In this document: in pieces, positions 1 to 64,000 of the stretch
Position numbering within the stretch: position 1 is the first letter of the stretch
How the letters are laid out: each line of letters opens with the position of its first letter
Assembly: GCA_022827885.1 (NCBI GenBank)
Contig: JAJEIP010000072.1
Location: 16,508-80,507, forward strand
Length of the DNA: 64,000 nucleotides
Source: Candidatus Poribacteria bacterium
Lineage (GTDB): Bacteria; Poribacteria; WGA-4E; WGA-3G
Direction: 5' to 3'
Notes under the pieces: model-generated
Seen by the model: only the letters and a program-made list of their open reading frames with translations
What the model was told of the DNA's origin: nothing
Database searches by the model: none
Translations under genes and position numbers: made by a program

Positions 1-154
1 GATGCGGATGGACGGTTCTGAAGAAACCGTATTTGGCGTAGACAAATTGGCACTCCTATAACGTCAAAATTCCCGTGCTTATTCTAACAACAAAGCCAAT
101 TAATAGTATAGCATAAAATGCAGAATTTGTCAAATTTCGGCATGGCGTGCGAGG

Positions 155-1192
155 TCAGGAATATTCCAAAACCTCGCGCAACTGTGAATCCAAATCTGAG
201 GATGGGTCAAAAGGGATATTAATCGGTTGGTGAGAAATAGCACTCGCATATATGCCCAAAATCGCATTGAACTGGTGCAACGCGAGTTTTAGATTCGTTT
301 CGACCGGACGGGTATCGTCTTCAATCCAGTCGAACATCGCCTGCGTCAAGTTGGCTTGGGCAAGGTCGTTTTTTGCGCGCCAAGACTCGGGGGTCTGCAC
401 ATCGTTCTCGGCTAACCGAGGCGTGACGATTTCCCACCTGTTGAATTCCTCAAAGAGGACATGCCCGTTCTCGCAGTATGCAGCGACGCGACAGTGCTTG
501 TAAATCGTATCGTCGTCTATGACGCGTGGAGAGGTAGAGCCGGTGTTCCACATCCCATAGACACCATTTTCAAATAAGACCTGACACGACGATGTATCGG
601 GAGCAGGATAGTCGCTATCAAGCGACGCAGCCCCACTCGCAGTGCCGAAGACCCTAACAATAGGTGAATCGTTGTTCAGGGACATCGCCCAATCAATGAT
701 ATGCGTGCCTTGGGCGGTGAGGTTCATCCCACACGAAAAATCTAAAAAGCGAATCTCTCCCAATTCACCGCTCTCGACAGCCTTCCGGCAATGAGTGAAG
801 TCGGGCTGCCACCGATACTGTTTGCCAACCCCGAATTTTGTAGCAGTCTTCGCTTCCAACTCAGATAAAAAACGCCAATCTTCAACACCACAAGCAATCG
901 GTTTCTCAACGAGGCACGCCGGCACCCCCAATTCCGATACCATCGGTATCAGCTCACGCCACTGGTCGGGCATTGCGACGAGGTGCACTAAATCAGGTTG
1001 CTCTACGCGGAGCATCTGTTCAGCATCTGCATAGCCGGTGATACCGAAGGTTTCGGAGAATTTTTCACGTCGGGCGCCATCCGAACGGTTGGCACACGCG
1101 ACTAACTCGCCGCTCGAAACATGCTGATAGGCATTCGCATGACCATAAGCCCTGCCACCGCAGCCAATGATCGCACTTCTATACTTTTGCAT
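155..1192 (-). CDS. Gfo/Idh/MocA family NAD(P)-dependent oxidoreductase
   Basis: The N-terminal Rossmann motif is AIIGCGGRAYGHANAY. The 345-aa length and the C-terminal alpha/beta domain are typical of the family. Confidence 0.8.
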   Translation of the reverse strand: MQKYRSAIIGCGGRAYGHANAYQHVSSGELVACANRSDGARREKFSETFGITGYADAEQMLRVEQPDLVHLVAMPDQWRELIPMVSELGVPACLVEKPIACGVEDWRFLSELEAKTATKFGVGKQYRWQPDFTHCRKAVESGELGEIRFLDFSCGMNLTAQGTHIIDWAMSLNNDSPIVRVFGTASGAASLDSDYPAPDTSSCQVLFENGVYGMWNTGSTSPRVIDDDTIYKHCRVAAYCENGHVLFEEFNRWEIVTPRLAENDVQTPESWRAKNDLAQANLTQAMFDWIEDDTRPVETNLKLALHQFNAILGIYASAISHQPINIPFDPSSDLDSQLREVLEYS

Positions 1193-1196
1193 TTTT

Positions 1197-2036
1197 TTAC
1201 CGATCCGACTTGACGCGTGCCCAGACCGTTGTCAAACGACCTTCTGGTGATACAGGCGTAAACCCAAAGAGTTTACCAAGTCCCTCGTTCATGATGTCAT
1301 TGACCTCGGCTTCACTTAACGCGGTATTGAAAATAGCGACATCGTCCATGAGCCCCCATCCCGGTCGCTGATCCGGCATACCGCCAATATTGAGAGCTTG
1401 TCCTGTCAATCCAAAAACACCACCCGTATTGGCTTGTGCATCCACTTTACCATCTACATAGGCAATCATCTTCTTTCCATCATAGGTGAAGGCGATGTGG
1501 TGCCATTTATCGTCATTGACGAGCGTTGGACCCGCAACCCATGCCGGTGCAAGCTGCCCACTACCGATTTCAACCTTACCGTGCCCACCGCCTCTTCCGG
1601 GTCCGAAGATGTTCAACAAGCAGGTATACATGAAATTAATGATGGCGTGGTCGTCATTACAGCAACCGCCGAGGACGACTTTCTCCTTTTTCTTGAGTTT
1701 TACCCATGTCGTCGCGGTATATGTCTCAGCACAACTATCCAAACTCTTTGAAGTTTCGACCGTTGCGACTTGGAAATCGTCGTCACCGGAGAGACTCAAC
1801 GCCTTCTCGAATTTCCCATCATCCACCAATTCGGCACCTTTCAACAATTCAGCGTCGTTGCCGTTCCCCGTAGAATCGGGAGACATGTCTTTGTTATCAA
1901 CCTCATCAAAGAGCCATACGCCAACGATATTTTTCGTATCAATTGCTGCATCGCTGACAGATACAAACATCACTGGAATCGCCATTAAACAAACCATTCC
2001 GAGAATAAATAGTTTTCGCACGGTAATTTCCTCCAT
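1197..2036 (-). CDS. Secreted LamG-like (concanavalin A-like lectin/glucanase fold) protein
   Basis: It has an N-terminal signal peptide (LFILGMVCLMAIPVMFVSVSDA). The Laminin_G_3-like pattern includes W..dG......vDG. The gene sits 4 bp downstream of the preceding gene on the same strand. Confidence 0.6.
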   Translation of the reverse strand: MEEITVRKLFILGMVCLMAIPVMFVSVSDAAIDTKNIVGVWLFDEVDNKDMSPDSTGNGNDAELLKGAELVDDGKFEKALSLSGDDDFQVATVETSKSLDSCAETYTATTWVKLKKKEKVVLGGCCNDDHAIINFMYTCLLNIFGPGRGGGHGKVEIGSGQLAPAWVAGPTLVNDDKWHHIAFTYDGKKMIAYVDGKVDAQANTGGVFGLTGQALNIGGMPDQRPGWGLMDDVAIFNTALSEAEVNDIMNEGLGKLFGFTPVSPEGRLTTVWARVKSDR

Positions 2037-2189
2037 CGTTTGAAATATCCATTATCTTACCTTAAAGGTGTCAACGCTGTCAATAGAAAAAAGATGTGCA
2101 GCTTCGCACTGAATCTGCTACAATAACCATTAAAATTTATGTAAACAAAAAACCGCACGCTGCCGTTAAACCATTGACCAAACCGCTAA

Positions 2190-2274
2190 GCCTGCAACAA
2201 CGGCGCAGGCGGGACCTCTAAAAGGAACGTATAAACAAGACCCGCGATGTTTAACCGCAAGGTAAAATTAAAAG
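2190..2274 (+). repeat. Composite dispersed repeat: GCCTGCAACAACGGCGCAGGCGG hairpin module, a 42-bp spacer, then the CCGCAAGGTAAAATTAAAA start-proximal element
   Basis: The 23-mer at 2190-2212 is identical to the one at 45145-45167. In both places the CCGCAAGG element follows exactly 42 bp downstream (2255-2274 and 45210-45229). Confidence 0.7.
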
Positions 2275-5200
2275 CCTTAAAAACGCAAAGTCTGTTGTTA
2301 AAAACTGGGATCATCTTTATCATTGCCCTCTGTTCATCGTCTGAAGTCGTCGTCAGTCGTATTGCCGAAGAAGAGACTGAACCTAAGAATAATCATCAGT
2401 CGTCAGTCGTAGGGGTTGGGTCACCCAACCCTTACAGAGATGATTCTGTTGAACAGGAATCCTCTTTAACGGATAACCGAGAACCGACGACTGAAAACGC
2501 TAAAAATGGATTTGGGTTATTCACCCGCAACCTCTTCGACAATGATAGCGAATCAAAGCACTTCATTTGGCAAGAGAAAAAAGAACAAATCGAGGTTCCT
2601 GAGCAGACAGCGGAGGAAGACCTCCTCATCCAACCCTACCTCGACAGTCTCCGGCACTGGCGGTATCCTCCCCATTTAACCGATCTCGATAAACTCTATG
2701 ACTGGAAACCAAGAGCGAAGCGTGACGAAAAAGGCATCGCTCTCCCGATGGATTCCAATCTCAGGATAACAGGTTTGCAATCTGTAACCGTAGAGGCAAA
2801 CAGGACCCACTACTTCGGTGACGGCGATCTGAACCGATACGGGGGTTACGGCTATGGTGGCGGATATGGAGGCTACTCATCAGGACTTGACTTGGGGCTC
2901 ACCTCGTCTTACGGTTACGAAGACTTCGGTTACGGCAGCAGCGGTTTTGGTGGCGGATACGGTTCAGGATATGGAAGTAGTTACGGTAGTTATGGTTCCA
3001 GCTACGGTTCGAGCTACGGCGGGTTCGGGGGTGGATACGGCAGTAGCGGTGTTCCACGCGCAAGTGGGTTTAACCTACGTCAAATACAGCAATTTGGGCT
3101 ACACGGTCGCGTGGGGCAACGGACGCATATCGCTGTAGACTATAGTGCTGGCGGCAGCGGCTTCGGTAGCGGTGGTTATGGCGGTGGATATGGTGGATAC
3201 GGCGGTGGGTACGGCGGCGGATATGGCATCGGCGGCACCAAGGAACAGAAGATTAAAATCTGGTACGAAGGGACACCCGAGAGTATAATAAAAACCATCT
3301 CCTTTGGCGACATCACACTCAGTTTACCGAATACCCGTTTTCTGAACATCAATCGGAATCTGTTTGGACTTGAAGGCGTCTTTGAGTGGAAAAACACACG
3401 TCTGACGGCGTTCGGTTCTCGGAGTAAGGGAATACGCGAGGTGCGTACGTTCCGGGGGCAGTCGCGGCGCGCTGGTGGCGGATACGGTTATGGACCCCGC
3501 GGGATCCAGATACCGGATACCAACTACGTTAAAAATCGGTTCTACCACATCCAAAAAGGTGAAGACGGCGAACTACACGACGCATATCTCCCTATCAAAT
3601 CAGGGAGCGAGCAAATTTTCATTGACGACGGCGTCGTCGGAAACAATCAGGGCGGTCAACGAACGAGTCGCGGCTACTTCAATCCCCAATACTCCGGTCA
3701 GGACTACAATATTGACTATGAAACCGGTGAAATAGAATTCCTATCTCCGATTTCTGCAAATTATACCATCGTCGTCTCGTATGAATATTTAGGCGGTGAT
3801 GGCGGCATCGTTGGTAAATCTGAAGTCTTTGTTGATGAAAACGGAGACGGAACACTTGACGAAGAGGGTGAGGAAATCGGCTATGTCGTGCTAAAAGAGA
3901 AGGGATTTCGCGGCACAGAGGCAACACACGTCTATAGCCTTGGCAACCGCAACATTAATCCACGTGACTTCACACTCACACTCCTCCGACAAGGACAGAG
4001 CGAAACCTTCCAGACGAATACCCGCTCTGTTCCGTATCTCGAAATTTTTGGGTTGGATCAGAACAGTGATGGTATTGTAGATGCCCAGTTTATAGACTAC
4101 GACAGAGGCTTACTCCGTTTCCCCACGACGGATCCGTTTCAAATTGTAGACCCAGCCCATCCATATTACGATTACCGCGATTCACTCAACAACACTGCCA
4201 TCTACCTCGAAGGTGTCCGAACAGATGCCCAAGTCTACACGATTATCGCGGACTACGCGTATCAATCAGAAACGTACAATGTAGGTTTGTTTGTGATTCC
4301 AAACAGTGAGACAGTCCGATTGAACGGGCAGCTCTTGACGCGCGATACCGACTATATGATGCTTTATGAGGTCGGTACTCTCCGATTCTTCAGACAACTC
4401 GATGAGTTTGATGAAATCGTTGTGGAATTTGAAAAGACACCCTTTGGTGGTTCATCACAACAAGCTGTAGCCGGCGTCTGGTTAGAGTACACACGCAAAC
4501 AGGAACCCAAATCCGATAGAGAACAGAGCCTTGAGGACAGATTCAATCGGTTAGGGGGCCTTCAAACAATGGACGCAGATATGCTGGGTGAAGGAACGGA
4601 TGCCTTCGGTAGAGGCGTGTCAGGGGGATTTCAACAGAGGAGCGGCGGTTTAGGGGGTTTCGGGAGCGGTTCTCGCTTCGGTAGGAGCAGTTTCGGGGGT
4701 GGATTCGGTGGCGGTTACGGCGGGGGTTATGGCGGCTACAGTAGTTTAGGCGGTCGCTCGCGAAGCTACTACGGTAGTTATGGCGGCGGAATGAACTATT
4801 TCAACCCGGTTTTTCAAAAGGGATTTTCGCTCTCAACGGGTTATATTCTGAACACCGGACAAAAACCAGCGGAAATACCAGATGTGAATAGCGTGCCAAA
4901 CCGCTTGCAAGCGTTCAACGTGAATACGAGTTTTGGACGGGAATTTAACGTCGCTGGTATTTTAAACCTATTGCCCTTTATTAACGTGAGAAACCTGCCA
5001 CTTTCAGTTGACTTCAGTGGAGAAGCGGCTTATTCACACAACAACCCAAACAGTATTGGCGTCGCGCTTATTGATAGCATGGAAGGGGCAAAGGACTCAA
5101 CGACCGTGCCGACATTAAAATACAATTGGAAACCGAGTAGTGTTCCATACGTATCGGAAAATGCACCAATACCGTCTGGAGATTCCGGTTACTACGTTAT

Positions 5201-8200
5201 ACCGACCGACGAGAATAGAGTGATCTTTAACGTTGTGCTGAAAGACAAAAACGAAACGGAAGCAATAGGCAACTATATGCGGAACCGCGATGTGCCAGCC
5301 TCATCAATTCAACCGCTCTCTCTCTCGACTGAAGAACGCCTCATTATGGAACTCGGCTACAATTTCACAGACGTGATCGCCGAGTGGGGCGGTTTTTCAA
5401 ACGGTCTCTCGGCATCCGGGGTAGACTATTCGGAACGTAGCTTCGTTGAAATTTGGATGCGCGTCCAAGGCGACGACAATGTGACGCTCCACTTGAATCT
5501 CGGGGTGGTGAACGAAGATACAGATGCCGACGAACGACTGGATAGCGAAGATCTCCCAGAAACGCTAACGGATACGAATGGAGACGGAAGTATTGATGCA
5601 TTGGATTTAGACCTGGAGAACCTTTCAGAGATCAATCGCTATCGTGGGAACGGCGCGCTCGATACAGGTGAAGACATCGGATGGGGACATAACGGGCCGC
5701 TTGAAAGAACATCTATCGGCGTAGGCAACCAGATTCTGGACAGCGAAGACCTCAACGGTGATGGGGTCCTTGATAGTATAGACGCATATTTTGAGGTAGC
5801 GATCCCACTCAATGAGATTCCGAAAGAATGGGTTAAAAGCAAAAATGCAAACGGTTGGATGTTCCTCAGTATTCCACTCTCTAAATTTAAGCCAGAGGGG
5901 TCTCGCCTGCCGAGTCTCGTTTTCGTGCAACACTTCCGATTCTGGTTGAGCAAAAACGCACCCGGTAATGTAGAAGGTTTATTGCAATGGGCGGATATTG
6001 AAATTGTTGGCAATAAATGGAAGCAGGGGATCATCACCCGGTCAAGTTCTGTAGGAGGGGTTTCTAACCCCGATTCCTTGGACGCCATAACGAACAACCC
6101 AGCACTCGCCTCGACCGGAAACACCTTGTCAACGAGTACAATTGTGGACGACACATTGGAAAAATTCATTGTTGGCACGAGGGATAACTTCAGTTATGAC
6201 GCGTATCAAAGTGCGTATCTGGATATCGAAGATAACGAGCTCTTCAAAAAATTACATCCATTCACAGCCACTTCACTCGGTTTTCAAACACAACAGCAAC
6301 GTGAACAGACACTGAGCCTCGAATATTACCTCTTTCCCGGCTCCTACGGTGTCACCTCGAAGCAATTGAAGGGCTTAACACAAAGTGAAGGACAAGATTT
6401 CAGCAAACACGATACACTTCGATTTTGGCTCTATGGGGACAAAAGCGACACAACCTTCGTTTTACAACTCGCGCCAACCGTCCGAACCGGCTATCGCAGC
6501 TCCTTCTATAGTTCAGATCCGTTTGTCAATCAGACAGAACAGGAAGAAGATATTAACGTTTTCGAGAATCTAACAGACTACTATGAATATACAGTCCCGA
6601 TTGACTTTGAGGGTTGGAAGTTAATTGAAATTGATTTGCGGGACCTTCGCAGAAACGACTATCCGGATGTTAATAGCGATCAACCATCTGTAGTCAGCAA
6701 TCAGCAAGAACCGGCTGCGGTAGAACCCCTTCCCACACCACCATCCGCCGAAATCGCAGAGGATGCCCCAGATGGACAGCCCGATGGTTTCACGATTCGC
6801 GGGAAGAATAGCATGCGGCTCTCCATCAAAAACATCGGCGGTATCCTCTTGGGTATACGGAACGATACTGGCGGTGAAATCAGTGGAGAAATCTGGGTAA
6901 ATGAGATTCATCTCGGTGATCCGCTCGTGCGTGCCGGATGGGCGCGTCGCGGTAATATGTCGGTGTCCCTCGGTAGAATTGTTAAATTACGCGGCGGCTA
7001 CGCAAGCCAAGACAAAGATTTTGAAAGCGGCGCGGGTGAAGTTGGTAGACAACGGCTCTCCTCACGCGGATATAGCACGACAAATAACGATTTTAATATC
7101 GATGCAGATGTTACGCTATTTCCATGGCTGCCGATCCGATACGGGATCCGACAGCAAGACACGGAAACCGAGAGCCAGCGCGGTAGCTACAGCAGCTTCC
7201 AGAGCGGGAAAAGTGAAATCCGTACCCGAGACATTTCTGTGCAGTTCATTCAAAACCCGTATCCGAATCTCGGCTTTGCTTACAACTACCAAGACTTTTG
7301 GAACGAACGTCAAGGCACACAAATTAGCCACCTTTATACGGGTAGCTTACGGTATGAACTCGGTTCAAAACTCGGGGTCAACGCGCAGTATCGGCACGAA
7401 GACATACTTGCCAAACCCGAAACGGCTACGGAGACAGCCTCGACTTCAACATCCTACTATAGTTACGGCTACGGTAGAAATCGAGATGAAAAAACAGATA
7501 GCGGCACCATAACATTTAATATTAATCCAACGAGTATCTTCAGTCTGAACCCCAGTTACGATGTCCGCCGGACGCTTGAAAGACGGGAAGATCCAAACGC
7601 CAGCACTTCACTTGCCGGCAATATAACGAATTTGGGTTTGGAAACCTCTCCCACAATCTCCGAATCCGAAGAAGAGACCCCCATCGAAGATGTTAAATGG
7701 TCAATTGCTGAGCGAGAACACCGATTGTCGCTGACCCCACGCTTAAACCGGGATCTGATCGGCATGCGCCCCACCGTAACAAGCCGTATGAGTTTTCGTG
7801 AAAACTGGTTCCGTGAACAGAAAAACGCTTCACTCAATGGAAACGTCAGTTTCGGCGTGAATCTCCGCGTTCAAAAATGGTTCGGATGGCTCCTCAAAGA
7901 AGGGAATGGAAGACAAGAAGAAGAGAAAGAGGGGGTACCGAACCTTCCAACCCCCGAACCTTCCAATCAAGAATCTCCTACGCTTCCAACGGATTCGGGG
8001 TTGGAAACCGATCCCGCGCCCACTCCTATAACTGATGACCTCAGTGCACAATTAAGGGAAAACGGTATTGACGAAACACAAATCCAAGAGTTAGAAGAGA
8101 ATCGGGGGGATTGGATCGAACGTGATAAAAGCGAGTTGCCACCTGTAGGCGCGAAAACCGGGGATAGCGGAACACAAGCGGGAACAGTTTCAGAGGTCAA

Positions 8201-9035
8201 GGACGGTATCCTGCATCGAATTCTGAAAAGTTTCACTGTTAACACCAACGCAAACTTCACCGCTACTGAATCGTATCGGCAACTTGCATCCGGCCTATCA
8301 ATGTTAGAAATCTATTCGCTCGCGGACGACGCAAAGGAACGGACAAACTCCCGGCGCAGCAATCGTTATACAGTACGGAGTTCGGTAGACCCGTGGAATT
8401 GGGCATCCTTCGGAACGAACCTCAGCACTTCCGACAGTTTCCGAAAAAGTTCAGGGACAACCTACATACAGAACACCAACGCTTATGAAGCCGACGTAAA
8501 ATTGAAAGCGCGAGAAACCTCCAGTTTTCAACTCCGCTACAGTTATACAACGCGAAATAATGGGACCCTGGATACTATACTCGGCGACAGCAAAGCACAT
8601 ACGCCTTCATTGAGTTGGATGCAAACATGGGGCAAGGAAACTCGGACAGCATTGGGGGTCCGGACTACGATTCGGGACCAACTACGGAGCGGTATTAGAA
8701 GCAATGCGCTCATCGTTACGCCAAACCTGAGTATTGAATACAAATACCACACAGAAAACGGCATACGGATACCGTTTTTCGGTAGAATCCCTTTGAAGCA
8801 CGATCTCGATTTAACCAATACCCTCTCTTGGGCTATCCGTAGAGAACAGTATGGTGCGAACCTTGAAGAGCGTTCAGAAAGATATGAAACCACCTTGCGC
8901 GTGGGTTACAAAGTCAGCACGCATATCACAGCGAATTTCCATCTCGGCTTGAGTTACAACCACGATAGGGTTGAAGAAGGCAGAGATTTTCTCTCCATCG
9001 CCACTGCACTCACCGTCCGCGGCGAAATCCAATAA
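2247..9035 (+). CDS. Giant (2262 aa) secreted/outer-membrane protein; candidate SprA/Sov-like T9SS translocon or giant surface protein
   Basis: It has a Lys-rich n-region and a hydrophobic h-region (signal peptide). There are two Gly/Tyr/Ser low-complexity blocks (GYGGGYGGY...). There are several DxNxDGxxD calcium-loop-like motifs (DENGDGTLDEE, DTNGDGSIDALD, DLNGDGVLDSID). The C-terminal third is amphipathic beta-strand-like. The size matches SprA (~2300-2500 aa). The start codon is uncertain because the start-proximal repeat overlaps the 5' end. Confidence 0.7.
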   Translation: MFNRKVKLKALKTQSLLLKTGIIFIIALCSSSEVVVSRIAEEETEPKNNHQSSVVGVGSPNPYRDDSVEQESSLTDNREPTTENAKNGFGLFTRNLFDNDSESKHFIWQEKKEQIEVPEQTAEEDLLIQPYLDSLRHWRYPPHLTDLDKLYDWKPRAKRDEKGIALPMDSNLRITGLQSVTVEANRTHYFGDGDLNRYGGYGYGGGYGGYSSGLDLGLTSSYGYEDFGYGSSGFGGGYGSGYGSSYGSYGSSYGSSYGGFGGGYGSSGVPRASGFNLRQIQQFGLHGRVGQRTHIAVDYSAGGSGFGSGGYGGGYGGYGGGYGGGYGIGGTKEQKIKIWYEGTPESIIKTISFGDITLSLPNTRFLNINRNLFGLEGVFEWKNTRLTAFGSRSKGIREVRTFRGQSRRAGGGYGYGPRGIQIPDTNYVKNRFYHIQKGEDGELHDAYLPIKSGSEQIFIDDGVVGNNQGGQRTSRGYFNPQYSGQDYNIDYETGEIEFLSPISANYTIVVSYEYLGGDGGIVGKSEVFVDENGDGTLDEEGEEIGYVVLKEKGFRGTEATHVYSLGNRNINPRDFTLTLLRQGQSETFQTNTRSVPYLEIFGLDQNSDGIVDAQFIDYDRGLLRFPTTDPFQIVDPAHPYYDYRDSLNNTAIYLEGVRTDAQVYTIIADYAYQSETYNVGLFVIPNSETVRLNGQLLTRDTDYMMLYEVGTLRFFRQLDEFDEIVVEFEKTPFGGSSQQAVAGVWLEYTRKQEPKSDREQSLEDRFNRLGGLQTMDADMLGEGTDAFGRGVSGGFQQRSGGLGGFGSGSRFGRSSFGGGFGGGYGGGYGGYSSLGGRSRSYYGSYGGGMNYFNPVFQKGFSLSTGYILNTGQKPAEIPDVNSVPNRLQAFNVNTSFGREFNVAGILNLLPFINVRNLPLSVDFSGEAAYSHNNPNSIGVALIDSMEGAKDSTTVPTLKYNWKPSSVPYVSENAPIPSGDSGYYVIPTDENRVIFNVVLKDKNETEAIGNYMRNRDVPASSIQPLSLSTEERLIMELGYNFTDVIAEWGGFSNGLSASGVDYSERSFVEIWMRVQGDDNVTLHLNLGVVNEDTDADERLDSEDLPETLTDTNGDGSIDALDLDLENLSEINRYRGNGALDTGEDIGWGHNGPLERTSIGVGNQILDSEDLNGDGVLDSIDAYFEVAIPLNEIPKEWVKSKNANGWMFLSIPLSKFKPEGSRLPSLVFVQHFRFWLSKNAPGNVEGLLQWADIEIVGNKWKQGIITRSSSVGGVSNPDSLDAITNNPALASTGNTLSTSTIVDDTLEKFIVGTRDNFSYDAYQSAYLDIEDNELFKKLHPFTATSLGFQTQQQREQTLSLEYYLFPGSYGVTSKQLKGLTQSEGQDFSKHDTLRFWLYGDKSDTTFVLQLAPTVRTGYRSSFYSSDPFVNQTEQEEDINVFENLTDYYEYTVPIDFEGWKLIEIDLRDLRRNDYPDVNSDQPSVVSNQQEPAAVEPLPTPPSAEIAEDAPDGQPDGFTIRGKNSMRLSIKNIGGILLGIRNDTGGEISGEIWVNEIHLGDPLVRAGWARRGNMSVSLGRIVKLRGGYASQDKDFESGAGEVGRQRLSSRGYSTTNNDFNIDADVTLFPWLPIRYGIRQQDTETESQRGSYSSFQSGKSEIRTRDISVQFIQNPYPNLGFAYNYQDFWNERQGTQISHLYTGSLRYELGSKLGVNAQYRHEDILAKPETATETASTSTSYYSYGYGRNRDEKTDSGTITFNINPTSIFSLNPSYDVRRTLERREDPNASTSLAGNITNLGLETSPTISESEEETPIEDVKWSIAEREHRLSLTPRLNRDLIGMRPTVTSRMSFRENWFREQKNASLNGNVSFGVNLRVQKWFGWLLKEGNGRQEEEKEGVPNLPTPEPSNQESPTLPTDSGLETDPAPTPITDDLSAQLRENGIDETQIQELEENRGDWIERDKSELPPVGAKTGDSGTQAGTVSEVKDGILHRILKSFTVNTNANFTATESYRQLASGLSMLEIYSLADDAKERTNSRRSNRYTVRSSVDPWNWASFGTNLSTSDSFRKSSGTTYIQNTNAYEADVKLKARETSSFQLRYSYTTRNNGTLDTILGDSKAHTPSLSWMQTWGKETRTALGVRTTIRDQLRSGIRSNALIVTPNLSIEYKYHTENGIRIPFFGRIPLKHDLDLTNTLSWAIRREQYGANLEERSERYETTLRVGYKVSTHITANFHLGLSYNHDRVEEGRDFLSIATALTVRGEIQ
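2415..2433. repeat. Palindromic element GGGTTGGGTCACCCAACCC embedded in-frame in the giant ORF
   Basis: It is a perfect 9-N-9 palindrome. The reverse-complement copy with the same flanks (CCCCTACG) lies intergenic at 29384-29401. It encodes VVGVGSPNPYR. Confidence 0.6.
6054..6077. repeat. Palindromic element GGAGGGGTTTCTAACCCCGATTCC embedded in-frame in the giant ORF
   Basis: The same 24-mer family occurs twice in the GH2 gene and once, degenerate, in the PorU-like gene. It encodes GGVSNPDS. Confidence 0.6.
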
Positions 9036-9074
9036 ACAAAATCCAAAGATGACAACGAAATGATGAGAAAAAAA

Positions 9075-9103
9075 TTGGAAAGAAAAGCAATTTATGATAT
9101 AGT
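9075..9103 (+). promoter_or_regulatory. Sigma70-like promoter for the GH2 gene (TTGGAA-N17-TATAGT)
   Basis: The -35 and -10 hexamers have 17-bp spacing and lie about 60 bp upstream of the ATG at 9161. Confidence 0.3.
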
Positions 9104-9142
9104 AGTTATCAGTTCACCTGCGTAGTAGGCGAACTGATAACT
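9104..9142. promoter_or_regulatory. Perfect 12-bp inverted repeat AGTTATCAGTTC-N15-GAACTGATAACT overlapping the predicted TSS (candidate operator or 5'UTR hairpin)
   Basis: It lies directly between the -10 hexamer and the RBS of the GH2 gene. There is no downstream U-run, so it is not an intrinsic terminator. Confidence 0.3.
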
Positions 9143-9160
9143 ATAAAAAAAAGGAAAAAC

Positions 9161-11905
9161 ATGAGAGGCAACCACAATACAGATATACCTCGTCCAGAGT
9201 ACCCGCGTCCAGATTTTCAACGCGGAACATCAGAAGGCATCGACTGGATCTGTCTGAACGGTCCATGGGAATTCGCTTTTGACCCTGACGATATCGGTGA
9301 ACAAGATCAATGGTTTGGTCTGAAATCCCCAACGACTGATTCCGTATGGACATTGCAAATACAGGTTCCCTACCCCTGGGAGAGCCTTGCGGCATGGGGC
9401 GACGAAGAACAAGCTGATAACGCAACCTATTTGAGCAAAAACGCCTATATCACACCTGAAGAAGTCACCTGTGGCGGTTTAGAACGTGGTGGAAATTATC
9501 GGGACCAACCGAGACATACAATCGGTTGGTATCGCAAAATGGTCTCTATCCCTGAGAATTGGGGCGATAGACGCGTTATTTTGAATTTTGGAGCTGTCGA
9601 TTGGGAAGCAACCGTTTGGGTGAACGGCGAAATCATCGGCAAAAACGAAAACGGGTACCTGCCGTTTGAATTTGACATCACAGACGCACTCACACCCGGG
9701 GAACCCGCACGCATCGTTGTTCGGGCTTACGACGCGCAGGACCACGGCGAGCAACTCGCTGGGAAACAGATAGGTTGGTACGAACGCACCAGCGGTATCT
9801 GGCAGTCTGTCTACTTAGAACCGAGAAACGAGACGCATATCGCGCAGTGTCATATAACACCTGACATCGACAACGCTTCTGCTACGTTTGCCGTTAAGGT
9901 AGATGGAAACTTAGACCCGGGACTCAACCTACGTTGGAGTTGCGACGGACAAAATGGAACAGTTCAAGTTTCTGGCAGCGAGACACACTGGACAATTACG
10001 ATCCCTCCTGAACAACTTCGTCTGTGGGACGTAGATACGCCACACCTCTACGACGTGACGCTTGAATTGCTGATGGAAAACACCGTCAGCGACAGAATTT
10101 ACACTTACTTCGGAATGCGGAAGGTTTCCATTGCGAAAGCGCCGGGTGGGGATTATCAGTATATCTACCTCAACAACCGCCCTATCTACCTGCTGGGTGC
10201 GCTCAATCAGTCGTTTAACCCGGAAGGCGTGTATACGTTCCTGACGGATGAAGCAATCCGCAGGGACATCGAGCGCGCAAAAGAATTCGGATTCAACTTC
10301 CTCAGACTTCACATCAAGGTAGATGAGCCGCGCCTTTACTATTGGGCTGACAAGTTGGGTTTGCTCTTTATGAGTGACATCCCGAATTTTGGCGACTACA
10401 CGGAGAAAGCAAAGACACGATTTGAGGAAACACTTCGCGGAAACATTGCACGCGACTACAATCATCCTTCGATCATCTCATGGTGCAATTTCAACGAAAC
10501 TTGGGGACTCGGTGGCAGGGAGTATAAAGAGATGCACGAGCGGCAAGAATGGGTACGTGAGATGTACCACCTCGCTAAATCTCTCGACACCACCCGCCTC
10601 ATTGAGGATAACTCGCCCTGTTTATACGACCATGTAGAAACAGATATCAACTCATGGCACTTCTACATCAACGATTATGAAGATGCGAAAGAACATATCG
10701 CGAACGTCGTGGCAGAAACATACCCGGGTTCAGCGTTCAATTACGCCGGTGGTAATGTCCAGAGCGATGCTCCGTTAATTAATAGCGAATATGGTGGCAT
10801 CTCAGCAGGTGCTGGGGATAAGGATGTTTCCTGGTGTTTCAAATACCTTACCAACGAACTCCGCCTCCATCCGAAAATCTGCGGGTACGTCTATACCGAG
10901 TTGCAGGACATCGAGTGGGAACACAACGGTTTCATGAAATACGACCGCTCCATCAAGGCATTCGGATACGATTATCTCGATATTAACACCTTAGATTTTA
11001 TCGGTATTGATTATCCGCCTGGGACAACAGTTACACCGGGTGAGAAAGTGAAGGCTGACATCTATGCGAGCCATTTCTCACACAAAACCATCACAGATAC
11101 AACACTCCACTGGCAATTGGATACGATGTCAGCAACGGGGGACATCACACGAGGCTCCGTTTCAGGAAGCGTTGATGTTCCATTCCCGCAGTACCAAGTG
11201 CAAAATGTGCATCAACTGGAACTTACCATGCCTGATGTTCACACCGCGGTTGGGACCCTCCACGTCTGGGTAACAGATGGCACGGGTTCTGTTGTCGCCC
11301 GTAATTTCATCAACTTTGAGCATTTCGTTGAAGCACCGGTAGGAGGGGTTTCTAACCCCGAATCCCAAAACGATTCAGGGTTCGTTAGTATCAACCACGA
11401 CCCTGGAAACGCCTCCAAGTGGGAGGGGTTTCTAACCCCGAATTCTGAACCCATAAGTGAAGCCCAATTGTTTGCCGCAGAGGGAAGTGGTTATGTTGAA
11501 TATGAGGTTGCGTTGATAGAAGGGATTGATCCAGCAAATTCCACAGAGATGGAACTGATCTTTGAAGCATCCAGCGCAAACGGTGGTGCGCGTCAAACGG
11601 AACCTGAAAAACACCCATCTGATGTGACGATCTCTGTCAACGGTGTTGAAATCGAGACGATCCACATACCCGACTGTCCGGCGGATGCCCGCGGTGTGCT
11701 TTCTTACATCCACGGTCACCCCGGCATTTATGGCTACCTTTATCGGGTTAAGATAGACCCTTCGGTTGTTTTTGAGAACGAGGCAGACACATTAACGGTC
11801 CGATATGAAGTGAAAGCAGATGCTGCGGCGAAAGGGGGGTTTGCACTCTACGGTGCACGTATGGGTAGATACCCGACGGGTCCCCATCTGCGCATTTATC
11901 TTTAA
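9161..11905 (+). CDS. Glycoside hydrolase family 2 (beta-galactosidase/beta-mannosidase-like)
   Basis: It has the GH2 sugar-binding region (GWYRK...VDWEATVWVNGEIIGKNENGYLPFEFDITDAL). It has the TIM-barrel acid/base motif NHPSIISWCNFNETWG. Its length is 914 aa. Confidence 0.85.
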   Translation: MRGNHNTDIPRPEYPRPDFQRGTSEGIDWICLNGPWEFAFDPDDIGEQDQWFGLKSPTTDSVWTLQIQVPYPWESLAAWGDEEQADNATYLSKNAYITPEEVTCGGLERGGNYRDQPRHTIGWYRKMVSIPENWGDRRVILNFGAVDWEATVWVNGEIIGKNENGYLPFEFDITDALTPGEPARIVVRAYDAQDHGEQLAGKQIGWYERTSGIWQSVYLEPRNETHIAQCHITPDIDNASATFAVKVDGNLDPGLNLRWSCDGQNGTVQVSGSETHWTITIPPEQLRLWDVDTPHLYDVTLELLMENTVSDRIYTYFGMRKVSIAKAPGGDYQYIYLNNRPIYLLGALNQSFNPEGVYTFLTDEAIRRDIERAKEFGFNFLRLHIKVDEPRLYYWADKLGLLFMSDIPNFGDYTEKAKTRFEETLRGNIARDYNHPSIISWCNFNETWGLGGREYKEMHERQEWVREMYHLAKSLDTTRLIEDNSPCLYDHVETDINSWHFYINDYEDAKEHIANVVAETYPGSAFNYAGGNVQSDAPLINSEYGGISAGAGDKDVSWCFKYLTNELRLHPKICGYVYTELQDIEWEHNGFMKYDRSIKAFGYDYLDINTLDFIGIDYPPGTTVTPGEKVKADIYASHFSHKTITDTTLHWQLDTMSATGDITRGSVSGSVDVPFPQYQVQNVHQLELTMPDVHTAVGTLHVWVTDGTGSVVARNFINFEHFVEAPVGGVSNPESQNDSGFVSINHDPGNASKWEGFLTPNSEPISEAQLFAAEGSGYVEYEVALIEGIDPANSTEMELIFEASSANGGARQTEPEKHPSDVTISVNGVEIETIHIPDCPADARGVLSYIHGHPGIYGYLYRVKIDPSVVFENEADTLTVRYEVKADAAAKGGFALYGARMGRYPTGPHLRIYL
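11342..11445. repeat. Two direct copies of palindromic element GGAGGGGTTTCTAACCCCGAAT(C/T)C, 80 bp apart, embedded in the GH2 ORF
   Basis: The copies lie at 11342-11365 and 11422-11445. Each has a GGGGTT-TCT-AACCCC hairpin core. The copies are read in different frames (GGVSNPES and EGFLTPNS) but the ORF stays open. Confidence 0.65.
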
Positions 11906-11979
11906 AGCACGTAGCTTGGAACATAGTGGAAAGCGGGTCTACGAACAGGCACGTCAAATCCCTAAGCCCGCTCAACGAA

Positions 11980-11999
11980 CCGCAAGGAATAATTAAAAA
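11980..11999 (+). repeat. Start-proximal element CCGCAAGGAATAATTAAAAA directly abutting the ATG at 12000
   Basis: It is a member of the CCGCAAGG-TAAAAT-TAAAAA family. No separate SD lies between the element and the start codon. Confidence 0.7.
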
Positions 12000-13109
12000 A
12001 TGGCAAGTCCTGAATTTGTATTCACACGTTACCCGAATTTAGAAATTTCTTGGCCCTACGTACACGAACGGATGGTGAGTCGCTTAGAAGAATTAGGTGT
12101 AACACTCGTCCTGAACACAGACAACCGAGACCCTATTCACGAACAGATCGACTTAAGCGAAACCATCGGAATATCGCACTTCGGCGGAAACCTGACCGAA
12201 GCTTGTATCGCGGCAGCTCCAAAACTGAAAGTTTTCGGAGCAATGACCGACAATTCTGGGCACGGTATCCCATATCAGGCACTTCAGGCACGTGGCATCC
12301 CCGTGATTGAATCGACACGCGCGTGGTCGCAATCTGTAGCAGAATGCGCTTTCGGTCTGGCACTGTCTTCGCTGCGTCGGACAGCACAATGGCACCTGCG
12401 GATGGCACAGGCCGAAAAATTGTGGGATTGGGAAAACCCGATGTGGGGTTCGCTCAGCGCACGTGAAAGCGGTGCCCCGCTGGATAAACTCCCCGCCGCA
12501 CATCAGTTCTGTGACGACCCCGATTTCGTTAACGGCGATCTCGGAACGAAACGGATAGGTGTTATCGGACTCGGGCAAATTGGCGGAAAGATCGCAAAAT
12601 GGTGCAGTGTCTTCGGCGCGAGAGTGATGGGCTTCGATCCTTATGTACCGGACGAACTTCTCCAAGAATGGAACGTGCAACGCGCCGATATGGACACGCT
12701 CGCTGATAGCGCGGATATCGTTTTCGTGGCGGTTCCACCGACCCCTTCAGCCAAACATCTGTTGAATCGAGAACGCATCTATCGCTTGCGGAAAGGGGGT
12801 TTGGTTGTCGTGATTACACGCGCCTTTGCCGTTGATATGGACGCATTACGAGAACGTATCGTGAAAGACGAACTCGCGGGTGCCTTCGACGTTTACGATA
12901 TCGAACCTGTTCCCGTTGACGATGAACTGCGCAATCGGGACAATGTTGTTCACACACCGCATATCGCAGGTAGAACAATAGATTCCAATTTACGCGTGGC
13001 GGACATGACTGTGGACGATTTTGTGCGGGTCCTAAAAGGTGAAACCCCCATCGGTGCGTTGACACCGAAAGCAGTTGAGGTCCGGACCTCACCCACCCCG
13101 AGTCAATAG
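12000..13109 (+). CDS. D-isomer-specific 2-hydroxyacid dehydrogenase family protein (NAD-binding)
   Basis: The NAD-binding motif is GVIGLGQIGGKIAKW. A catalytic His is present in HTPHIAGRT. Its length is 369 aa. Confidence 0.8.
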   Translation: MASPEFVFTRYPNLEISWPYVHERMVSRLEELGVTLVLNTDNRDPIHEQIDLSETIGISHFGGNLTEACIAAAPKLKVFGAMTDNSGHGIPYQALQARGIPVIESTRAWSQSVAECAFGLALSSLRRTAQWHLRMAQAEKLWDWENPMWGSLSARESGAPLDKLPAAHQFCDDPDFVNGDLGTKRIGVIGLGQIGGKIAKWCSVFGARVMGFDPYVPDELLQEWNVQRADMDTLADSADIVFVAVPPTPSAKHLLNRERIYRLRKGGLVVVITRAFAVDMDALRERIVKDELAGAFDVYDIEPVPVDDELRNRDNVVHTPHIAGRTIDSNLRVADMTVDDFVRVLKGETPIGALTPKAVEVRTSPTPSQ

Positions 13110-13126
13110 AATAGCCATCGGAAACC

Positions 13127-13252
13127 ATCAGCAGTCAGCCATTAGTTTTAAGAAGTTGTAAAGTGTGCTAAAGTTGAGAAGTTGTAAAGTTTATCCTAAC
13201 TTGCAAACTTTAGGAACTTGCAAACTTTCTACTGATGGCTGACTGCCGACAG
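13127..13252. repeat. MITE-like palindromic element: 16-bp terminal inverted repeats (CAGCAGTCAGCCATTAG / CTACTGATGGCTGACTGC) enclosing four AA(G/C)TTG(T/C)AAA(G/C)TT direct repeats
   Basis: This is seen directly in the intergenic region between the 2-hydroxyacid DH gene and hisC. No ORF is present. Confidence 0.5.
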
Positions 13253-13261
13253 GCACAAAAA

Positions 13262-14368
13262 ATGTCAACTGAAACATTGTACAAAAACCTTATCCGTCCA
13301 AATATCGCGGATATGGCACCTTATACGCCGATTGTTCCTTTCGATGTGCTGAGTAAACGTCTTGGGATTCCTGCTGAAGATATCATAAAACTTGATGCGA
13401 ACGAGAACCCCTACGGTCCGTCTCCTTCCATCTATCGCGCCCTTGCCGATGAAAAGGACTATCACATATATCCAGACCCGGACAGCACTGCCCTCCGTCA
13501 GGCACTGAGCGAGTACACAGACATTGATGCAACGCATATCATCGCCGGACAGGGTGCAGATGAACTGATTGATCTCATCGTTCGACTGTTCGTCACGCCT
13601 GGAGACGCTGTCATCAACTGTCCACCAACATTCGGAATGTACCGTTTCGATACAGAACTTAACGGCGGCAAAATTATTGATGTTGAACGAAAAGCAGACT
13701 TTTCCTTAGATATTGAAACGATAGTTGAAACTGCTACCCGCGGGAACCGACGCCCTAAAATCCTTTTCATTACAAGTCCAAACAATCCCGATGGCAGTGT
13801 TCTGAGTGATGCGTGTCTTCAGCAGCTGCTTCAGCTGCCGCTTATTGTTGTATTAGATGAAGCCTATATTGAATTTGCTGGAGGCAGTCGTGCAGACTGG
13901 GTTTTGGAACATGAAAACTTGATTGTGCTCCGGACGTTCAGTAAGTGGGCGGGACTTGCAGGGTTACGGGTAGGCTACGGTGTCTTTCCCGAGTGGATAA
14001 TTTCACACCTGTTAAAAATCAAGCAGCCCTACAATGTAAACGTCGCCGGGTCCGCAGCAGCAGTGGCTTCGCTGGCGGATGTACACTACCTACAGGGAAA
14101 CATCAGGAAAATTGTGGAAGAGCGTGAACGCCTCTATGCCGCATTGCAAAATTTTGATTTCTTAGAGCCGTATCCGAGTGAGGCGAATTTCATTCTGTCA
14201 AGGGTTGTTGGGAGAGATGCGGCGGAATTGAAAGCGGCATTAGCGGAGCGAGGTATTCTCATCCGATATTTTAATACCACCCTTTTACAAGACCACGTCC
14301 GGATCAGCGTGGGTAAACCGTCACAAACATCCGTTCTCTTGGAGGCATTAGAAGCTATCGGTTCATAA
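13262..14368 (+). CDS. hisC: Histidinol-phosphate aminotransferase
   Basis: It has the motifs LDANENPYGPSP and the PLP-lysine region TFSKWAGLAGLRVGYG. The ATG at 13262 (MSTETLYKNLIRPNIADMAPY) is preferred over the track start at 13235, which lies inside the upstream palindrome. Confidence 0.85.
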   Translation: MSTETLYKNLIRPNIADMAPYTPIVPFDVLSKRLGIPAEDIIKLDANENPYGPSPSIYRALADEKDYHIYPDPDSTALRQALSEYTDIDATHIIAGQGADELIDLIVRLFVTPGDAVINCPPTFGMYRFDTELNGGKIIDVERKADFSLDIETIVETATRGNRRPKILFITSPNNPDGSVLSDACLQQLLQLPLIVVLDEAYIEFAGGSRADWVLEHENLIVLRTFSKWAGLAGLRVGYGVFPEWIISHLLKIKQPYNVNVAGSAAAVASLADVHYLQGNIRKIVEERERLYAALQNFDFLEPYPSEANFILSRVVGRDAAELKAALAERGILIRYFNTTLLQDHVRISVGKPSQTSVLLEALEAIGS

Positions 14369-14403
14369 TTACCAATTGTTGAATCAACCGTCTCTCGCGC
14401 CTG

Positions 14404-15714
14404 TTAACTGTTAACTGAAGACTGATAACCCTCCAGGACCTCCTCTACGGAGCGGGTATTGGGAAACCATCCGACGATTTTCTGTAATACCTCGTCCAGT
14501 AACACATCAGGACAAGAGGCACCAGCCGTCAACACAATGTCGGTTTTAGGGTTGTCGGTTAAGAGGTTTTCTGGTGAAGGGATCCCCACTCGTTGACCGC
14601 TGACGGCTGACGGCTGACCGCTTTTTGAAAAAAGCCAATCCTTTGTAATTTTTACCTGCTTCGTTTCCAATTCAAGATGTCGAATCTCTTTAGGGCTCAG
14701 TAACTCTTCAGCATCCCGAATGAAATAGGTAGGGAGACGTTGTTGACAAAGCTCGACAAGATGGCTCGTATTCGATGAATTATAGCCTCCGACGACCACT
14801 GCCACGTCGCCACCATCGGCAATGAGTGCGAGCGTTGCGTCTTGATTTTCCTTAGTGGCATAACAGAGCGTGTCTCTTGTATCGGCGAAATGTGTTGATA
14901 TCTCAGTGTCCCCGTATGTCGTCCGGATCGCCTCTCGTAGTAAATCGGCAATTGCCTGTGTTTCGGTAGCAAGCATCGTTGTCTGATTGACAACACCGAT
15001 GCGTTTGAGGTGGACAGTGGGATCAAAACCGGGAGAGAATCGGTCTGCAAACTTCTCGAAGAAGAACGCAGCATCTTTTTCACCGGATATCACCTTGGCT
15101 AACGCTTGCGCCTCCGAAAGGTCCCGAACAACCACGACAGGCGCCCCTGCTTGTGCATGGGAAAATGTCGCCCGAGTTTCTTCATGGTAGCGTTTTCCGT
15201 GAATCACGACAGTGTAATCCTGCTTTCCGATTTCCTCGCTCCGCCGCCAAACTTTTTCAACAAACGGACACGTCGTGTTATAGGCTGTGAGGGTAACACC
15301 GCGCGCCCTGAGAGATTGCTCTATTTCAAGGGTTGTTCCAAAGGCAGGCACGATGACGACATCGTCAGGCATTAGAATATCAAAGGGAAGGAGTGGCGTT
15401 CCAGCGGTATCCATTAGGAACCGGACACCTCGATGTTTCAGATTCTCGTTGACATGTGGGTTATGGATAATCTCGGAGAGCAAAAAGATACGCTTGTCTG
15501 GATTTTCTGCTAACGCCTGATAGGCAATCTCAATGGCATTTTCAACACCGTAGCAGAACCCAAAATGGCGGGCGATTTTAAAGCGGACAGGTCCGAAATC
15601 CAGTAAGGTCGGTGAAAGATCCCGCTTTCGAGCATCCGTTTCTCGACGGGCATGTTTAACAACCGAGATCACTGGACTGTGATAGAAGTGAGGGAGCTTA
15701 AAAGTCCGCGGCAT
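14404..15714 (-). CDS. ispH: 4-hydroxy-3-methylbut-2-enyl diphosphate reductase (IspH/LytB), with N- and C-terminal extensions
   Basis: The signature FKIARHFGFCYGVENAIEIA contains the conserved Cys ligand. The [4Fe-4S] ligands lie later in the sequence. Its 436 aa exceeds the typical ~310. The start ATG directly abuts the dispersed start-proximal element. Confidence 0.8.
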   Translation of the reverse strand: MPRTFKLPHFYHSPVISVVKHARRETDARKRDLSPTLLDFGPVRFKIARHFGFCYGVENAIEIAYQALAENPDKRIFLLSEIIHNPHVNENLKHRGVRFLMDTAGTPLLPFDILMPDDVVIVPAFGTTLEIEQSLRARGVTLTAYNTTCPFVEKVWRRSEEIGKQDYTVVIHGKRYHEETRATFSHAQAGAPVVVVRDLSEAQALAKVISGEKDAAFFFEKFADRFSPGFDPTVHLKRIGVVNQTTMLATETQAIADLLREAIRTTYGDTEISTHFADTRDTLCYATKENQDATLALIADGGDVAVVVGGYNSSNTSHLVELCQQRLPTYFIRDAEELLSPKEIRHLELETKQVKITKDWLFSKSGQPSAVSGQRVGIPSPENLLTDNPKTDIVLTAGASCPDVLLDEVLQKIVGWFPNTRSVEEVLEGYQSSVNS

Positions 15715-15734
15715 TTTTTAATTTTACCTTGCGG
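15715..15734 (-). repeat. Start-proximal element (minus-strand reading CCGCAAGGTAAAATTAAAAA) abutting the ispH ATG
   Basis: On the plus strand the sequence is tttttaattttaccttgcgg immediately 3' of the cat (ATG) at 15712-15714. It continues into a longer shared module, TTCCGTATATCCGCT...AAATGTAAAGCAAAG-ATTATGCC-N6-GGCATAAT. That module also appears at 55667-55745 and, reverse-complemented, at 29405-29460. Confidence 0.7.
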
Positions 15735-15929
15735 TTCGGTCAGGTCGGTTCAGAATTTGACGTGCCTTTCCGTATATCCGCTCTCCAAATGTAAAGCAAA
15801 GACAAATTATGCCATTTAGGGCATAATTTCATTACGAGCTACGGTCTCACGGCAAATAGATTTTAATTTTACCTTATTGAAAACTGATCACTGAAAGGGT
15901 TGCGTAGCCCCCCGAACCGATAATCATTT

Positions 15930-16064
15930 TTAGGCACTCAGGACTTTTCGTCCCTTGGCGCGGCGGCGCGCAATGGTTTGCCTTCCATGCCGCGTGGACA
16001 TCCGTTTCCGAAAGCCGAGTTTATTTTTGCGTTTCCGACGATGCGGTTGATATGTGCGCTTCAT
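15930..16064 (-). CDS. rpmH: 50S ribosomal protein L34
   Basis: Hand translation of the minus strand gives [44 protein letters not shown] (44 aa). This is the canonical L34 sequence. It is absent from the ORF track (under 60 aa). It is divergent from dnaA, as in most bacteria. Confidence 0.85.
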
Positions 16065-16335
16065 GTCTTTTTAATTAGGGCCCCTTGGGCTGCTCTCCAT
16101 TTGATTACGAGCAGGTTCTTGGTTAATTCCCGACTGGGTTTGTGATATATACTCAAATGATATTATTCTTGGCTTTAAAATGATACCTTATTTATAGATG
16201 TTTGTCAAATTTTTCATACGGCTCGCTTAATTTCCTAAAAATCGACTTGATAAAATTTTGATTTCAGTCCAGAATATTTTGTCAGCAGACGTTGCAACAT
16301 AAATTACAAATCCAAGAAAGTTTTCTGCAAAAAAT

Positions 16336-16364
16336 GTTGACATTTCTGCAATATAATGGTATGA
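16336..16364 (+). promoter_or_regulatory. Sigma70-like promoter upstream of dnaA (TTGACA-N17-TGGTATGAT, extended -10)
   Basis: It has a perfect -35, a 17-bp spacer and a TGn-TATGAT -10, about 80 bp upstream of the dnaA start. A second similar AATGGTATCATGATTTT repeat lies closer to the ATG. Confidence 0.4.
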
Positions 16365-16442
16365 TATTTTTTATAAGTAATGATTTTTTCATAAGTTCAT
16401 AAGAATGGTATCATGATTTTATCATAGTTTCTTACAGGAAAT

Positions 16443-17840
16443 ATGTTTATGCGGCACACCCCAAATGAAATCTGGCTGGAAATATTAGAAAAACTCAGCG
16501 ATACAGCAAGGCAAGATGTCTACCTTCACCAAGCAGTCCCGCTGTCAATCACAGCGGAGGCGCTGAATATAGCCGTTCCATCTGCCTACACGCGGGCAAG
16601 GATTGAGGAGCGTTTTCGTGCCGATATTCAACAGGTATTAGCGACCCTCATCGGGGCACAATGTGCCCTCATCCTTACTGTAGACGAGCCCACGTCGGAA
16701 GACAGCGAAGACTTTGGAGGAACGCAGAACGCAAAGAATTTAAATCAATCGCCTAATTCAAATCGGAGAACGCACACTCAGGCACCTGTGTCATCAATAC
16801 AGAATGAGACGGGATTGAATCCGAGCTATCGGTTTGATAGATTCATTGTGGGTTCCAGCAATATGATTTGCCACGCCACAGCCTTAGCGGTTTCGGAAAA
16901 TCCAGGACGCGACTATAACCCACTCTTTATCTATGGCGGTGTGGGATTGGGAAAAACCCATCTGCTACACGCAATTGGTAATCGACTCTTAGCAAACCAA
17001 CCAGATAAGAAAGTCCTCTACGTTACATCAGAAACCTTTATGAATGAGTACGTCGAGTCCATCGTCAACCGTGGATCGGCGCAAGGATTTCGGACGAAAT
17101 ACCGAACCGCAGATATGCTCTTGATTGATGACATACAGTTCTTACAAGCCAAGGAGGGGACACAAGAGGAGTTCTTTAATACCTTTAACGCCCTTCACAT
17201 GAACTCAAACCAGATAGTCATGAGCAGCGACCGGACACCAGACAACCTCGTAAACCTTGAAGAACGCCTCCAATCTCGGTTTCAATCAGGCATGGTCGCC
17301 GAAATTAGCATGCCACAATACGAAACACGTATCGCTATTCTTCGACAGAAATGCCGAGACCAAGGCTTAGAAAACCTTTCTGATGATGTGCTCAGTTACC
17401 TCGCAGAAGTCGTCACAACCAACATCCGAGAACTTGACGGAACACTTACAAGACTCATCGCACAAGCCACAATCCTCAAAGAAGATTTGACCCTGGAATT
17501 CGCACGGCAGGTGCTGAGCGATTTCGGGACCCCTGCCCCCATCCGACATCGAAAAATTGCTACATCCAGAGCCATACAAACAACTGTCGCCGATTACTTC
17601 GGAATCGAGACAGAAGATCTTGTCTCGCAAAAACGGACAAAGGCAGTCGTGCAACCCCGTCAGATCGCTATGTACATGTGCAGAGAGCTCACAGCAATGT
17701 CCTATTCGGATATTGCACAGGCGTTTAATAGGGGAGATCATACCACTGTTATCCACGCCTGTAAACAAATAGAAAAAATCGTTGACAGAGATGGCGAAGA
17801 TCGACAAATGATTCTCCTATTAATCGATCAATTCCGTTAA
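16443..17840 (+). CDS. dnaA: Chromosomal replication initiator protein DnaA
   Basis: It has the AAA+ Walker A (GGVGLGKTHLLHAIGN). It has Walker B (LLIDDIQFL) and sensor/box VII regions. The C-terminal DnaA-box binding domain is YMCRELTAMSYSDIAQAFNRGDHTTVIHACKQIE. Confidence 0.92.
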   Translation: MFMRHTPNEIWLEILEKLSDTARQDVYLHQAVPLSITAEALNIAVPSAYTRARIEERFRADIQQVLATLIGAQCALILTVDEPTSEDSEDFGGTQNAKNLNQSPNSNRRTHTQAPVSSIQNETGLNPSYRFDRFIVGSSNMICHATALAVSENPGRDYNPLFIYGGVGLGKTHLLHAIGNRLLANQPDKKVLYVTSETFMNEYVESIVNRGSAQGFRTKYRTADMLLIDDIQFLQAKEGTQEEFFNTFNALHMNSNQIVMSSDRTPDNLVNLEERLQSRFQSGMVAEISMPQYETRIAILRQKCRDQGLENLSDDVLSYLAEVVTTNIRELDGTLTRLIAQATILKEDLTLEFARQVLSDFGTPAPIRHRKIATSRAIQTTVADYFGIETEDLVSQKRTKAVVQPRQIAMYMCRELTAMSYSDIAQAFNRGDHTTVIHACKQIEKIVDRDGEDRQMILLLIDQFR

Positions 17841-17933
17841 CTTCTGTTAACAAAATCCGAGAGGACTACCCTCCGATTCCGCTTTTCAGCACTCAGTCGT
17901 CCCTTTTTTCAGTCTTAAACTGCCCTTTAAACC

Positions 17934-18200
17934 TGTGGATAACCTGTGGATAACCTGTGGATAACTCAATTGGGAATTGTGGATAACTTGTGGATAACTC
18001 AAAATACACTTTTAGATTGTGGATAACCTGTGGACAACTCAAAAAGTTATCCACAGGTTATCCACAGGTTATCCACACCCTCAAGTCAATGGCCACAAGG
18101 GTTTAAGCGAGTTATCCACAATTTTACCGCCTACTACTACTCCTACTATGGTATATAATATATATATCGTAATTAGTTAAAGAATTAGCAATGTGGATAA
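17934..18200. other. oriC: 12 DnaA boxes (TTATCCACA) in phased convergent arrays plus an AT-rich DNA unwinding element
   Basis: TGTGGATAA boxes lie at 17934, 17945, 17956, 17978, 17989 and 18018, with a one-mismatch box at 18029; most are spaced 11 bp apart. Opposite-orientation TTATCCACA boxes lie at 18047, 18058, 18069 and 18112. An AT-rich stretch at 18121-18180 (tatggtatataatatatatatcgtaattagtt) follows. One more box lies at 18192-18200. Confidence 0.85.
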
Positions 18201-18352
18201 CTCGCGAATTCAAGAAGAGGTTAAGCAGGATCAAAAAGTTGTTAACGATATGCGAGAAAATTATTAACTCCAGAAAAGTTACGAGACCCAAAAATTTAGG
18301 TACGCTGCCGAAACGAAAAATGTTATCAATCTAATGTTACGCTCTCAAACAC

Positions 18353-19705
18353 ATGCTGCTAAATAATATTGTTCTCCGCAATTTCCGCAACTATGTTGAT
18401 TGTGAGGTGAGTTTCTCCAAGCCCGTTAATCTAATTATTGGCGGCAACGCGCAAGGGAAAACGAGCCTACTCGAAGCAATCTATTTTCTCTGCACCGCAG
18501 AATCACACCGAGCAACGCGTGATGGTGAACTCATTCGGCACAACGAAGCAGGATTTTATCTCAAAGGAACACTGGGAAATAATAACGATGATGTGATGTC
18601 ACTTGAGGCAACGAAGCGCGCACGAGGGCAGTTTAAACTTAAAAAGAATGGCGTCCTTCAAGTGAAACGTTCTGAATGGATTGGGCAGTTTAATGCAGTG
18701 CTTTTCTCACCGGAGTCACTGGTATTGGTGAAAGGCGGTCCGGCAGAACGTCGAAGGTTTTTGGACCTACTCATCTCACAAATCGACAGCATCTACCTGA
18801 AAAATTTGCAAAAATATAGATTAGTTCTCAGGCAACGGAACGAACTGCTTAAACAAATTCGGACGACGTTAGCAGATACGTCACAGTTAGATGTCTGGGA
18901 CAAACTTTTAATCGCACACGGGACTGCAATCATCATAAAGCGATTTGAGATTTTTCACCAATTAAAGGCCTATGCCAGGCAAAACCACCAACAACTTACT
19001 GGTGGCAAAGAAAGCATCGCATTGACGTATTGTTCCGCATCCGTGCGGAACAATACGTCAATGCATCATAATGCACCCAATACATCGGATGAAGATACGG
19101 AAAATTTAGCAGACGGATCAGAAATTGGGTTTTTTGAAACCAAAACTGAAACCGAGATAGAAACGGATTTTGACGCAGCTTTAAATGCATCACGCGGCGC
19201 CGATTTACAGAGAGGGACAACCCTCGTCGGACCGCATCGCGATGACTTTCTTATCGAATTGGAGAACGCCTCTGCAACACACAGTACCGATTCGGAAAGC
19301 GAAAATGGCTTGGAAGTCCCAGATACTAAGGAGGTCGAGATAGACACAGAACAGTCTGAAAGTCAAAATCTACTCCCAAGATCCGAAATTGGGACATTTC
19401 GAGAGGGAGCGCGAGCTTACGGGTCCCAAGGTCAGCAACGGACGATAGCGTTAGCACTTAAACTGGCAGAATTAGAGTTAATCCGAACTGTAACGGGACA
19501 GGACCCGATCGTCCTTCTGGACGATGTCACTTCCGAATTAGATTACAAGCGAACAGAGTACTTATTAAACGTCCTCCAAAATTTGAGCGCGCAAACCTTC
19601 ATCACCGCGACCCATGCTGAGCCGCTCGTGCGTCACCTGAACCAACCCAATGTTTTAACAGTAGAGAACGCCCAGATAAACCAAGTTTCCGAAACCAATA
19701 GTTAA
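18353..19705 (+). CDS. recF: DNA replication and repair protein RecF, with a ~90-aa acidic insertion
   Basis: The N-terminus with Walker A is NIVLRNFRNY...LIIGGNAQGKTSLLEAI. The C-terminus has the ABC signature/Walker B (LLDDVTSELD). An Asp/Glu/Thr-rich insert (DEDTENLADGSEIGFFETKTETEIETD...) makes it 450 aa versus the typical ~370. Confidence 0.85.
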   Translation: MLLNNIVLRNFRNYVDCEVSFSKPVNLIIGGNAQGKTSLLEAIYFLCTAESHRATRDGELIRHNEAGFYLKGTLGNNNDDVMSLEATKRARGQFKLKKNGVLQVKRSEWIGQFNAVLFSPESLVLVKGGPAERRRFLDLLISQIDSIYLKNLQKYRLVLRQRNELLKQIRTTLADTSQLDVWDKLLIAHGTAIIIKRFEIFHQLKAYARQNHQQLTGGKESIALTYCSASVRNNTSMHHNAPNTSDEDTENLADGSEIGFFETKTETEIETDFDAALNASRGADLQRGTTLVGPHRDDFLIELENASATHSTDSESENGLEVPDTKEVEIDTEQSESQNLLPRSEIGTFREGARAYGSQGQQRTIALALKLAELELIRTVTGQDPIVLLDDVTSELDYKRTEYLLNVLQNLSAQTFITATHAEPLVRHLNQPNVLTVENAQINQVSETNS

Positions 19706-19716
19706 ATAAATAAAAA

Positions 19717-20223
19717 ATGGACAGAACCCGTAACTTACATCATCTCCTTGCCGAACTCATACGAGCCCACGGCTTTGAGCCTAAGGTGCTTGAGCAAAAA
19801 GTTTTTGCTCTCTGGCCAGAATGTCTCAGCCGGAACGAACACTTCGCGCCACTCGCTACAAACACCGTCCCCATATCGTTGTCAAACGGCATCCTGAAGA
19901 TTTACACAGAATACTCTGCTTATAAATCGAGCCTATTGCTCAATAAACCGAAGATTTTAGCCGACATAAACGCTGAATTCAAGAAACCTGTTCTCACAGA
20001 CTTCCGCGTAGAAATCAAACCCCTCTTGGTCAAACCCCAAGAAACTGAAGACCAACCCTCAAGTCCAGAAACACCAGAAGAAGATTCTACCATCGGTAAC
20101 ACACACCAAGTTACACCCGAACAGTTAGAGAAAATTGAACAAGTTCTTGCAAACGTTTCTGACACACATCTAAGAGAATCCTTGTGGCAACTATTCACTG
20201 CACAGAGCAAGGACAACCCTTGA
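19717..20223 (+). CDS. DUF721/DciA-like protein (conserved recF-gyrB interval gene)
   Basis: A small protein sits between recF and gyrB. Its N-terminal region (LLAELIRAHGFEPKVLEQKVFALWPECLS) and conserved synteny are typical of DUF721. Confidence 0.55.
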   Translation: MDRTRNLHHLLAELIRAHGFEPKVLEQKVFALWPECLSRNEHFAPLATNTVPISLSNGILKIYTEYSAYKSSLLLNKPKILADINAEFKKPVLTDFRVEIKPLLVKPQETEDQPSSPETPEEDSTIGNTHQVTPEQLEKIEQVLANVSDTHLRESLWQLFTAQSKDNP

Positions 20224-20375
20224 CAAAATTGTTGAAATAAGGTACAATTCAATTACGTTAAGTAACGTAGCACGTAAGGAGGTACACAAGGAATTTTGAA
20301 AAAAAAATAGGGGTGCTAACCCTACTAAAAATTCCCACTGCAAAGCAAACCATGCCCGTTAGGGTAATTTAATAG

Positions 20376-22904
<2,529 letters not shown>

Positions 22905-22928
22905 CAGTTATCAGTACCGAAAACTACC

Positions 22929-25475
22929 ATGGAAAACATCCAAGAACGCAACATAGAAAATGAACTGACGACATCGTATCTTACCTATGCGATGAGCGTC
23001 AACACCAATCGTGCGATCCCTGATGTGCGCGATGGCCTCAAACCGAGTACCCGTCGAATTATTTACGCGATGGGACAGATAAATCTGACTGCAAACCGAC
23101 CCTACGACAAATGTGCTGCTGTTGTTGGGGAGGTGATGAAGGATTATCATCCACACGGTGATGGTCCCATCTACGGGACTCTCGTTGGTTTAGCACAAGA
23201 GTTTAGTATCCGCTATCCGTTAATAGACCCACAGGGCAACTTCGGAAGTATTGACGACGACCCGCCGGGTGCGATGCGTTATACGGAATGCCGGCTTTCT
23301 GTTATTGCCAGTGAGATGCTCACTGACATTGAAAAGCAGGTCGTTGATTTCCAGCCCAATTATAAAGATTCTCTCGAGGAACCAACAGTCCTTCCAGGGC
23401 TTCTACCGAATTTGCTCGTCAATGGCACAACAGGTATTGGTGTTGGTTACCTTACCCGAATACCGCCGCACAACCTCACTGAGGTTGTTGACGCGCTACT
23501 TCATAAGCTCGCGGAGCCAGATGCCACTTCAGAAGTTCTCATGGAACACATCCTTGGACCCGACTTCCCTACTGCAGGTATTATTGTCGGTACCACTGGT
23601 ATCCAGCAGATGTACACGACGGGTAAAGGAAGCATCACTATCCGAGCGAAAGCGGGCATAGAAAGAATTTCGGGGCGCGGCGGAGACCGCGAGCAGATCG
23701 TCATAACCGAAATTCCGTATCAGGTAAAGAAAAATCAACTGTTACAACGGATGTATGACTTGGTTGTCAGCAAAACCATTACTGGAATCTCCGATATCCG
23801 AGACGAGTCAGACCAAGAAATTCGCATCGTTATACCTCTCAAACGCGGTGAAATTGCACAGGTTATCCTGAATCAGTTGTATAAACACACGCAGATGCAG
23901 ACAAACTTCAGTGCCAATCTTCTCTGCCTTGTGGAGGGGCTCCCGAAGGTCCTGACGCTTGAGGACATCCTCAGACACTATCTCGAGCATCGTAGGGATG
24001 TGGTTCGACGGCGGACGCAATTTGAACTCAGACGTGCTGAACGTAGAAATCACATTCTGGAAGGATACCTCCTGGCACTGCAAAATCTCGAGGCAATCAT
24101 AGAACTCGTTCAAACGGCAGACTCGCCGCAAGCAGCAGAAGCGGAACTCCGTGAAACCTATCAACTCAGTCAGCAGCAAGCGAGAGAAATTCTCACGATG
24201 ACGCTCCGGCAGCTGACGGGACTCGAACGCCAGCGAATTCACGATGAATATACAGACCTCCTTGATCATATCGCCGAATTTCGTGCGATTCTTGCCGACG
24301 AAACTTTGGTAACCGATATTATCCGAACAGAACTCGAAACTCTAAAAGAAAAATATGGAGATGAGCGCCGGACCGAACTTACGGGTGAAGTCAAGGAATT
24401 TGAAGTCGAAGATCTCATTGCTGACGAAGAGATGGTTGTTACACTATCTCATGCGGGTTACATTAAGCGGTTACCGATGGACACCTATCGGAAGCAGCAT
24501 CGCGGTGGCGTTGGGGTTAGGGGCGCTACACGAAAAGATGGCGATTTTTTGGAACACATCTTTGTCGCCACTGCCCATCAGAATATTCTGTTCTTCACAG
24601 ATTTGGGCAAATGTTATACACTAAAAGTCCATCAAATTCCTGAATCCAGTCGCCAATCAGCTGGGCGTGCAGTCGTCAACCTCCTTCGTTTATCAAAAGG
24701 TGAGAATATTACAGCCTATGTGACGGTCCCCCAAAAAACCTCAAATCGTAAGGGTGAGGTTGCCTCGTCCGTACAGGGGGCGGATGCCGGCGAGGTCGCA
24801 GTGGATGAAATTGGCGCGGACGCATTTGTTTTCATGGCAACGCAACGGGGTATTGTCAAAAAGACAGAACTTTCCAGTTTTGAGAATACGCTGTCAAGCG
24901 GCATTATCGCTGTCAATCTTGACGATGGCGATAAACTGATCGGTGCACAAGTAACCGATGGCAATGCCGATGTTATCCTTGTCACCCACAAAGGTGTTGC
25001 TATTCGTTTTAGTGAAAAAGATGCGAGACCTCTTGGACGCAACACGCGAGGCGTACGCGGTATAGAACTCGGCAACGAAGATTTCGTCGCACAAATGGTT
25101 ATTGTTCAGAGTGAGGCATCAGAAATGGAAGAGAAACCAGCTGCCTCGAAAAAAGACGATACTTTGTTAATTGTTACAGAAAATGGGTACGGTAAACGAA
25201 CAGCAGTCTCTGCCTATCGTTCTCAGAAACGCGGTGGAAAAGGCATTATCGCTATCGGGAAATCTACCCGAAATGGTGCGGTTGTCGCTGCAAAACGCGT
25301 CGCAAACGCTGATGAACTTGTTCTCATCAGTTCAAACGGGTATGTCACCCGGACGGCGGTCGGTGCCATTCGACGTATCGGACGTAACACCCAAGGCGTG
25401 CGAATCATGGCACTCCAAGCGGACGAAAAGCTTGTTGATGCAGCCAAGATCGAACTCTCATCCTCCCTGCTATAG
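22929..25475 (+). CDS. gyrA: DNA gyrase subunit A
   Basis: It has the motifs YAMSVNTNRAIPDVRDGLKPSTRRIIYAM and the QRDR-like HPHGDGPIYGTLV. A C-terminal beta-pinwheel repeat domain is present. Confidence 0.95.
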   Translation: MENIQERNIENELTTSYLTYAMSVNTNRAIPDVRDGLKPSTRRIIYAMGQINLTANRPYDKCAAVVGEVMKDYHPHGDGPIYGTLVGLAQEFSIRYPLIDPQGNFGSIDDDPPGAMRYTECRLSVIASEMLTDIEKQVVDFQPNYKDSLEEPTVLPGLLPNLLVNGTTGIGVGYLTRIPPHNLTEVVDALLHKLAEPDATSEVLMEHILGPDFPTAGIIVGTTGIQQMYTTGKGSITIRAKAGIERISGRGGDREQIVITEIPYQVKKNQLLQRMYDLVVSKTITGISDIRDESDQEIRIVIPLKRGEIAQVILNQLYKHTQMQTNFSANLLCLVEGLPKVLTLEDILRHYLEHRRDVVRRRTQFELRRAERRNHILEGYLLALQNLEAIIELVQTADSPQAAEAELRETYQLSQQQAREILTMTLRQLTGLERQRIHDEYTDLLDHIAEFRAILADETLVTDIIRTELETLKEKYGDERRTELTGEVKEFEVEDLIADEEMVVTLSHAGYIKRLPMDTYRKQHRGGVGVRGATRKDGDFLEHIFVATAHQNILFFTDLGKCYTLKVHQIPESSRQSAGRAVVNLLRLSKGENITAYVTVPQKTSNRKGEVASSVQGADAGEVAVDEIGADAFVFMATQRGIVKKTELSSFENTLSSGIIAVNLDDGDKLIGAQVTDGNADVILVTHKGVAIRFSEKDARPLGRNTRGVRGIELGNEDFVAQMVIVQSEASEMEEKPAASKKDDTLLIVTENGYGKRTAVSAYRSQKRGGKGIIAIGKSTRNGAVVAAKRVANADELVLISSNGYVTRTAVGAIRRIGRNTQGVRIMALQADEKLVDAAKIELSSSLL

Positions 25476-25548
25476 ACATATCACGCCTCTGGCGTGCGGA
25501 TTGTCAAGTGAGAAGCTACAAGGAAACATTTTACCAGAGGAATAAACG

Positions 25549-27309
25549 ATGAAACATTTTACCTGTCAGCAAGGAAGTCCTTTGCTCCAGCAGAGCAATA
25601 TGTTTACGGGACTCTCAATCCTTGTTTTAATCACCGTATGTCTCTCTTTGGGCTCCAATCTGCAAGCGCAGACGGAGAGTGAAACGCCTGAATTGGTGGT
25701 ACTGCCTGATGCGAATACAGGATTAAATTCGGACATGACCCGCGTCGCAAAACTCTATACCAATCTAATGTGGGCGGCATACTGCAGAACGGGCGAGCGC
25801 AGCATCCCGAAAAGTAAAGCTCTCTACGATGCCCTGATTGAGGAAATTGATGACTCCGCTACGATCCTCGAAAATGGACTTTTATCTCCAAGTGAGGTGA
25901 GTTTTATTTATGCCGAGCGTGCATCACTTCGGTATCCTAAATTGCAGGATATTAAAGGGGCAGAGGAAGATGCGAGAACAGCCATTAAATTTAATCCTGA
26001 AAATGTAAAAGCAACATGGGTTCTTGCCCAAATAGTAACCGAACGATTCATTTATTATATGGAACGGAACAGAAATAGTAAAATACCTAATATTCTAAAG
26101 AAGGAAATGTTTGACACGCTAAAACGCTTGGTCGCGTTGGATCCCGACCATGATAGGGCTTACTTCTACCTTGGTAGTATGGCGCGTGATCTCGGCGATA
26201 CTGAACTTGCTATTACGTCCTTCAAGGCACTCACACGCATTATTCCTTATGATGACCGATATTATCGGGAACTTGCCGAACTCTATAAAACTCAAAATCG
26301 GCTTGATGAGGCTTTACAGTCCTACGAAAGAGTCGTCACCATTCGACCCGAGCAGAAAAGTGCCCGAAATCATCTTGGGCAGCTCTACCTTCAAACTGGT
26401 GACTACCCCGCAGCGATAAAGACTTTCCTCTCTGTCTTGTCACCGCTTGAAGGACAGTCGGAGACGAATGCCGCAAGAGAACGCACTGCGCGTAATGCCA
26501 GTGAAGTTGAAATTGAAGCACATCAGGGCATCAGTCTCGCATATCAGGCGGAAAATAATTTTGAGCGCTCCGAATTTCATATTACGCGCATGATTACTTT
26601 GTTAGAGGAACGAGCAAAACGGACTCGCAACGGCTTTCGGACCAGAAGTAGCGAACGCATTGAATTGGCGAACCGTATCCAAGAAGCACGCTATACCCTC
26701 GGACAAATTTACCTCAAATTCAATGTGCCCCGGAAAGCCGTCCAAACTTTCACGAAAATTCTATCTGTCAATGATAAATATGTCCCCGCGCTTTCCGGTA
26801 TAGGCATAGCGTATCAAATGCAAGACGATATGAAACGCGCGGAAATTTATCTCCGTCGGGCAATTGATTTATCTACTGAAGCAGAATTGCCGGATGCCTA
26901 TAACGCATTAGGATACCTCTATGCAGAGCAAGGTATTAACTTGGATGAAGCCGCAGCTTTGGTCCGCCGTGCACTCAAAAGTGTGCCGAAATCTGGAGCA
27001 TATCTTGATAGTTTAGGACTCATCTACTTTAAACAGGGAAAGCTTGATGCCGCTATAGAAAATTTGGAGCAAGCTCTCCACTATCTGCCCGATACACCTG
27101 AAATTCTCTTGCATCTCGCTGACGCTTATCTTGGGAAGGGCTTGAAACAAAAAGCATTGCGAACTTTGGAGCAAGCCGTCCTTCTTGAACCAAACAATGC
27201 TGAACTACTCCAGAAACTTGAAAGAAGCCGCCAACAATCAGTAGTCAGCGGTCAGGAGAATGGTCTCCATCAGCCAACAGTCGATAGCAATGTCCCGGAA
27301 AGCCGATAG
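25549..27309 (+). CDS. Secreted tetratricopeptide (TPR) repeat protein
   Basis: There is a signal peptide from the internal Met (MFTGLSILVLITVCLSLGSNLQAQ). Multiple 34-aa TPR-like units follow (AYNALGYLYAEQG..., YLDSLGLIYFKQGKLDAAIENLEQAL...). Confidence 0.7.
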   Translation: MKHFTCQQGSPLLQQSNMFTGLSILVLITVCLSLGSNLQAQTESETPELVVLPDANTGLNSDMTRVAKLYTNLMWAAYCRTGERSIPKSKALYDALIEEIDDSATILENGLLSPSEVSFIYAERASLRYPKLQDIKGAEEDARTAIKFNPENVKATWVLAQIVTERFIYYMERNRNSKIPNILKKEMFDTLKRLVALDPDHDRAYFYLGSMARDLGDTELAITSFKALTRIIPYDDRYYRELAELYKTQNRLDEALQSYERVVTIRPEQKSARNHLGQLYLQTGDYPAAIKTFLSVLSPLEGQSETNAARERTARNASEVEIEAHQGISLAYQAENNFERSEFHITRMITLLEERAKRTRNGFRTRSSERIELANRIQEARYTLGQIYLKFNVPRKAVQTFTKILSVNDKYVPALSGIGIAYQMQDDMKRAEIYLRRAIDLSTEAELPDAYNALGYLYAEQGINLDEAAALVRRALKSVPKSGAYLDSLGLIYFKQGKLDAAIENLEQALHYLPDTPEILLHLADAYLGKGLKQKALRTLEQAVLLEPNNAELLQKLERSRQQSVVSGQENGLHQPTVDSNVPESR

Positions 27310-27346
27310 TTATTCTTGTTATTAGATAAACTGAGCCACGTTAACG

Positions 27347-29221
27347 ATGGACTGGGTGGACAAGATGCACATCTCGACAATTCGGGGTGCTTTTAGCACA
27401 CAACAAAATAGAAGATGGTTGAGATTCAGAGGTTTGATTGTTGGGGCGGAAGCACCCAAGCAAAAACATTTCATTAGAACCTCACATCCACATTCGTTCT
27501 TTGCTAATGGTATGTTCGCGCGGGGTTTGCTTATAGCATTATTGCTTTTGGGGTATCTCTATGTAGGAGGGGTTAACGCCGATTCATATCTTTGTGGGAC
27601 ACCGCATCTATCAAATCCAAAGCATGTAATTGATGCTACAAACGCTCCACAACGGGTCCTTGGGCCCGGAAATCGGACTGCTCCTGCATTGCCTGTTGCT
27701 CCTGCGTTGCCAATTGGCACAGAGCGCACCTTCTTCGCCCCTGATTTTAGAAGCATGCAACAGTACACCGTCTCCGCTGTTCTTCGGGGTGTAGGTAGTT
27801 TCTGCTATGTTTTTGTTGAGGAAGCTGAGTGGAACAAACGAGTTACCGCCGGAACCGTTCAGGCAATGATCCGAGCGTTTGATACCGTCACACCCGCGAA
27901 TCCACAGCAAGGCATTTATCCGACGTTGACGAAGTTCTTCGGAGCCCCACCGGATATTGATGGAAACGGCAGGATTATCTTACTTCTCCTTAATATTCAG
28001 GATGCACACGGCGCGAACCGTTACACGGCGGGCTTTTTCAATCCTGCCGACCAGCAACGGGGTTTACTTCGAAACCCTGGATTTCGTGGGTTCCCAATTC
28101 GCAGTAACGAAGCAGAAATGCTATACATTGATACGCAACCTCTGAATCCGAACAGCGAAAGAGCACACAATGTTATTGCACATGAATTTCAACATCTTCT
28201 CAATTGGCGTCATGATGCCAGAGAAGTCACTTGGGTAGATGAAGGATGTGCAGTGTATGCCTCATTTCTCTGCGGTTATTCTGTACAGGAACATGTAGCA
28301 GCATTTGAAAAAATGCCATCTATCTCGCTTGTGACGTGGCCCGAGGGAAACGCAAACTCGCTTCCACACTACGGTGCAGCCTTCTTATGGATGCTCTATC
28401 TGCATGAGCAATACGGCGGGATAGAAACACTCATTGAAATTGTCCAAAATCGCGGCACATCGCTTACCGGTATCTCAGATGCCCTTGCATCTCGAGGTAT
28501 CATCAAAGCAATTCCTGACATTTTCATCGAATGGAAATTGGCTAACTATTTATCTGAGTATCGTGCTATTGGACTTTCCCTCACGCCTCGGCGTTGGTAT
28601 AATTCCTATCCAAGCGGCACGCAGCAGGGGCAGTTGAGCAACTTTTCGGCGGAATATATCGGCTTTAGAAATGCCGAAGGATTGACACTCGGATTCTCAA
28701 GCAGTTCTCCAGCGAGTAATGCTGTCCATGCCATTGAATTTCATAACACGGGTGCCGTCGATATCAACGAAATAAAATTGTCGGCGGGTAATGCGGGTTC
28801 CCTTGTGTTGTCGAATACCGCCGCAGAGGTCATTCTTGTTCCCAGTTTACAAATGGAAGCGATCAACCTCCATGGGCAAAGTTCGACATATCAATATAGT
28901 GCAACTCGCGGCGCGCATATTACCTTTACTACTACTGCGCTTCCGAATCCGGTGCATCCGCGCTACTGGGACATCATCGCTGAATCTACGGAGCCCCTCG
29001 TCGGATTGACCCCCACTGTAACGCTAATGCTCTCTGACCGTAAAACAGAACGACCGTATCGGGAAGCACAAGCGATGTATCTCATAACACAAGATATGCG
29101 GGATAACCCCTTGTACCGATTCTCGTTCCTTCTTGGACCAGAAATAGAACCGAAGTCTGTGATATATCAAGTTTCCCTTGATTCGAGACCCGTTAGTAAG
29201 GGAACCTTAACCGACTTTTGA
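27347..29221 (+). CDS. Secreted HExxH zinc metallopeptidase-like protein
   Basis: The HEFQHLL motif has a downstream Glu (VDEGCAVYA). A signal-anchor (MFARGLLIALLLLGYLYVGG) begins at the internal ATG at 27512, which may be the real start. Family assignment cannot be made without a database. Confidence 0.5.
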   Translation: MDWVDKMHISTIRGAFSTQQNRRWLRFRGLIVGAEAPKQKHFIRTSHPHSFFANGMFARGLLIALLLLGYLYVGGVNADSYLCGTPHLSNPKHVIDATNAPQRVLGPGNRTAPALPVAPALPIGTERTFFAPDFRSMQQYTVSAVLRGVGSFCYVFVEEAEWNKRVTAGTVQAMIRAFDTVTPANPQQGIYPTLTKFFGAPPDIDGNGRIILLLLNIQDAHGANRYTAGFFNPADQQRGLLRNPGFRGFPIRSNEAEMLYIDTQPLNPNSERAHNVIAHEFQHLLNWRHDAREVTWVDEGCAVYASFLCGYSVQEHVAAFEKMPSISLVTWPEGNANSLPHYGAAFLWMLYLHEQYGGIETLIEIVQNRGTSLTGISDALASRGIIKAIPDIFIEWKLANYLSEYRAIGLSLTPRRWYNSYPSGTQQGQLSNFSAEYIGFRNAEGLTLGFSSSSPASNAVHAIEFHNTGAVDINEIKLSAGNAGSLVLSNTAAEVILVPSLQMEAINLHGQSSTYQYSATRGAHITFTTTALPNPVHPRYWDIIAESTEPLVGLTPTVTLMLSDRKTERPYREAQAMYLITQDMRDNPLYRFSFLLGPEIEPKSVIYQVSLDSRPVSKGTLTDF

Positions 29222-29269
29222 TTATATCTTGCGGGGAAAGTGCATTACGACCTTTACGTGTATTCTTTA

Positions 29270-29460
29270 AATTCGCCTGCGTGTATTTGCTCGGGTGTTT
29301 CTGCGTATTTTTGCGTATTGTTGCAGGCGATCGTTTTTGATGTACAGATATATAACTCAGTCACACACTGTAACGGTTGGGTAACCCAACCCCTACGAAC
29401 CTGCCCGAAATGAAATTATGCCTTAAATGGCATAATTTGCCTTTGCTTTACATTTAGAGG
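29270..29460. repeat. Mosaic of dispersed repeat modules in one intergenic region
   Basis: CGCCTGCG...TGCGTATTGTTGCAGGCG matches 54757-54776. The GGTTGGGTAACCCAACC palindrome matches 2415-2433. The ATTATGCC-N6-GGCATAAT hairpin plus AAATGTAAAGCAAAG is the reverse complement of 15780-15830. Confidence 0.6.
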
Positions 29461-29486
29461 GCAGCCCAGGAGGCCATAGTTAAAAA

Positions 29487-30449
29487 ATGCAACCTACACT
29501 CTATGCTGGAACCATTGGACAAAGTGTCTGGCGCAGTACTGACAACGGAGACACATGGCGCAGGGCGAGTAATGCGCTTTTTCCAGAAGCCGACGTTCGC
29601 GCCATAGCAGTTAATCCAAGCAACTCAGACGTTCTCTATGCCGGGACCGAAAAAGGTATCTTCCGATCAAACGATGCCGCCGAATCATGGCATCGTCTCT
29701 CAAGTCCTATGGATGAATTGGAAGTTTGGGCGATCGCTATTGATCGAGGGACGCCGGACACACTCTACGCGGGTACGTGTCCTTCCGCGCTTTTCAAATC
29801 CACTGACGGTGGTGATAACTGGAAACAACTCAACGCTGATCTCGCACAAGAATGCGAAGGGGTCCCGATTATTCCGCGTGTCACGACCTTTGTGATTGAT
29901 CCCGAAGATTCGCAAACGCTCTATGCTGGAATTGAGATTGATGGCATGCGCCTTAGTACAGACGGTGGCGACACGTGGGTTGAACGTAGTGAGGGGCTCA
30001 GTAGCCTCGATATCCACGGACTCTGCGTGGTTCCGGGTTCACCCAAAACGATCATCGCTGCGACAAACAATGATGTTTGCGTAACGACAGACATGGGGCA
30101 ACAGTGGACACCACTAAACGTCAAGGCACACTATCCATGGCCCTATTGCCGCGCAGCATTTTTCCTCAACGGCGATGCCGGTCAGGTCTTTATCGGTGCT
30201 GGGAACGGTCCTCCCGGTGATCAAGGCGGGATCTTCTCGACGCGTGATGCTGGAAAGACGTGGAACCGAGCGGACATCGGTAGAACAGCAAATAGCACAA
30301 TCTGGTGTTTTGCTCATAATCCGCAGTTTGATGACCTTCTTATCGCTTGCAGCGTGAGTGGACAACTCTACCGTAGTACAGATTCGGGTAATTCGTGGAC
30401 CAAGCTTGATCACGAATTTGGCGAAGTTCGAGCATTGGCTATCGGTTAA
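29487..30449 (+). CDS. BNR/Asp-box repeat beta-propeller protein (Ycf48/sialidase-like fold)
   Basis: Six S-x-D-x-G-x-T-W repeats are present (STDNGDTW, SNDAAESW, STDGGDNW, STDGGDTW, TRDAGKTW, STDSGNSW). There is no signal peptide. Confidence 0.7.
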   Translation: MQPTLYAGTIGQSVWRSTDNGDTWRRASNALFPEADVRAIAVNPSNSDVLYAGTEKGIFRSNDAAESWHRLSSPMDELEVWAIAIDRGTPDTLYAGTCPSALFKSTDGGDNWKQLNADLAQECEGVPIIPRVTTFVIDPEDSQTLYAGIEIDGMRLSTDGGDTWVERSEGLSSLDIHGLCVVPGSPKTIIAATNNDVCVTTDMGQQWTPLNVKAHYPWPYCRAAFFLNGDAGQVFIGAGNGPPGDQGGIFSTRDAGKTWNRADIGRTANSTIWCFAHNPQFDDLLIACSVSGQLYRSTDSGNSWTKLDHEFGEVRALAIG

Positions 30450-30453
30450 AGAC

Positions 30454-30483
30454 TTGACTTATTTCTGTAATTTATGGTATGCT
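30454..30483 (+). promoter_or_regulatory. Sigma70-like promoter TTGACT-N18-TGGTATGCT (extended -10)
   Basis: It has strong consensus hexamers. It is followed by a ~280-nt structured untranslated region before the lipoprotein gene. Confidence 0.4.
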
Positions 30484-30777
30484 GTTGGTAAAATGTAGGG
30501 CACAAGCGAATTGTGCTTTGATCGCACAGTTCGGTTTCCAATATATGGGCGCGATCGCTGAATCGCGCCCATGGTGAAACGGGTTTACCCATCTGATCGT
30601 CGGGAAACCGAAACCCTTCGCGCCCAAGACATCGAACATGCCGACGAGATTTTTAAGTGGACGCAAGCGCATCAGAAATCTCGCGAGTTATAGATTGGGA
30701 TGGGAGACAGAATTTCTGACCCAGTCTACAAAAATTTGGCTTTCAAGTTACGCCCAAAATATAGGAGGCATACTTCA

Positions 30778-31566
30778 GTGGCACGTTTCTTTACACTTTT
30801 ATTTACATCGCTTCTCTGCATCACAATGATAGGGTGTAGTGGTGATGGTGGTGATGGTTATGAGAACATTGATATCCCACCCCCGATCAGTGATGCAAAG
30901 CGCATTGCAATTGTCCCATTCTTTGCCAAAACAGGAGCATCAGAAGACGTTGAAAAGTTAGCTGGACGCATCGGCGTAAACCTTGCAACCCGTCTGGAAC
31001 TGATATTCAAAGAGGCAGAATGGATTTATGACATCTCAAACAAGGTTCAACCGGTTGCAGACAAACTCACGGAGTTAGGCTTAACGCCGGAGCAAGTCTA
31101 TGGAGATCCTGCTTTGGCAGCAAAACTCGGACAGGAACTCGGCACCGATATGGTTATCATCGGAAGTGTCGAAGAACCGAAGATAACCGATCAGGACTAC
31201 AACCAACTTCTTATGAAACAGGGTAGACAAGGTGGGATTTCCGGTACATCCACCTATATTCGCACCCGCCTTACTGCCAGGGGACTGACTCGCGTCAGAG
31301 TCATTGATGCCAACTCCAATAAGATTATTTTCAACAACCGTGTCGGATCGTATCTCAAGTATTGGTACGCCTATCAGACCCAGCAGAGCGAACAGCAAAT
31401 ATTTAAGAGCCGGATGGATAGGCTTGCCGATTTAGGTCAATATCTCCCGCTCAGAATCGCTTATGTTCTCCATCCAACTGGGTTAAAGTTAGAACCCGAA
31501 GAGCAGATTCTGCTTAAACCGGACATGGTGCTCAAAGGGACAGGCGGTATTGTTGAGTTTAATTAG
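30778..31566 (+). CDS. Lipoprotein of unknown function
   Basis: A GTG start at 30778 lies 7 nt after an AGGAGG RBS. The lipobox is LCITMIGC|SGDGG. The longer track ORF from 30700 lacks an RBS. Confidence 0.6.
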   Translation: MARFFTLLFTSLLCITMIGCSGDGGDGYENIDIPPPISDAKRIAIVPFFAKTGASEDVEKLAGRIGVNLATRLELIFKEAEWIYDISNKVQPVADKLTELGLTPEQVYGDPALAAKLGQELGTDMVIIGSVEEPKITDQDYNQLLMKQGRQGGISGTSTYIRTRLTARGLTRVRVIDANSNKIIFNNRVGSYLKYWYAYQTQQSEQQIFKSRMDRLADLGQYLPLRIAYVLHPTGLKLEPEEQILLKPDMVLKGTGGIVEFN

Positions 31567-31632
31567 AGCGGTTTAGGCTTTGTAAACAATCATTTCAAGA
31601 AAGAGGCGCGGTTTATGCCGTGCCTCTTCTCG

Positions 31633-32103
31633 TTAAGGTGAATGATTCACAAAGAAATTTTCGAGTTGGTGGGTGTAGGCTTCACCGTACTTCAAAAGTT
31701 GGAGCGCGGCATCATACAGTTCGGAAAGCGCGAGTTCTTGGTAGGGATTCGCGATTTTTTCATAGAAATCTAAAGCCTTGATGAAAAAATCTAAGGTTTC
31801 CTGATCAATTACACCGTTTTGATATAAGGCACGGAAGCTTTGATGTTTCTGCTGTGGCGGTGTCTGGCCGCTAAATTCGATAATAACGTTGTTGATGTCC
31901 ACAGTACGCTGAATAATCATAAGGAAGCAGCTTTTAACATAAGAGTGTGTAATCCTGTCCGCTTCAATATATTCTTCTTGATCTGCTGGCAGCCCATACC
32001 GTAATTGGTCAAAACATTCATTTATAGATTCCAATTTCGCTTTTACTGGGTTGAAGCGGCGATTCGCAGTTTTCTTTGCGTTTCTAACCTTCCTTTTTCC
32101 CAT
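31633..32103 (-). CDS. Hypothetical protein (156 aa), basic N-terminus, orphan
   Basis: It is a clean ORF with an AT-rich upstream region and no recognisable motifs. It converges on the lipoprotein gene. Confidence 0.45.
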   Translation of the reverse strand: MGKRKVRNAKKTANRRFNPVKAKLESINECFDQLRYGLPADQEEYIEADRITHSYVKSCFLMIIQRTVDINNVIIEFSGQTPPQQKHQSFRALYQNGVIDQETLDFFIKALDFYEKIANPYQELALSELYDAALQLLKYGEAYTHQLENFFVNHSP

Positions 32104-32333
32104 TTCCTGTTCCTTTCCTTGTATGGTTTTTCGTTTTGTTAGGGTTCAATTCTTTTAGACGCTAAGAAACTTAAAAAGTTGTAACCCTCTTACTTTTCTA
32201 TTATATGCCTTATGTTGCTCTTCTTCTTTTCATGCTCTGACTAAAATCTGAAACCTGCCTTTAAACGTGGTATAACCTTTCTAAATATGTTAAAATTAGA
32301 TGAAATATTAAAGGAGAAAACGGAGTACAAACA

Positions 32334-33314
32334 GTGAAAGCGATTATCAGAACAGGCGATGGCGGACCGGAAGTCCTGCAATTAGGCGAAATTCCATCAC
32401 CGAATCCAACAGAAACACAAGTCTTGGTGGATGTCCATGCAACTGCCTTAAATCGAGCCGATATGATTCAACGCCGCGGTGGATATCCACCGCCGCCAGG
32501 TGATTCTGAGGTCCTCGGTTTAGAGATCGCTGGCACCGTTTCAGCGATGGGTCGTGCTGTAAAAGGAGTGGCGAAAGGGGATCGCGTTTTTGGGCTCGTT
32601 GGAGGTGGCGGTTATGCAGAGCAAGCCGTCATTGATTACCGGATGGCAATGCCAATGCCTGACGAATGGACTTTTGAACAAGCTGCCGCTGTGCCTGAAG
32701 TCTTTTTTACAGCGGGGGACAACATTTTTACCCAAGGCGGCTTATCAACTGGTGAGACAATCTTGATTCATGCAGGCGGGAGCGGTGTTGGCACCGCTGG
32801 TGTCCAAATCTCGCATCACGCCGGTGCCAAGGTTTTTATCACCGCAGGGACCCCGGAAAAAATTGAAAAGTGCAAGGCACTCGGTGCGGAAGAGGGCATC
32901 AACTACAAAGAAAGCGATTTCGTTGCCGAGATTCTACGTTTGACAGAGGGTCAAGGTGTAGATGTTGTTGTGGACTTTATCGGAGCAACTTATCTTGAAC
33001 GGAACCTTTCTGTGCTTAAAACAAGGGGTCGACTTTTACAACTCGGGTTAATCAGCGGTTCAGTCACAGAAATTAACCTCAATACACTGATGCGAAACAG
33101 GATTCAATTGATAGGCTCCGTCCTGCGGACACGATCCATTGACGAAAAAATCGGTGTCACACAAAACTTTATGGATCGCTGGTTGCCCGAATTGGCGAGC
33201 GGCAAAATCCGACCCATTATTGACACCGTCTTTCCGTTAGCCCACGTGCAAGAGGCTCATGCTTATATGGAAGCCAATCGCAATTTCGGAAAAATTATTT
33301 TAAAGGTGAGATAG
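32334..33314 (+). CDS. NADPH:quinone oxidoreductase / zinc-independent MDR family alcohol dehydrogenase-like
   Basis: It has the Qor-type N-terminus (EVLQLGEIPSPNPTETQVLVDVHATALNRADMIQRRGGYPPPPG). The NAD(P)-binding motif is AGGSGVGTA. An AAAGGAGAAAAC RBS precedes the GTG start. Confidence 0.8.
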   Translation: MKAIIRTGDGGPEVLQLGEIPSPNPTETQVLVDVHATALNRADMIQRRGGYPPPPGDSEVLGLEIAGTVSAMGRAVKGVAKGDRVFGLVGGGGYAEQAVIDYRMAMPMPDEWTFEQAAAVPEVFFTAGDNIFTQGGLSTGETILIHAGGSGVGTAGVQISHHAGAKVFITAGTPEKIEKCKALGAEEGINYKESDFVAEILRLTEGQGVDVVVDFIGATYLERNLSVLKTRGRLLQLGLISGSVTEINLNTLMRNRIQLIGSVLRTRSIDEKIGVTQNFMDRWLPELASGKIRPIIDTVFPLAHVQEAHAYMEANRNFGKIILKVR

Positions 33315-33340
33315 CGGAGTTGAGAGTAGAGGGGCCTTTG

Positions 33341-33375
33341 GAAAGTCCACACGGACTTTCTCCTTCTCTCTCAAA
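33341..33375 (+). terminator. Candidate intrinsic terminator hairpin GAAAGTCC-ACAC-GGACTTTC followed by a pyrimidine-rich tract
   Basis: It is an 8-bp perfect stem about 27 nt after the stop of the quinone oxidoreductase gene. The U-tract is weak (TCTCCTTCTCTCTC). Confidence 0.3.
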
Positions 33376-33448
33376 AAAAGTGAAGAATCTGTGCTATACC
33401 AGACACTTATAACACAAAGTTTTGTATTCAAAATATCGAGGGGCTTGA

Positions 33449-36400
33449 ATGCTATTCTCAAAACAGATAGGAACGGGGCACAAACCTGTATATGCTTTAT
33501 TCAAGTTTGGTATTCTACTGGGCATCTATGTTCTCATCTTTGTAGGAGAGGTTTGTGCGGAAATCCGCAGCAAAAACACCCAGCAAAAACACCCCGATTC
33601 TTTCGCAAAGATTACCCAAACGACATCAACAGACGGAATCACTCTTCAATTCACCTTGCCGGAGCTGACTGTATCTGAGGTAATCCGGAATAATGTCCGG
33701 TACCAAGAGGTGCGTTACGCCGAGTGTCACTTCACCGATGAACCAGGAAACCCCAAAGTTCCTGTTACACGCCTCATGCTCGGTATACCCGCGACGGCTA
33801 CAATTGAAGCAGTTGATGTCTCTGCTGCGTCTGCTGAGACACGCACCGGCGTGCGTCTCATTCCAGTTCCGATTTTTGATATACATGAACGCAATTCACA
33901 ACACGCAGCTTCGCAGCGCTGGTCAGAAAGCGGGAGCGCATATCGGTTAAAAGAAAATGGCGCGTTTGCTGGAAACCGTTCATACCCTGGACATCCGCTT
34001 GCTCGGATCGTGCGCGAAGGCTATATTCGGAATCAACGTGTCATCGCGTTGGCACTATATCCAGTGCAATATCTGCCGAACACCCGGACACTGCATTTGT
34101 ATTCACGTTTCACAGTGAACATTCGTTTCTCCTATACGGAGCAGGGAGGACCGCTAACAGCACAAGGGAGCGGTTCACAAATTTTCCCTGTCCAAGGGAC
34201 AATTGCCCCAGAATCGGAGGCGTTTGAGCGTGCATTTTCACATCAACTCTTAAACGCTGAGCAAGCCGCCCGTTTTCGAGCACCCCGTCCACTGGTACCT
34301 GCAGCACCAACACTCATACCCAACGGCGGTGATGGAACACGTTATAAGTTGTCTGTCCAAGAGACAGGTATCTATGCGGTGACAGCAGCATCTCTTCAGA
34401 ACGACTGGGGTATAGATCTCATCGGCACGCATCCGACAAGATTGCGACTCACACAAGGAAACAGAAACATTCCTATCTACATCAGCGGTGCGGCGGATGG
34501 AAGTTTTGACCCGAACGATGCTATCTTTTTTCTCGGGCATAAGTCTAAAAATCGGTATAGTCGTTGGAATGTCTATTGGCTCACGATTGACAATAGTGCC
34601 ACACCTACCCGCCTTCCGGCACGGGTGCCACAGATTACCGCCAGCCCCACAGACCAAACGGCGACACAGGTTCCCACCTTCCGTTCTAAAGTGGATTTTG
34701 AAGAGGATCATCTGACGAGTAACCTCGAATTTGTCTATACTGAGACTGTTTCACCTGGTGACAAGCACGGTTGGTTTGATGCTTTGGACTTCTGGTACTG
34801 GGACGGTATAAAGAATGGGGGGGATGCCGCCGAGATGCGTCTCGAATTCCCGCTCTATGATGTCGCAAAAAGTTTCGATCCACCACGTATCTCCGTTGAT
34901 TTACAAGGCGGCACACCGGTATCACACGAGATTTTGGTCGCTATTAATGGAGTCCGGATCGATTTTGCCGAGTGGGAACAGCAAGACACACTCACCATTG
35001 GACGCACATTGCGCACTTGGGATACCCTTAAGGACAGCGTCAAAGGCGAACAGAACGTGTTGTCTTTAGCCAGAGTTGACAGCAACGTTGATGAGGATAC
35101 CACCCGATACCCCTATCATGTCTACCTCAACCGTTTTTCTGTCGAGTATACTCGTCTTTTCCGAGCTGTTGCTGACGAGTTATGGTTCAGATCACCCACT
35201 GCCGATGCAACCTCCCAAGAGCGAAAACTCCCTGGAGGTCGTAAACTCCAGTATAAAATTGAGGCGTTCCGGGACCCGGGGATACATATCTTTGAGACGG
35301 ATGGGACATACCTGACTGCCCAGATGCAAGGTGTGAATGTGGAAGTAGATGTGGAAGGGGTTTCTAACCGCGATTCCTATAATGCGCTTTTCCAAGTACC
35401 CGATACTCGAAGCACCCAATTTATCGCCGTTTCCAATACGGCGTTGCGTCAGCCTGATCGCGTTGAGGTCGTTGTACCTACGGGCTTAGCGACTGCAGCG
35501 CAGGGTGCTGACTATCTAATTGTGGCACACCCTAACTTCCTTTCTGCCGCCCAACGATTGACAGCGTGGCGATCGACACCTGGCGGGGGCGGATACCGCA
35601 CCAAAGTTGTTACAACCGATGATATTTACAATACCTTTGGGGATGGCGGTGTCAATCCGAAGACTATTAAGGCGTTTCTAAAGCATGCGTTTCAGTCTTG
35701 GACCGCGCCAGCACTAACCTATGTAGTCCTCTTTGGCGATGGCACCTTCGATTTTCGAGGCATTGACACGGATATTTATGCTGAACCGCCGGAGCTGGCT
35801 GGATACATTCCAACCCATTATATACGAACCGATTCCTTCGGACGGACCGCGGCAGATCATTGGTATGCGACCGTTTCCGGACACGATGAATTCACGGATT
35901 TCTATATAGGTAGGCTCAGTGTTGAGACTCCCGATCAAGCGGATGCAGTCGTTGACAAAATCATCGCCTACGAACAAGCACCGCCTAACGGGGACTGGCG
36001 GCGAAGAATTATTTCTGTTGCCGACGACGAAGTTAGTAACTCTGGAGATTTTATTTTTAAGAAAAGCCTTGATGAAATAGCGAAAGATCACACCCGCCTT
36101 GGATACGAAACGGTTGAGGTGTTCCTTGAAGATGTTATTGACCAAGTGGAAGCACATCCGGCGGATTACCCAGGACTCTTGCCCCAACGCGTGGCGAAAG
36201 ATCAAATCATTGAGGCACTTGGAGAGGGGGCTGTACTAGCACAATATGCCGGGCACGGCGGCAGAATCGTCTGGGCGCACGAAGCCATCTTTGATAATGC
36301 CTCTGTTGACCAAGTTGAGGAAACCGATAAAATCCCTTTCATGTTGGTTCTGAGTTGTTATAACGGCTATTTTGACAAGCCCGGTGAACCGAGCATGGCG

Positions 36401-39400
36401 GAGAAATTGTTACGTAAAGAGAGAGGCGGTATCATCGGCATGTTGAGTGCAACCCGTCTCACATACGGCAGCGGAAACGACGCTCTCAACCGTATCATTT
36501 TCGACATGCTCTTTAAACGGAACATCCGGCAACTCGGTCCCTTGAGTTTCGATTCAAAGGTTGAACTTTTGATGACAGAAGGCACGGGTCAAATTGATAT
36601 TATGATGGAATATACGCTTTTCGGTGATCCTGCCCTACAAATTGCTATCGCTAATGGTGAAATTCAACCTACTGTTGAGACGAAAACAGTTGCCCCTGGG
36701 GATACCCTCCGAATTGCAGGGGGACACGTCCAGACTGCCACTTACGACGCCGCAAGTCGAACAAAACGTTTTGTTACCGATACCTCTTTTAACGGCACAC
36801 TCACCGTTAAAGCTTTGTTTCCTGGGAGAACAGCTACCGCTCAAGGTGTTGCGGGTCCAGTGAAATACTACACTGGAGACGTGATTCTCACGAAAACGGC
36901 AAATGTTAACCGTGGTGCTTATCCTGCTTTGACTTTTTCTGTTCCGAAAAACATTGACAGCGGTGATGCCCATGTCGAGTACTACGCGCAAAGTAACACA
37001 ACTGTTGCTGTCGGTGGCGATGGATTTACCGTCAACATCCCCAAAATCCTCGACATTAAACCCGAGTTAGTCGATGAAGGCAAGTTCCGCATCTCTGTTC
37101 AGGTTTCCGATGAAAAAGAAGAACTGTTCCTGGTGCTCTTGGAGTGGCGTAATCCACAGAGTCGAGCGTGGGAGAATGTCCGGCTCGTTCCCGCCGATCC
37201 CCCGTTGTCGGAAGACGGATGGTGGACGGTGCCTGAACCTCTAAACGCGCCTATAGATGGTTCCTCTATCCGGTATAATCTTCAAGTCACGGATATAGAC
37301 AACAACACGGTTACAAGCGACAGACTTCAATATTATCCCTACGTATATCCTAATCTTACCATTGTAAAGATTGATAGAACTGACAGGGTTGGGTACGGTT
37401 ACAACACTAAAACGGAGCAATGGTATCTCTCGGCGGATGTACAGGTAGAAGGCGAAGGCATAGAGATCCCTATTGAGGTCGCTTTTTTCAGCGGCAATCC
37501 AGATGTTAACGATGATATGCTTGTTGACAACGATGTGAATCTCATCGGAACTACCCGAATCCAGCCCAACGACTGGGTGCAACGCACGCCGTTGGCGAAC
37601 CCCGGTACAAAGAAGGATGTTTATGAACCGGATCCGTTGAATACACTCCCAATTGCAACCGCTACTTTAAATCTGAAAGACTCGTTACCTCTCGGCACAC
37701 ACGACATATTCGTCTATATTGATGTGATAGAAACTGAAGCGGATCAGCCGGGTGATGTCCTTGAAAACGATGAGGAGGACAATATCGCTTACCGACGACT
37801 CTTTGTCGATATAAATGCGGTGGGAACGACTTCTTCAAGTCAGGTCACCAGTTTGGACCGGAATTGCATGATCACTGTTCCGCCTGGTGGTTTCCAAGAA
37901 GCAGCAGTGCTGGCAGTCCGTCCGTTAGATGAACGAAAGTTTCTGGAAACTGTAGGGGCGGGCTCTCTTGATACGACTCCGAAAGCCTCATCTTTCCGTA
38001 GTGGCGAGGGCACCTTGCCCTTACAGGGAATGTCCAAACGGGCACCACTTCCCGGTATCTCCGCTTACGGATATGAGATTGTTGTTGGTGAGCGTAGTGG
38101 CGAGGCAGCCTCGTCTGCAACAGACGTTATTAAACTTACCTCCTCGGTGGCGATCGACTTAAGCTTTGACCTCGGTGCTCTCAGAACCCAACTCACGCGA
38201 GAATTGTTGGGTGGCACGGAATCCGAAGACACACCTTTGGAAGAGGGACCCGATGAATTTGGGGTTGCAGATACAATTGACACCGCCATTGCATCCCGGG
38301 CACGTGAGTTGGGTGTTTATATGTTTAACTCGACACTCGGAAATTGGACGCGGCTTCCTTCTCAACAACTTGCCGATGCTACGGGGACGTTACAACAGCG
38401 GATACAGGTAACAAACGTGAGTGAGGATAACGTTGGCGAAAGCGCGCTTCGCGATGTTCGCGTCCAATCCGAAGGTGCTCGGACCGGCAAATACGTCCTC
38501 TTCTTCACGGGTCCTCAAACCTATCGGCTTTTCCTTGCGCCTTCAACAGATGACATACGGGTATTTGAACCCTTGGAAGTTATTGCATCCGCGGAGCAGC
38601 TTGGAAACTTTACTACGGACATCCCAAGCTCCAGACACGGCTTCTCGATTAATGTAGAACTCGATTTTGAAAAACCTTTTGTATTCGGGGATATCTTGAC
38701 ATTCAACATAACTTCGCTTGTACAATCAGTAGATGTTGAGCCAGATCTTGATGCCCCTCAACAAGAGGAGCGTTGGTATGCCTCTGGGTTCAGGGATACT
38801 AACCGAGGCACGGGTACCATCAGTTACGTTGAACTTCCGCCGGACACCACTATGCCGGAGGATAAGTGGATTATCTTCTTCCTGACGGATAGTGTTTTTC
38901 AGGTTGAAGGTGAGAGAACCGGTATTTTGCGTTCCCAAACTGATGGAAACCAGCCATTGCATGGAACGGTCGGAGAACCTTTCGATTATAAGTCCTACGG
39001 CTTGCGTTTTCAACTCACGCAAGGCGAACGCTCCTTTGCACCTGGTGATAGATTTCGGTTTCAAACCCGATCTGTCGGTACTATTCGAGCTACAACGGAT
39101 CGCCTTGGACCAATTACGCTGCTGTATACCGACGATACTGTGCCACCAGATATACAACTCACTATCGGCAATCAACAACACTTTGTTCCGGGGGATGCAA
39201 CAGATTCGGAACCGCTCATCGGGGCAACATTAACTGACCTAAGTGGACTTGATTATCTCACGCGTCCGCTGCTATTGGAAATTGGAGATTCGTTCGGTGA
39301 ATATGAGCGCATTAAGCCGGAGGCGTATCAAGTGACACATCATCCCGGTTCAAATCAACTCGTTTTAACATATCCGTCTCCGGAGCTTGAACCGCGGGAA

Positions 39401-39772
39401 TATGAGGTTCGCCTAACTGCAAGCGATGTCCATGGAAATACGGATACAGTGAACATCACATTTCGAGTCCATGATACTTTACAACTGCTATCGTTTCTTA
39501 ACTATCCAAATCCTTTTCCGCGCAAAACAACGCTCACCTGCGAATTAACAGCCCCTGCTGATTCACTGGTTGTGAAAATCTATACGCTGAGTGGAAGACT
39601 GATCCGGGAGCTCGCTATGCCACCAACACCTGGGTTTCTTATGGTGGAATGGGATGGCAGAGATGCTGATGGCGTTGAGGTGGCAAATGGCGTTTACTAT
39701 GCTAAACTCCGAATCCAGCGCGAGGGTGAAAAAGATATAACCGAAATACTTAAAATGATGAAATTGCGTTAA
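33449..39772 (+). CDS. Giant (2107 aa) gingipain-like C25 cysteine peptidase with T9SS C-terminal sorting domain (PorU-like)
   Basis: It has a signal peptide. The C25 catalytic dyad regions are YAGHGGRIVW (His) and PFMLVLSCYNGYFD (Cys); compare gingipain YTGHGS and ACVNGDF. The C-terminus has the canonical Por_Secre_tail motifs (LNYPNPFPRKTTL...KIYTLSGRLIREL...WDGRDADGVEVANGVYYAKL). Confidence 0.85.
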   Translation: MLFSKQIGTGHKPVYALFKFGILLGIYVLIFVGEVCAEIRSKNTQQKHPDSFAKITQTTSTDGITLQFTLPELTVSEVIRNNVRYQEVRYAECHFTDEPGNPKVPVTRLMLGIPATATIEAVDVSAASAETRTGVRLIPVPIFDIHERNSQHAASQRWSESGSAYRLKENGAFAGNRSYPGHPLARIVREGYIRNQRVIALALYPVQYLPNTRTLHLYSRFTVNIRFSYTEQGGPLTAQGSGSQIFPVQGTIAPESEAFERAFSHQLLNAEQAARFRAPRPLVPAAPTLIPNGGDGTRYKLSVQETGIYAVTAASLQNDWGIDLIGTHPTRLRLTQGNRNIPIYISGAADGSFDPNDAIFFLGHKSKNRYSRWNVYWLTIDNSATPTRLPARVPQITASPTDQTATQVPTFRSKVDFEEDHLTSNLEFVYTETVSPGDKHGWFDALDFWYWDGIKNGGDAAEMRLEFPLYDVAKSFDPPRISVDLQGGTPVSHEILVAINGVRIDFAEWEQQDTLTIGRTLRTWDTLKDSVKGEQNVLSLARVDSNVDEDTTRYPYHVYLNRFSVEYTRLFRAVADELWFRSPTADATSQERKLPGGRKLQYKIEAFRDPGIHIFETDGTYLTAQMQGVNVEVDVEGVSNRDSYNALFQVPDTRSTQFIAVSNTALRQPDRVEVVVPTGLATAAQGADYLIVAHPNFLSAAQRLTAWRSTPGGGGYRTKVVTTDDIYNTFGDGGVNPKTIKAFLKHAFQSWTAPALTYVVLFGDGTFDFRGIDTDIYAEPPELAGYIPTHYIRTDSFGRTAADHWYATVSGHDEFTDFYIGRLSVETPDQADAVVDKIIAYEQAPPNGDWRRRIISVADDEVSNSGDFIFKKSLDEIAKDHTRLGYETVEVFLEDVIDQVEAHPADYPGLLPQRVAKDQIIEALGEGAVLAQYAGHGGRIVWAHEAIFDNASVDQVEETDKIPFMLVLSCYNGYFDKPGEPSMAEKLLRKERGGIIGMLSATRLTYGSGNDALNRIIFDMLFKRNIRQLGPLSFDSKVELLMTEGTGQIDIMMEYTLFGDPALQIAIANGEIQPTVETKTVAPGDTLRIAGGHVQTATYDAASRTKRFVTDTSFNGTLTVKALFPGRTATAQGVAGPVKYYTGDVILTKTANVNRGAYPALTFSVPKNIDSGDAHVEYYAQSNTTVAVGGDGFTVNIPKILDIKPELVDEGKFRISVQVSDEKEELFLVLLEWRNPQSRAWENVRLVPADPPLSEDGWWTVPEPLNAPIDGSSIRYNLQVTDIDNNTVTSDRLQYYPYVYPNLTIVKIDRTDRVGYGYNTKTEQWYLSADVQVEGEGIEIPIEVAFFSGNPDVNDDMLVDNDVNLIGTTRIQPNDWVQRTPLANPGTKKDVYEPDPLNTLPIATATLNLKDSLPLGTHDIFVYIDVIETEADQPGDVLENDEEDNIAYRRLFVDINAVGTTSSSQVTSLDRNCMITVPPGGFQEAAVLAVRPLDERKFLETVGAGSLDTTPKASSFRSGEGTLPLQGMSKRAPLPGISAYGYEIVVGERSGEAASSATDVIKLTSSVAIDLSFDLGALRTQLTRELLGGTESEDTPLEEGPDEFGVADTIDTAIASRARELGVYMFNSTLGNWTRLPSQQLADATGTLQQRIQVTNVSEDNVGESALRDVRVQSEGARTGKYVLFFTGPQTYRLFLAPSTDDIRVFEPLEVIASAEQLGNFTTDIPSSRHGFSINVELDFEKPFVFGDILTFNITSLVQSVDVEPDLDAPQQEERWYASGFRDTNRGTGTISYVELPPDTTMPEDKWIIFFLTDSVFQVEGERTGILRSQTDGNQPLHGTVGEPFDYKSYGLRFQLTQGERSFAPGDRFRFQTRSVGTIRATTDRLGPITLLYTDDTVPPDIQLTIGNQQHFVPGDATDSEPLIGATLTDLSGLDYLTRPLLLEIGDSFGEYERIKPEAYQVTHHPGSNQLVLTYPSPELEPREYEVRLTASDVHGNTDTVNITFRVHDTLQLLSFLNYPNPFPRKTTLTCELTAPADSLVVKIYTLSGRLIRELAMPPTPGFLMVEWDGRDADGVEVANGVYYAKLRIQREGEKDITEILKMMKLR
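35353..35377. repeat. Degenerate copy of palindromic element (GGAAGGGGTTTCTAACCGCGATTCC) in-frame in the PorU-like gene
   Basis: It has one mismatch in the stem. It encodes EGVSNRDS. Confidence 0.5.
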
Positions 39773-39805
39773 TGGTTGTTAGTTCGAATAACCGATAACA
39801 AAGAA

Positions 39806-40900
39806 ATGAAACATCTTAAAAAAAATATCTTCTATTTTCTGGTGTGTGTAATTACGTTCTGCGTGATGGCTCTCCAATCCGCTGAGGCGAGATACACTGC
39901 TGATTTCCTAACACTTGGGGTTGGTGCTCGCGCACTTGCTATGGGCGGTGCCGGGACTGCTCTGAGTGACAATGCTTACGCGCCGTATTGGAATCCTGCT
40001 GGATTGGGACAGCTCACTCGATATGAAGTCAGTTTCATGCATTCCACGCTCAATGGAGAAGATGCTTACGATTTCGCCAGTTTTGTGGTGCCGCTTGCAA
40101 ACCACAACTTGCAAGACAAAAGTCATCCACTGAAAAAACGAGGCGCAATCGGTGTCAGTTGGCTCCGCGTTGGTGTTGACGATATCCCTATTACCAGTCT
40201 GCCTGTGGTCAGTCGTCCTGTTGGACCTATGAACCGTCCAGAGGTTGTAGGGTCTTTCAATAATACCGATAACGCCTTTCTCTTTGCTAACGGCTGGAGA
40301 TTACCTGCTTTTCGTGGGATTCATTTACATCTCGGCGGGACACTCAAACTTCTCTATATGAGTGGGTATCGAAGCACAAATGCCATCGGTGGCGGCGCAG
40401 ATGTCGGTATTATTGCGATGACAAACCCAGAGAAATCTCATCAACTCATTCTCGGATTGCAGGCGAGCGATGCCTTTACGACAAAACTCTATTGGAATAC
40501 ACCGCCACAATCGTCAGATCAGACATCCCACACGGAAACAATATTGCCACACCTGAAGATTGGTATTGCCACGATACACTCGCTCCCTATCTTCCGAAGT
40601 ACACTCATTCTTGCCCTGGATACCTACATCCAAAATCAGGGTCAATCTCAAGTCGAGGAACCGCAGGGAAGTCCTGTTGAGTTACATGCAGGTGCCGAGT
40701 GGACGCTTTTCGATCTGCTTGCCTTGCGAATTGGAATGGCAGAACGGAGTGGGAGTCTTGAGAGTGTTCGTCAACTGACAGCAGGGGTTGGGTTGAACCT
40801 CCGATTCGTCACCGGGGCAGGTGCAGGATTAGACTATGCGTTTGCGAACCACCCAGCATTAGGGGGTAGTCATCGCATATCCCTCAGAATTCGGTTTTAG
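39806..40900 (+). CDS. Outer-membrane beta-barrel protein, PorV/PorP-SprF-family-like (T9SS-associated)
   Basis: The ATG at 39806 gives a classical signal peptide (MKHLKKNIFYFLVCVITFCVMALQSAEA|RY). The N-terminal motif is LGVGARALAMGGAGTALSDNAYAPYWNPAGL. It ends in ...RIRF (terminal Phe). It lies 30 bp downstream of the PorU-like gene, as in porU-porV pairs. Confidence 0.5.
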   Translation: MKHLKKNIFYFLVCVITFCVMALQSAEARYTADFLTLGVGARALAMGGAGTALSDNAYAPYWNPAGLGQLTRYEVSFMHSTLNGEDAYDFASFVVPLANHNLQDKSHPLKKRGAIGVSWLRVGVDDIPITSLPVVSRPVGPMNRPEVVGSFNNTDNAFLFANGWRLPAFRGIHLHLGGTLKLLYMSGYRSTNAIGGGADVGIIAMTNPEKSHQLILGLQASDAFTTKLYWNTPPQSSDQTSHTETILPHLKIGIATIHSLPIFRSTLILALDTYIQNQGQSQVEEPQGSPVELHAGAEWTLFDLLALRIGMAERSGSLESVRQLTAGVGLNLRFVTGAGAGLDYAFANHPALGGSHRISLRIRF

Positions 40901-40929
40901 TAGTTGTCAGTTATTAAGTAGTTAAGAAA

Positions 40930-42183
40930 TTACGGACACACGAATTTTCCCAGAATTTTTCGCACAGACGCACCTGTTGCTGAAGGCAGGTTCCCAGCCT
41001 GTCCGTGAAGGGACTCGTTTGCAAGAATTGCGAACGCTATCGCCTCTTTTGCATCCCCTGAAATGCCAGAGTTATCTACGGGTTCAACAACTGTATTTAC
41101 TAAGACCTCGCTGAGCCTTTGTATGAGGGTCTGGTTGTGTACACCGCCGCCACTCACGTAGAGTCTGTCTATTGGGTTCTGTTCCGACACGAATCGTGAA
41201 ATGTAAAGGGCAATCGTCTGGACTGTCAAGTCGGTCAATGTTGCAATAGCGTCGTTATCTGAAAGATTGTATTCACGACATGCCGTCAGACATTCCAGTG
41301 CGAAGGTGTGTCCGAACATCTCGCGTCCTGTGGTTTTTGGCGGAGGTAATTGGAAAAAAGGGTGCTTTAACCATTCGTCAATGAGCGGTTGGTGCGGGGT
41401 TCCCTGCGCGGCACGCCGACCGGCTTCGTCATAACGTTCTTTTCCATCCGTTATCTCGCTCACGACTGCATCAACACACATATTTCCCGGTCCTGTGTCT
41501 GCCGCAGCGACCGAATCAAACGATCCGTTAGCGGGAAGCACGGTGAGGTTCGCGATCCCTCCGATATTCAGGAGGCCCACTGTTTTAGCGGTGTCACGAA
41601 ACAACAGGTAGTCTGGATATGATACTAACGGGGCACCTTGCCCACCTGCCGCCATATCTGCTACTCGGAAGTCAGCAATAGTAGGAATACCGGTTTCGTG
41701 TGCAATGACCGCAGGTTCACCAATCTGCAGTGTTGACGGAATTTTAATTTTACCTTGCGGTTCGTTGAGGGAGGAACGCACGTCAAAGTCCAAACGCCTG
41801 TCGTTTCTCCGTGAGGAATCATTAAAAATGGGTAAGTGGTGAATCGTTTGACCGTGTGAGCCGATGAGGTCAATGTCTCTTGCAAATATTCCGTTTTTTT
41901 GTAGGGTATGTTTGGCAGCCTCCGCGAAGAGATGTCCGATGTAGAAGTTCATTTCACAAATGTCGTCAACGCGGCTCGTATCGGGCTGGCAGAGGGCGAG
42001 GATGCGTTGTGGCACATCGGGCGGAAAGGGAAAAGTCTCAAAAGCGATCAGGTCTACTGTCGTTTCTAAACCATGCCCCGTGATTTCAACAACGGCTGCA
42101 TCAATGCCATCAACAGAGGTGCCAGACATCAGACCGATAACATACTTTTTCTTTTTTTTGAGAAGTTGATAAAATTCTATCAT
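40930..42183 (-). CDS. anmK: Anhydro-N-acetylmuramic acid kinase
   Basis: The N-terminus is GLMSGTSVDGIDAAVVEI. The ASKHA fold is present. Its 417 aa is ~40 aa longer than typical. Confidence 0.85.
   Translation of the reverse strand: MIEFYQLLKKKKKYVIGLMSGTSVDGIDAAVVEITGHGLETTVDLIAFETFPFPPDVPQRILALCQPDTSRVDDICEMNFYIGHLFAEAAKHTLQKNGIFARDIDLIGSHGQTIHHLPIFNDSSRRNDRRLDFDVRSSLNEPQGKIKIPSTLQIGEPAVIAHETGIPTIADFRVADMAAGGQGAPLVSYPDYLLFRDTAKTVGLLNIGGIANLTVLPANGSFDSVAAADTGPGNMCVDAVVSEITDGKERYDEAGRRAAQGTPHQPLIDEWLKHPFFQLPPPKTTGREMFGHTFALECLTACREYNLSDNDAIATLTDLTVQTIALYISRFVSEQNPIDRLYVSGGGVHNQTLIQRLSEVLVNTVVEPVDNSGISGDAKEAIAFAILANESLHGQAGNLPSATGASVRKILGKFVCP
41741..41760 (-). repeat. Start-proximal element copy located inside anmK, in-frame (encodes NEPQGKIKI)
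   Basis: The minus-strand reading GAACCGCAAGGTAAAATTAAAAT is in the same orientation as the gene and is not followed by a start codon. Confidence 0.65.
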
Positions 42184-42291
42184 ATTTTTTTACAGGGTTC
42201 GGTTCGCCTGCTGCGCAGGAAACCTTCGGTCATTGGTTAACGGTTAAGAGATTTTCGTTTAGCAACGGAAATACCCTCTTGTAACTAACAA

Positions 42292-43512
42292 CTAATCGTA
42301 GGCGTGATACTGTTTTGCCTTTTCATGCCATATCTGAAGCTCATCAGTCCACCGTGCCAGAATCTTATCCGATGGCTCTCTATCTAACAGCGTGTCCCGG
42401 AGCCAATTATTTCCTGCTAATCGATCAAAGTGCTCGGGTCGGAACACAAAATGATTGCTGTATTCGGTGGTTAAAGTGGATAACATGTGGATAACCGTCT
42501 CTACTGGTAGAAAGCGTTCTCTATCAGTGATATGGATTGCAACGCCGCTGCATGGCTGTTTCGCGTGCTTTGTGGTTTCAGCAACTGGGGCAGGCGTAAA
42601 AACAGTTGGACGGAATAGAACACCCGGTAGAGCCAAAGCATTGAGTGCCTCAGCCCACTTTTCACCGTTACACCAAGGCGCGCCGATATATTCAAAAGGT
42701 TTTGTCGTTCCTCTGCCCTCGCTCATATTTGTGCCTTCAAATAAGCATAAGCCGGGATAGAGTGTTGCGGTTGTGAGTGTCGGCATATTGGGTGAGGGGG
42801 GCACCCATTGTAAGCCGGTGTCATCGTACCACATTCCGCGCTCATACCCGTGCATCCATGCAACGTTTAGACGGCACGCTGGGACACGCTCCATCTTTAA
42901 CAGTGTTGCCAATTCACCGATTGTCAGTCCGTAACGGACGGGCATTGTATGTATGCCGACAAACGATTCAAACCTGCGTTCCAATATCGGTCCCTCCACA
43001 GCATTGCACGCAATCGGATTCGGACGATCTGCGACCACGAAATCAATGTCGTGGTCGCAGGCGGCTTCCATGGCATGTAGCAGTGTTGAGATATAGGTAT
43101 AGTAACGCGTCCCGACATCTTGCATATCGTAGATAAGCAAATCAATATCTTCAAGTTGGTGCGCTGTTGGACGCACTGACTGTCCATACAGACTATAGAC
43201 TGGGATGCTCGTGAGGTGGGGCGTTTTTGCTTGGGTATCTCTTCGCGATGCGCTTTCATCCGAGACATCGAGGCTATTGACAGCGATGCCATCTTGAACC
43301 GCGCCCCAGAATCCGTGCTCTGGAGAGAAGATCGCAGAAAGCCGACACGATGATGCCGCCGCGAAAAGTCGATAATTGCTTCGTAAAGTGGCATCAACGC
43401 CCGTGTGGTTTGTAATCAGACCAATTGATCTCCCGCGAATCCAGTCGTTTTTCTCTGTGAGCAGGACTGTCAATCCTAATTCAATTTTCTGCGATTTTGT
43501 CGTGAAAGACAT
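42292..43512 (-). CDS. DUF1343 family protein (NamZ-like exo-beta-N-acetylmuramidase)
   Basis: It is about 400 aa long. It lies adjacent to anmK and a beta-lactamase-fold hydrolase, as in the B. subtilis ybbC (namZ) locus. The N-terminal region is GLITNHTGVD. Confidence 0.65.
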   Translation of the reverse strand: MSFTTKSQKIELGLTVLLTEKNDWIRGRSIGLITNHTGVDATLRSNYRLFAAASSCRLSAIFSPEHGFWGAVQDGIAVNSLDVSDESASRRDTQAKTPHLTSIPVYSLYGQSVRPTAHQLEDIDLLIYDMQDVGTRYYTYISTLLHAMEAACDHDIDFVVADRPNPIACNAVEGPILERRFESFVGIHTMPVRYGLTIGELATLLKMERVPACRLNVAWMHGYERGMWYDDTGLQWVPPSPNMPTLTTATLYPGLCLFEGTNMSEGRGTTKPFEYIGAPWCNGEKWAEALNALALPGVLFRPTVFTPAPVAETTKHAKQPCSGVAIHITDRERFLPVETVIHMLSTLTTEYSNHFVFRPEHFDRLAGNNWLRDTLLDREPSDKILARWTDELQIWHEKAKQYHAYD

Positions 43513-43563
43513 AGGAAGTTTGTGTGTAAAGTTCCGGTTCGGAAGTTAGACCGTAGCGTGTTG

Positions 43564-44598
43564 CTACGAAGCGAATAAAATATTATGGAATATTTTCCTG
43601 AATTCGATAATGCCCCGCCGATCGGCGTCCGGATGCACCCGATTTGTCAACAGGATCGCTGCCAGTTTTCTTTTTAAACAGATTCGTATTGAAGTGCCAG
43701 TGAATCCTGTGTGGTAGAGACAGCCGTCATCTGTCACAATCCAGCCGATACCTCGACGTTCTCCTGCCGCTGGGGCGATCTGTTGCATCCTACAGAGGCT
43801 CGCCGGGCATAAGAGTTCTCCACCGTTGTTCATCAGTGTTTTGCAGAACTTACTGAGATCTGTTGATGTAGAAAAGAGTCCTGCATTGCCAGAAACGCCG
43901 CCGAGGAAATGTGCATTCTCATCGTGAACTTGTCCGATGATTACGCCCTCTCGCCAATCGTAGCGTTCGTAGTTCACCATCCGACGTTCAAAACTGTTGG
44001 AATCCTCTGTTGCTGCGCAGTGCTTGCGCCATGCTTGTGGCGGATTGAACCGCGTCCATTCCATACCGAGTGGCGCGAAAATCCGATCGTGTGCCAATTT
44101 GTCCAAAGGTTGTCCAGTCACTCTTTCAAGAAGTGTTCCTAAAACGATATATCCCAAACAACTATACACGGCTTTTTTCCCGGGTTGAGATTCCAATGGC
44201 ACGCCTCCGAGATAGGAGATTACGTCCTTACGTGATGGTACACGCAGATAGACAGGTAACCATGCAGGGAGTCCTGAAGTATGTGTCAGCAGGTGTTTAG
44301 GTGTCACTCCTTTCTGTTTGAACTCCGGCAGGTATTTCTCTACAGGCGTATCCAAAGAGAGTTTGCCGCTCTCAACGAACTGCATGCAAAGCGTTCCTAC
44401 AACAACCGGTTTCGTCAGGGATGCCAAATCGAATAACGTCGTGTGAAACATCGGTAGCCTTTTCGGTTTCACACATCGATACCCAAACGCCTCGTGGTAA
44501 AGCACCTTTTTATCCGTAAGGATGGAAGCGACGGCACCGGGAAACACCTTCTCGGAGATGCTATTCTCAATGAGTGTTGAAATTTTTCCTTTTAACAA
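43564..44598 (-). CDS. Serine hydrolase, beta-lactamase/transpeptidase-like fold (AmiE/YbbE-like)
   Basis: It has the SxxK active-site motif (DLASLTKPVVV) and a downstream YxN-like region. It is 344 aa long. Confidence 0.75.
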   Translation of the reverse strand: MLKGKISTLIENSISEKVFPGAVASILTDKKVLYHEAFGYRCVKPKRLPMFHTTLFDLASLTKPVVVGTLCMQFVESGKLSLDTPVEKYLPEFKQKGVTPKHLLTHTSGLPAWLPVYLRVPSRKDVISYLGGVPLESQPGKKAVYSCLGYIVLGTLLERVTGQPLDKLAHDRIFAPLGMEWTRFNPPQAWRKHCAATEDSNSFERRMVNYERYDWREGVIIGQVHDENAHFLGGVSGNAGLFSTSTDLSKFCKTLMNNGGELLCPASLCRMQQIAPAAGERRGIGWIVTDDGCLYHTGFTGTSIRICLKRKLAAILLTNRVHPDADRRGIIEFRKIFHNILFAS

Positions 44599-44761
44599 TT
44601 GAGTTTCCTAACAGGATGCGCATATTTGATGGCGCTACACGCACGCCCCTTTTGAGTTGACGAACAGACTGCTTATATGATACACTATCTATTATGTTTT
44701 GGTTAGTATTTTTTTCATCTGCAGGTAGGTTTTCAAACGATTAGGGACGGAGAATTGGATC

Positions 44762-45130
44762 ATGGAAACTTTATGCCCGAAAGAACTTCAGGAAATTATA
44801 ACAATTGAAAAACCTTGGGGAGGTTTCATACAATATGTCCTCAATCAACCCGTTACCGTCAAAATTTTAGAAATTCGGGCAGGCGAGCAGGTCAGTTATC
44901 AGTATCACCACCACCGAAGCGAGTTGTGGATTCCGCTTGATGAAGGTGCTTGTGTAAATCTTGATGGCGCCGTTCAACGTCCCGCACCTATGGAACCGGT
45001 GTTTATTCCACAAGGTGCCAAACATCAACTCATCGGTGAATCTAAGGACTATCGGATACTCGAAATTGCGTTTGGGCACTTTGACGAAGAAGATATTGTC
45101 CGTCTTTCGGACAAGTATGGCAGAATATGA
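44762..45130 (+). CDS. Cupin domain protein (mannose-6-phosphate isomerase-type cupin)
   Basis: It is a small 122-aa protein with a double-His cupin motif (YQYHHHRSELWIPL...GAKHQL). Confidence 0.55.
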   Translation: METLCPKELQEIITIEKPWGGFIQYVLNQPVTVKILEIRAGEQVSYQYHHHRSELWIPLDEGACVNLDGAVQRPAPMEPVFIPQGAKHQLIGESKDYRILEIAFGHFDEEDIVRLSDKYGRI

Positions 45131-45144
45131 GTCCAAATTGCGTA

Positions 45145-45229
45145 GCCTGCAACAACGGCGCAGGCGGCTCGAACGCGAAAAGTGTTATATCACAAACGCC
45201 GTTACTTATCCGCAAGGTATAATTAAAAA
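45145..45229 (+). repeat. Composite repeat: GCCTGCAACAACGGCGCAGGCGG, a 42-bp spacer, then CCGCAAGGTATAATTAAAAA abutting the TTG start of pgi
   Basis: The architecture is identical to the copy at 2190-2274. The -10-like hexamer here is a perfect TATAAT. Confidence 0.7.
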
Positions 45230-46627
45230 TTGGACAGTAAGCTACATTTTTGGGTTGACAATGAGATAGCTGGTTCGTTCCCCCAGAAGGCACAACAGAA
45301 GGTTGATGCCGCTTTGCAAAGCATTCACCTTCTATTTCAGGATGAAGCAGAAGCACCGCTTGCCGAGTTGGAGCGTGGACTTCGTGCATGGACCCGAAGT
45401 CATCTCCAAGCCGAGGATATTGCCCAAGTCGCGGCGTTAGCTACACGCGCACGTGAGGCGTTTTCCGTGTTGGTCACTATTGGGGTCGGTGGTTCCGACC
45501 TGAGTGCCCGCGTCTTTCACGATTCTTTCAACCATCCGTATCATAATTTGCTGTCGGTCGAAGAACGCGGAGGTGCCCCAGAAGTCTATTTCACAGGTGA
45601 TACCTTCGATCCATGCCGGCTTATCGGCTTGCTTGAAATGCTCAAAGCAAGAAACCTCCTTCAGAAGACGCTTTTCAATGTCATTAGCAAATCTGGAACA
45701 ACAACCGAAACTATGGCGACGTTGATGATTATCCGTGATGCCCTTGATGATGTAAACTGGCATCGACAAATCCTCGCGACGACCGGATTAACCGCCGACA
45801 GTGTACTCTTCCGAATGAATAAGCAATCGCCGTTTTACGGAGGCACACTGCTTCCTGTCCCTGATGGCGTCGGTGGACGGTTTTCAGCTTTCTCTCCAGT
45901 TGGGTTGTTCTTTCTTGCTATGACTGCAGGAAAGGGCGAAACGCCGAATACCCGAATTCGCGCCGCTGTCGAAGGTGTGAGTCAAGCACACGAAGATTTT
46001 AATCTCGCTTATAATCATCAGGATAACATTGCGTATCAATTAGCGCGCTGGATTCATCTCTTTGAGGAGGTTGATGGAAAAGGAAATATTGTTTTTTACA
46101 ACTACGCCGATAGTAGTTGCCTTGGTGAATGGTTCGTTCAACTTTATACGGAATCTATTCAGGAACGCGAGGGTGGTGCTAATGTCATAAATGCGAAGGG
46201 ACCCACGAGTAATCACTCTATTCTCAACGGTATTATCGCGGGTCCCAGGGATAAAGTCGTTTTATTTATCCATTGGGAGGAGCTCGGTCCCGATTTAGTC
46301 TTGCCGACAGAGACTGGAATGGACAGCAAACTAATCGAGTTTGAAGGATTATCCATAACGCACATGCAGACCGCTTCGTATCGCGGGACTGCTTTAGATT
46401 TTAGTGAGAACGGGGTCCCTAATGCAACGCTAACCGTTCCGAAGCGGAATATCCAATTTGTTTGCCGGTTGATGCGTCTCTTAATGGATACGATTGCCGT
46501 AAAGGGCAGGCTCCAAGGGTTACACCTTGACAATAATGATGAGAGTGAGTTAACATACCTGCAAGATGGGGTTGAAGGTTATAAACGGAATTTCCGATCT
46601 TTTTTAGGGTCTTCAGTTAACAGTTAA
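45230..46627 (+). CDS. pgi: Glucose-6-phosphate isomerase (short bacterial/archaeal-type)
   Basis: It has the SIS-domain motif VTIGVGGSDLSARVF. Its 465 aa matches ~450-aa PGIs. The TTG start directly abuts the repeat element. Confidence 0.7.
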   Translation: MDSKLHFWVDNEIAGSFPQKAQQKVDAALQSIHLLFQDEAEAPLAELERGLRAWTRSHLQAEDIAQVAALATRAREAFSVLVTIGVGGSDLSARVFHDSFNHPYHNLLSVEERGGAPEVYFTGDTFDPCRLIGLLEMLKARNLLQKTLFNVISKSGTTTETMATLMIIRDALDDVNWHRQILATTGLTADSVLFRMNKQSPFYGGTLLPVPDGVGGRFSAFSPVGLFFLAMTAGKGETPNTRIRAAVEGVSQAHEDFNLAYNHQDNIAYQLARWIHLFEEVDGKGNIVFYNYADSSCLGEWFVQLYTESIQEREGGANVINAKGPTSNHSILNGIIAGPRDKVVLFIHWEELGPDLVLPTETGMDSKLIEFEGLSITHMQTASYRGTALDFSENGVPNATLTVPKRNIQFVCRLMRLLMDTIAVKGRLQGLHLDNNDESELTYLQDGVEGYKRNFRSFLGSSVNS

Positions 46628-46711
46628 CAGTTTTCAGCGTGACGCTTGTGGTGGTAACTGAAAATATACCTGCCACGATGTGCTTAACTGACAAATATTA
46701 ACTATAAAAAA

Positions 46712-48715
46712 ATGAGGAATAGACTCTCTGCTTTACGATTCCATGATAAAATATTTATCGCCTATGGTCTCGTCTTCCTTGTCATGTTTGGCGTTGTCTT
46801 TGGGAGTACCAGTTTCCTGATTCGGCTTGCTTTTAAGAGGGAAATTGACTCTTACGTTGAGAGGGTTCAAGCTCAAATTTCAAACAATTATCAAAAGTTG
46901 CTCAACAAAGTTCAAAAAGAAGTCCACGCCACAGCGAATGATGCCAGACTGCACCGCGTCATAGAAAGCGAATCGCGCTTCCCTTATCTACCGGCACCCG
47001 AATTTGATCTCTTGGAATATGGGACCGCGGATGGCAGATTGCTATATCCGGACACGAGGATAGGACAAAGGACGCGAACGTATAATTCGTTGGACGACGA
47101 TGAGGGGCATATACGGCTCAGAAGTATTCCGCTACAGAGTGATCTGGGGTTGCAGTATATGGTTCAGGTAACGGAAGCCGGCGAGTGGGGGTTTGTAACA
47201 GGAGGCTACCTCTTGCAGACGTGGCTGGAGACGACCCAAACCACCATCCAATCAGATGAGCATCCCATCTTCCTTGTAGGAAGGTCCCAAACGTCGGACG
47301 CAACATCCTTTGACACCGAACCGAAAGCGACAGCAGCAGAAGATTGGCTTCCGTTAAATTTCGCCTCTCAGACAGCGCAGGGGAGAGGATGGTTTAAATT
47401 ACTACCGAGTTGGCTCCCAGAGCGAAAAATCTTTTTACAGGGAACAGAAGAGACCGGCGGACGCGCTTTTACTGCTTTTCGGATAACACCTTTCAACTCA
47501 CCCTTCGCGACGACACGAGAGAAACCCACTGTTGGCTTAATCGTTGCATATTCGCATGAACGTCAAGTGAGATGGCAGCGGCAACTTACAATTACACTGC
47601 TTTTGAGTGGCATTGGTGGACTCGCGTTGGTTTATCTCATCAGTTATATCATTAGTCGTCGGATGACGCGTCCTATCGCGATTCTACGTGAGGGGGTTAG
47701 CCATATCGCGGCGGGGGATCTTGATCATCGCGTTAAAATCCAATCGCGTAACGAGGTGGGACAGTTGGCGGAAGGGTTCAATCAAATGGCACGGGACCTG
47801 AAACAAAGCATGGAGGAACGTATGGCGGCAGAGCGTGCCGCGACTTGGAGAGATGCCGCACGGCAAGTGGCACACGAAGTTAAGAACCCGCTCTTTCCGA
47901 TTCGGCTCTCTGTTGAAAACCTGCAGCAGGCGAAATCCAATCCTGAAGTTTTTGAGCAAATATTCAGTGAATGTACGGACACAGTTATTGAAGAAGTGGA
48001 TCGGATCGGTAAACTCATTGATGAGTTCCATCAATTCGCGCGAATGCCGAAACCTCAGCGAAAATGGAGCCAATTGAACGACATTGTGAGAACTGTTCTG
48101 ACACTCTACACCGGTAGACACATACCTGACCTTGAGCAGGAAAATGAAGTCGCACCAATGAGTCCAGAGCAGGTGGACTCGGTACTACAGGATTCCACTG
48201 AGAAGTTCTGGCTTGAAAACATCTCGAAAATTAAAGTTAAGACTGAATTAGACCTGCTGCCTCTACTTTTAGTTGATCCGGAACAGATTACACAGGCACT
48301 TGGCAACCTCCTGAAAAATGCAATTGAAGCGATGCCTGAAGGTGGATTGCTTAAGGTGAAAACCTATTTCACACCAAATGGCAGTCCGTCAGAGGAAGAA
48401 AATGATAGCAACCGTCATGCCCGGAAAGTCATTGATGGCACGGTTTCACTGGAAATCCAAGATACGGGGTACGGTATGTCCGAGGAGACTATGGCGAATC
48501 TCTTTGTGCCTTATTACACGACAAAATCAGAGGCGAATGGTAGAGGACTCGGCGTGCCAATTGTTAGAAGGATCGTCACAGAGCATGGTGCCGATATAGA
48601 CTTCCAAAGCACTGAAGGCGAAGGCACGACTGTCCGTATCCATTTTCCAACGCATCAAGGCACTCGCTCCGAGGAGTTTACATCGGCGACTGAAGAATTA
48701 ATACCACGACTCTAA
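46712..48715 (+). CDS. Sensor histidine kinase (2 TM, periplasmic sensor domain, HAMP, HisKA, HATPase_c)
   Basis: The HAMP domain is IAAGDLDHRVKIQSRNEVGQLAEGFNQMARDL. The H-box is HEVKNPLFPIRLSVENL. The G-boxes are DTGYGMSEE and GRGLGVPIV. Confidence 0.85.
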   Translation: MRNRLSALRFHDKIFIAYGLVFLVMFGVVFGSTSFLIRLAFKREIDSYVERVQAQISNNYQKLLNKVQKEVHATANDARLHRVIESESRFPYLPAPEFDLLEYGTADGRLLYPDTRIGQRTRTYNSLDDDEGHIRLRSIPLQSDLGLQYMVQVTEAGEWGFVTGGYLLQTWLETTQTTIQSDEHPIFLVGRSQTSDATSFDTEPKATAAEDWLPLNFASQTAQGRGWFKLLPSWLPERKIFLQGTEETGGRAFTAFRITPFNSPFATTREKPTVGLIVAYSHERQVRWQRQLTITLLLSGIGGLALVYLISYIISRRMTRPIAILREGVSHIAAGDLDHRVKIQSRNEVGQLAEGFNQMARDLKQSMEERMAAERAATWRDAARQVAHEVKNPLFPIRLSVENLQQAKSNPEVFEQIFSECTDTVIEEVDRIGKLIDEFHQFARMPKPQRKWSQLNDIVRTVLTLYTGRHIPDLEQENEVAPMSPEQVDSVLQDSTEKFWLENISKIKVKTELDLLPLLLVDPEQITQALGNLLKNAIEAMPEGGLLKVKTYFTPNGSPSEEENDSNRHARKVIDGTVSLEIQDTGYGMSEETMANLFVPYYTTKSEANGRGLGVPIVRRIVTEHGADIDFQSTEGEGTTVRIHFPTHQGTRSEEFTSATEELIPRL

Positions 48716-48756
48716 CACGGAACTCCCAAGATTTTTATCACGAAACTGAAACTTAT

Positions 48757-48776
48757 CCGCAAGGTAAAATTAGAAA
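48757..48776 (+). repeat. Start-proximal element CCGCAAGGTAAAATTAGAAA directly abutting the ATG at 48777
   Basis: The downstream ORF begins METILIVDDE, a canonical REC-domain N-terminus, so the start is certain. No separate SD is present. Confidence 0.75.
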
Positions 48777-50204
48777 ATGGAAACCATTCTGATTGTAGAT
48801 GACGAAAAAAATACGCTTAAGATGTTGTCCCAAGGACTCAAGATGCGTGGGTATCAGGCGCTTACAGCTGCGAGTGGTGAAGAAGCATTGCAACAGTGCA
48901 TGAAATCCGATGTCGATCTTGTGTTGTTAGATATCCGCATGGAAAATGGGATGGATGGTGTTCAGACGCTTGTCAAACTTCGTGAACGTTATCCGGAATT
49001 AAATGTGGTGATGATGTCTGCGCAACAAGATATTGAAATCGCCGTTACAACAATGGAACTCGGTGCGAAACGGTATATTACAAAGCCGATCAGTATTGAT
49101 AAAATTCTCTCCAGTGTCCAGCCGTTTTTAGATATATCGCGCTTGTCGCAAGAAAATGAGATTCTGAAATCACAAATTACGCCCGCCGACGAAATGGTAG
49201 GTGAGAGTGCAGTTATTTCGCATCTCCGCTCGCAAATTCAACGGGTCGCGGAAAGCAAACTCGGTGTCTTGATCTCTGGTGAAAATGGCACAGGTAAGCA
49301 ACTTGTTGCGAATGCGATCCATCGACAGAGCAGACGTGCCGCGAAAACCTTTATCCCGCTCAACTGCGCCGCTTTACCCGATGAACTCATTGAGAGTGAG
49401 CTCTTTGGACATGAACGGGGTGCCTTCACTGGTGCTGACTCACGAAGACAGGGACGCTTTGAACTCGCTCACAGTGGAACCATCTTTCTCGATGAAATTG
49501 GCGATATGAGTTTAAAGGCGCAAGCGAAAGTCCTTCGCGTCATTGAAACTGGCGAAGTTGAACGTCTCGGTGGAAATCAGATTCGGACGGTAGATGTTCG
49601 CATTATCGCGGCGACGAACAAACACCTCCCCGAAGAAATTGAAAAGGGGCGGTTTCGGCGCGATCTTTTCTATCGGCTGAATGTCGTGCCTATTAACGTG
49701 CCACCGCTTCGAGAACGGACAGAGGATATTCCGCTGTTAGTGAAATATTTTGCCGAGCGTTTACAACTCAATATTGCATCCACCCCGAAAGTCATTGATC
49801 CCGCGGCTTATGCTGTGTTTCAAAGTTACAATTGGCCAGGGAACATCCGGGAGTTAAAAAACATCGTTGAACGCCTCCTTATCATGGTAAATCGAGATGT
49901 CGTGATGGCACCCGATGTCGCCGAGGCTTTGGCATTGATCCCGCAATCCACTTCCCCGCATTCACCGCCAAGTGCGGCTCTGGATCAGATTGCCTTACAG
50001 TCTTCTCTTGGGATACCGCTCTACAAACCTGGAATGGCTCTGAGTAAGATGGTGGATACTGCCGAGGCTCAATGTATCCTTGCCGCCTTGGAAAATAATA
50101 AGTGGAACATCCGACAGACCGCGGAAGCATTAAAGGTAGAGCGGAGTAACTTGTACAAAAAAATGAACCGGTATGGCATTTCTCGGCCAAGTTCTGCGAG
50201 TTAA
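48777..50204 (+). CDS. Sigma54-dependent response regulator (NtrC/PilR family)
   Basis: It has a REC domain. The AAA+ sigma54-activator domain has GENGTGKQLVA and the GAFTGA motif (ERGAFTGA). A C-terminal Fis-type HTH is present. Confidence 0.9.
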   Translation: METILIVDDEKNTLKMLSQGLKMRGYQALTAASGEEALQQCMKSDVDLVLLDIRMENGMDGVQTLVKLRERYPELNVVMMSAQQDIEIAVTTMELGAKRYITKPISIDKILSSVQPFLDISRLSQENEILKSQITPADEMVGESAVISHLRSQIQRVAESKLGVLISGENGTGKQLVANAIHRQSRRAAKTFIPLNCAALPDELIESELFGHERGAFTGADSRRQGRFELAHSGTIFLDEIGDMSLKAQAKVLRVIETGEVERLGGNQIRTVDVRIIAATNKHLPEEIEKGRFRRDLFYRLNVVPINVPPLRERTEDIPLLVKYFAERLQLNIASTPKVIDPAAYAVFQSYNWPGNIRELKNIVERLLIMVNRDVVMAPDVAEALALIPQSTSPHSPPSAALDQIALQSSLGIPLYKPGMALSKMVDTAEAQCILAALENNKWNIRQTAEALKVERSNLYKKMNRYGISRPSSAS

Positions 50205-50239
50205 ATTGTAGGAGGGAATTCTGATTCCCGACTGTTACC

Positions 50240-50674
50240 ATGATACAGAAGAACATCAACGAAAACGGTGGGATGACGCTACTTCAGCTGCTCATCCTTG
50301 TTATTATAGCCATTATCATTGGGGCACTTTCCTTTCCACCATGGCAGGAATATCGAAAAGTGAGCGCGGCGGATATAGATGTTGAAACCGTTGCCATTGC
50401 TATCCAGAAATACGTTAAGCATACCGGGAGGTATCCAACAAATTTAGATGCCTTGGTAACGGATCCTGGTGTTGAGGGATGGCGTGGGAACTATCTGGAA
50501 TCTGTTCCAGAGACACCCTGGGGTGGGGATTATGTTCTCCATCAAGACACCTACAAGATAGGGATTGCGAAAAATCACCTGCGTGTTCCCGAAAAATACC
50601 GAATCGGCGGTGTCGCGGAGATTAGTAGAGTTTATCATGCGGACGCGCGCCTCGGTGAAAAATATTGGTGGTAG
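50240..50674 (+). CDS. GspG/PulG-like pseudopilin (type II secretion / type IV pilin family) with Gln at +5
   Basis: The prepilin leader is MIQKNINENGG|MTLLQLLILVIIAIIIG. The C-terminal GspG-like motifs are GRYPTNLDALV...ETPWGGDYVL. The usually invariant Glu+5 is Gln. Confidence 0.65.
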   Translation: MIQKNINENGGMTLLQLLILVIIAIIIGALSFPPWQEYRKVSAADIDVETVAIAIQKYVKHTGRYPTNLDALVTDPGVEGWRGNYLESVPETPWGGDYVLHQDTYKIGIAKNHLRVPEKYRIGGVAEISRVYHADARLGEKYWW

Positions 50675-50806
50675 TTAGTTTCAGTCACAAGAAACGTTCA
50701 GTAACAATTCACCAAAAACTTGGAATATTCCAGGGTTTGGAAAATTGTTACAAGAAACCCGCTTAACCGACCACTGAAAACTGATAACTGACAACTATTA
50801 AAAAAT

Positions 50807-51595
50807 ATGTGGGTCTTTATTTTTCTTTTTGGGCTGGCAATCGGCAGTTTTCTTAATGTATGTATCCACCGCATTCCGCTCTCAGACGTATCGATTCATT
50901 CGCCACGCCGCTCTTTTTGCCCTGAATGTAAGGAACCGATAAACTTTTATGACAACATTCCCGTTTTAAGTTATCTACTTTTACGAGGAAGATGTCGGTC
51001 TTGTAAGGCAAAAATTTCCGTTATATACCCGTTGGTTGAATTAGCGACCGCTGCCCTGTTTCTGTTCATGTTCTACCACTTCGGGTTAACCCTCGAACTT
51101 CTGCTCGCGCTCATTTTTGTTACGCTACTCATACCAATATCTGTAATTGATGCAAAGCATTATATTATTCCAAATGTCCTCATCGCGACGGGATTGATTC
51201 TCGGTTCGGTGATTGTCTGTGCGATCGCATATCAACGTGCCGATGTATTGTATCTACTCACGCGCCTCATCGGTGCCGTTGCTGGATGGACGGTGTTATG
51301 GCTGATTGCCGTCATTGGCAGTGCTATCTTACGCAAAAAGGCGATGGGAGGTGGCGACCTCAAACTGATGGCGCTCAACGGGTTGTTTCTCGGTGCATGG
51401 CCCGAACTCGTGATGGTAATCGCCTTCTCTGCCGTGAGTGGTGCGATTGTCGGGAGTGCCTTGATTATCTCTGGACGGAAAAGTCGGCAGAGCCCTATTC
51501 CGTATGGTCCCTTCCTTGCGGGTGCCGCTGTACTTGTACTTTTATGGGGGGATAGACTCTGGGGCACCTACTTGCGATTCGTTGGATGGAATTAA
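50807..51595 (+). CDS. Prepilin peptidase (A24 family; PilD/GspO)
   Basis: The N-terminal Zn-binding CPECK...CRSCK tetracysteine is present. Multiple TM segments are present. The DUF/A24 catalytic Asp regions are present. Confidence 0.85.
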   Translation: MWVFIFLFGLAIGSFLNVCIHRIPLSDVSIHSPRRSFCPECKEPINFYDNIPVLSYLLLRGRCRSCKAKISVIYPLVELATAALFLFMFYHFGLTLELLLALIFVTLLIPISVIDAKHYIIPNVLIATGLILGSVIVCAIAYQRADVLYLLTRLIGAVAGWTVLWLIAVIGSAILRKKAMGGGDLKLMALNGLFLGAWPELVMVIAFSAVSGAIVGSALIISGRKSRQSPIPYGPFLAGAAVLVLLWGDRLWGTYLRFVGWN

Positions 51596-51667
51596 TTGTA
51601 GGAGGGATTTGTAATCCCGATCAAGCACACGCCGTGTGCCGTAGTCATCTAATGCCATGGAGAGAAT

Positions 51668-53047
51668 ATGAAGATTTTTTGCCTAATCACCTGCCTCCTG
51701 CTATTCACCTTGAGCCAGCAGATTGGGCAGGCACAACAAATGACTGTGACAGAACCAACGGAAGAATCTGCCGAAGGTTTTATTGAACTCGGAATGCCTT
51801 TAGAAGAAGCCCTCACCAAAATTACTTTCATGTATCCAAGTTTAAAAAGCGGGAACTTGATCGGAGCGATCATTTTTGAAGGTGAGGGTGTAACCCGGAA
51901 GAACGACTATATACAACTCAGGAAACCGATAAAACGTTGGTGGGCCGGTGAAGAAGAGGCGTACAGGCACAGTTATTATACGCTTCTATCTAAATATGCT
52001 ATTGAAGGAAATCGGTATATTTTTGTGCCTTTAGGAGTGAATGGTGGGGGGTCAGGAACCTTTTGGGATCTCAATGTGGTGGATAAAAAAATACTCAGAA
52101 GCGTTGAGTCAGTTGGATTGGGAGATCGCTCGCGCATTGAAGAGATCGCTTTGGCTGATGCACATAGTGATACTGTGACTATCACCTATATTAGACGAAA
52201 GGTTATTAAAGGTGAACCCTCTCATGACCCGAAAAAAGCAATAGAAAAACACTTTAGGATGATAGAAGGCATACTGCGAGAAGTGGAAAACCCGTTAAGT
52301 CCGTCCGATCCTGACACGATATTCATTCCCGCAGGCGAATTTGAAATGGGAAGCAACGATACAGATGCGGAAGACGATGAAAAGCCCAGACACAACGTCT
52401 ACATTGATGCATTCCATATAGACAGATATGAAGTAACAAATGCAGAATATAAAAAATTTGTTGATGTGAACCCGCAGTGGCAAAAAGATCGTATTTCTGA
52501 AAAGTATCACGATGGAGATTATCTGAAACATTGGAACGGCAACAATTACCCACCTGACAAAGGGAAACATCCAGTTGTTTATGTAAGTTGGTACGCGGCA
52601 ATGGCATACGCCGAGTGGTGTGGGAAACGTCTTCCGACAGAAGCAGAATGGGAGAAGGCTGCGCGTGGAGATCGGTACGGTAGAGATTACGCGTGGGGCG
52701 ATTCTCTTGATCCAGATAAGGCAAACTACGGTGAGAACATTGGTGATACAACCCCTGTTGGGAACTATGATACGAATGGATATGGTTTATACGATATGAC
52801 AGGCAACGTGTGGGAGTGGTGTCTGGATGAATACGATTCGGATTTCTATGCTATCTCTCCGTCTCGTAATCCGCTTGCGGGTGGAACTTTAACTAATTGG
52901 AGAGATGTTAGAAGTGTTCGTGTATTGCGTGGTGGTTCTTGGGCAAGTAACGCCAAGTTTGTGCGAGTTTCCGATCGCACACGGTTCACGCCACGGATCA
53001 CCAACAAAGCGCGGGGTTTCCGTTGTGTGAAGCCTGTAACACCTTAA
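51668..53047 (+). CDS. Formylglycine-generating enzyme (FGE/SUMF1) domain protein with N-terminal domain of unknown function
   Basis: It has a signal peptide. The C-terminal FGE-sulfatase motifs are YAWGDS, GLYDMTGNVWEWCLDEY, RVLRGGSWAS and RGFRCV. Confidence 0.8.
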   Translation: MKIFCLITCLLLFTLSQQIGQAQQMTVTEPTEESAEGFIELGMPLEEALTKITFMYPSLKSGNLIGAIIFEGEGVTRKNDYIQLRKPIKRWWAGEEEAYRHSYYTLLSKYAIEGNRYIFVPLGVNGGGSGTFWDLNVVDKKILRSVESVGLGDRSRIEEIALADAHSDTVTITYIRRKVIKGEPSHDPKKAIEKHFRMIEGILREVENPLSPSDPDTIFIPAGEFEMGSNDTDAEDDEKPRHNVYIDAFHIDRYEVTNAEYKKFVDVNPQWQKDRISEKYHDGDYLKHWNGNNYPPDKGKHPVVYVSWYAAMAYAEWCGKRLPTEAEWEKAARGDRYGRDYAWGDSLDPDKANYGENIGDTTPVGNYDTNGYGLYDMTGNVWEWCLDEYDSDFYAISPSRNPLAGGTLTNWRDVRSVRVLRGGSWASNAKFVRVSDRTRFTPRITNKARGFRCVKPVTP

Positions 53048-53136
53048 AGCGAAGTTAACAAATTGTGAGAAAACCAGCACCTTGCAATTAACGGGTCAGT
53101 AGGGTATAATTAAATCCTATAAGGAGGGATTCACTT

Positions 53137-53706
53137 ATGGATGTTAAAGACGCGATTCTTTCACGACGCACCATTTTTAAGTTCAAACCGGAACCGGTGC
53201 CGAACGATGTTATCGAACAAGTTTTCAGTTACGGAATATGGGCACCCAATCACCATGTCACGGAACCGTGGCGTTTTATTGTGATCGGTGAGCAGACAAA
53301 ACTAACGCTTGCAGACCGCTACCGAGACATTAAGATTGAGGATACACCCGACCACGTGGATGCCGAGAATCTTGCCAAAATCGGTGAATTGGCTTACGAG
53401 AAATTCATGTCTAAGCCAACAATTATCGCCGTTTCATGCATACAGGAGGGCGATGAGCAACGCCGACGCGAAGACTATGCCGCTGCCTGTTGTGCAGTGC
53501 AGAACGTCCAGCTCGCCGCGTGGGATGCTGGCGTCGGTATGCAGTGGAGCACCGGTAGAATTACGCTCGAAGAACAGACGTATCAGTTGCTCGGAATTGA
53601 TTCGTCACAAGAGTACATCATCGGTTTCTTCTACACGGGGTATCCCGCCGACATCGGCGCACCGAAACGACAACCGGCAGGCGAGTTCATCCGTTGGGTG
53701 GCATAA
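53137..53706 (+). CDS. Nitroreductase family protein
   Basis: The N-terminus (ILSRRTIFKFKPEPVPNDVIEQVFSYGIWAPNHHVTEPWRFIVI) is typical of NAD(P)H nitroreductases. An AAGGAGGG RBS is present. Confidence 0.8.
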   Translation: MDVKDAILSRRTIFKFKPEPVPNDVIEQVFSYGIWAPNHHVTEPWRFIVIGEQTKLTLADRYRDIKIEDTPDHVDAENLAKIGELAYEKFMSKPTIIAVSCIQEGDEQRRREDYAAACCAVQNVQLAAWDAGVGMQWSTGRITLEEQTYQLLGIDSSQEYIIGFFYTGYPADIGAPKRQPAGEFIRWVA

Positions 53707-53786
53707 AACGGAAAAGTAGTAGGCACGCTCCGTAGTACCGTTCACTCTGTAGAGGAAGGTGTCTGCGCTTCGATTACCCTACTACT

Positions 53787-54623
53787 TTAAAGCGATAATT
53801 GATATGCTGCCGTGGCGTTTTGATAGAAAAACTTCGCCTTGACTGCATCGCCTTTCGCACTGAAATAGTCGTTCACAATCTGTTGCACGACTTTATACGG
53901 CGCGAAGCGCTCAGATACGGGCCAATTGCTTCCGTAGATGAGCCTATCCTCACCGAATGCATCCCATAACACATCTATTGTTGGGGTGTAATAGGCAACA
54001 TCCGTCGGTGCGGGGATTTGTCCTGTGTGTTCTGCGAGTCCGGATACTTTGCAATAGATGTTTGGGTAGCGAGCCACTTCATGAATTGCGGAAACCCAAC
54101 TCGGATCGGGTGGATCATCTGATATTCGCGCACCTGCGATGTGGTTGATGACGATGTGCATCTCTGGTGTGTGTTCAACTAAGGTTGGCAAAACGGATAG
54201 CATCTCGGGATTAATCAACAGGTCCAAAGTGAGTGCTTTCGCTGCCAATTTTTCAATATTAGCTAAGAACGTGTTGTCACCGATGGCACGTAGGTGTCCC
54301 CCACCGAGGCGTATCCCACGAAAGAGTGGATTCGCAGAAAACCTTGACAGGGAGGCTTCAAAATCCGCGTCGTCGGGTTCTAAGTGTCCAACGAACCCTA
54401 CAATGAAAGGCTCATCTGCGGCGAGGTCCAGAATCCACTGGTTATCCTCAAGCCATTTGCTCGCCTCAACGACGACAGTGCCTGTCGCGCCTTCGGGAAC
54501 AGCGAGTGCTTTGTAATCTTCTGGCATAACCTTTCGGTAGAGCACATCATCGTCTGGATTCGGCCACGGGACGCCTTTCGGACGCGTTGGATCGTAGAAA
54601 TGTGTATGTGTATCAATAATCAT
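53787..54623 (-). CDS. Amidohydrolase-2/TatD-like TIM-barrel metal-dependent hydrolase
   Basis: The N-terminus is MIIDTHTHFYDP (metal-binding HxH). Its length is 278 aa. The start ATG directly abuts the start-proximal repeat. Confidence 0.7.
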   Translation of the reverse strand: MIIDTHTHFYDPTRPKGVPWPNPDDDVLYRKVMPEDYKALAVPEGATGTVVVEASKWLEDNQWILDLAADEPFIVGFVGHLEPDDADFEASLSRFSANPLFRGIRLGGGHLRAIGDNTFLANIEKLAAKALTLDLLINPEMLSVLPTLVEHTPEMHIVINHIAGARISDDPPDPSWVSAIHEVARYPNIYCKVSGLAEHTGQIPAPTDVAYYTPTIDVLWDAFGEDRLIYGSNWPVSERFAPYKVVQQIVNDYFSAKGDAVKAKFFYQNATAAYQLSL

Positions 54624-54877
54624 TTTTTAATTTTACCTTGCGCGGGAACAACGGTCGTTAGAACTTTAACGTGCGTTCTTTAGATCCGCCTGCGCGTTTT
54701 TGCAATGTAATACAAGGAATGGATTTAGTCTATTCCCAGACTAAATCCGGTGTTTATGCGTATTGTTGCAGGCTCACGTTTTTGATGTGATGAAGAACAT
54801 GAAGTGCCACTTATTTTAATTTTGCCTTGCGGAGGAACAATGGGCGTTAGAACTTTAACGTGCGTTCCTTTTATCGT
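54624..54877. repeat. Segmental duplication: ~60-bp unit TTTTAATTTTACCTTGCG(C/G)GG(G/A)AACAA(C/T)GG(T/G)CGTTAGAACTTTAACGTGCGTTC at 54624-54682 and 54814-54877
   Basis: The second copy contains the RBS, the ATG and the first 11 codons of the TPR lipoprotein gene. The first copy is a start-less pseudo-copy in the amidohydrolase upstream region. Confidence 0.7.
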
Positions 54878-55664
54878 AATAGGACTCTTAACCTATTTGC
54901 TGTTTGGCTGTAATCCTTCTGATCAAACACAGCAACAGAATCGGGAACTGCAACGCGATGTGTTAAGACTCAGAATGGGGCAAGCACTCAATCCGACAGA
55001 TGCGGAAGGGTATATTCAACTCGGTATAGCCTATCGTGAACTGGGCGAATATGAGAACGCTATGGAGTCTTTTCAAAATGCTATCGCGCTTGATGATAGG
55101 CACCATCACGCCTATAACAACCTCGGTTTGGTTTACGCCGATCTCGGCTTGTATATCCTTGCGATTGAGACCTTCCGCACCGCACTTGAGCTATCCCCGG
55201 GAAACCCTGCCTTCTACAACAATCTCGGCTATGCTTACGACATGACAGACCAGTTCGACGAGGCGCTTGCCGCCTTTCAAAACGCAATTGAGACGGAACC
55301 GACCTTTGCTGATGCCTACTACAACATGGCGAGTGCCTACCTCCACCGAGAAATGTATCAGGATGCTATTCAAAATTATGAGGCAGCCCTTGAGATAGAG
55401 GAAGGGGATGCCGATACCTATTTTAACCTCGGTCTCGCTTACGAGGAGAGCGGTGAATTTCTTCGCGCCATCCAATCCTACGAAAAGGGCTTATCCCTTG
55501 ATGACAGTGATCCAGAAGCCTATTATCGTCTCGCACAAGTGTATGAAAAAAATAACGATCCGCTCATGATGCGTCGCTATCTGGAGATCTTCTTGGAACG
55601 CGCACAAGGTATTCCTTATCTTGAAGAACAGATCCGTACTGCCGAGAAGATGTTTGATAGGTAG
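54840..55664 (+). CDS. TPR-repeat lipoprotein
   Basis: The start ATG at 54840 lies 5 nt after GGAGG. The lipobox is LLFGC. At least six TPR units are present (YIQLGIAYRELGEYENAMESFQNAIAL...). Confidence 0.7.
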   Translation: MGVRTLTCVPFIVIGLLTYLLFGCNPSDQTQQQNRELQRDVLRLRMGQALNPTDAEGYIQLGIAYRELGEYENAMESFQNAIALDDRHHHAYNNLGLVYADLGLYILAIETFRTALELSPGNPAFYNNLGYAYDMTDQFDEALAAFQNAIETEPTFADAYYNMASAYLHREMYQDAIQNYEAALEIEEGDADTYFNLGLAYEESGEFLRAIQSYEKGLSLDDSDPEAYYRLAQVYEKNNDPLMMRRYLEIFLERAQGIPYLEEQIRTAEKMFDR

Positions 55665-55666
55665 TA

Positions 55667-55760
55667 TTTTCTAATTTTCCTTGCGGTTCGGTAAGACAGG
55701 ATTTGGCAGGAAAGCTGTTTTCCGTATATCCGCTTCCCACTTCGTTCCCAGCTGCGCGCT
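55667..55760 (-). repeat. Orphan copy of the composite repeat (TTTTCTAATTTTCCTTGCGGTTCGG...TTCCGTATATCCGCT...)
   Basis: It shares the CCGCAAGG module and the TTCCGTATATCCGCT module with 15715-15790. No gene start is adjacent. It sits at the left edge of the AT-rich R-M island. Confidence 0.6.
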
Positions 55761-55770
55761 TTGGCTTTGA

Positions 55771-57093
55771 TTATTGGTTAAAGTAAGCATTTTTTCTCAA
55801 AATCAGCAGGAATTCCGACTTCATTCCATCCGGGTTCTTATTTTTTCGCGCACCGAAGAGTTTCCGCGTTTTAATCCTGTCCTCGTAGACTTTTTCAAAT
55901 ACAAACCCGCGTTCCGTGAAATACTCCGCCAATATTCGCCACAGTTCAACCGTTATGCCGTCAATCCGTGGATTGCCGACGAAAATACAAGCGGCTGCAC
56001 CCGGTCTCAGTTGATTCATCGAATTTTCAAGTGCGTTGACTGTGTGACAGAAATAGGAGTCGAGCCGTTTCTGTAGGTCGTCCCGAGTGAGCATCTCCCT
56101 GATTTTGTTCAACGTTTCTGTCTGAATCAACCGGTCTGCTTTCCGATACGGGATTTCAAGCCGTGATAATTCACGGATCTCCTCTTCGGTGTGTCCTAAC
56201 CAGAAGAGGTCCATTTTTGTAGAGCGGATGTATTCTTGCGCTTGGAGATACGGCGGCGATGTGATTAACGCGTCGCATTCTCTCGGCACGGGGACATAAG
56301 ACGAATCCACACCCCCATGAAATTCAACCGTGCCCAGATGTTCACACTGGTGCTGTGTATGCATCACGAAGTCATTGAGGTTTTTTAATGTTTTCAAGGA
56401 GAGACTATATACCATCTCATCTAACTGTTCTCGCCAATTTTCCTTGAGCAGCTCCGCTATCACGTTCAATTTACGCTTGGATCTGGCGAGCTTAGGTGTT
56501 CTGTCTTCTGTATAGGAGAAACGTTTGTTAACCTTCAACAACGCGGATTTGATAAGGGTTGAATAGATGCCATCGTCTGTGTTGTGAATGAAACCCCAAT
56601 ACCGCGATAGCACCTCTAAGATTTCCGGTGCGTACCAGTAGTCAACATTTGACCAATGCGGTGTGAATTGGCGTTTGCTTTTTCGCATGCCCTCCAATAG
56701 CTTGTGCAAATTCGCTTCGCTGAGCAATTCTTTCCCGCGGTAGACCTTGAGTGGCATGATGTGATTCAAGAGCGGGTTCAGATCGAGTAGAACGGCGTTG
56801 CGTTTACACAGATACGCCTCGACCCCCACCGTCCCCGAACCCGCGAAAGGGTCAACAACCCAATCCCCTTCCGCTGTGTAGGTATTGATGGCGTACCGGA
56901 CGACTTGCGGAATGAATTTCGCAGGATACGCGAAAATAGCGTGTGTCAGATAACCGGTATCCTTGATTTCAGGGACGAGTTCTCGGAAAGAAACCGATTC
57001 TATCTCATCGGATGTAGAGTCGTTTTTTGGAATCTTAGTCCCGGCATCTGTGCGAAAAAGCATGAGTTGTTTTTTCAAATTATGGTTTTTCAT
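55771..57093 (-). CDS. DNA methyltransferase (type II, amino-methyltransferase; N6-adenine or N4-cytosine)
   Basis: The AdoMet motif is I DPFAGSGT, preceded by the PF01555-like HAIFAYPAKFIPQVV. The catalytic motif IV is SPPY, about 200 aa downstream. The sequence is AT-rich relative to its flanks. Confidence 0.85.
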   Translation of the reverse strand: MKNHNLKKQLMLFRTDAGTKIPKNDSTSDEIESVSFRELVPEIKDTGYLTHAIFAYPAKFIPQVVRYAINTYTAEGDWVVDPFAGSGTVGVEAYLCKRNAVLLDLNPLLNHIMPLKVYRGKELLSEANLHKLLEGMRKSKRQFTPHWSNVDYWYAPEILEVLSRYWGFIHNTDDGIYSTLIKSALLKVNKRFSYTEDRTPKLARSKRKLNVIAELLKENWREQLDEMVYSLSLKTLKNLNDFVMHTQHQCEHLGTVEFHGGVDSSYVPVPRECDALITSPPYLQAQEYIRSTKMDLFWLGHTEEEIRELSRLEIPYRKADRLIQTETLNKIREMLTRDDLQKRLDSYFCHTVNALENSMNQLRPGAAACIFVGNPRIDGITVELWRILAEYFTERGFVFEKVYEDRIKTRKLFGARKNKNPDGMKSEFLLILRKNAYFNQ

Positions 57094-58210
57094 AATATGC
57101 TTTCAAAAACAGTAAGTCTCTGATGTATTGTGCCTTGTCTGACAGTGCGTTTAAAGGAATAGTATCTTCTGTCCAAAGTGGGATTATCTTTTCAAGAATA
57201 TTATCAATTGAATCTGTCAATGCTTGATAAGATGCGTAGTTAAAAACAATTCCTATTTTTTCATGTTTCTTATTTAATAGTTTAATATTTGATTGTCCAG
57301 AAAATGAAACGACTTCAAGTTCTAAACTTGCTATCGCGTAGGCAATCCACAAGTCATCCCAGTCGCTTACTAAATTAACAATAGTGGATATAGCCTCCAA
57401 AACATTCTCATTTTTACTGCCTATCCATTCAAAGAGCGATTTTGCTATTTCGTCGGTACCATAAGCCATCTTTAAATAAATATTTTCTTGCAACTTTACT
57501 TTGTTTATAACAATCTCGTTGAAAGAGTCTTCGTTTACCATAATGTGCTCCTTCAAAGACATAAACATTTTTTTTACCGTTGAAGCCTTTTGTTGTGAGT
57601 CCCGAGGGTCCCAAACACATATGAGATACAGTAGATCGTTTTGTGGAGTTTCGTAAGATCTTAAGACTTCTCGTAACAAATTAACAAGTGATTCTTTAGC
57701 TGTCGTACCGCCGGTGTCATCCCTTGAGCGTAACTGAATCACAAGTGTTTTTCTGTTCATGGGATCGGATGCCATGACATCAATATCGAGGTTCGGAGGT
57801 TCGTCTGTCTCAAAGATATCGCCTAAAAGTAAAAGTCTGTCTTTATTTTTCTCCGGAACATGCTCACATTCACCATACTCCTTCAGAATATCCTGTATCA
57901 TCTGTTCAAGCACTTTGCCTTGTCTTGCTCGAAATGAACTGTGAAAGTATTGATGGAAAGCAAACATAAATGGGTAATAAGAAGCAAGCGTATAGTTTGA
58001 GGCAAGATTTTGGGCGCGCTTTATTCCGGCTGCAAATAGTTTTATTTCATCTAAATCCTTTTCCCGTTCCTCCAACTTTTCTTCAAATAGAGATTTAATT
58101 ATATCTGAGGCAAGACCGAGGGGACTTTTAAGAATATTTTTAACCATCTCAGTTTCTTCACTGAAGTCCATCAGATGTAAAAATTTTCTTTCAGGATATG
58201 TGTTTTGCAT
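57080..58210 (-). CDS. Putative cognate type II restriction endonuclease (hypothetical protein)
   Basis: It overlaps the methyltransferase gene by 14 bp on the same strand. It has very low GC and no recognisable family motifs, as is usual for REases. Confidence 0.4.
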   Translation of the reverse strand: MQNTYPERKFLHLMDFSEETEMVKNILKSPLGLASDIIKSLFEEKLEEREKDLDEIKLFAAGIKRAQNLASNYTLASYYPFMFAFHQYFHSSFRARQGKVLEQMIQDILKEYGECEHVPEKNKDRLLLLGDIFETDEPPNLDIDVMASDPMNRKTLVIQLRSRDDTGGTTAKESLVNLLREVLRSYETPQNDLLYLICVWDPRDSQQKASTVKKMFMSLKEHIMVNEDSFNEIVINKVKLQENIYLKMAYGTDEIAKSLFEWIGSKNENVLEAISTIVNLVSDWDDLWIAYAIASLELEVVSFSGQSNIKLLNKKHEKIGIVFNYASYQALTDSIDNILEKIIPLWTEDTIPLNALSDKAQYIRDLLFLKAYYEKP

Positions 58211-58299
58211 AAAGTGGGTTCTCTGTTATGTTAACACTCAAGATATGAATGGAGTTTATGAAACAGTTTCAGGAACGTTATATTATGCTATTAAAAACA

Positions 58300-59529
58300 T
58301 TACTGTAATTCTTCCTCAGTTAACTGAAAATCGAAGACCTCTTCATCTTCTTGCGTTCCTTCAATTTCTTCCTCCGTTAACTGAAAGTCAAAGACTTCTT
58401 CCCCTTCTTCTGTATCTGGTGTGCTGACTTCTTGAACTTCCTCTGTGGGTTGTGGTGCCTCTTGGACAACAGTGGAATCCGTCGTTTCGAGTTTTGGAGA
58501 ACTCGCACCGAGAATCGTTAACCCCACAATTCCGACGACGCAGACAGTCGTGACCGTCAGTGCCACGGGGCGTTTCCAGAGGACAGCACGTTCGCTTTTG
58601 TCTAAGAACGGGAGGAATAGCAAGAGCACCATACCAACCGTCGGGATTACAAATGTCCCCACAATTTCGAGAGGACCTTGGAAATACTTCAGCAGTTGAA
58701 ACAGGAATAAGAAATACCATTCGGGGCGCGGATCGTAACTCGCGTTCGTTGGGTCGGCGACATCTTCAAGCGGGACAGACATGAACAACGCAGCGGCTGC
58801 CAAGGCAACAAAGAGGATTAGCATGCCGACAACATCTTCAAAGACCTGATCTGGATAGAACGGTTTCCCCATCTTTATCTCTTCTGGGGTGTTCTGTGGG
58901 GTGCCCGAGGAACCGTAGTAGCGAACGAAGAAGAGGTGCACACCCACCAAGCCGAAAGCCAGCCACGGCAACCAGATTGTATGGAGGGCATAAAATCGAG
59001 ACAGTGTCACCGCACCTATCTCGGTTCCACCGCGCAGGACCTTCGCAACAAAATCGCCTAATATGGGGGCAGTGCTGGCGATTTCGACACCGACAACCGT
59101 CGCCCAATACGCTTTCTCATCCCACGGAAGGAGGTAACCCGTGAATCCGAAGCCGAGGACGACCAATAGTAGGAGAACCCCGACGATCCATGTAAGTTCA
59201 CGTGGAGCTTTATATGAACTGTAAATGACGACGCGGAGCAGATGCAGAAAGACGATGATGACCATCGCACTCGCACCCCAATGGTGTAACCCACGCACGA
59301 ATGACCCGAACGGCACCTCTTCGCTGATATACGTTACCGCATTATGGGCATGCTCCGGTGAAGGCGAATAATATAATGCCAGAAACGCACCCGTAGCTGC
59401 CTGAAGTAACAGTAGGAACATTGCCAAACTGCCCAGTGAGAAAAGCAGGTTGATGTGTTTCGGCAAAGGTTTGCGTAAATGTGCGGAGAACTCTGCTAAC
59501 GGGAGACGTTCGTTGAGAAATTGACGCAT
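58300..59529 (-). CDS. Cytochrome b (bc-type complex) with C-terminal acidic repeat tail
   Basis: Heme-ligand His helices are present (GLHHWGASAMVIIVFLHLLRV; HTIWLPWLAFGLVGVHLF). Eight TM segments are present. The C-terminus carries two tandem 19-aa units, EEVFDFQLTEEE. Confidence 0.85.
   Translation of the reverse strand: MRQFLNERLPLAEFSAHLRKPLPKHINLLFSLGSLAMFLLLLQAATGAFLALYYSPSPEHAHNAVTYISEEVPFGSFVRGLHHWGASAMVIIVFLHLLRVVIYSSYKAPRELTWIVGVLLLLVVLGFGFTGYLLPWDEKAYWATVVGVEIASTAPILGDFVAKVLRGGTEIGAVTLSRFYALHTIWLPWLAFGLVGVHLFFVRYYGSSGTPQNTPEEIKMGKPFYPDQVFEDVVGMLILFVALAAAALFMSVPLEDVADPTNASYDPRPEWYFLFLFQLLKYFQGPLEIVGTFVIPTVGMVLLLFLPFLDKSERAVLWKRPVALTVTTVCVVGIVGLTILGASSPKLETTDSTVVQEAPQPTEEVQEVSTPDTEEGEEVFDFQLTEEEIEGTQEDEEVFDFQLTEEELQ
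58313..58401. repeat. 57-bp tandem direct repeat (2 copies) encoding the acidic C-terminal tail of cytochrome b
   Basis: The units TCCTC(A/C)GTTAACTGAAA(A/G)TC(G/A)AAGAC(C/T)TCTTC lie at 58313-58344 and 58370-58401. Confidence 0.7.
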
Positions 59530-59997
59530 CTACGTCTCCTTCACGTACAGAATGCCGGCTTCGACTTTCGTTTGGAGTTTCTGCAACGGACGCGGCGGGG
59601 GGCCGGCAACAACGATTCCGTTCTTGTCGAACACCGCGCCGTGACACGGACAGAGGAAGGATTCCTTCTGTTCATCCCATCGGACAAGACACCCCAAATG
59701 CGAACAGGTTCGGGAGAAGACATCCCACTCTCCCTTCCCTGCGTCAGTTACGTAGACAGAGCGTTTTTTCGTCGCTTTGACCCAGCCGTCTTTTGCAGTG
59801 AAGGTATAGTCCACCTTTTTAAAACGGCTGTTTTTGAGCCGGGCGGCGAGACCCAAGTCCACCCATTTCGACTCCCCTTTCTTGAAGGCAGGCGAAATCG
59901 CAAAGCCGATAAGTGGGATACCCGCAGCGAGGCTCAGCACTCCCCCGATAAGGGCTGTTGCGATTTCTAAAAATGAGCGTCTGCCCTTCTTCTCCAT
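59530..59997 (-). CDS. Rieske [2Fe-2S] iron-sulfur subunit
   Basis: It has a Tat signal (RRSFLEIA). The Rieske boxes are CSHLGC and CPCHGAVF. It lies immediately upstream of, and is co-oriented with, cytochrome b. Confidence 0.9.
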   Translation of the reverse strand: MEKKGRRSFLEIATALIGGVLSLAAGIPLIGFAISPAFKKGESKWVDLGLAARLKNSRFKKVDYTFTAKDGWVKATKKRSVYVTDAGKGEWDVFSRTCSHLGCLVRWDEQKESFLCPCHGAVFDKNGIVVAGPPPRPLQKLQTKVEAGILYVKET

Positions 59998-60009
59998 CCA
60001 TTTTCTCCT

Positions 60010-61077
60010 TTACGGCTTCTTCCACGTTTGCCCTTCAAAGGGTTTGCGCAAATCATATCGTCCTTCTACTAAGACCGGCAGCGTGCCGTCGTTAACCATG
60101 AGTTCAAGCGGCAGTTCCTTGGTTTCCATCGGGATATGGACGACATCCTTGATCCGCAAGGATTCATAGATAGCCATCATGATTTCCAGCGTGTAGCGCG
60201 CCTGAACGCCACTGCCGCGATGGTCAGGGATTTCACCTTCGATCCACTCGATGAATTCATCGTACTGATTTTTGGTTTGTGGCGGCGGCGTAATGGTTTG
60301 CCAGCCCTGCGCGTCCCCATTTTGGAGCAGAAGGGTGCCGTCAGGTCCGTTACGGATTTGTCCCTCTGTTCCAGCGATTGTGGGGTGGGAGACTGACGGT
60401 TCCGGCAGATCGCCTTCATAAATACCACGAGCACCCCCTTCAAAGCAGACTAATCCCATACAGAGGTCCTCACAAATCGTGCGGCGTTCCCAGCGATCGG
60501 TCGTCCGAGAGGTCTGCCCAATGACCCAAAGTGTTTCAGGGTCGGACAGCATGAAACGCCAACCATCGATTGCGTGGGTGCCTGTGTTCAGCAATCCTGC
60601 GTGTCTTTTCGCACTGTGGTGGACGGTTGTTGGTTCACCAATCGCCCCTGCGGCAACGAGCCTACGGGTCTCTATATTTGCCGGGGCATATCTACCTTGG
60701 TGGCCGATGATAAGTTTGACATCGTTCTCTTCACAGGCAGCGAGCATCGCGTCGGCTTGTCCGAGTGAGGCTGCCATCGGCTTCTCACCGATAATACCTT
60801 TCACGCCTGCTTTCGCCGCTGCGACCGTGGCTTCCGCCCGCGGTCCCTGCCATGTTGTGATACTGACGATGTCCAAATCCTCTTTCGCCAACATTTCATC
60901 AACGTCGGTGTAGATAGCCGGAACATCGTATTCGTCTGAGACGCGTTGCGCTGCTTCTTCAAAGATGTCCATTGCTGCGACAACTTGTGCCTTCGGATGT
61001 GCGGTCCATGCTCTGGAATGAGATCTCCCCATTCCACCGCAGCCAATGATTCCAATGCGATAGGTCTGATTTGCCAT
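60010..61077 (-). CDS. Gfo/Idh/MocA family oxidoreductase
   Basis: The Rossmann motif is RIGIIGCGGMGRSHSRAW. Its length is 355 aa. A GAAGGAGG RBS is present. Confidence 0.8.
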   Translation of the reverse strand: MANQTYRIGIIGCGGMGRSHSRAWTAHPKAQVVAAMDIFEEAAQRVSDEYDVPAIYTDVDEMLAKEDLDIVSITTWQGPRAEATVAAAKAGVKGIIGEKPMAASLGQADAMLAACEENDVKLIIGHQGRYAPANIETRRLVAAGAIGEPTTVHHSAKRHAGLLNTGTHAIDGWRFMLSDPETLWVIGQTSRTTDRWERRTICEDLCMGLVCFEGGARGIYEGDLPEPSVSHPTIAGTEGQIRNGPDGTLLLQNGDAQGWQTITPPPQTKNQYDEFIEWIEGEIPDHRGSGVQARYTLEIMMAIYESLRIKDVVHIPMETKELPLELMVNDGTLPVLVEGRYDLRKPFEGQTWKKP

Positions 61078-61138
61078 CTGTTTCGCCTCCTTCTATATTA
61101 GCAAGGATTCTATCAATTTTTGGGCTTTCGGTCAATAA

Positions 61139-61158
61139 TTTTCTGATTTTCCTTGCGG
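61139..61158 (-). repeat. Degenerate start-proximal element (minus-strand CCGCAAGGAAAATCAGAAAA) 60 bp upstream of the Gfo/Idh/MocA gene
   Basis: It has the same orientation as the downstream gene, which here has its own SD. Confidence 0.5.
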
Positions 61159-61327
61159 TTCAGGCGTATATGCACCCTTTCCCTTCCAACGGAGTATCTT
61201 TAATTATAAAGGATTCTAATGTCTCTTGATAGTTTTGGCTTTCTTGCGTAGATGTGTGTCACGCGGGATGCCAAGCGATCGAGCATTGGTTACACAAATT
61301 TTGGTAAATTTTCTGGAGGAGATTCTA

Positions 61328-62062
61328 ATGAGATTAGGACGCATCGGGTTAGGGCTATTTTTTCTCGCTTTCTCCGCCTTGGCGGGGACATTTCTGGATA
61401 CTTTTGATGACGGAAAACTCGTCGATTGGCAAACACTTGTCATGTTCGGTTTTGAGGATCCCGGTTCTTGGGAAATTATTGATGGCGAACTTCAGGCAAT
61501 TAATGTTGGTACACTAACTTTACTCACCATTGGGGAGGAGATATGGAAAGATTATGACATTGAATTTGATGTTAAACCCCTTGAAAAACATGGACCTGGG
61601 AGCATTGCGGTTGCGGCTCGGATTGAAGGGACATGGGGTGTCGTCTGTAGAGTCGGTGACTCATGGGACCCCGGAGAACCAACAGTAGAATGTTTTTCCG
61701 GTGATTTGCATGGAAGAGCATTTGTGGTTTATAGTGAGGAACCTCATCGGTTTTTGAAATTGCGGAAATGGTCAACCTTCAAATTGAGTGTTCATGGAAA
61801 ACAGTTAATCTTTTCGATAAATGGGAAGCAAGTCCTCGACCCTATAACTTTAGAACCTCTCCATGGATTTCCTGGCTTTCTGACCGGTACTGTTGGATTA
61901 GGTCTCGCAGGTTACACAGCGAGATTTGATAATTTCAAAATCACGGGACCCCGTATTCCAGATAAAAATAGATTGTCAGTAACACCCCAGGCGAAGCTTG
62001 CAACGACGTGGGGCAACTTAAAACAGTTAGGATTTACGCATTTGCTCTTAAAGTCCCGCTGA
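61328..62062 (+). CDS. Secreted DUF1080 (3-keto-disaccharide hydrolase-like, LamG fold) protein
   Basis: The ATG at 61328 lies after GGAGGAG. It has a signal peptide (MRLGRIGLGLFFLAFSALAGTF). DUF1080-like motifs are present (SWEIIDGELQ; YDIEFDVK; GTVGLGLAGYTARFDNFKI). Confidence 0.6.
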   Translation: MRLGRIGLGLFFLAFSALAGTFLDTFDDGKLVDWQTLVMFGFEDPGSWEIIDGELQAINVGTLTLLTIGEEIWKDYDIEFDVKPLEKHGPGSIAVAARIEGTWGVVCRVGDSWDPGEPTVECFSGDLHGRAFVVYSEEPHRFLKLRKWSTFKLSVHGKQLIFSINGKQVLDPITLEPLHGFPGFLTGTVGLGLAGYTARFDNFKITGPRIPDKNRLSVTPQAKLATTWGNLKQLGFTHLLLKSR

Positions 62063-62311
62063 TAAGGGGCGGGGAATGCCATAAGGCATTCATACCGTTG
62101 ATTCTTTAGAGGGTTAAATACAGCGAAATTACGATTTTTCAGAGGAATATACCCTTTCTCTGTTCAATTTACGTGAATTCTGACAGTTTTAAGGATCTGT
62201 ATTGACGGGCATTTATGCAGAATCTATCGAAGGACTGGACCTCCATTTCCAAAGACTTGACAAACTTTCGGATGTGTGAAAACATAAGGGAAAACGGAAG
62301 GGAGTTTTTGT

Positions 62312-63409
62312 ATGGCAGATTATGAAGATAAAGGTTCACAGATTCGAGTGACCAACCTTGAGGCTTTTCCGATGGGTGTGAAAGCCTACGTCAAGATTGA
62401 AACCAACATGGATGTTACGGGGTGGGGCGAGATCAACAATATGGAGACAACCGTTACCTGTGCGTTGGCGCGTTCCTTGTCGGAGCTGATTATCGGGGAA
62501 AACCCGACGCGCATTGAACACCATTGGCAGCGGTTGTTTCGGGCACATCGCAACATCCGGGGCGGTGGTTTGATGGTACATACCATCTCCGCCATCGATA
62601 TGGCACTGTGGGATATAGCCGGAAAACTCTGGGGTGTACCCGTCTATCGCTTACTCGGAGGTCCCTGCCGCGATAAGATTTGGAAGTATCCGAGTCCAAA
62701 AGCGATTAAGACAGGACCTGGAGGTTCCAAACCCTTTGCCGGGACCCCTGATGAGATTGCGGATCTCGTTCAGCGCGTGCGCGATGCGCGGGAGCAGGTC
62801 GGTTCCGATGGTGCTGTGATGTTTGATGCACATAGTTGTCTACCTCCGCCGATTGTCAAACAATTCGCGAGTTATCTCCAGCCAGACGACCTTCTCTTTT
62901 TAGAGGAAGCGTGGGTTCCGGGGAATATTGAAGTGATGCGAAAAATCCGGGAATCCGTTCCTGTACCGCTCGCCACTGGAGAGCGCGATCGCACAATATG
63001 GGAGGTTCGCGAAATCCTTGAAGCGCAAGTGATTGACATCCTTCAACCCGATGTCGGACACGGTGGCGGCATTACGCAGGTCAAAAAGGTCGCAGCCCTT
63101 GCTGAAGCGCATCACGTCCCAATCGCGCCACACTGCACAATGTCCTACCTCGGTCTCACCGCGAGTCTTCATTTATCCGCTGCCGTGCCGTTTTTCCTCA
63201 TTCATGAGGGGTATGAGAACGTCCTTCCAGACGGCGTTGCCCACAAAGCGTGGGAGATGGACGAAGAGGGCTACGTTTCACTGCCAGAGGGACCCGGCTT
63301 AGGGGTTACCGTTGATGAGGCAAAAGTTATTGAGGTCGGACAGGAAGCAGACAGACGTTTCACTTGGCCCAATAGTAGGCTACCAGATGGTTCCATCGCC
63401 GATTATTAG
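62312..63409 (+). CDS. Enolase-superfamily sugar acid dehydratase (mandelate racemase/muconate lactonizing enzyme family)
   Basis: The N-terminal capping domain is KIETNMDVTGWGE. The barrel domain has metal-ligand Asp/Glu positions (FDAHS, LEEAW, DVGHGGG). Its length is 365 aa. Confidence 0.75.
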   Translation: MADYEDKGSQIRVTNLEAFPMGVKAYVKIETNMDVTGWGEINNMETTVTCALARSLSELIIGENPTRIEHHWQRLFRAHRNIRGGGLMVHTISAIDMALWDIAGKLWGVPVYRLLGGPCRDKIWKYPSPKAIKTGPGGSKPFAGTPDEIADLVQRVRDAREQVGSDGAVMFDAHSCLPPPIVKQFASYLQPDDLLFLEEAWVPGNIEVMRKIRESVPVPLATGERDRTIWEVREILEAQVIDILQPDVGHGGGITQVKKVAALAEAHHVPIAPHCTMSYLGLTASLHLSAAVPFFLIHEGYENVLPDGVAHKAWEMDEEGYVSLPEGPGLGVTVDEAKVIEVGQEADRRFTWPNSRLPDGSIADY

Positions 63410-63689
63410 CAATCGGCAGTCGGTTATCAGTCTTCGGCTATCGGTAAAGATGCCATCGTCAACGCGGTCTTTGCTGAAATTCAATGACTGATGGCCGATA
63501 AACCTTCTTCCAACAGTTGATAACTGGTGACTGATTGTTTAAAAGTTTGTGTGTCCCCCCTTTTTTCCCTTATTGCAAAAAAAATTTTAAATAAAATGCA
63601 TTTTATGCAACCTTTCCTCCGTTAAAATACGACATAGCGTCACGAGGCATTTCTGGCGAATCTTGTAGGTTTCTGAAACTCGTTATCAG

Positions 63690-64000
63690 ATGACTGTGGA
63701 GGTAATCGTGCAAAACGAAGATGTTGATCTGATTCAACGCGTCTTAAAGGGTGATGAAAATGCGTTCACTGCACTGGTCGAGAAGCACCGGAAGTGGATT
63801 CATTCGCTTGCGTGGCGTGAGATCGGTGATTTCCATGCCGCACAAGAGATTACGCAAGATACCTTTATTCAGGCTTATAAGTCGCTTCCGAGTTTGAGAG
63901 ACCCGAATCGTTTTTCAGGCTGGTTACACGTGATAGCGAAGCGTCAATGTATTGAATGGCTGCGACGCAAGCCGATGACGATGCAGTCACTGGATGCGAT
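63690..64000 (+). CDS. ECF-type RNA polymerase sigma factor (partial, runs off window)
   Basis: Sigma70 region 2 is present (LIQRVLKGDENAFTALVEKHRKWIHSLAWREIGDFHAAQEITQDTFIQAYKSL). There is no stop before the window end. Confidence 0.7.
   Translation, partial: MTVEVIVQNEDVDLIQRVLKGDENAFTALVEKHRKWIHSLAWREIGDFHAAQEITQDTFIQAYKSLPSLRDPNRFSGWLHVIAKRQCIEWLRRKPMTMQSLDA

Follow-up and report, generated by a model that had tools for sequence, protein, structure and literature searches.

The motif CCGCAAGGTAAAATTAAAAA, repeated through the 64,000-nucleotide stretch of DNA analysed here (the window), is the conserved 3' end of a modular, mosaic intergenic repeat of ~88 nt found across Candidatus Poribacteria, a phylum of sponge symbionts. 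We see about an even chance that this 3' end is a promoter lacking a -35 hexamer and giving rise to leaderless mRNAs, and the repeat is probably a portable expression cassette. The initial annotation had described an element of 20-26 nt, which turns out to be too short, as the 20-mer is only the tail of the unit.

Anatomy of the repeat

From 5' to 3', the unit comprises a short A-rich lead-in (CAAAAC), a tetranucleotide nnAG (mostly GTAG), a hairpin, a middle of ~42-45 nt that is conserved in length and variable in sequence, and the tail CCGCAAGG-TAAAAT-TAAAAA. Copies are least alike in the middle (mean pairwise identity 0.50), intermediate in the hairpin (0.66) and most alike in the tail (0.90), although the last figure is inflated because loci were retrieved by an exact 18-mer. 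In 97 of 112 copies, the tail is accompanied by the hairpin and middle upstream of it. Small modules are nested within some hairpin loops, and tandem arrays and a few inverted pairs occur. A literature search found no published description of the repeat.

The hairpin stem covaries, with 10-32 double-sided changes per pair, and the length from hairpin to tail is conserved, as might be expected of a structured cis-regulatory RNA such as a riboswitch-like leader, or of a small-RNA gene. This explanation is nevertheless extremely improbable, considering that RNAalifold returned a 4-bp stem only and no consensus fold for the middle, that folding z-scores are modest (mean -1.4), that no Rfam family matched the repeat even at E values up to 5, and that the downstream genes are unrelated while other copies lie inside ORFs or face gene ends.

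Copies in the window

Allowing up to 3 mismatches, the 20-mer has 8 matches in the window (2255+, 11980+, 15715-, 41741-, 45210+, 48757+, 54624- and 54813-), against 0.01 expected from shuffles. With two shorter variants, CCGCAAGGAAAATYAGAAAA, at 55667- and 61139-, these account for all ten copies listed in the initial annotation; further copies or remnants were detected at 15860-15875(-), 29216-29328(-), 41771-41828(+) and ~42184-42226(-). The five copies reported as flush with start codons were confirmed as such, all five ORFs being supported by Pfam.

Two full elements carry a type I hairpin and share the 23-mer GCCTGCAACAACGGCGCAGGCGG at 2190 and 45145, 42 nt upstream of the motif, in agreement with the identical hairpin noted earlier. 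The one at 45142..45229 (+; nhmmer E=4.2e-18) begins 11 nt past the stop of the upstream ORF (a 12-nt offset), and its 3' module CCGCAAGGTATAATTAAAAA is flush with TTG 45230 of a pgi-like gene (PGI). The other, at 2188..2274 (+; E=1.9e-15), consists of the hairpin GCCTGCAACAACGGCGCAGGC, a 42-nt middle and CCGCAAGGTAAAATTAAAAG; here the motif is present, but it falls among the opening codons of the longest ORF (ATG 2247, MFNRKVKLKALK..., MFNRKVKLK...), or alternatively 20 nt upstream of TTG 2295. A type II hairpin, GTAGCTTGGAACATAGTGGAAAGC, is seen in the full element at 11911..11999 (+; E=3.1e-15), whose 5' end lies 5 nt past the stop of a GH2 gene and whose 3' module CCGCAAGGAATAATTAAAAA is flush with ATG 12000 of a 2-hydroxyacid dehydrogenase.

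The full element at 15715..15842 (-) has a nested insert of ~40 nt in its hairpin loop (TATGCCCTAAATGGCATAATTTGTCTTTGCTTTAC) and ends in a perfect 20-mer flush with the ATG (15714) of ispH/lytB; an isolated partial 3' module, AAGGTAAAATTAAAAT, is located upstream of it at 15860..15875 (-). At 48708..48776 (+), an element without a hairpin and with a subfamily 3 middle overlaps the end of the upstream gene (stop 48715) by its 5' part, and its 3' module CCGCAAGGTAAAATTAGAAA is flush with ATG 48777 of a sigma54 response regulator (METILIVDDE). The element at 54624..54773 (-) contains a nested insert of ~60 nt in the hairpin loop, including a 12-bp palindrome, and its 3' module GCGCAAGGTAAAATTAAAAA is flush with the ATG of an amidohydrolase (54623). 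A second copy in the same orientation, at 54813..54870 (-), lies 189 nt upstream and is 87% identical to it over 62 nt; the reverse complement of this second copy provides the GGAGG (54831-54835), the ATG (54840) and the first codons of a divergent TPR lipoprotein.

The copy at 41741(-) is present as annotated, but it is situated in frame within the anmK coding sequence. It is part of a composite of two elements (41741..41829, -) with their 3' modules pointing outward, which encodes IFNDSSRRNDRRLDFDVRSSLNEPQGKIKI and corresponds to the full inverted pair of locus L115 with an internal deletion. A shrunken remnant, CCTGCGCAGCAGGCGAACCGAACCCTGTAAAAAAAT, is flush with the anmK ATG itself (42184..42226, -), where the orthologue in L116 has a full element.

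Some copies have no gene to serve. The degenerate element at 29216..29328 (-; E=5.9e-06), a hairpin with a nested insert followed by CCCGCAAGATATAATCAAAA, drives no gene, since at its 3' end it runs into the stop codon of a convergent gene (27347-29221). Similarly, the full element with the variant tail CCGCAAGGAAAATTAGAAAA at 55667..55753 (-; E=1.9e-09) lies between convergent genes, with 2 nt separating its 3' end from the TPR gene's stop codon, and it therefore lacks a downstream gene; the claim that every copy is oriented toward its nearest downstream gene fails here. Finally, only the 3' module, CCGCAAGGAAAATCAGAAAA, is found at 61139..61164 (-); between it and the gene 60010-61077 come a canonical TTGACC-17-TAGAAT promoter and a GGAGG SD. 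Ordinary GGAGG-type SDs precede other genes in the window, as previously stated.

Coupling to start codons

Exact matches to the 18-mer were found in more than 114 stretches, nearly all of them from Poribacteria MAGs, and these represent at least 23 assemblies. Across ~180 copies from many Poribacteria, the exact abutment seen in the window recurs. An ATG stands directly 3' of the motif in about a third of copies (55/180), and in 53 of these 55 it begins an ORF of 124 codons or more. ATG is not favoured after copies located elsewhere, which indicates that the ATG belongs to the gene and not to the repeat. Upstream stop codons keep no fixed distance to the hairpin; only the 3' end of the repeat is positioned precisely.

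TAAAAT is separated from the start by six nucleotides in 57 of 196 copies, by five in 4 and by seven in 9, a spacing far tighter (81% at one value) than that of SDs in the same genomes, where GGAG/GAGG starts spread over -14 to -9. Variants that have lost 1 nt still keep CCGCAAGG 12 nt from the ATG. In the subset of copies that played no part in retrieval, 22 of the 24 that abut a start have an intact CCGCAAGG, compared with 30 of the 44 others; roughly half of these abutting copies begin the hexamer with A instead of T. ATG accounts for 53 of the 56 start codons adjoining the element, and GTG for none, whereas 157 of 204 SD-led starts are ATG (Fisher p=0.002). Leaderless initiation prefers AUG, and the bias fits this preference. 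In some copies a separate SD and start follow immediately after the element (TTAAAAAGGAGAAAACATG in L050 and L004; also L048, L101 and L109), an arrangement compatible with a promoter that has a very short leader. The tight spacing and the ATG excess could partly stem from shared descent or recombination instead of functional constraint. This weighs against the promoter reading, as does the fact that we know of no process that places the tail exactly at an ATG.

Promoter or ribosome-binding region

Among 148 high-confidence starts free of the element, one position alone, -12, stands out for TANNNT (13 cases versus ~2-3 at the others), and the cases include textbook promoters such as TTGAAA-17-TACAAT-6-ATG, TTGACT-17-TATGAT-6-ATG and TTGCAT-17-TATAGT-6-ATG. 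The TAAAAT of the element thus sits at what appears to be the leaderless -10 position of these genomes. The same geometry is a signature of leaderless genes in Deinococcus and mycobacteria, and in D. radiodurans a -10 motif adjoining the ORF suffices as a promoter and depends only weakly on a -35 (PMC12340547, PMC3160421, PMC4007540). The earlier proposal of a portable 5' module with a -10-like hexamer at leaderless distance is strengthened by the abutment, the -12 peak and the replacement of upstream regions between orthologues, but no -35-like hexamer is found 16-18 nt away within the element and a sigma70 scan made no call.

The main alternative, to which we assign a smaller but real chance, is that the element lies within a longer 5' UTR or spacer and that its tail is a ribosome-binding region, with AAGG as a weak SD 12 nt from the start, the A/U-rich TAAAATTAAAAA as an unstructured S1-binding or Kozak-like enhancer, and the hairpin stabilising or ending the upstream message. 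AAGG at -16 to -13 is in register with an AAGGAGG SD and is equivalent to a GGAG start at -14, inside the observed SD range. The six nucleotides TAAAAA are strongly conserved, which a promoter does not require, and match the A-richness that ordinary leadered genes show at -6 to -2 (50-57% A in element-free genes, many having TTAAAAA then ATG without CCGCAAGG); this conservation and the register of AAGG favour a translation-level reading. The constancy of the 12-nt distance, the presence of AGCAAGGAGTAAAGTACTATG in L027 in place of the element of its orthologue L102, and the location of several copies close behind co-directional genes (at 48757 the upstream stop is inside the element) agree with it. 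The last 12 nt are predicted to be unpaired in essentially all of 71 copies, though this is trivial for an A/U-rich run. On the other hand, AAGG lies 3 nt farther out than the modal SD position, and the element's spacing is far tighter than that of SDs in these genomes. Conservation extends over the entire CCGCAAGG, although the tail can pair with the anti-SD through only 4 nt; a weak SD does not explain the absence of GTG and would make the separate GGAG SD after some copies redundant.

Under the promoter reading, TAAAAT would act as a -10 hexamer with no need of a -35, preceded by CCGCAAGG at -20 to -13, in which the G at -14 is also part of the TGn and RGG found ahead of further -10-like hexamers in these genomes. 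RNA polymerase would begin transcription 7 nt downstream, on the A of the ATG itself, and the resulting leaderless mRNA would be translated without a Shine-Dalgarno sequence.

The contiguous, near-invariant CCGCAAGG beside a -10-like hexamer is conserved beyond the needs of a housekeeping promoter, and a rare variant has the 8-mer inverted in the same place (GCCTTGCGAAYAATTAAAAA). Both could point to a binding site for a dedicated alternative sigma factor or global transcription factor co-regulating hundreds of genes, the rest of the repeat being incidental. We consider this very unlikely, as the downstream genes are functionally unrelated (ispH, pgi, response regulator, amidohydrolase, anmK), the linkage of tail, hairpin and middle indicates copying and not convergence, and no candidate factor was found.

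Spread and orthologue comparisons

The distinct 5' module described initially does exist at gene starts, but it forms the tail of a longer, REP/BIME-like mosaic that also occurs elsewhere: 38 of 181 copies (21%) face the 3' end of a convergent gene, 14 are inside long ORFs and ~19 neighbouring pairs are direct tandems, so that many copies drive nothing. Other copies provide the N-termini of signal peptides. The nnAG tetranucleotide and the hairpin with its covarying stem resemble REP elements. A selfish or neutral REP/BIME- or MITE-like repeat without any role in expression, reaching gene starts by insertion or recombination preference and loss of harmful copies, would be consistent with these features and with the nested modules, arrays and inverted pairs, with copies that can be ~90% identical in non-homologous flanks of different species, and with in-frame insertions that vary AnmK between 395 and 454 aa among Poribacteria. 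It is an unlikely account all the same. Terminal inverted repeats are present in only 2 of 187 single copies, no transposase was found, nor any Y1/RAYT-like ORF in 0.96 Mb (weak tests), and no recent burst is visible, the middles being only ~50% identical. Moreover, adjacent ATGs are nearly always real gene starts, and conservation is far higher in the tail than elsewhere in the element, and higher still where a copy abuts a start.

Mobility, as initially suggested, is supported by nested copies and by presence or absence of the element between orthologues, though transposition machinery was not detected; we infer that the repeat may have spread or been exchanged by duplication, recombination or some transposition system. 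Selection would then keep copies whose tail stands at exactly 6 nt from an ATG or immediately precedes a leader with an SD, and the remaining copies would decay in convergent-gene gaps, tandem arrays and tolerant protein loops.

Elements are gained and lost between orthologues, and SD-containing upstream regions are replaced right up to the ATG. In L032 the element is flush with the ATG, whereas its orthologue L054 has AAAGGAGAAACTGTC flush with the ATG. For ispH, the element adjoins the ATG in the window, L078 and L139, while L142 (92% amino acid identity) has GACGGGAGCGCGA there. Since this housekeeping gene must still be expressed where the element has replaced an SD-containing region, the tail has to supply expression signals, contrary to a purely selfish repeat. 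The hairpin types differ between orthologous ispH elements, a point more in keeping with a selfish repeat. Identity between orthologous copies is 0.84-1.0, compared with 0.79-0.90 for the coding sequences beside them.

The dispersed repeat and its anatomy

A short dispersed motif ending in TAAAAT-TAAAAA had been reported in the window by the initial annotation, and the motif proves to be real: the 20-mer CCGCAAGGTAAAATTAAAAA, allowing up to 3 mismatches, gives 8 matches as against 0.01 expected from dinucleotide shuffles of the 64-kb window, and shorter variants, CCGCAAGGAAAATYAGAAAA, make up two copies, at 55667(-) and 61139(-). All ten reported copies are there, the one at 41741(-) sitting within the reading frame of anmK. 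Five copies terminate precisely where a start codon begins, as had been claimed, and the ORFs they abut have clear Pfam identity, namely a 2-hydroxyacid dehydrogenase (start 12000), LytB/IspH (15714), PGI (45230, TTG), a sigma54 response regulator (48777) and an amidohydrolase (54623). An identical 23-mer hairpin does lie at 2190 and 45145, each 42 nt 5' of the motif. Two other claims did not survive, since the copy at 55667(-) aims at the stop codon of a convergent TPR gene instead of facing a downstream gene, and the repeat is much longer than the 20-26 nt assigned to it. A profile search of the window added a degenerate copy (29216-29328(-)), an isolated tail (15860-15875(-)) and an inverted partner (41771-41828(+)), and alignment of orthologues placed a shrunken remnant flush against the ATG of anmK. 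The best-supported reading is that the motif is the tail of a phylum-wide mosaic repeat, hereafter the element, and that this tail would serve as an expression signal.

One genome per species was scanned with the exact 18-mer CGCAAGGTAAAATTAAAA of the tail, which listed more than 114 stretches, nearly all from Candidatus Poribacteria MAGs and covering at least 23 assemblies with several closed chromosomes among them; the names given for AnmK homologues are Poribacteria and the sponge Geodia, so that the window is DNA of a poribacterial symbiont of sponges. Nineteen matches in viral contigs were set aside as chance occurrences in coding or AT-rich DNA, having no upstream modules. ORFs and start codons were called mechanically. 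As all comparative loci (numbered with the prefix L) were fetched by the exact 18-mer, tail conservation and copy density are biased upward. A density of about 10-13 copies in 64 kb would amount, by extrapolation, to several hundred in each genome.

Alignment of 196 copies, from the window and 114 loci, gave a commonest unit length of 88-89 nt (65/102 standard copies). A weakly conserved lead-in, CAAAAC(C), marks the 5' edge and is followed by a tetranucleotide nnAG, mostly GTAG; a 71-copy alignment shows no variation at A3 or G4 and has GTAG in most copies. Next comes a hairpin of two main types, type I (GCCTGC-AACAACGGC-GCAGGC) or type II (GYNC-GTAAYGNARTGGA-GNRC), then GG and a middle of 42-45 nt in about three sequence subfamilies, and at the 3' end the tail, (GAA)CCGCAAGG-TAAAAT-TAAAAA. 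Mean pairwise identity is 0.66 for the hairpin, 0.50 for the middle and 0.90 for the tail, the last value being inflated because the loci were retrieved by the tail. When copies were retrieved by the 5' two-thirds alone, nearly all of them still had the tail, which is present 3' of 97/112 hairpins.

The hairpin stem pairs by compensation (GCCTGC/GCAGGC, GCCC/GGGC, GTCC/GGAC, GCAC/GTGC and GCTT/AAGC), with 10-32 double-sided changes per base pair. An RNAalifold search of the middle found no common fold, and predicted folding is only modestly above that of shuffled sequence; that the element as a whole is a structured RNA fits poorly and seems most improbable. In Rfam, no family overlaps the window elements, whether the gathering threshold is applied or E is relaxed to 5, and 18 loci had no match at the gathering threshold. 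A 'Poribacteria-1' motif was absent from the searchable literature and no such model matched, and a literature search for Poribacteria repeats or promoters returned nothing relevant.

Single copies and direct tandems dominate the arrangement. Amongst about 200 copies there are about 19 direct tandems and only 5 pairs with outward-facing tails; direct arrays of whole units occur in L096, L099 and L102, and the tail itself is occasionally duplicated in tandem with a period of 13-25 nt. Small secondary modules lie inside the hairpin loops of elements (window 15780-15839 / 29403-29462 and 29305-29343 / 54750-54788), among them GCAAAGACAAATTATGCCATTTAGGGCATAATTT, ATACGCAGAAACACCCAAGCAAAAACAC (present both ways round) and, at 54720-54749, a palindrome of 12 bp, and point to nested insertion or modular recombination. 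A rare tail variant (L061 6213-6500, L072 and L089) has an 8-mer inverted in place, giving GCCTTGCGAAYAATTAAAAA for CCGCAAGGTAAAATTAAAAA, which hints that this 8-mer may be active in either orientation.

Coupling to start codons

The spacing between TAAAAT and the gene was taken up to the first start codon with an ORF of 100 codons or more behind it. It is 6 nt for 57/196 copies; 4 further copies have 5 nt and 9 have 7 nt. Amongst the 181 classifiable copies, the tail adjoins a start codon in 61; in 32 the start comes 2-40 nt further downstream, in most cases after a second, duplicated tail or a GGAG SD of its own, and in 18 it comes at 41-200 nt. Another 38 point towards a convergent gene's 3' end, long ORFs contain 14 and the remaining 18 fall outside all these classes. 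A co-oriented gene start is found within 200 nt downstream in 61% of copies.

An ATG follows the tail immediately in 55/180 copies, and 53 of these 55 open ORFs of at least 124 codons. Copies away from genes show no preference for ATG after the tail, and therefore the ATG is a part of the gene and not of the repeat, which rules out that it belongs to the latter. A cassette spanning from stop to start is also ruled out, as the distance from the hairpin to the upstream stop codon is not fixed; precise placement concerns the 3' end only. Element-adjacent starts are ATG in 53/56 cases and never GTG, as compared with 157/204 ATG for SD-led starts (p=0.002). That the tail is a signal dedicated to one regulon fits poorly, and we regard it as very unlikely.

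Native start signals and the nature of the tail

Start signals native to these genomes were studied in 148 high-confidence starts that do not carry the element. In this sample SD motifs (GGAG/GAGG) begin at -14 to -9, positions -6 to -2 are 50-57% A, and TANNNT peaks at the single position -12, with 13 occurrences as against about 2-3 elsewhere. Judged by their sequence, the members of this peak include what look like textbook promoters placed to begin transcription on the ATG: TTGAAA-17-TACAAT-6-ATG (L011 and L013), TTGACT-17-TATGAT-6-ATG (L057), TTGCAT-17-TATAGT-6-ATG (L091) and TTGTTG-17-TATAAT-6-ATG (L030). The TAAAAT of the element sits exactly at the native position (TANNNT at -12 to -7). 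A -10 motif adjoining the ORF at such a distance is a signature of leaderless genes, and in Deinococcus radiodurans a -10 next to the ORF is enough to act as a promoter and depends only weakly on a -35 (PMC3160421, PMC4007540, PMC12340547). Of the portable -10 module 6-7 nt from the start that had been proposed initially, the TAAAAT-N6-start geometry stands and the promoter activity is putative.

No -35 hexamer is seen 16-18 nt 5' of TAAAAT, where the consensus reads ACnCnC, and a sigma70 promoter scan made no call at any element; the same scan calls canonical promoters at 61135(-) (TTGACC-17-TAGAAT) and 53082(+) (TTGCAA-17-TATAAT). The identity of the element as a canonical sigma70 promoter was rejected on account of the missing -35. 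A sigma54 or ECF promoter in the middle (GGCACG..., GGAAC...CGTT) was also discarded, its spacing and key bases varying by eye among the subfamilies. A Logan contig beginning 27 nt 5' of ispH was considered as a transcription start and is most likely an assembly break at the repeat.

We see a roughly even chance that the tail is a -35-less promoter for leaderless mRNAs. This is favoured because the tail geometry matches the native -12 peak exactly, the spacing is precise to one nucleotide, ATG is used almost exclusively, some copies precede a separate SD, and the element replaces SD regions all the way to the ATG. The chief rival would make the tail a ribosome-binding region within a leadered mRNA, with AAGG as a weak SD and an A-rich enhancer after it. 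The conservation of TAAAAA, the generally A-rich context before starts and the register of AAGG with an AAGGAGG SD all speak for it; the complement of the tail to the anti-SD is only AAGG, 12 nt from the ATG and in register with TAAGGAGGT, at the far edge of SD spacing in these genomes; SD-led initiation would call for 4-5 or more complementary nt placed 5-10 nt before the start. Ribosome binding of this kind is possible, and we hold it only tentatively.

Gain, loss and in-frame copies

Orthologues that differ in the element are informative. At ispH it is flush against the ATG in the window, L078 and L139, with differing hairpin types, while L142 (92% protein identity) has GACGGGAGCGCGA directly before the ATG, L140 is similar and L141 has TACAATTAGAAAG. 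In L140-L142, where ispH is without the element, the gene immediately before ispH, on the same strand, is an apparent rpmH (ribosomal protein L34, by eye); the window has in its place 728 nt rich in repeats and a dnaA that diverges from ispH, and this local rearrangement coincides with the element. In L032 the element stands where L054 has AAAGGAGAAACTGTC before the ATG, and upstream similarity stops at the ATG. The start of anmK carries a full element flush with the ATG in L116, a remnant in the window and L115, and none in L117. That the element is purely a selfish repeat is unlikely, because housekeeping genes that lost their SD region to it must still be expressed.

Some copies are read as protein. 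In AnmK the loop between HGQTIHHLP and PSTLQIGEP varies among Poribacteria, in proteins of 395-454 aa. Its commonest DNA form has just the 30-nt tail in frame (…TEPQGKIKI…); L115 has two whole elements in inverted orientation, the window has the same type of inverted pair with an internal deletion, and in other species the tail is read in a different frame (…TARKIRN…). Element DNA is inserted in two reading frames, as nested or inverted copies, and no target duplication is visible at these insertions. The window copy had raised the idea of a MITE with inverted ends, which was rejected: single copies have no inverted tail, one within 200 nt upstream being found for only 2/187 copies, both at irrelevant distances. 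The anmK case is no evidence for a MITE because it is an inverted pair of whole elements.

Signal peptides offer a second example. Read as aCC CGC AAG GTA AAA TTA AAA, the tail gives RKVKLK, a basic n-region of the usual kind, and at 2247 of the window the 2262-aa ORF begins with this frame open (MFNRKVKLK…; MFNRKVKLKALKTQSLLLKTGIIFIIALCSS; region 2247-2340). In L053 (minus strand, ~850-1000) the element gives both the ATG and a basic n-region (MKSALFTRKVKLK…), replacing the N-terminus present in the orthologue of L056. The divergent TPR lipoprotein of the window (54804-54900) most likely starts at ATG 54840 (MGVRTLTCVPFIVIGLLTYLLFGC...); its GGAGG SD (54831-54835), ATG and first ~10 codons are the reverse complement of the copy at 54813(-), and therefore the antisense strand of the repeat, too, can provide an SD, a start codon and part of a signal-peptide coding sequence.

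The conservation of orthologous copies is roughly on a par with that of the adjacent coding sequence. A typical pair of copies shares about 50% identity in the middle and reaches about 90% only in a 22-nt tail; some copies in unrelated flanks of different species are about 90% identical, and some non-orthologous pairs reach 88-92% over 88 nt. Transposases were sought in 0.96 Mb of loci by regular expression for an HUH/Y-motif ORF and by tblastn with approximate sequences of IS200 TnpA and E. coli RayT, and neither search gave a match in these loci. An IS630-like transposase by anmK in L117 was dismissed as a partner, its flanks having no similarity to the element. It is rather unlikely that the element is a self-propagating leaderless-promoter cassette set exactly on start codons by a dedicated mechanism, one that would either be site-specific or use the 5' ends of leaderless mRNAs as its template. 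Such a cassette would have rewired the expression of perhaps 5-10% of the genes of the phylum, replacing SD starts, donating signal-peptide N-termini and inserting peptides into enzymes.

Comparison with known systems

In function the element may be likened to putative mobile promoters (PMPs) combined with the leaderless architecture of Deinococcus and Actinobacteria, in which the -10 lies next to the ORF. PMPs, described by Matus-Garcia, Nijveen and van Passel in 2012, are 50-100 nt of homologous non-coding DNA with at least 80% identity directly 5' of non-homologous genes, the largest family having 93 members, and were interpreted as recyclable promoter modules (PMC3488235). The element too is homologous non-coding DNA upstream of non-homologous genes; however, it is well conserved only in the ~20-26-nt tail, with a middle about 50% identical, and its family is much larger, is common to a phylum and is positioned against the ATG to the exact nucleotide. 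Leaderless promoters of Deinococcus-Thermus and Actinobacteria share a TANNNT fixed a few nt before the ATG, the lack of an SD and little or no dependence on a -35, and the same single-position peak is present in Poribacteria genes devoid of the element. Those promoters each evolved in place and share the hexamer only, whereas the hexamer of the element is embedded in a 20-nt invariant block that ends an 88-nt dispersed repeat.

In structure the element resembles REP, BIME and REPIN sequences of Enterobacteria and Pseudomonas, with a 5' GTAG-like tetranucleotide by an imperfect palindrome, several stem variants, mosaics with other short or nested motifs, tandem clusters and high copy number. 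REPs, however, are mostly found at gene 3' ends or within operons and are not known to carry a start-proximal module. A REPIN is an inverted pair acting as the replicative unit, single copies being remnants, and RAYT is the cognate Y1 transposase flanked by the repeats. Inverted pairs of the element are rare, and no RAYT was found in the loci with the approximate queries; identity with REPINs was rejected on the rarity of the defining unit, 5 among ~200 copies. Rickettsia palindromic elements (RPEs) are short palindromic repeats in frame in coding genes, where they add peptides in tolerated loops, and are not known to be associated with start codons or promoter-like tails. The element likewise lies in frame in the AnmK loop and in signal-peptide N-termini without disrupting ORFs, but such copies are a minority (14/181 within long ORFs). 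The Correia elements of Neisseria (CREE) are bounded by terminal inverted repeats of 26 bp, come with TA target duplications and create promoters at variable distances from genes. Like these and other promoter-carrying MITEs, the element is a small, non-autonomous intergenic repeat putatively able to create promoters for neighbouring genes; unlike CREE, its single copies have no inverted ends and abut the ATG exactly.

Implications

The element is a very abundant, phylum-conserved repeat that docks on start codons, for which no published description was found. If the tail is a leaderless promoter, one copy-and-paste module would equip hundreds of unrelated genes of Poribacteria with signals to start both transcription and translation, placed to the single nucleotide, and would amount to a natural 'universal expression cassette'. 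Promoter propagation would then have reshaped gene starts on a large scale, Shine-Dalgarno replacement included, and Poribacteria would join the phyla with a leaderless-gene signature. Start-codon calls in Poribacteria MAGs could also be improved with the element as a simple marker in the sequence: it points to true ATGs, and ORF callers are led astray by it where they take the repeat for coding sequence. The in-frame insertions of AnmK and the element-derived signal-peptide N-termini are cases of repeat DNA recruited into proteins. For work on metagenomes, the 20-mer comes near to being a tag specific to Poribacteria.

Other features of the window

The region 16443-18084 is a probable replication origin. 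It consists of dnaA (16443-17840), whose orthologue carries Bac_DnaA, followed at 17914-18084 by a dense cluster of DnaA boxes (TGTGGATAAC) with perfect 33-nt inverted arms; a weak match to the AsdA antisense RNA lies inside dnaA at 16932-17012. Downstream of the cluster are a RecF/SMC-like ORF and ORFs of 836 and 848 aa (20394-25475), putatively gyrB and gyrA by position. A further pair of DnaA boxes is found at 42476-42496.

Other dispersed repeats with GTAG and a hairpin are GTAGGAGGGGTTTCTAACCCCGAATCC, with 5 copies (6039, 11327, 11407, 35339 and 51586), several of them inside long ORFs, and the palindrome GTAGGGGTTGGGTCACCCAACCC, at 2407-2437 and 29368-29398. These repeats suggest several REP-like families in this genome and perhaps a RAYT-type system. 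Short runs of the type CTGTTAACTGTTAACTGAAGAC or CTGATAACTGA are present in the window (14399-14432, 46606-46637 and 63422-63453) and at many loci, at gene 3' ends and just upstream of elements. More than one of their reading frames holds stop codons, and they have the look of a spacer motif that recurs between genes. Between 41500 and 61400, terminator-like sites (a hairpin and a T run) number 19 as against 20.5 expected in shuffles; canonical terminators may be rare in this organism. Two giant ORFs span 2247-9035 (2262 aa) and 33449-39772 (2107 aa), the first having Gly/Tyr-rich repeats of the GGYGG type (direct repeats D2 and D3, 2836-4720).

Follow-up and report, generated by a model that had tools for sequence, protein, structure and literature searches.

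Results

The gene and its features

The stretch of DNA analysed here (64,000 nucleotides, referred to as the window), from a sponge-associated member of Candidatus Poribacteria, carries on its forward strand an open reading frame of about 6.8 kb, which encodes a protein opened by a signal peptide, as an earlier note on this DNA had described. The coordinates of this gene, of the features recognized within it and of two genes located further downstream are compiled in Table 1. Sec-type signal peptides were found at the start of all 52 aligned homologues, many of them ending in AxA-like sites, and no conserved lipobox was detected across the N-termini of these proteins. The protein is predicted to be exported by Sec and, according to the AlphaFold (AF2) model and the strand sequences, to end in a barrel strand. 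A T9SS C-terminal sorting domain, the lack of which had been noticed before, was indeed not detected in a domain-model search, as neither PF18962 nor PF13860 gave a match. Promoter and terminator scans near the gene yielded nothing of note.

Table 1. Features of the SprA-like gene and of the neighbouring T9SS-type genes (nucleotide positions in the window)
Feature	Position	Strand	Residues	Basis
Probable SprA/Sov-family outer-membrane translocon homologue	2247..9035	+	2262 aa	ATG-start ORF, divergent Poribacteria clade
Sec-type signal peptide	2247..2345	+	~1-33	Basic n-region, hydrophobic core, AF2 helix aa 7-32
27-nt palindromic element, in-frame (VGVGSPNPY), in variable disordered N-terminal region	2409..2435	+		13-nt arms, 92% complementary
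Gly/Tyr tract GY1a, loop with predicted disorder, flanked by strands aa 170-185 and 274-289	2838..3050	+	198-268	Composition, pLDDT<50, coil
Gly/Tyr tract GY1b, loop with predicted disorder, flanked by strands aa 293-301 and 333-341	3147..3233	+	301-329	Composition, AF2
Region of colinear similarity to TIGR04189 (model 378-1503)	3696..7148	+	484-1634	Fragment scan
Motif 1, DENGDGTLD	3834..3860	+	530-538	Family-conserved; canonical SprA aligns weakly or has a gap here
Motif 2, DQNSDGIVD	4056..4082	+	604-612	D604, D608 invariant; aligns with 'GLD...DGxVD' of canonical SprA
Gly/Tyr(Phe) tract GY2, loop with predicted disorder, flanked by strands aa 740-751 and 859-869	4608..4802	+	788-852	Composition, AF2
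Motif 3, DTNGDGSID	5571..5597	+	1109-1117	D1109, N1111, D1113, D1117 invariant; outgroup consensus similar, LDTEDxxxxDGxLD
Motif 4, DLNGDGVLD	5748..5774	+	1168-1176	Outgroup SprA consensus 'LDTEDLNxNGxLDT'
Predicted C-terminal barrel region, ~25 long antiparallel amphipathic strands	6942..9032	+	1566-2262	AF2 C-half, alternation, Foldseek
PorU-like C25 peptidase (T9SS sortase-like) with C-terminal T9SS-type sorting domain	33449..39772	+	2107 aa	NF033707, Peptidase_C25, FlgD_ig
PorV/PorQ-family outer-membrane protein, directly downstream of the PorU-like gene	39776..40900	+		NF052325 PorV2 E=4.8e-32; NF033709 PorV_fam

An in-frame palindrome reported at position 2415 proved to be real and to belong to a repeated family of 27-nt elements. 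A second copy lies at positions 29370-29396, and 13 further copies, mostly within ORFs, were found across 80 Poribacteria loci. Another palindrome, reported at position 6054, did not hold up: its arms comprise merely 6 bp (GGGGTT tct AACCCC), as expected by chance, and it was not picked up by the family search. For the study of genome evolution, short palindromic elements that lie in-frame within genes of Poribacteria could be interesting in their own right.

Homology to SprA/Sov

An HMM search against the SprA models, which the earlier note had proposed, gave a match of the protein to TIGR04189 (SprA/Sov) in five stretches with E=8e-41, although the score of 139.4 bits misses the curated cutoff of 200 bits. 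The match to PF14349 (SprA_N) is weak and also stays below its cutoff (20.1 versus 27 bits); according to precomputed annotation, PF14349 is present in many of the homologues. In a fragment scan, residues 484-750, 904-985, 1160-1260 and 1444-1634 corresponded in this order to positions 378-672, 722-805, 1083-1196 and 1322-1503 of TIGR04189. Furthermore, the 52-sequence family was aligned by hhalign with 23 TIGR04189-positive proteins, resulting in a probability of 100% and E=1e-183 over 1530 columns; the alignment covers columns 226-2068 of the 2073 columns of the query HMM and ends at most 5 columns from both C-termini. By sequence search, no match to solved SprA in the PDB was obtained with the whole protein, with residues 1111-1684 or with the profile of the 52-sequence family. 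The relationship to SprA is detectable only by the curated HMM, profile-profile and fold comparison. At the level of sequence profiles, these comparisons demonstrate colinear homology to SprA over almost the entire length of the predicted protein.

Relatives of the protein are encoded at 257 genome loci, and the best 80 of these 257 are all from Candidatus Poribacteria. An exhaustive profile search returned 1629 representative clusters, in which the Poribacteria family scores at least 996 bits and the next relatives at most 351 bits. As judged from these searches, an SprA-like protein is conserved across Candidatus Poribacteria. Existing names for members of this family are "hypothetical protein" and "LysM domain protein", because the family scores below the curated SprA cutoffs. 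N-terminal LysM domains are borne by deep-branching homologues, and this position would fit a periplasmic N-terminus as it has been described for Flavobacterium johnsoniae SprA (PMC10994853). The nearest relatives outside Poribacteria (P0095-P0236, E=1e-99 and weaker) are uncharacterised SprA-family proteins of uncultivated bacteria. They share with the Poribacteria family the TIGR04189 match, acidic DG motifs and the SprA_N-type sequence 'Q.L.V.L.G.IG...V.VD', but are shorter (median 1854 versus 2159 aa) and devoid of Gly/Tyr tracts. TIGR04189 was matched by all 23 sampled relatives from outside Poribacteria, the best reaching 3e-270, and P0105 scored 499 bits against the cutoff of 200. No T9SS genes were found in the genomic context of P0105.

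Predicted structure

The protein was modelled by AF2 in two halves run separately, with modest confidence (pLDDT 68 and 58, pTM 0.47 and 0.38). In Foldseek searches against the PDB, the four SprA chains 8gl8_A, 8gl6_A, 6h3i_A and 6h3j_A took the top four places for both halves, with E=6e-23 to 1e-14 for the N-half (next match 8.6e-3) and E=1.8e-16 to 1.5e-11 for the C-half (next match MtrB, 1.8e-6); the step down from SprA to the next structure spans 5 to 12 orders of magnitude. Among the weaker matches of the C-half are other large barrels, namely Deinococcus SlpA/SDBC and MtrB. The Foldseek TM-scores are low (0.15-0.33), and the identity in the structural alignments amounts to about 10-14%. 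In total, about 36-37 long strands with alternating hydrophobicity are predicted (12 plus 25), a count that is approximate for halves modelled separately and in which closure of the barrel is not visible. The amphipathic, β-strand-rich character of the C-terminal region claimed in the earlier note is borne out by the model: hydrophobicity alternates in most of the strands from about residue 1566 to the C-terminus, and an acidic and Pro-rich disordered insert (aa ~1875-1996) interrupts this region. In these models, the predicted fold resembles solved SprA in both halves. A lack of SprA similarity together with the lack of a predicted barrel, which would have spoken against the assignment, is contradicted by the colinear TIGR04189 match and the strands described above.

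Neighbouring T9SS-type genes

A PorU-like and a PorV-like gene lie adjacent to each other 24 kb downstream of the SprA-like gene (33449-40900). The PorU-like protein matches NF033707 with E=1.4e-118 and 397 bits, just below the cutoff of 420, as well as Peptidase_C25 (E=1e-83), and bears an FlgD_ig domain at residues 2027-2087. Relatives of this C-terminal domain carry PF18962 and bear the name 'T9SS type A sorting domain'. A search with the domain itself returned short fragments only and confirms that it is of the T9SS sorting type. The PorV-like protein reaches 86.4 bits with NF033709, just below the cutoff of 90. As to the claimed coexistence of the SprA-like protein with T9SS cargo, the FlgD_ig/Por_Secre_tail-like C-terminus of the PorU-like protein is the only cargo-type domain found in the window, and no other protein with a sorting domain was found within the 64 kb. 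Likewise, no GldK/L/M/N, SprE/PorW, PorT, Plug, SkpA or PPI was found above threshold within the window. Two candidates were rejected: the ORF at 51668-53047 matches GldK no better than EgtB and contains a generic FGE-sulfatase domain, and a TPR protein (25549-27309) reaches only 37 bits as PorW/SprE.

Discussion

A putative type 9-like translocon

The TIGR04189 match, the profile-profile alignment, the top-ranking SprA chains in Foldseek and the PorU- and PorV-like genes in the same window all support the earlier suggestion of an SprA/Sov-like translocon. The product of ORF 2247-9035 is probably a highly divergent SprA/Sov orthologue, which would serve this member of Candidatus Poribacteria as the outer-membrane translocon in secretion of the type 9-like kind. 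By analogy with F. johnsoniae SprA, the protein would be exported by Sec and then inserted by BAM as a very wide barrel. Folded CTD-bearing proteins would leave the periplasm through this barrel bound to the PorV-like protein, and the PorU-like peptidase would subsequently process the exported proteins.

The Gly/Tyr-rich loops

The Gly/Tyr-rich low-complexity tracts reported for this protein are real, but amount to three instead of two, because a conserved β-hairpin divides the first block. The block at residues 195-331 contains 39% Gly and 15% Tyr and that at residues 780-852 41% Gly and 10% Tyr, as compared to 11% Gly and 5% Tyr in the whole protein; in addition, the blocks contain 4-10% Phe and 15% Ser. 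In the AF2 models the tracts have pLDDT values below 50 and no secondary structure, and each is flanked by long predicted strands. Such tracts are absent from all 131 outgroup SprA representatives. The G+S+Y+F fraction of the richest 40-aa window is 0.75-1.00 in 80 family members and at most 0.55 in the outgroup. Opposite GY1a (about 88 residues in this comparison), canonical SprA P0105 has only about 10-15 residues, and opposite GY1b about 10 instead of about 31; in the hhalign comparison with canonical SprA, GY1b consists of insert states and GY2 faces no template residue at all. The three tracts of about 30-110 residues rich in Gly, Ser and Tyr(Phe) replace short inter-strand connections and mark the Poribacteria clade among the SprA proteins. 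One self-consistent way of counting the strands, starting at N- and C-termini taken as periplasmic (11+25=36 crossings), would place GY1a and GY1b on the extracellular side and GY2 in the periplasm. This assignment was not relied on because the outcome hinges on which short strands are counted.

The protein might be an ordinary SprA-type translocon whose tracts are neutral low-complexity expansions, generated by replication slippage in insertion-tolerant loops and serving at most as spacers, an explanation that we regard as possible but rather unlikely. The DNA of the tracts is composed of short imperfect repeats (GGY GGY GGN TAY GG..., families D1-D3), their length varies among homologues from 96 to 139 aa in block 1 and from 42 to 112 aa in block 2 with composition but not sequence being kept, and the in-frame palindromic element and the acidic and Pro-rich insert indicate that other insertions are tolerated as well. 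However, products of slippage would be expected to appear and vanish among lineages, whereas the tracts are kept at the same three positions and with the same composition by every one of the 80 full-length members of the family, down to 37% identity and including the deep LysM-bearing clade. Moreover, Tyr stays at 7-23% of the tracts throughout the family, and the motifs at the tract ends (NRYGG... and GGRSRR.YG) are conserved, with R839 being nearly invariant.

We prefer to neutral slippage the idea that the Gly/Tyr tracts may lie at the mouths of the pore or in its lumen, where these flexible segments would associate with one another and gate or seal the pore or serve in docking. In a much more specific version, which we consider improbable, the Gly/Tyr(Phe) loops would form a cohesive, disordered and aromatic-rich meshwork at the mouth of or inside the pore. 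The translocon would then contain its own permeability barrier, or a phase in which substrates dock, functionally comparable to what FG repeats provide in the nuclear pore. The three tracts sum to about 165 residues (~15 kDa), and by a rough estimate a hydrated gel made of them would match in order of magnitude the lumen volume of a barrel about 70 Å wide. If such a meshwork existed, the tracts would have taken over part of the sealing that is achieved by the separate Plug and PorV in Flavobacterium.

Other readings of the barrel and of the acidic motifs

A giant barrel of the SprA fold might also function outside type 9 secretion, as a pore for large solutes, as a surface-layer or matrix anchor or in another kind of export, with the loops as adhesive or cross-linkable extracellular elements directed to the sponge matrix. 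Scores under the curated SprA cutoffs, the motor and ring genes not seen within the 64 kb and the Foldseek matches to SlpA/SDBC and MtrB would agree with this, as would the fact that Gly/Tyr-rich proteins elsewhere, such as plant glycine-rich wall proteins and high-Gly/Tyr keratin-associated proteins, are structural and cross-linkable. Nevertheless, such a role appears quite doubtful: the matches to SprA exceed those to other barrels in strength by at least 5 orders of magnitude, the homology to SprA is colinear over the full length, and a near-threshold PorU homologue with a T9SS-type sorting domain adjoins a PorV-family gene in the same 64 kb.

At least four calcium-binding-type DxNxDGxxD loops had been reported, and exactly four are present, at residues 530, 604, 1109 and 1168. 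Their D, N and G positions are mostly invariant or nearly so within the family, and the motifs are isolated. Four such motifs in a large protein with Gly-rich low-complexity regions could suggest a fibrous calcium-binding adhesin of cadherin-, dockerin- or thrombospondin-like repeats without a membrane barrel, but this is hardly credible, as no Pfam match to the cadherin, dockerin or TSP3 families was obtained even at E<=1, three of the four motifs fall in blocks common to canonical SprA, both AF2 halves match SprA structurally and the last 700 residues are predicted to consist of long amphipathic strands.

Comparison with known systems

Candidatus Poribacteria, which are uncultivated, are abundant as symbionts of sponges and as marine bacteria associated with particles. 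Recognition of this family as SprA translocons would provide them with a type 9-like export route and suggests a way in which their surface or degradative proteins might reach the matrix of the host. In the published accounts found, the T9SS does not extend beyond Bacteroidota or the FCB group, whereas the SprA-like protein presented here belongs to Candidatus Poribacteria; literature linking Poribacteria with T9SS was not found in our searches. The clade-specific Gly/Tyr loops would furthermore represent a natural experiment in the modification of a pore of about 36 strands. Should they gate or seal this pore, they would provide one of the few examples in bacteria of a translocon with a disordered, aromatic-rich barrier. 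Searches for literature on Gly/Tyr-rich disordered loops in outer-membrane barrels found none.

SprA of F. johnsoniae and Sov of Porphyromonas gingivalis (TIGR04189, PF14349; PDB 6H3I, 6H3J, 8GL6, 8GL8) resemble the Poribacteria protein in size (2262 aa versus a model length of 2319), in the Sec signal peptide, in about 1500 colinear columns, in being the best structural match of both halves and in acidic DxDG-type motifs. F. johnsoniae SprA is a barrel of 36 strands (PMC10994853), and about 36 long strands are predicted from the AF2 halves of the Poribacteria protein. PorV- and PorU-like partners are encoded 24 kb downstream of its gene. The Poribacteria protein differs from SprA/Sov in scoring under the curated cutoffs, in the identity of only about 10-14% in structural alignments, in its three Gly/Tyr-rich disordered insertions and, for some members of the clade, in the N-terminal LysM domain. 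Of the SprA/Sov system, Plug, PPI, SkpA and SprE were not found within the 64-kb window.

The FUS-family [G/S]Y[G/S] low-complexity domains, FG-nucleoporin repeats, plant glycine-rich proteins and high-Gly/Tyr keratin-associated proteins have in common with the Poribacteria tracts a composition of 30-40% Gly, in which Tyr/Phe and Ser recur at regular intervals, as well as predicted disorder and the keeping of composition rather than sequence. The phase-separation-like character ascribed to the tracts in the earlier note is a resemblance in composition only. In contrast to FUS-type domains, of which Gln and Asn are a feature, the tracts are almost free of these residues, and they differ from all of these families in being short (30-110 aa) and tethered at both ends between predicted strands of a bacterial outer-membrane barrel.

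Sequence homology of the SprA-like protein

The SprA-like protein is encoded by a single ORF (Table), and its signal peptide, proposed in an earlier note based on sequence alone, could be substantiated. The N-terminus consists of a basic n-region and a hydrophobic core, for which AlphaFold2 (AF2) predicts a helix at aa 7-32, and Sec-type signal peptides are present at the start of all 52 aligned homologues. No conserved lipobox was detected among these 52 sequences; C29, the sole cysteine of the protein, falls within the leader.

The same note had considered an SprA/Sov-like translocon plausible. The NCBIfam model TIGR04189 ("T9SS outer membrane translocon Sov/SprA") indeed matched the protein with E=8e-41, but the score of 139 bits is under the 200-bit cutoff. 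The Pfam SprA_N match was sub-threshold (E=3.4e-4, 20 vs 27 bits). In a fragment scan, the TIGR04189 matches were colinear (protein residues 484-750, 904-985, 1160-1260 and 1444-1634 on model positions 378-672, 722-805, 1083-1196 and 1322-1503, respectively), with no direct match for the first 340 and the last ~600 residues. SprA was not retrieved from the PDB by direct sequence search, whether with the protein itself or with the family profile.

A word-indexed search yielded 89 relatives with 37-77% identity and mostly about 2000-2390 aa, which, where named at all, are called "hypothetical protein" or "LysM ... protein" of Candidatus Poribacteria bacterium. In the species-representative genomes scanned, relatives are encoded at 257 loci; every one of the best 80 belongs to a Candidatus Poribacteria MAG, a phylum placed by the NCBI taxonomy under Bacteria incertae sedis, and two of these 80 loci show 96% identity to our protein, among them the orthologue L006 on OY764016.1. 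The deepest-branching members (P0077-P0087, 37-41% identity) have LysM domains, which bind peptidoglycan, at their N-terminus.

When a profile built from aa 470-1660 was used for an exhaustive HMMER search, 1629 representative clusters matched at E<=1e-3. The scores fall steeply from at least 996 bits within the Poribacteria family to at most 351 bits for the next relatives (1300-2600 aa). TIGR04189 was matched by 23 of 23 sampled next relatives (best E=3e-270), and P0105, a canonical SprA protein from outside Poribacteria, scored 499 bits, far over the cutoff. Profile-profile comparison of the Poribacteria family with these 23 proteins gave a probability of 100% and E=1e-183 over 1530 columns, spanning position 226 of the family profile to within 5 columns of the C-terminus. 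The homology to SprA is therefore essentially full-length, and sequence comparison places the Poribacteria proteins on a long branch within the SprA family.

Predicted structure

The two halves of the protein, aa 1-1150 and aa 1101-2262, were modelled separately with AF2 using the 52-sequence alignment. The C-terminal half (pLDDT 68, pTM 0.47) comprises a mixed domain and, starting at aa ~1566, some 25 long antiparallel strands, in agreement with the strand-rich C-terminal region described earlier. Its four best PDB matches are all SprA chains (8gl6_A, 8gl8_A, 6h3i_A and 6h3j_A, E=1.8e-16 to 1.5e-11), the first non-SprA match being the 26-strand MtrB (1.8e-6). For the N-terminal half (pLDDT 58, pTM 0.38), about 12 long strands were obtained, together with a soluble domain (aa ~420-735) that is predicted well; the same four SprA chains are its only strong matches (E=6e-23 to 1e-14), followed by a match at 8.6e-3. 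As expected for halves of one barrel modelled apart, the TM-scores are low (0.15-0.33). The models contain approximately 37 strands, compared to 36 in the SprA barrel (PMC10994853). Based on these models, the assignment of a predicted SprA fold is strong. The original observation is confirmed, and the TIGR04189 match, the profile-profile alignment and the SprA chains as best PDB matches support the SprA/Sov-like identity.

A second kind of disordered insertion between barrel strands was observed at window positions 7869-8234 (aa ~1875-1996); it has an acidic, Pro/Thr-rich composition and short predicted helices, and varies among homologues. Another acidic/Pro-rich stretch of low confidence lies at aa ~1478-1502.

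Gly/Tyr tracts

The Gly/Tyr-rich sequence reported earlier is real, but forms three tracts (GY1a, GY1b and GY2) instead of two. GY1a and GY1b, together block 1, are separated by the conserved segment PRAxGxNIRQxLQxGLHGRVGxxTHVxVDYSD; GY2 constitutes block 2. The region aa 195-331 contains 39% G and 15% Y, compared to 11% G and 5% Y in the whole protein, and aa 780-852 contains 41% G, 10% Y and 10% F. In the AF2 models all three tracts have pLDDT<50, lack secondary structure and each join two long strands: 170-185 and 274-289 (GY1a), 293-301 and 333-341 (GY1b), 740-751 and 859-869 (GY2).

In all 52 aligned homologues the position and composition of the tracts are kept, but not their sequence. 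Block 1 varies from 96 to 139 aa with 7-23% Tyr and block 2 from 42 to 112 aa with 1-23% Tyr, Tyr+Phe always amounting to at least about 14%. In the richest 40-aa window, the G+S+Y+F fraction is 0.75-1.00 in 80 of 80 full-length family members, compared to a maximum of 0.55 in the 131 nearest outgroup SprA-family representatives, which were taken from the best 150 of the 1629 representatives. TIGR04189 has no positions matching the tracts; in the profile-profile alignment GY1b corresponds to insert states and no template residues lie opposite GY2, and the connections of P0105 matching GY1a and GY1b measure about 10-15 and about 10 residues. Thus, the tracts represent a derived character common to the Poribacteria clade, namely loop insertions, predicted to be disordered, into the SprA barrel.

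The main rival explanation to a functional role is that the tracts are tolerated slippage products; the tract DNA consists of imperfect short repeats. However, their retention at three fixed sites throughout the clade argues against pure neutrality, although it is no proof of function. We speculate that flexibility and self-association could allow the Gly/Tyr loops to act in gating, sealing or docking. One self-consistent scheme of strand-parity counting, which hinges on the short strands counted, would place GY1a and GY1b on the extracellular and GY2 on the periplasmic side. The N-terminus of F. johnsoniae SprA is periplasmic (PMC10994853). The N-terminal LysM domains of the deep-branching homologues fit such a location and would anchor the translocon to the cell wall at this periplasmic end. 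Overall, the SprA-like protein belongs to a known family, within which it represents a divergent clade that had not been annotated before and is marked by an unusual disordered insertion conserved among its members.

Acidic motifs

At least four DxNxDGxxD loops had been noted, and exactly four are present (aa 530, 604, 1109 and 1168). From the motif type, we take calcium binding by these putative loops to be plausible. Motif 1 lies in a stretch specific to Poribacteria. Motifs 2, 3 and 4 fall within blocks common to the family and canonical SprA, the outgroup consensus being 'GLD…DGxVD', 'LDTEDxxxxDGxLD' and 'LDTEDLNxNGxLDT', and are therefore SprA-family features and not signs of an adhesin. 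The alternative of a fibrous adhesin was rejected because no cadherin, dockerin or thrombospondin model matched the protein.

Palindromic elements

The palindrome reported at 2415 proved to be a 27-nt element with further copies (Table), whereas that at 6054 has 6-bp arms only and was rejected as a member of this family. Allowing up to 4 substitutions in GTAGGGGYTGGGTNACCCARCCCCTAC, 13 more copies were found in 80 Poribacteria loci (1.94 Mb), the loci with copies being L003, L006, L014, L015, L018, L020, L026, L044, L065 and L075, compared to about 0.01 expected by chance according to our estimate. The arms covary (…GGCTGGGT/ACCCAGCC… vs …GGTTGGGT/ACCCAACC…). Including the two window copies, 12 of 15 fall within ORFs of 150 aa or longer and are read in frame as VG(V/A)G(S/L/A)P(N/S)PY or (S/G/R)RGWVTQPL, with a central base that creates no stop codon in the reading frame used. 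Besides the window protein, four SprA homologues carry the element, which occupies three different positions: aa ~50-90, close to the N-terminus, in the window protein, L006 and L003; aa ~750 in L075; and aa ~1440 in L018. It resembles a REP/RPE-like element of very short length, tolerated where proteins form disordered loops.

The unusually long recF ORF (18353-19705, 450 aa) contains, at 19019-19064, an in-frame perfect hairpin of 46 nt with 21-nt arms and a 4-nt loop. Sequences related to the hairpin arms in L059 and L022 suggest that Poribacteria genes harbour another, second family of palindromic elements.

Coordinates of the features in the window
Feature	Amino acids	Window position (nt)	Strand	Remarks
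SprA-like protein gene	2262 aa	2247-9035	+	ATG start
GY1a	198-268	2838-3050	+	composition
GY1b	301-329	3147-3233	+	composition
GY2	788-852	4608-4802	+	composition
27-nt palindromic element		2409-2435		GTAGGGGTTGGGT c ACCCAACCCTTAC, inside SprA-like ORF
27-nt palindromic element, second copy		29370-29396		intergenic
PorU-like C25 peptidase	2107 aa	33449-39772	+	NF033707 E=1.4e-118, 397 bits (cutoff 420); Peptidase_C25 E=1e-83
PorV/PorQ-family outer-membrane protein		39776-40900	+	PorV2 E=4.8e-32; PorV_fam 86.4 vs 90 bits

Genomic setting and other putative T9SS components

The SprA-like gene lies between a divergently transcribed Laminin_G_3 gene upstream and a GH2 glycosidase gene 125 nt downstream. 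The window contains dnaA, recF, a DciA-family gene, gyrB and gyrA and is therefore near the replication origin. These genes follow one another in this order (16443-25475); dnaA and recF are separated by a gap of 512 nt, and dnaN is missing between them. Furthermore, the minus strand carries a HepT-family RNase toxin gene of a type VII toxin-antitoxin system (31633-32103) and a peptidoglycan-recycling-like cluster (40930-44598) encoding the anhydro-MurNAc kinase AnmK, the exo-beta-N-acetylmuramidase NamZ and a PBP4B/beta-lactamase-family protein.

A PorU-like peptidase is encoded 24 kb downstream of the SprA-like gene, directly followed by a PorV/PorQ-family gene. Like the SprA-like protein, both score under the curated cutoffs, these two narrowly. 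The peptidase is giant, roughly double the PorU model size, and has a propeptide domain. Its last ~100 residues match FlgD_ig (…NYPNPF…VKIYTLSGRLI…WDGRD..G..VANGVYY…KMMKLR), and relatives of this C-terminal domain, itself of the T9SS sorting type, carry PF18962 and bear the name "T9SS type A sorting domain". No GldL/M/N, PorT, Plug, SkpA or PPI genes were found within the 64-kb window, and a TPR protein (25549-27309) matches PorW/SprE weakly (37 bits). An FGE-sulfatase-domain protein (51668-53047) with a ~214-aa N-terminal region scores similarly for GldK/PorK (122.7 bits) and EgtB (125.7 bits) and has no adjoining gldLMN; it is thus probably not a T9SS ring lipoprotein.

Overall, the SprA-like protein is a Sec-exported protein with full-length SprA homology, an SprA-like predicted fold and PorU-like and PorV-like partners encoded nearby. 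By analogy with SprA, its wide barrel would provide folded sorting-domain proteins, bound to the PorV-like carrier, with an exit from the periplasm, and the exported proteins would then be processed by the PorU-like peptidase (PMC10994853).

Follow-up and report, generated by a model that had tools for sequence, protein, structure and literature searches.

The DNA analyzed here comes from Candidatus Poribacteria, a sponge symbiont that belongs to a candidate phylum of its own, outside the Bacteroidota and the FCB group. In the literature, type IX secretion systems (T9SS) are confined to the Bacteroidota or the FCB superphylum; for Poribacteria, many proteins matching TIGR04183 have been reported, but the machinery was not found (Kamke et al. 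2014), and literature searches on Poribacteria together with T9SS gave incidental co-mentions only. A preliminary description of the 64-kb window (the whole stretch of DNA that was analyzed) proposed a porU-porV arrangement, in which a giant C25 peptidase gene is followed by an outer-membrane protein gene, and left two readings of the large protein side by side: a divergent T9SS sortase, or a giant surface protease bearing a C-terminal sorting domain (CTD). The question raised by this locus is thus whether Poribacteria encode counterparts of PorU and PorV, or a gingipain-like protease with an accompanying barrel.

Gene layout and architecture of the giant C25 protein

The large gene spans positions 33449..39772 of the forward strand (stop codon counted) and encodes 2107 amino acids, as first described; its designation as PorU-like is based on the NCBIfam PorU model and on alignment with PDB 6ZA2. 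The second gene, an outer-membrane beta-barrel gene of the PorV/PorQ family according to NF033709, NF052325 and Foldseek, lies on the same strand at 39806..40900 (stop codon counted) and encodes 364 amino acids from an ATG located 33 nt past the porU-like stop codon. The automatic ORF call begins at a TTG at 39776, but the 364-aa homologues fit the ATG at 39806 instead. A terminator-like hairpin (33340..33361, forward strand), which is a pattern match only from a consensus scan, separates the porU-like gene from the Zn-dehydrogenase gene upstream of it and suggests, at the level of sequence, that the pair forms a separate transcription unit. The linkage between the two genes holds across the phylum: of 84 untruncated poribacterial loci, 83 have a PorV-like gene immediately downstream and on the same strand, and in one locus the two genes overlap by 4 bp; the synteny of the pair is conserved in all 80 of the poribacterial loci recovered (44-96% identity). 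Together with the matches to PorU and PorV-family models, this bears out the proposed porU-porV arrangement.

The N-terminus of the PorU-like protein carries a predicted Sec signal peptide (approximately aa 1-37, ending ...LIFVGEVCA/EI; 33449..33559, forward strand), assigned by reading the translation, and this region is the least conserved part of the protein. It is followed by a gingipain-type propeptide at aa 45-231 (33581..34141, forward strand; Pfam Propeptide_C25, E 2.7e-18), to which the Kgp prodomain 5MUN also matches (E 1e-3). The propeptide sits within an N-terminal extension of ~295 aa, and the alignment with the NCBIfam PorU model begins at aa 296. From there to aa 1197 (34334..37039, forward strand) extends the PorU core, corresponding to NF033707 positions 5-861 and comprising the N-terminal PorU domains, the C25 catalytic domain (Pfam Peptidase_C25, aa 689-1064, E 1.4e-83) and the subsequent beta domains. 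The catalytic dyad recognized in the preliminary description aligns with the catalytic positions of Porphyromonas gingivalis PorU, with His936 in YAGHGG (codon at 36254..36256, forward strand) matching the same motif in PorU and Cys970 in LSCYNGYFD (36356..36358, forward strand) matching its catalytic Cys. A third residue, Arg1003 (36455..36457, forward strand), is the counterpart of PorU Arg722, a position occupied by Ile in RgpB. An Arg about 32 residues past the catalytic Cys is a PorU signature missing in gingipains (Gorasia et al. 2015, PMC4560394). All three residues are invariant in eight orthologues, down to 54% identity.

The core is separated from the C-terminal domains by a beta-rich insertion of ~695 aa (aa 1198-1892; 37040..39124, forward strand), which falls between PorU residues 923 and 931 and is not present in canonical PorU. 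When searched alone, the insertion recovered just 48 representative homologues, every one of them in proteins of the same architecture, and its AF2 model (mean pLDDT 49) is confident only over the first ~100 aa, which form a beta-sandwich. The remaining residues, aa 1893-2107 (39125..39769, forward strand), comprise a penultimate PorU-type domain and the CTD (~2013-2107), and align with PorU 931-1145 (i-E 8.7e-8). The CTD had been called a textbook T9SS domain, a claim that stands in part. Its motifs are present (NYPNPF...IYTLSGRL...WDGRD...ANGVYY), the region aligns with the last two domains of PorU, and Pfam FlgD_ig matches aa 2027-2087 (E 7.6e-10, 39 bits); its TIGR04183 score, however, reaches only 17.7 bits against a cutoff of 23. 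The observation that the protein is about twice as long as PorU (2107 aa, as against a PorU chain of 1156 aa in PDB 6ZA2) is explained by the propeptide-bearing N-terminal extension and the insertion.

Relationship to PorU and to gingipains

The PorU-like protein aligns with 857 of the 1095 positions of the NCBIfam PorU model NF033707 and reaches 397.1 bits on it (E 1.4e-118), short of the cutoff of 420. Scores of its relatives lie on both sides of this cutoff: the orthologue-type protein P0332 (421.1 bits) and the paralogue P0345 (438.8 bits) exceed it, and P0339 and P0362 reach 398.2 and 360.8 bits, respectively. Comparison with the PorU structure 6ZA2 (E 1.5e-35) yields two collinear blocks, aa 658-1197 matching PorU 376-923 and aa 1893-2097 matching PorU 931-1145, such that the domain order of PorU, including the penultimate domain and PorU's own CTD, is kept and is interrupted by the one 695-aa insertion. 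The PorU-like protein obtains 124.7 bits against PorU, 54 against RgpB and 19.5 against Kgp. Membership among the gingipains, as an Rgp/Kgp-type cargo protease, finds no support here, since PorU outscores both RgpB and Kgp and Arg1003 is present.

PorU of P. gingivalis (PG0026/PGN_0022; MEROPS C25) is the T9SS C-terminal signal peptidase, or sortase, and it has in common with the poribacterial protein the domain order, the His/Cys dyad in YAGHGG and xxC contexts, the signature Arg, a C-terminal sorting-type domain of its own and a PorV-family gene directly downstream. Of the two, only the poribacterial protein possesses the N-terminal extension with a gingipain-type propeptide and the long insertion; its host belongs to the Poribacteria, where at least two paralogues occur, whereas that of PorU belongs to the Bacteroidota. 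The gingipains RgpB and Kgp, for their part, resemble the PorU-like protein in their C25 fold, in the propeptide at the N-terminus and in the sorting domain at the C-terminus but, unlike it, lack the signature Arg and the PorU-type flanking domains. Secreted gingipain-like proteases, too, have a propeptide of the gingipain type and a long region rich in beta structure, an observation that runs counter to a PorU identity.

This observation belongs to an alternative reading, according to which the giant protein would be a secreted or surface gingipain-like protease or adhesin, that is, cargo instead of sortase, and the barrel would serve as its dedicated shuttle or anchor. Besides the propeptide, the C-terminal sorting-type domain is compatible with such cargo, as are the score below the PorU cutoff and the ~700 extra beta-rich residues, which resemble adhesin regions. 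The same MAG encodes, in addition, a second giant C25 paralogue of the same architecture without an adjacent PorV, which implies that this architecture is not bound to PorV. A CTD of this kind is, however, also borne by P. gingivalis PorU, which retains it in the mature protein. The alignment with PorU continues well beyond C25 and takes in the penultimate domain, Arg1003 is invariant and missing from gingipains, and the protein scores higher against PorU than against RgpB. Moreover, dN/dS estimates by region (propeptide 0.14-0.32; PorU core 0.06-0.07; insertion 0.14-0.19; penultimate domain and CTD 0.01-0.09) place the CTD among the most constrained parts of the protein, a pattern more in keeping with a structural domain that stays on the protein than with a signal that is cut off, and every recovered poribacterial locus has kept a member of the orthologue group. 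A cargo protease is hence considered unlikely, although it deserves some weight. Of the two readings left side by side in the preliminary description, the divergent sortase is favoured by collinearity with PorU, by Arg1003, by the bit scores against PorU and RgpB and by the linkage to porV; judging by sequence, either of the two giant C25 copies could fill the sortase role.

The PorV-like barrel, the SprA-like protein and cargo

The barrel encoded downstream has the signal peptide, the GARALAMGGAGTA motif and the terminal Phe that had been noticed at the outset, and the motif aligns with the N-terminal region of PorV. Similar N-terminal motifs occur throughout the FadL-type barrel superfamily, and therefore the motif alone is insufficient to identify PorV. 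Among curated models, PorV_fam (NF033709) matches at 86.6 bits (E 2.3e-24, cutoff 90), PorV2 (NF052325) is the best-scoring model at 111 bits (cutoff 325), and the strict PorV model (NF033710) gives 28.8 bits; by these NCBIfam models, the sequence of the barrel does not separate PorV from PorQ or from NCBI's 'PorV2'. An AF2 model of the barrel (pLDDT 68, pTM 0.69) was compared with the PDB using Foldseek, and the top matches were PorV chains of Flavobacterium johnsoniae, 8GL6_F (E 4.5e-10, TM 0.63) and 6H3I_F, with OmpG, FadL and TodX structures ranking under them. A FadL/TodX transporter, the family that the preliminary description had weighed against PorV, was rejected, with 13.5 bits (E 0.024) against a gathering cutoff of 29.7 for Pfam PF03349 (Toluene_X). 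Two homologues, P0160 (80% identical) and P0232 (49% identical), are named 'PorV/PorQ family protein' by NCBI. PorV (LptO) of F. johnsoniae and P. gingivalis, the T9SS outer-membrane shuttle, hence shares with the barrel a signal peptide, a G-x-R-A-x-x-x-G motif, a terminal Phe, the closest fold in the PDB and a place beside porU, although identity in the structural alignment is just ~14-15%.

The suggestion that this lineage may harbor a divergent T9SS gains support from further candidate genes of such a system. The window contains, 24 kb upstream of the pair, a gene for a giant SprA/Sov-like outer-membrane protein of 2262 aa (2247..9035, forward strand), whose sole NCBIfam match is TIGR04189 (139 bits, E 8e-41, cutoff 200); its homologues score 164-187 bits on the same model, and it is conserved among poribacterial-type contigs. 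Its size is comparable to that of SprA/Sov (PDB 6H3I chain A; 2262 aa versus 2319 model positions), with four collinear matched stretches, but some of its poribacterial relatives, unlike SprA/Sov, have an N-terminal LysM domain. Searches of the PDB with the single sequence and with a 19-sequence profile, up to E 10, returned no match, including to the solved SprA. Based on sequence comparison, the SprA-like protein is a candidate translocon of the same system as the PorU-like/PorV-like pair. Potential cargo is encoded as well: in related poribacterial loci, type-A sorting domains scoring above the TIGR04183 cutoff (24.8-38.1 bits, cutoff 23) occur in four further proteins, of which one is a serine protease, two are beta-propellers and the fourth is a small protein; the 64-kb window itself has no TIGR04183-type protein besides the PorU-like one.

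The PorU-, PorV- and SprA-like proteins of the window all score below the curated cutoffs (397/420, 86.6/90 and 139/200), which counts against assigning them to a T9SS. These candidates probably went unrecognized because each of the scores falls just short of its cutoff and because GenBank gives the relatives no more specific names than 'hypothetical', 'C25 family peptidase' or 'LysM' protein.

For the remaining parts of the T9SS, the 64-kb window showed no PorK/L/M/N, PorT, PorW, PorZ or PorQ, and no K/L/M/N-like gene was apparent in the flanks of ~95 related loci, going by the Pfam labels of those loci that were retrieved through protein look-up. An FGE-sulfatase protein at 51668-53047 was evaluated as GldK/PorK and discarded (122.7 bits on the GldK model, whose cutoff is 350, and no higher than its match to EgtB), as was a TPR protein at 25549 evaluated as PorW/SprE (37.7 bits versus a cutoff of 250, among dozens of generic TPR matches). 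The conserved upstream neighbours of the pair, namely a 624-aa HExxH protein (27347), a BNR protein (29487) and a 288-aa lipoprotein (30700), were likewise dismissed as T9SS parts, with no match to a T9SS family.

A candidate sorting pathway and its alternatives

The evidence points to a reading that we consider probable: the two genes correspond, in Poribacteria, to porU and porV and would form the part of a divergent T9SS that processes cargo, with the SprA-like protein encoded 24 kb upstream as its candidate pore. On the model of P. gingivalis and F. johnsoniae, cargo bearing a type-A C-terminal sorting domain would cross the inner membrane via Sec and exit through the SprA-like barrel, after which the PorV-like barrel would grip it by its sorting domain and pass it to the surface-exposed PorU-like enzyme. 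The site formed by His936, Cys970 and Arg1003 would then remove the sorting domain, and the enzyme may transfer the cargo to a surface glycolipid. The gingipain-type propeptide probably holds the enzyme latent until export, and the ~695-aa insertion is probably a stalk or binding module. Pore, shuttle and processing enzyme are thus concrete candidates for the machinery reported missing by the 2014 Poribacteria genome study, making the placement of host-interaction proteins on the surface of uncultivated sponge symbionts now testable, and a PorU that has both a large insertion and a propeptide resembling that of gingipains is informative on the evolution of PorU latency and cargo handling.

A different possibility is that the SprA-like, PorV-like and PorU-like proteins make up a reduced sorting system by themselves, without the PorK/L/M/N motor and ring, and hence not a canonical T9SS. 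NCBIfam keeps separate models for a 'PorU2/PorV2 putative sorting system', and PorV2 is the model on which the barrel obtains its highest score. Kamke et al. (2014) found zero Por structural genes in six single-cell genomes; this negative is weak, since the PorU-/PorV-like pair is present on their own single-cell contig of 2014, ASZN01000109.1, and was overlooked there too. The lack of K/L/M/N-like genes in the window and in the flanks of the related loci agrees with a reduced system. The gldKLMN genes are, however, usually unlinked to porUV and sprA, so that the flanks carry little information in this regard. Taken together, a reduced system of this kind appears distinctly improbable. A bolder scheme, which is rather doubtful, would combine such a reduction with a replacement of parts: in this stripped-down type IX-like pathway, the SprA-like protein as pore, the PorV-like protein as shuttle and the giant PorU-like enzymes would operate without a recognizable PorK/L/M/N motor, the propeptide, the insertion and the second paralogue would fill roles that elsewhere fall to distinct components, for instance PorZ/PorQ or the machinery for anchoring, and the pathway would display the many eukaryote-like repeat proteins of the phylum to the sponge host.

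The last alternative, that the genes have no current function and are either remnants in decay or recently acquired by horizontal transfer, could draw on the sub-threshold scores on all three curated models but is hardly credible, being contradicted by the intact ORFs and the synteny conserved in every recovered locus, and ruled out as a pseudogene or recent transfer by dN/dS values of 0.01-0.32 over all regions, indicating purifying selection throughout, and by a base composition of the pair that equals that of the surrounding DNA.

The PorU-like protein and its PorV-like partner

The best-supported reading of the locus is that the PorU-like giant C25 protein (2107 aa; 33449..39772, + strand) and the PorV-like barrel (364 aa from the most plausible start, an ATG; 39806..40900, + strand) probably constitute the cargo-processing module of a divergent type IX secretion system (T9SS), a reading built on what is observed: homology and architecture, the catalytic and signature residues, gene linkage, selection, and the SprA-like and cargo genes. 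Pfam matches in the giant protein comprise Propeptide_C25 (aa 45-231, E 2.7e-18), Peptidase_C25 (aa 689-1064, E 1.4e-83) and, at the C-terminus, a domain of the FlgD_ig type (aa 2027-2087, E 7.6e-10). Positions 5-861 of the NCBIfam PorU model (NF033707) cover aa 296-1191 with 397.1 bits (E 1.4e-118), slightly below the cutoff of 420 bits, and the 'PorU2' model yields only 156 bits. The closest solved structure is Porphyromonas gingivalis PorU (6ZA2; 124.7 bits, E 1.5e-35), with gingipain R (54 bits) and Kgp (19.5 bits) far behind. Two blocks are collinear with P. gingivalis PorU, aa 658-1197 with residues 376-923 and aa 1893-2097 with residues 931-1145. The protein is indeed about twice as long as PorU, as first noted, because of an N-terminal extension of ~295 aa, which carries the gingipain-type propeptide and is also matched by the Kgp prodomain (5MUN, E 1e-3), and a single insertion of ~695 aa (aa 1198-1892) before PorU's last two domains.

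Within the catalytic domain, His936 (in YAGHGG) aligns to the YAGHGG of P. gingivalis PorU, Cys970 to its catalytic Cys and Arg1003 to its Arg722, and all three are unchanged in 8 of 8 orthologues with identity down to 54%. This Arg is kept in PorU orthologues, 32 residues past the Cys, and is lacking in gingipains (Gorasia et al. 2015, PMC4560394); RgpB has Ile at the position of Arg1003. The PorU-like protein is presumed to be enzymatically active, and its gingipain-like propeptide may exert zymogen control. The insertion presumably has a role of its own, and cargo, if attached at all, might be linked to a surface glycolipid. The C-terminal sorting domain (CTD) of P. gingivalis PorU stays on the protein. 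That of the PorU-like protein scores 17.7 bits on the type A CTD model TIGR04183, below the cutoff of 23, though it shows the same motifs as cargo CTDs, which fits a specialised domain that, by analogy, would be retained rather than removed.

The PorV-like protein has a signal peptide and ends in Phe. It scores 86.6 bits on the NCBIfam PorV/PorQ family model (cutoff 90), 111 on PorV2 (cutoff 325), 35 on PorQ (cutoff 220) and 28.8 on the strict PorV model (cutoff 250), and relatives with 80% and 49% identity are named 'PorV/PorQ family protein [Candidatus Poribacteria bacterium]' by NCBI. An AF2 model from 28 homologues (pLDDT 68, pTM 0.69) is a beta-barrel whose top two PDB matches, 8GL6_F (E 4.5e-10, TM 0.63) and 6H3I_F, are PorV chains of Flavobacterium johnsoniae translocon complexes, with OmpG, FadL and TodX ranking lower. 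Assignment to the PorV/PorQ family rather than to FadL is further favored by the Pfam FadL (Toluene_X) score of 13.5 bits against a cutoff of 29.7.

Linkage, selection and distribution

The two co-directional genes are separated by 33 nt. Since a terminator-like hairpin (33340-33361) lies 3' of the upstream dehydrogenase gene and the gene downstream of the PorV-like gene is convergent, the pair looks like a transcription unit of its own; its base composition is the same as that of flanking DNA. A PorV-like gene lies directly 3' on the same strand in 83 of the 84 loci with enough downstream sequence, with a 4-bp overlap between the pair in one divergent genome. The pair noted in the preliminary description is confirmed, and its reading as a porU-porV arrangement is supported by the collinear alignment, the dyad and Arg, the PorV-first barrel model and this linkage. 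The sole exception among poribacterial loci with room downstream, L068 (OZ240245.1), lacks a PorV-like gene immediately 3' of its giant C25 gene; only a weak tblastn match lies ~4 kb beyond.

A scan with one genome per species returned 149 relatives of the PorU-like protein, the best 80 of which (76 titled Poribacteria, four 'uncultured bacterium') are full-length matches with 44-96% identity. Each of 120 listed relatives is about 2000-2190 aa or a fragment, and those with a named source are Candidatus Poribacteria. Identity along the protein peaks in the catalytic domain (>90%) and the last 250 residues (~80%), with a minimum at aa 1450-1600. Estimates of dN/dS are 0.06-0.07 for the PorU core, 0.01-0.09 for the C-terminal domains, 0.14-0.19 for the insertion and 0.14-0.32 for the N-terminal extension; the low values in the latter two indicate that both are constrained, not junk. 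Searched alone against 1.84 billion representative proteins, the insertion found only 48 matches, and its full-length matches are in every case proteins of 1880-2160 aa that carry it at the same position. Judged from these sequences, the giant-protein architecture is restricted to a single small family. AF2 models the insertion as mostly beta, with confidence only over the first ~100 residues, a beta-sandwich.

The phylum also encodes a second paralogue of the giant C25 protein (about 2100-2160 aa), likewise built of propeptide, C25 domain, insertion and CTD. One copy, P0362 (L091:8001-14492, JAJEBZ010000103.1; the paralogue also occurs in loci L090 and L095), shares 25% identity with the window protein over 2047 aligned positions, has the His/Cys dyad and signature Arg, and occurs in one MAG with an orthologue of the window gene, on different contigs. 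No PorV gene lies downstream of P0362, its neighbours being lon, S4 and pdxA. A related protein, P0345, reaches 438.8 bits on the PorU model, above cutoff, and some other distant giant C25 members have a PorV-like gene 1 kb downstream while others have none. The sortase of the phylum may be the window-type protein, the second paralogue, or both.

SprA-like and cargo candidates

A candidate pore is the SprA-like protein (2262 aa; 2247-9035, + strand), whose only NCBIfam match is the SprA/Sov translocon model TIGR04189, with which it aligns in four collinear stretches at 139 bits (E 8e-41; cutoff 200). Its 89 homologues, where the source is named, are all poribacterial. On the same model, four tested relatives reach 164-187 bits, the other significant family being a LysM domain in one only; in GenBank they are labelled 'hypothetical' or 'LysM domain' proteins. 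No sequence match to solved SprA was obtained; the SprA-like assignment is significant, and weaker than the PorU-like and PorV-like ones. In more distant relatives (P0317-P0327) the N-terminus bears a LysM peptidoglycan-binding domain, which is not known in Bacteroidota SprA. On an unlabelled metagenome contig, a dockerin/cohesin protein of 900 aa whose C-terminal domain is of the FlgD_ig type (L089:6993-9695) is encoded next to a SprA-like gene.

Four more proteins (one trypsin-like protease, one small protein and two with beta-propellers) emerged from the poribacterial loci in a local profile search of those collected; they have a strongly conserved CTD, consensus NYPNPFNPETWIPYQLA...IY...G.LVR.L...WDGRN..GE.VASG.YFYT..., all scoring 24.8-38.1 bits on TIGR04183, above its cutoff of 23. 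The SprA-like pore would release such CTD-bearing cargo, which a PorV-type shuttle would carry to the PorU-type enzyme for processing by this cysteine transpeptidase or signal peptidase. No PorK/L/M/N or further T9SS core genes lie within the 64-kb window, where the FGE-domain protein at 51668 was rejected as GldK; the system would be either a full T9SS with divergent parts or a reduced one.

The suggestion of a divergent T9SS in an under-studied lineage gains support from the PorU/PorV pair, SprA-like gene and TIGR04183 cargo genes in Poribacteria. Kamke et al. 2014 reported TIGR04183 on many poribacterial eukaryote-like proteins, WD40 proteins above all, and no Por structural genes. One of that study's own single-cell contigs (ASZN01000109.1, WGA-3G) carries a PorU-like gene (4289-10420) and a PorV-like gene (10515-11585). 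Our literature search found no paper tying Poribacteria to T9SS machinery. Published accounts confine the T9SS to Bacteroidetes or to the FCB superphylum; Poribacteria are a separate candidate phylum in NCBI taxonomy, placed outside the PVC superphylum and close to Aerophobetes and Hydrogenedentes (Kamke et al. 2014). The PorU/PorV/SprA module, with its double-length PorU, would belong to a phylum that lies outside the FCB group, and its main value lies in concrete candidates for a gap stated in the sponge-symbiont literature.

Other features of the window and related loci

Upstream of the pair, a block (27347-31566, + strand) kept in several poribacterial genomes, in the same order in L001, L003 and L006, encodes a 624-aa protein with a HEFQH metalloprotease motif, a BNR/sortilin-like protein and a 288-aa lipoprotein (lipobox LCITMIGC), followed on the opposite strand by a HepT-like toxin gene (31633-32103); this region (27347-32103) has no T9SS family matches. 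One poribacterial chromosome has an IS605 OrfB/TnpB (Cas12f-like) gene inserted close to the PorU/PorV locus (L002:23045-24217), and FGE-sulfatase-domain proteins fused to dockerin domains are encoded at L002:4265-7607, on a poribacterial-type contig. A replication-origin neighbourhood (16000-25500) contains dnaA (16443), a 450-aa RecF/SMC-like ATPase (18353), DciA (19717), gyrB (20394) and gyrA (22929), dnaA and the RecF-like gene having no dnaN between them; over 16-20 kb, G+C falls to 0.44. The lowest G+C of the window, 0.42, is at 55771-58210 (- strand), where a DNA methyltransferase (N6_N4_Mtase) precedes a 375-aa protein without family match, and which may be a restriction-modification or mobile island.
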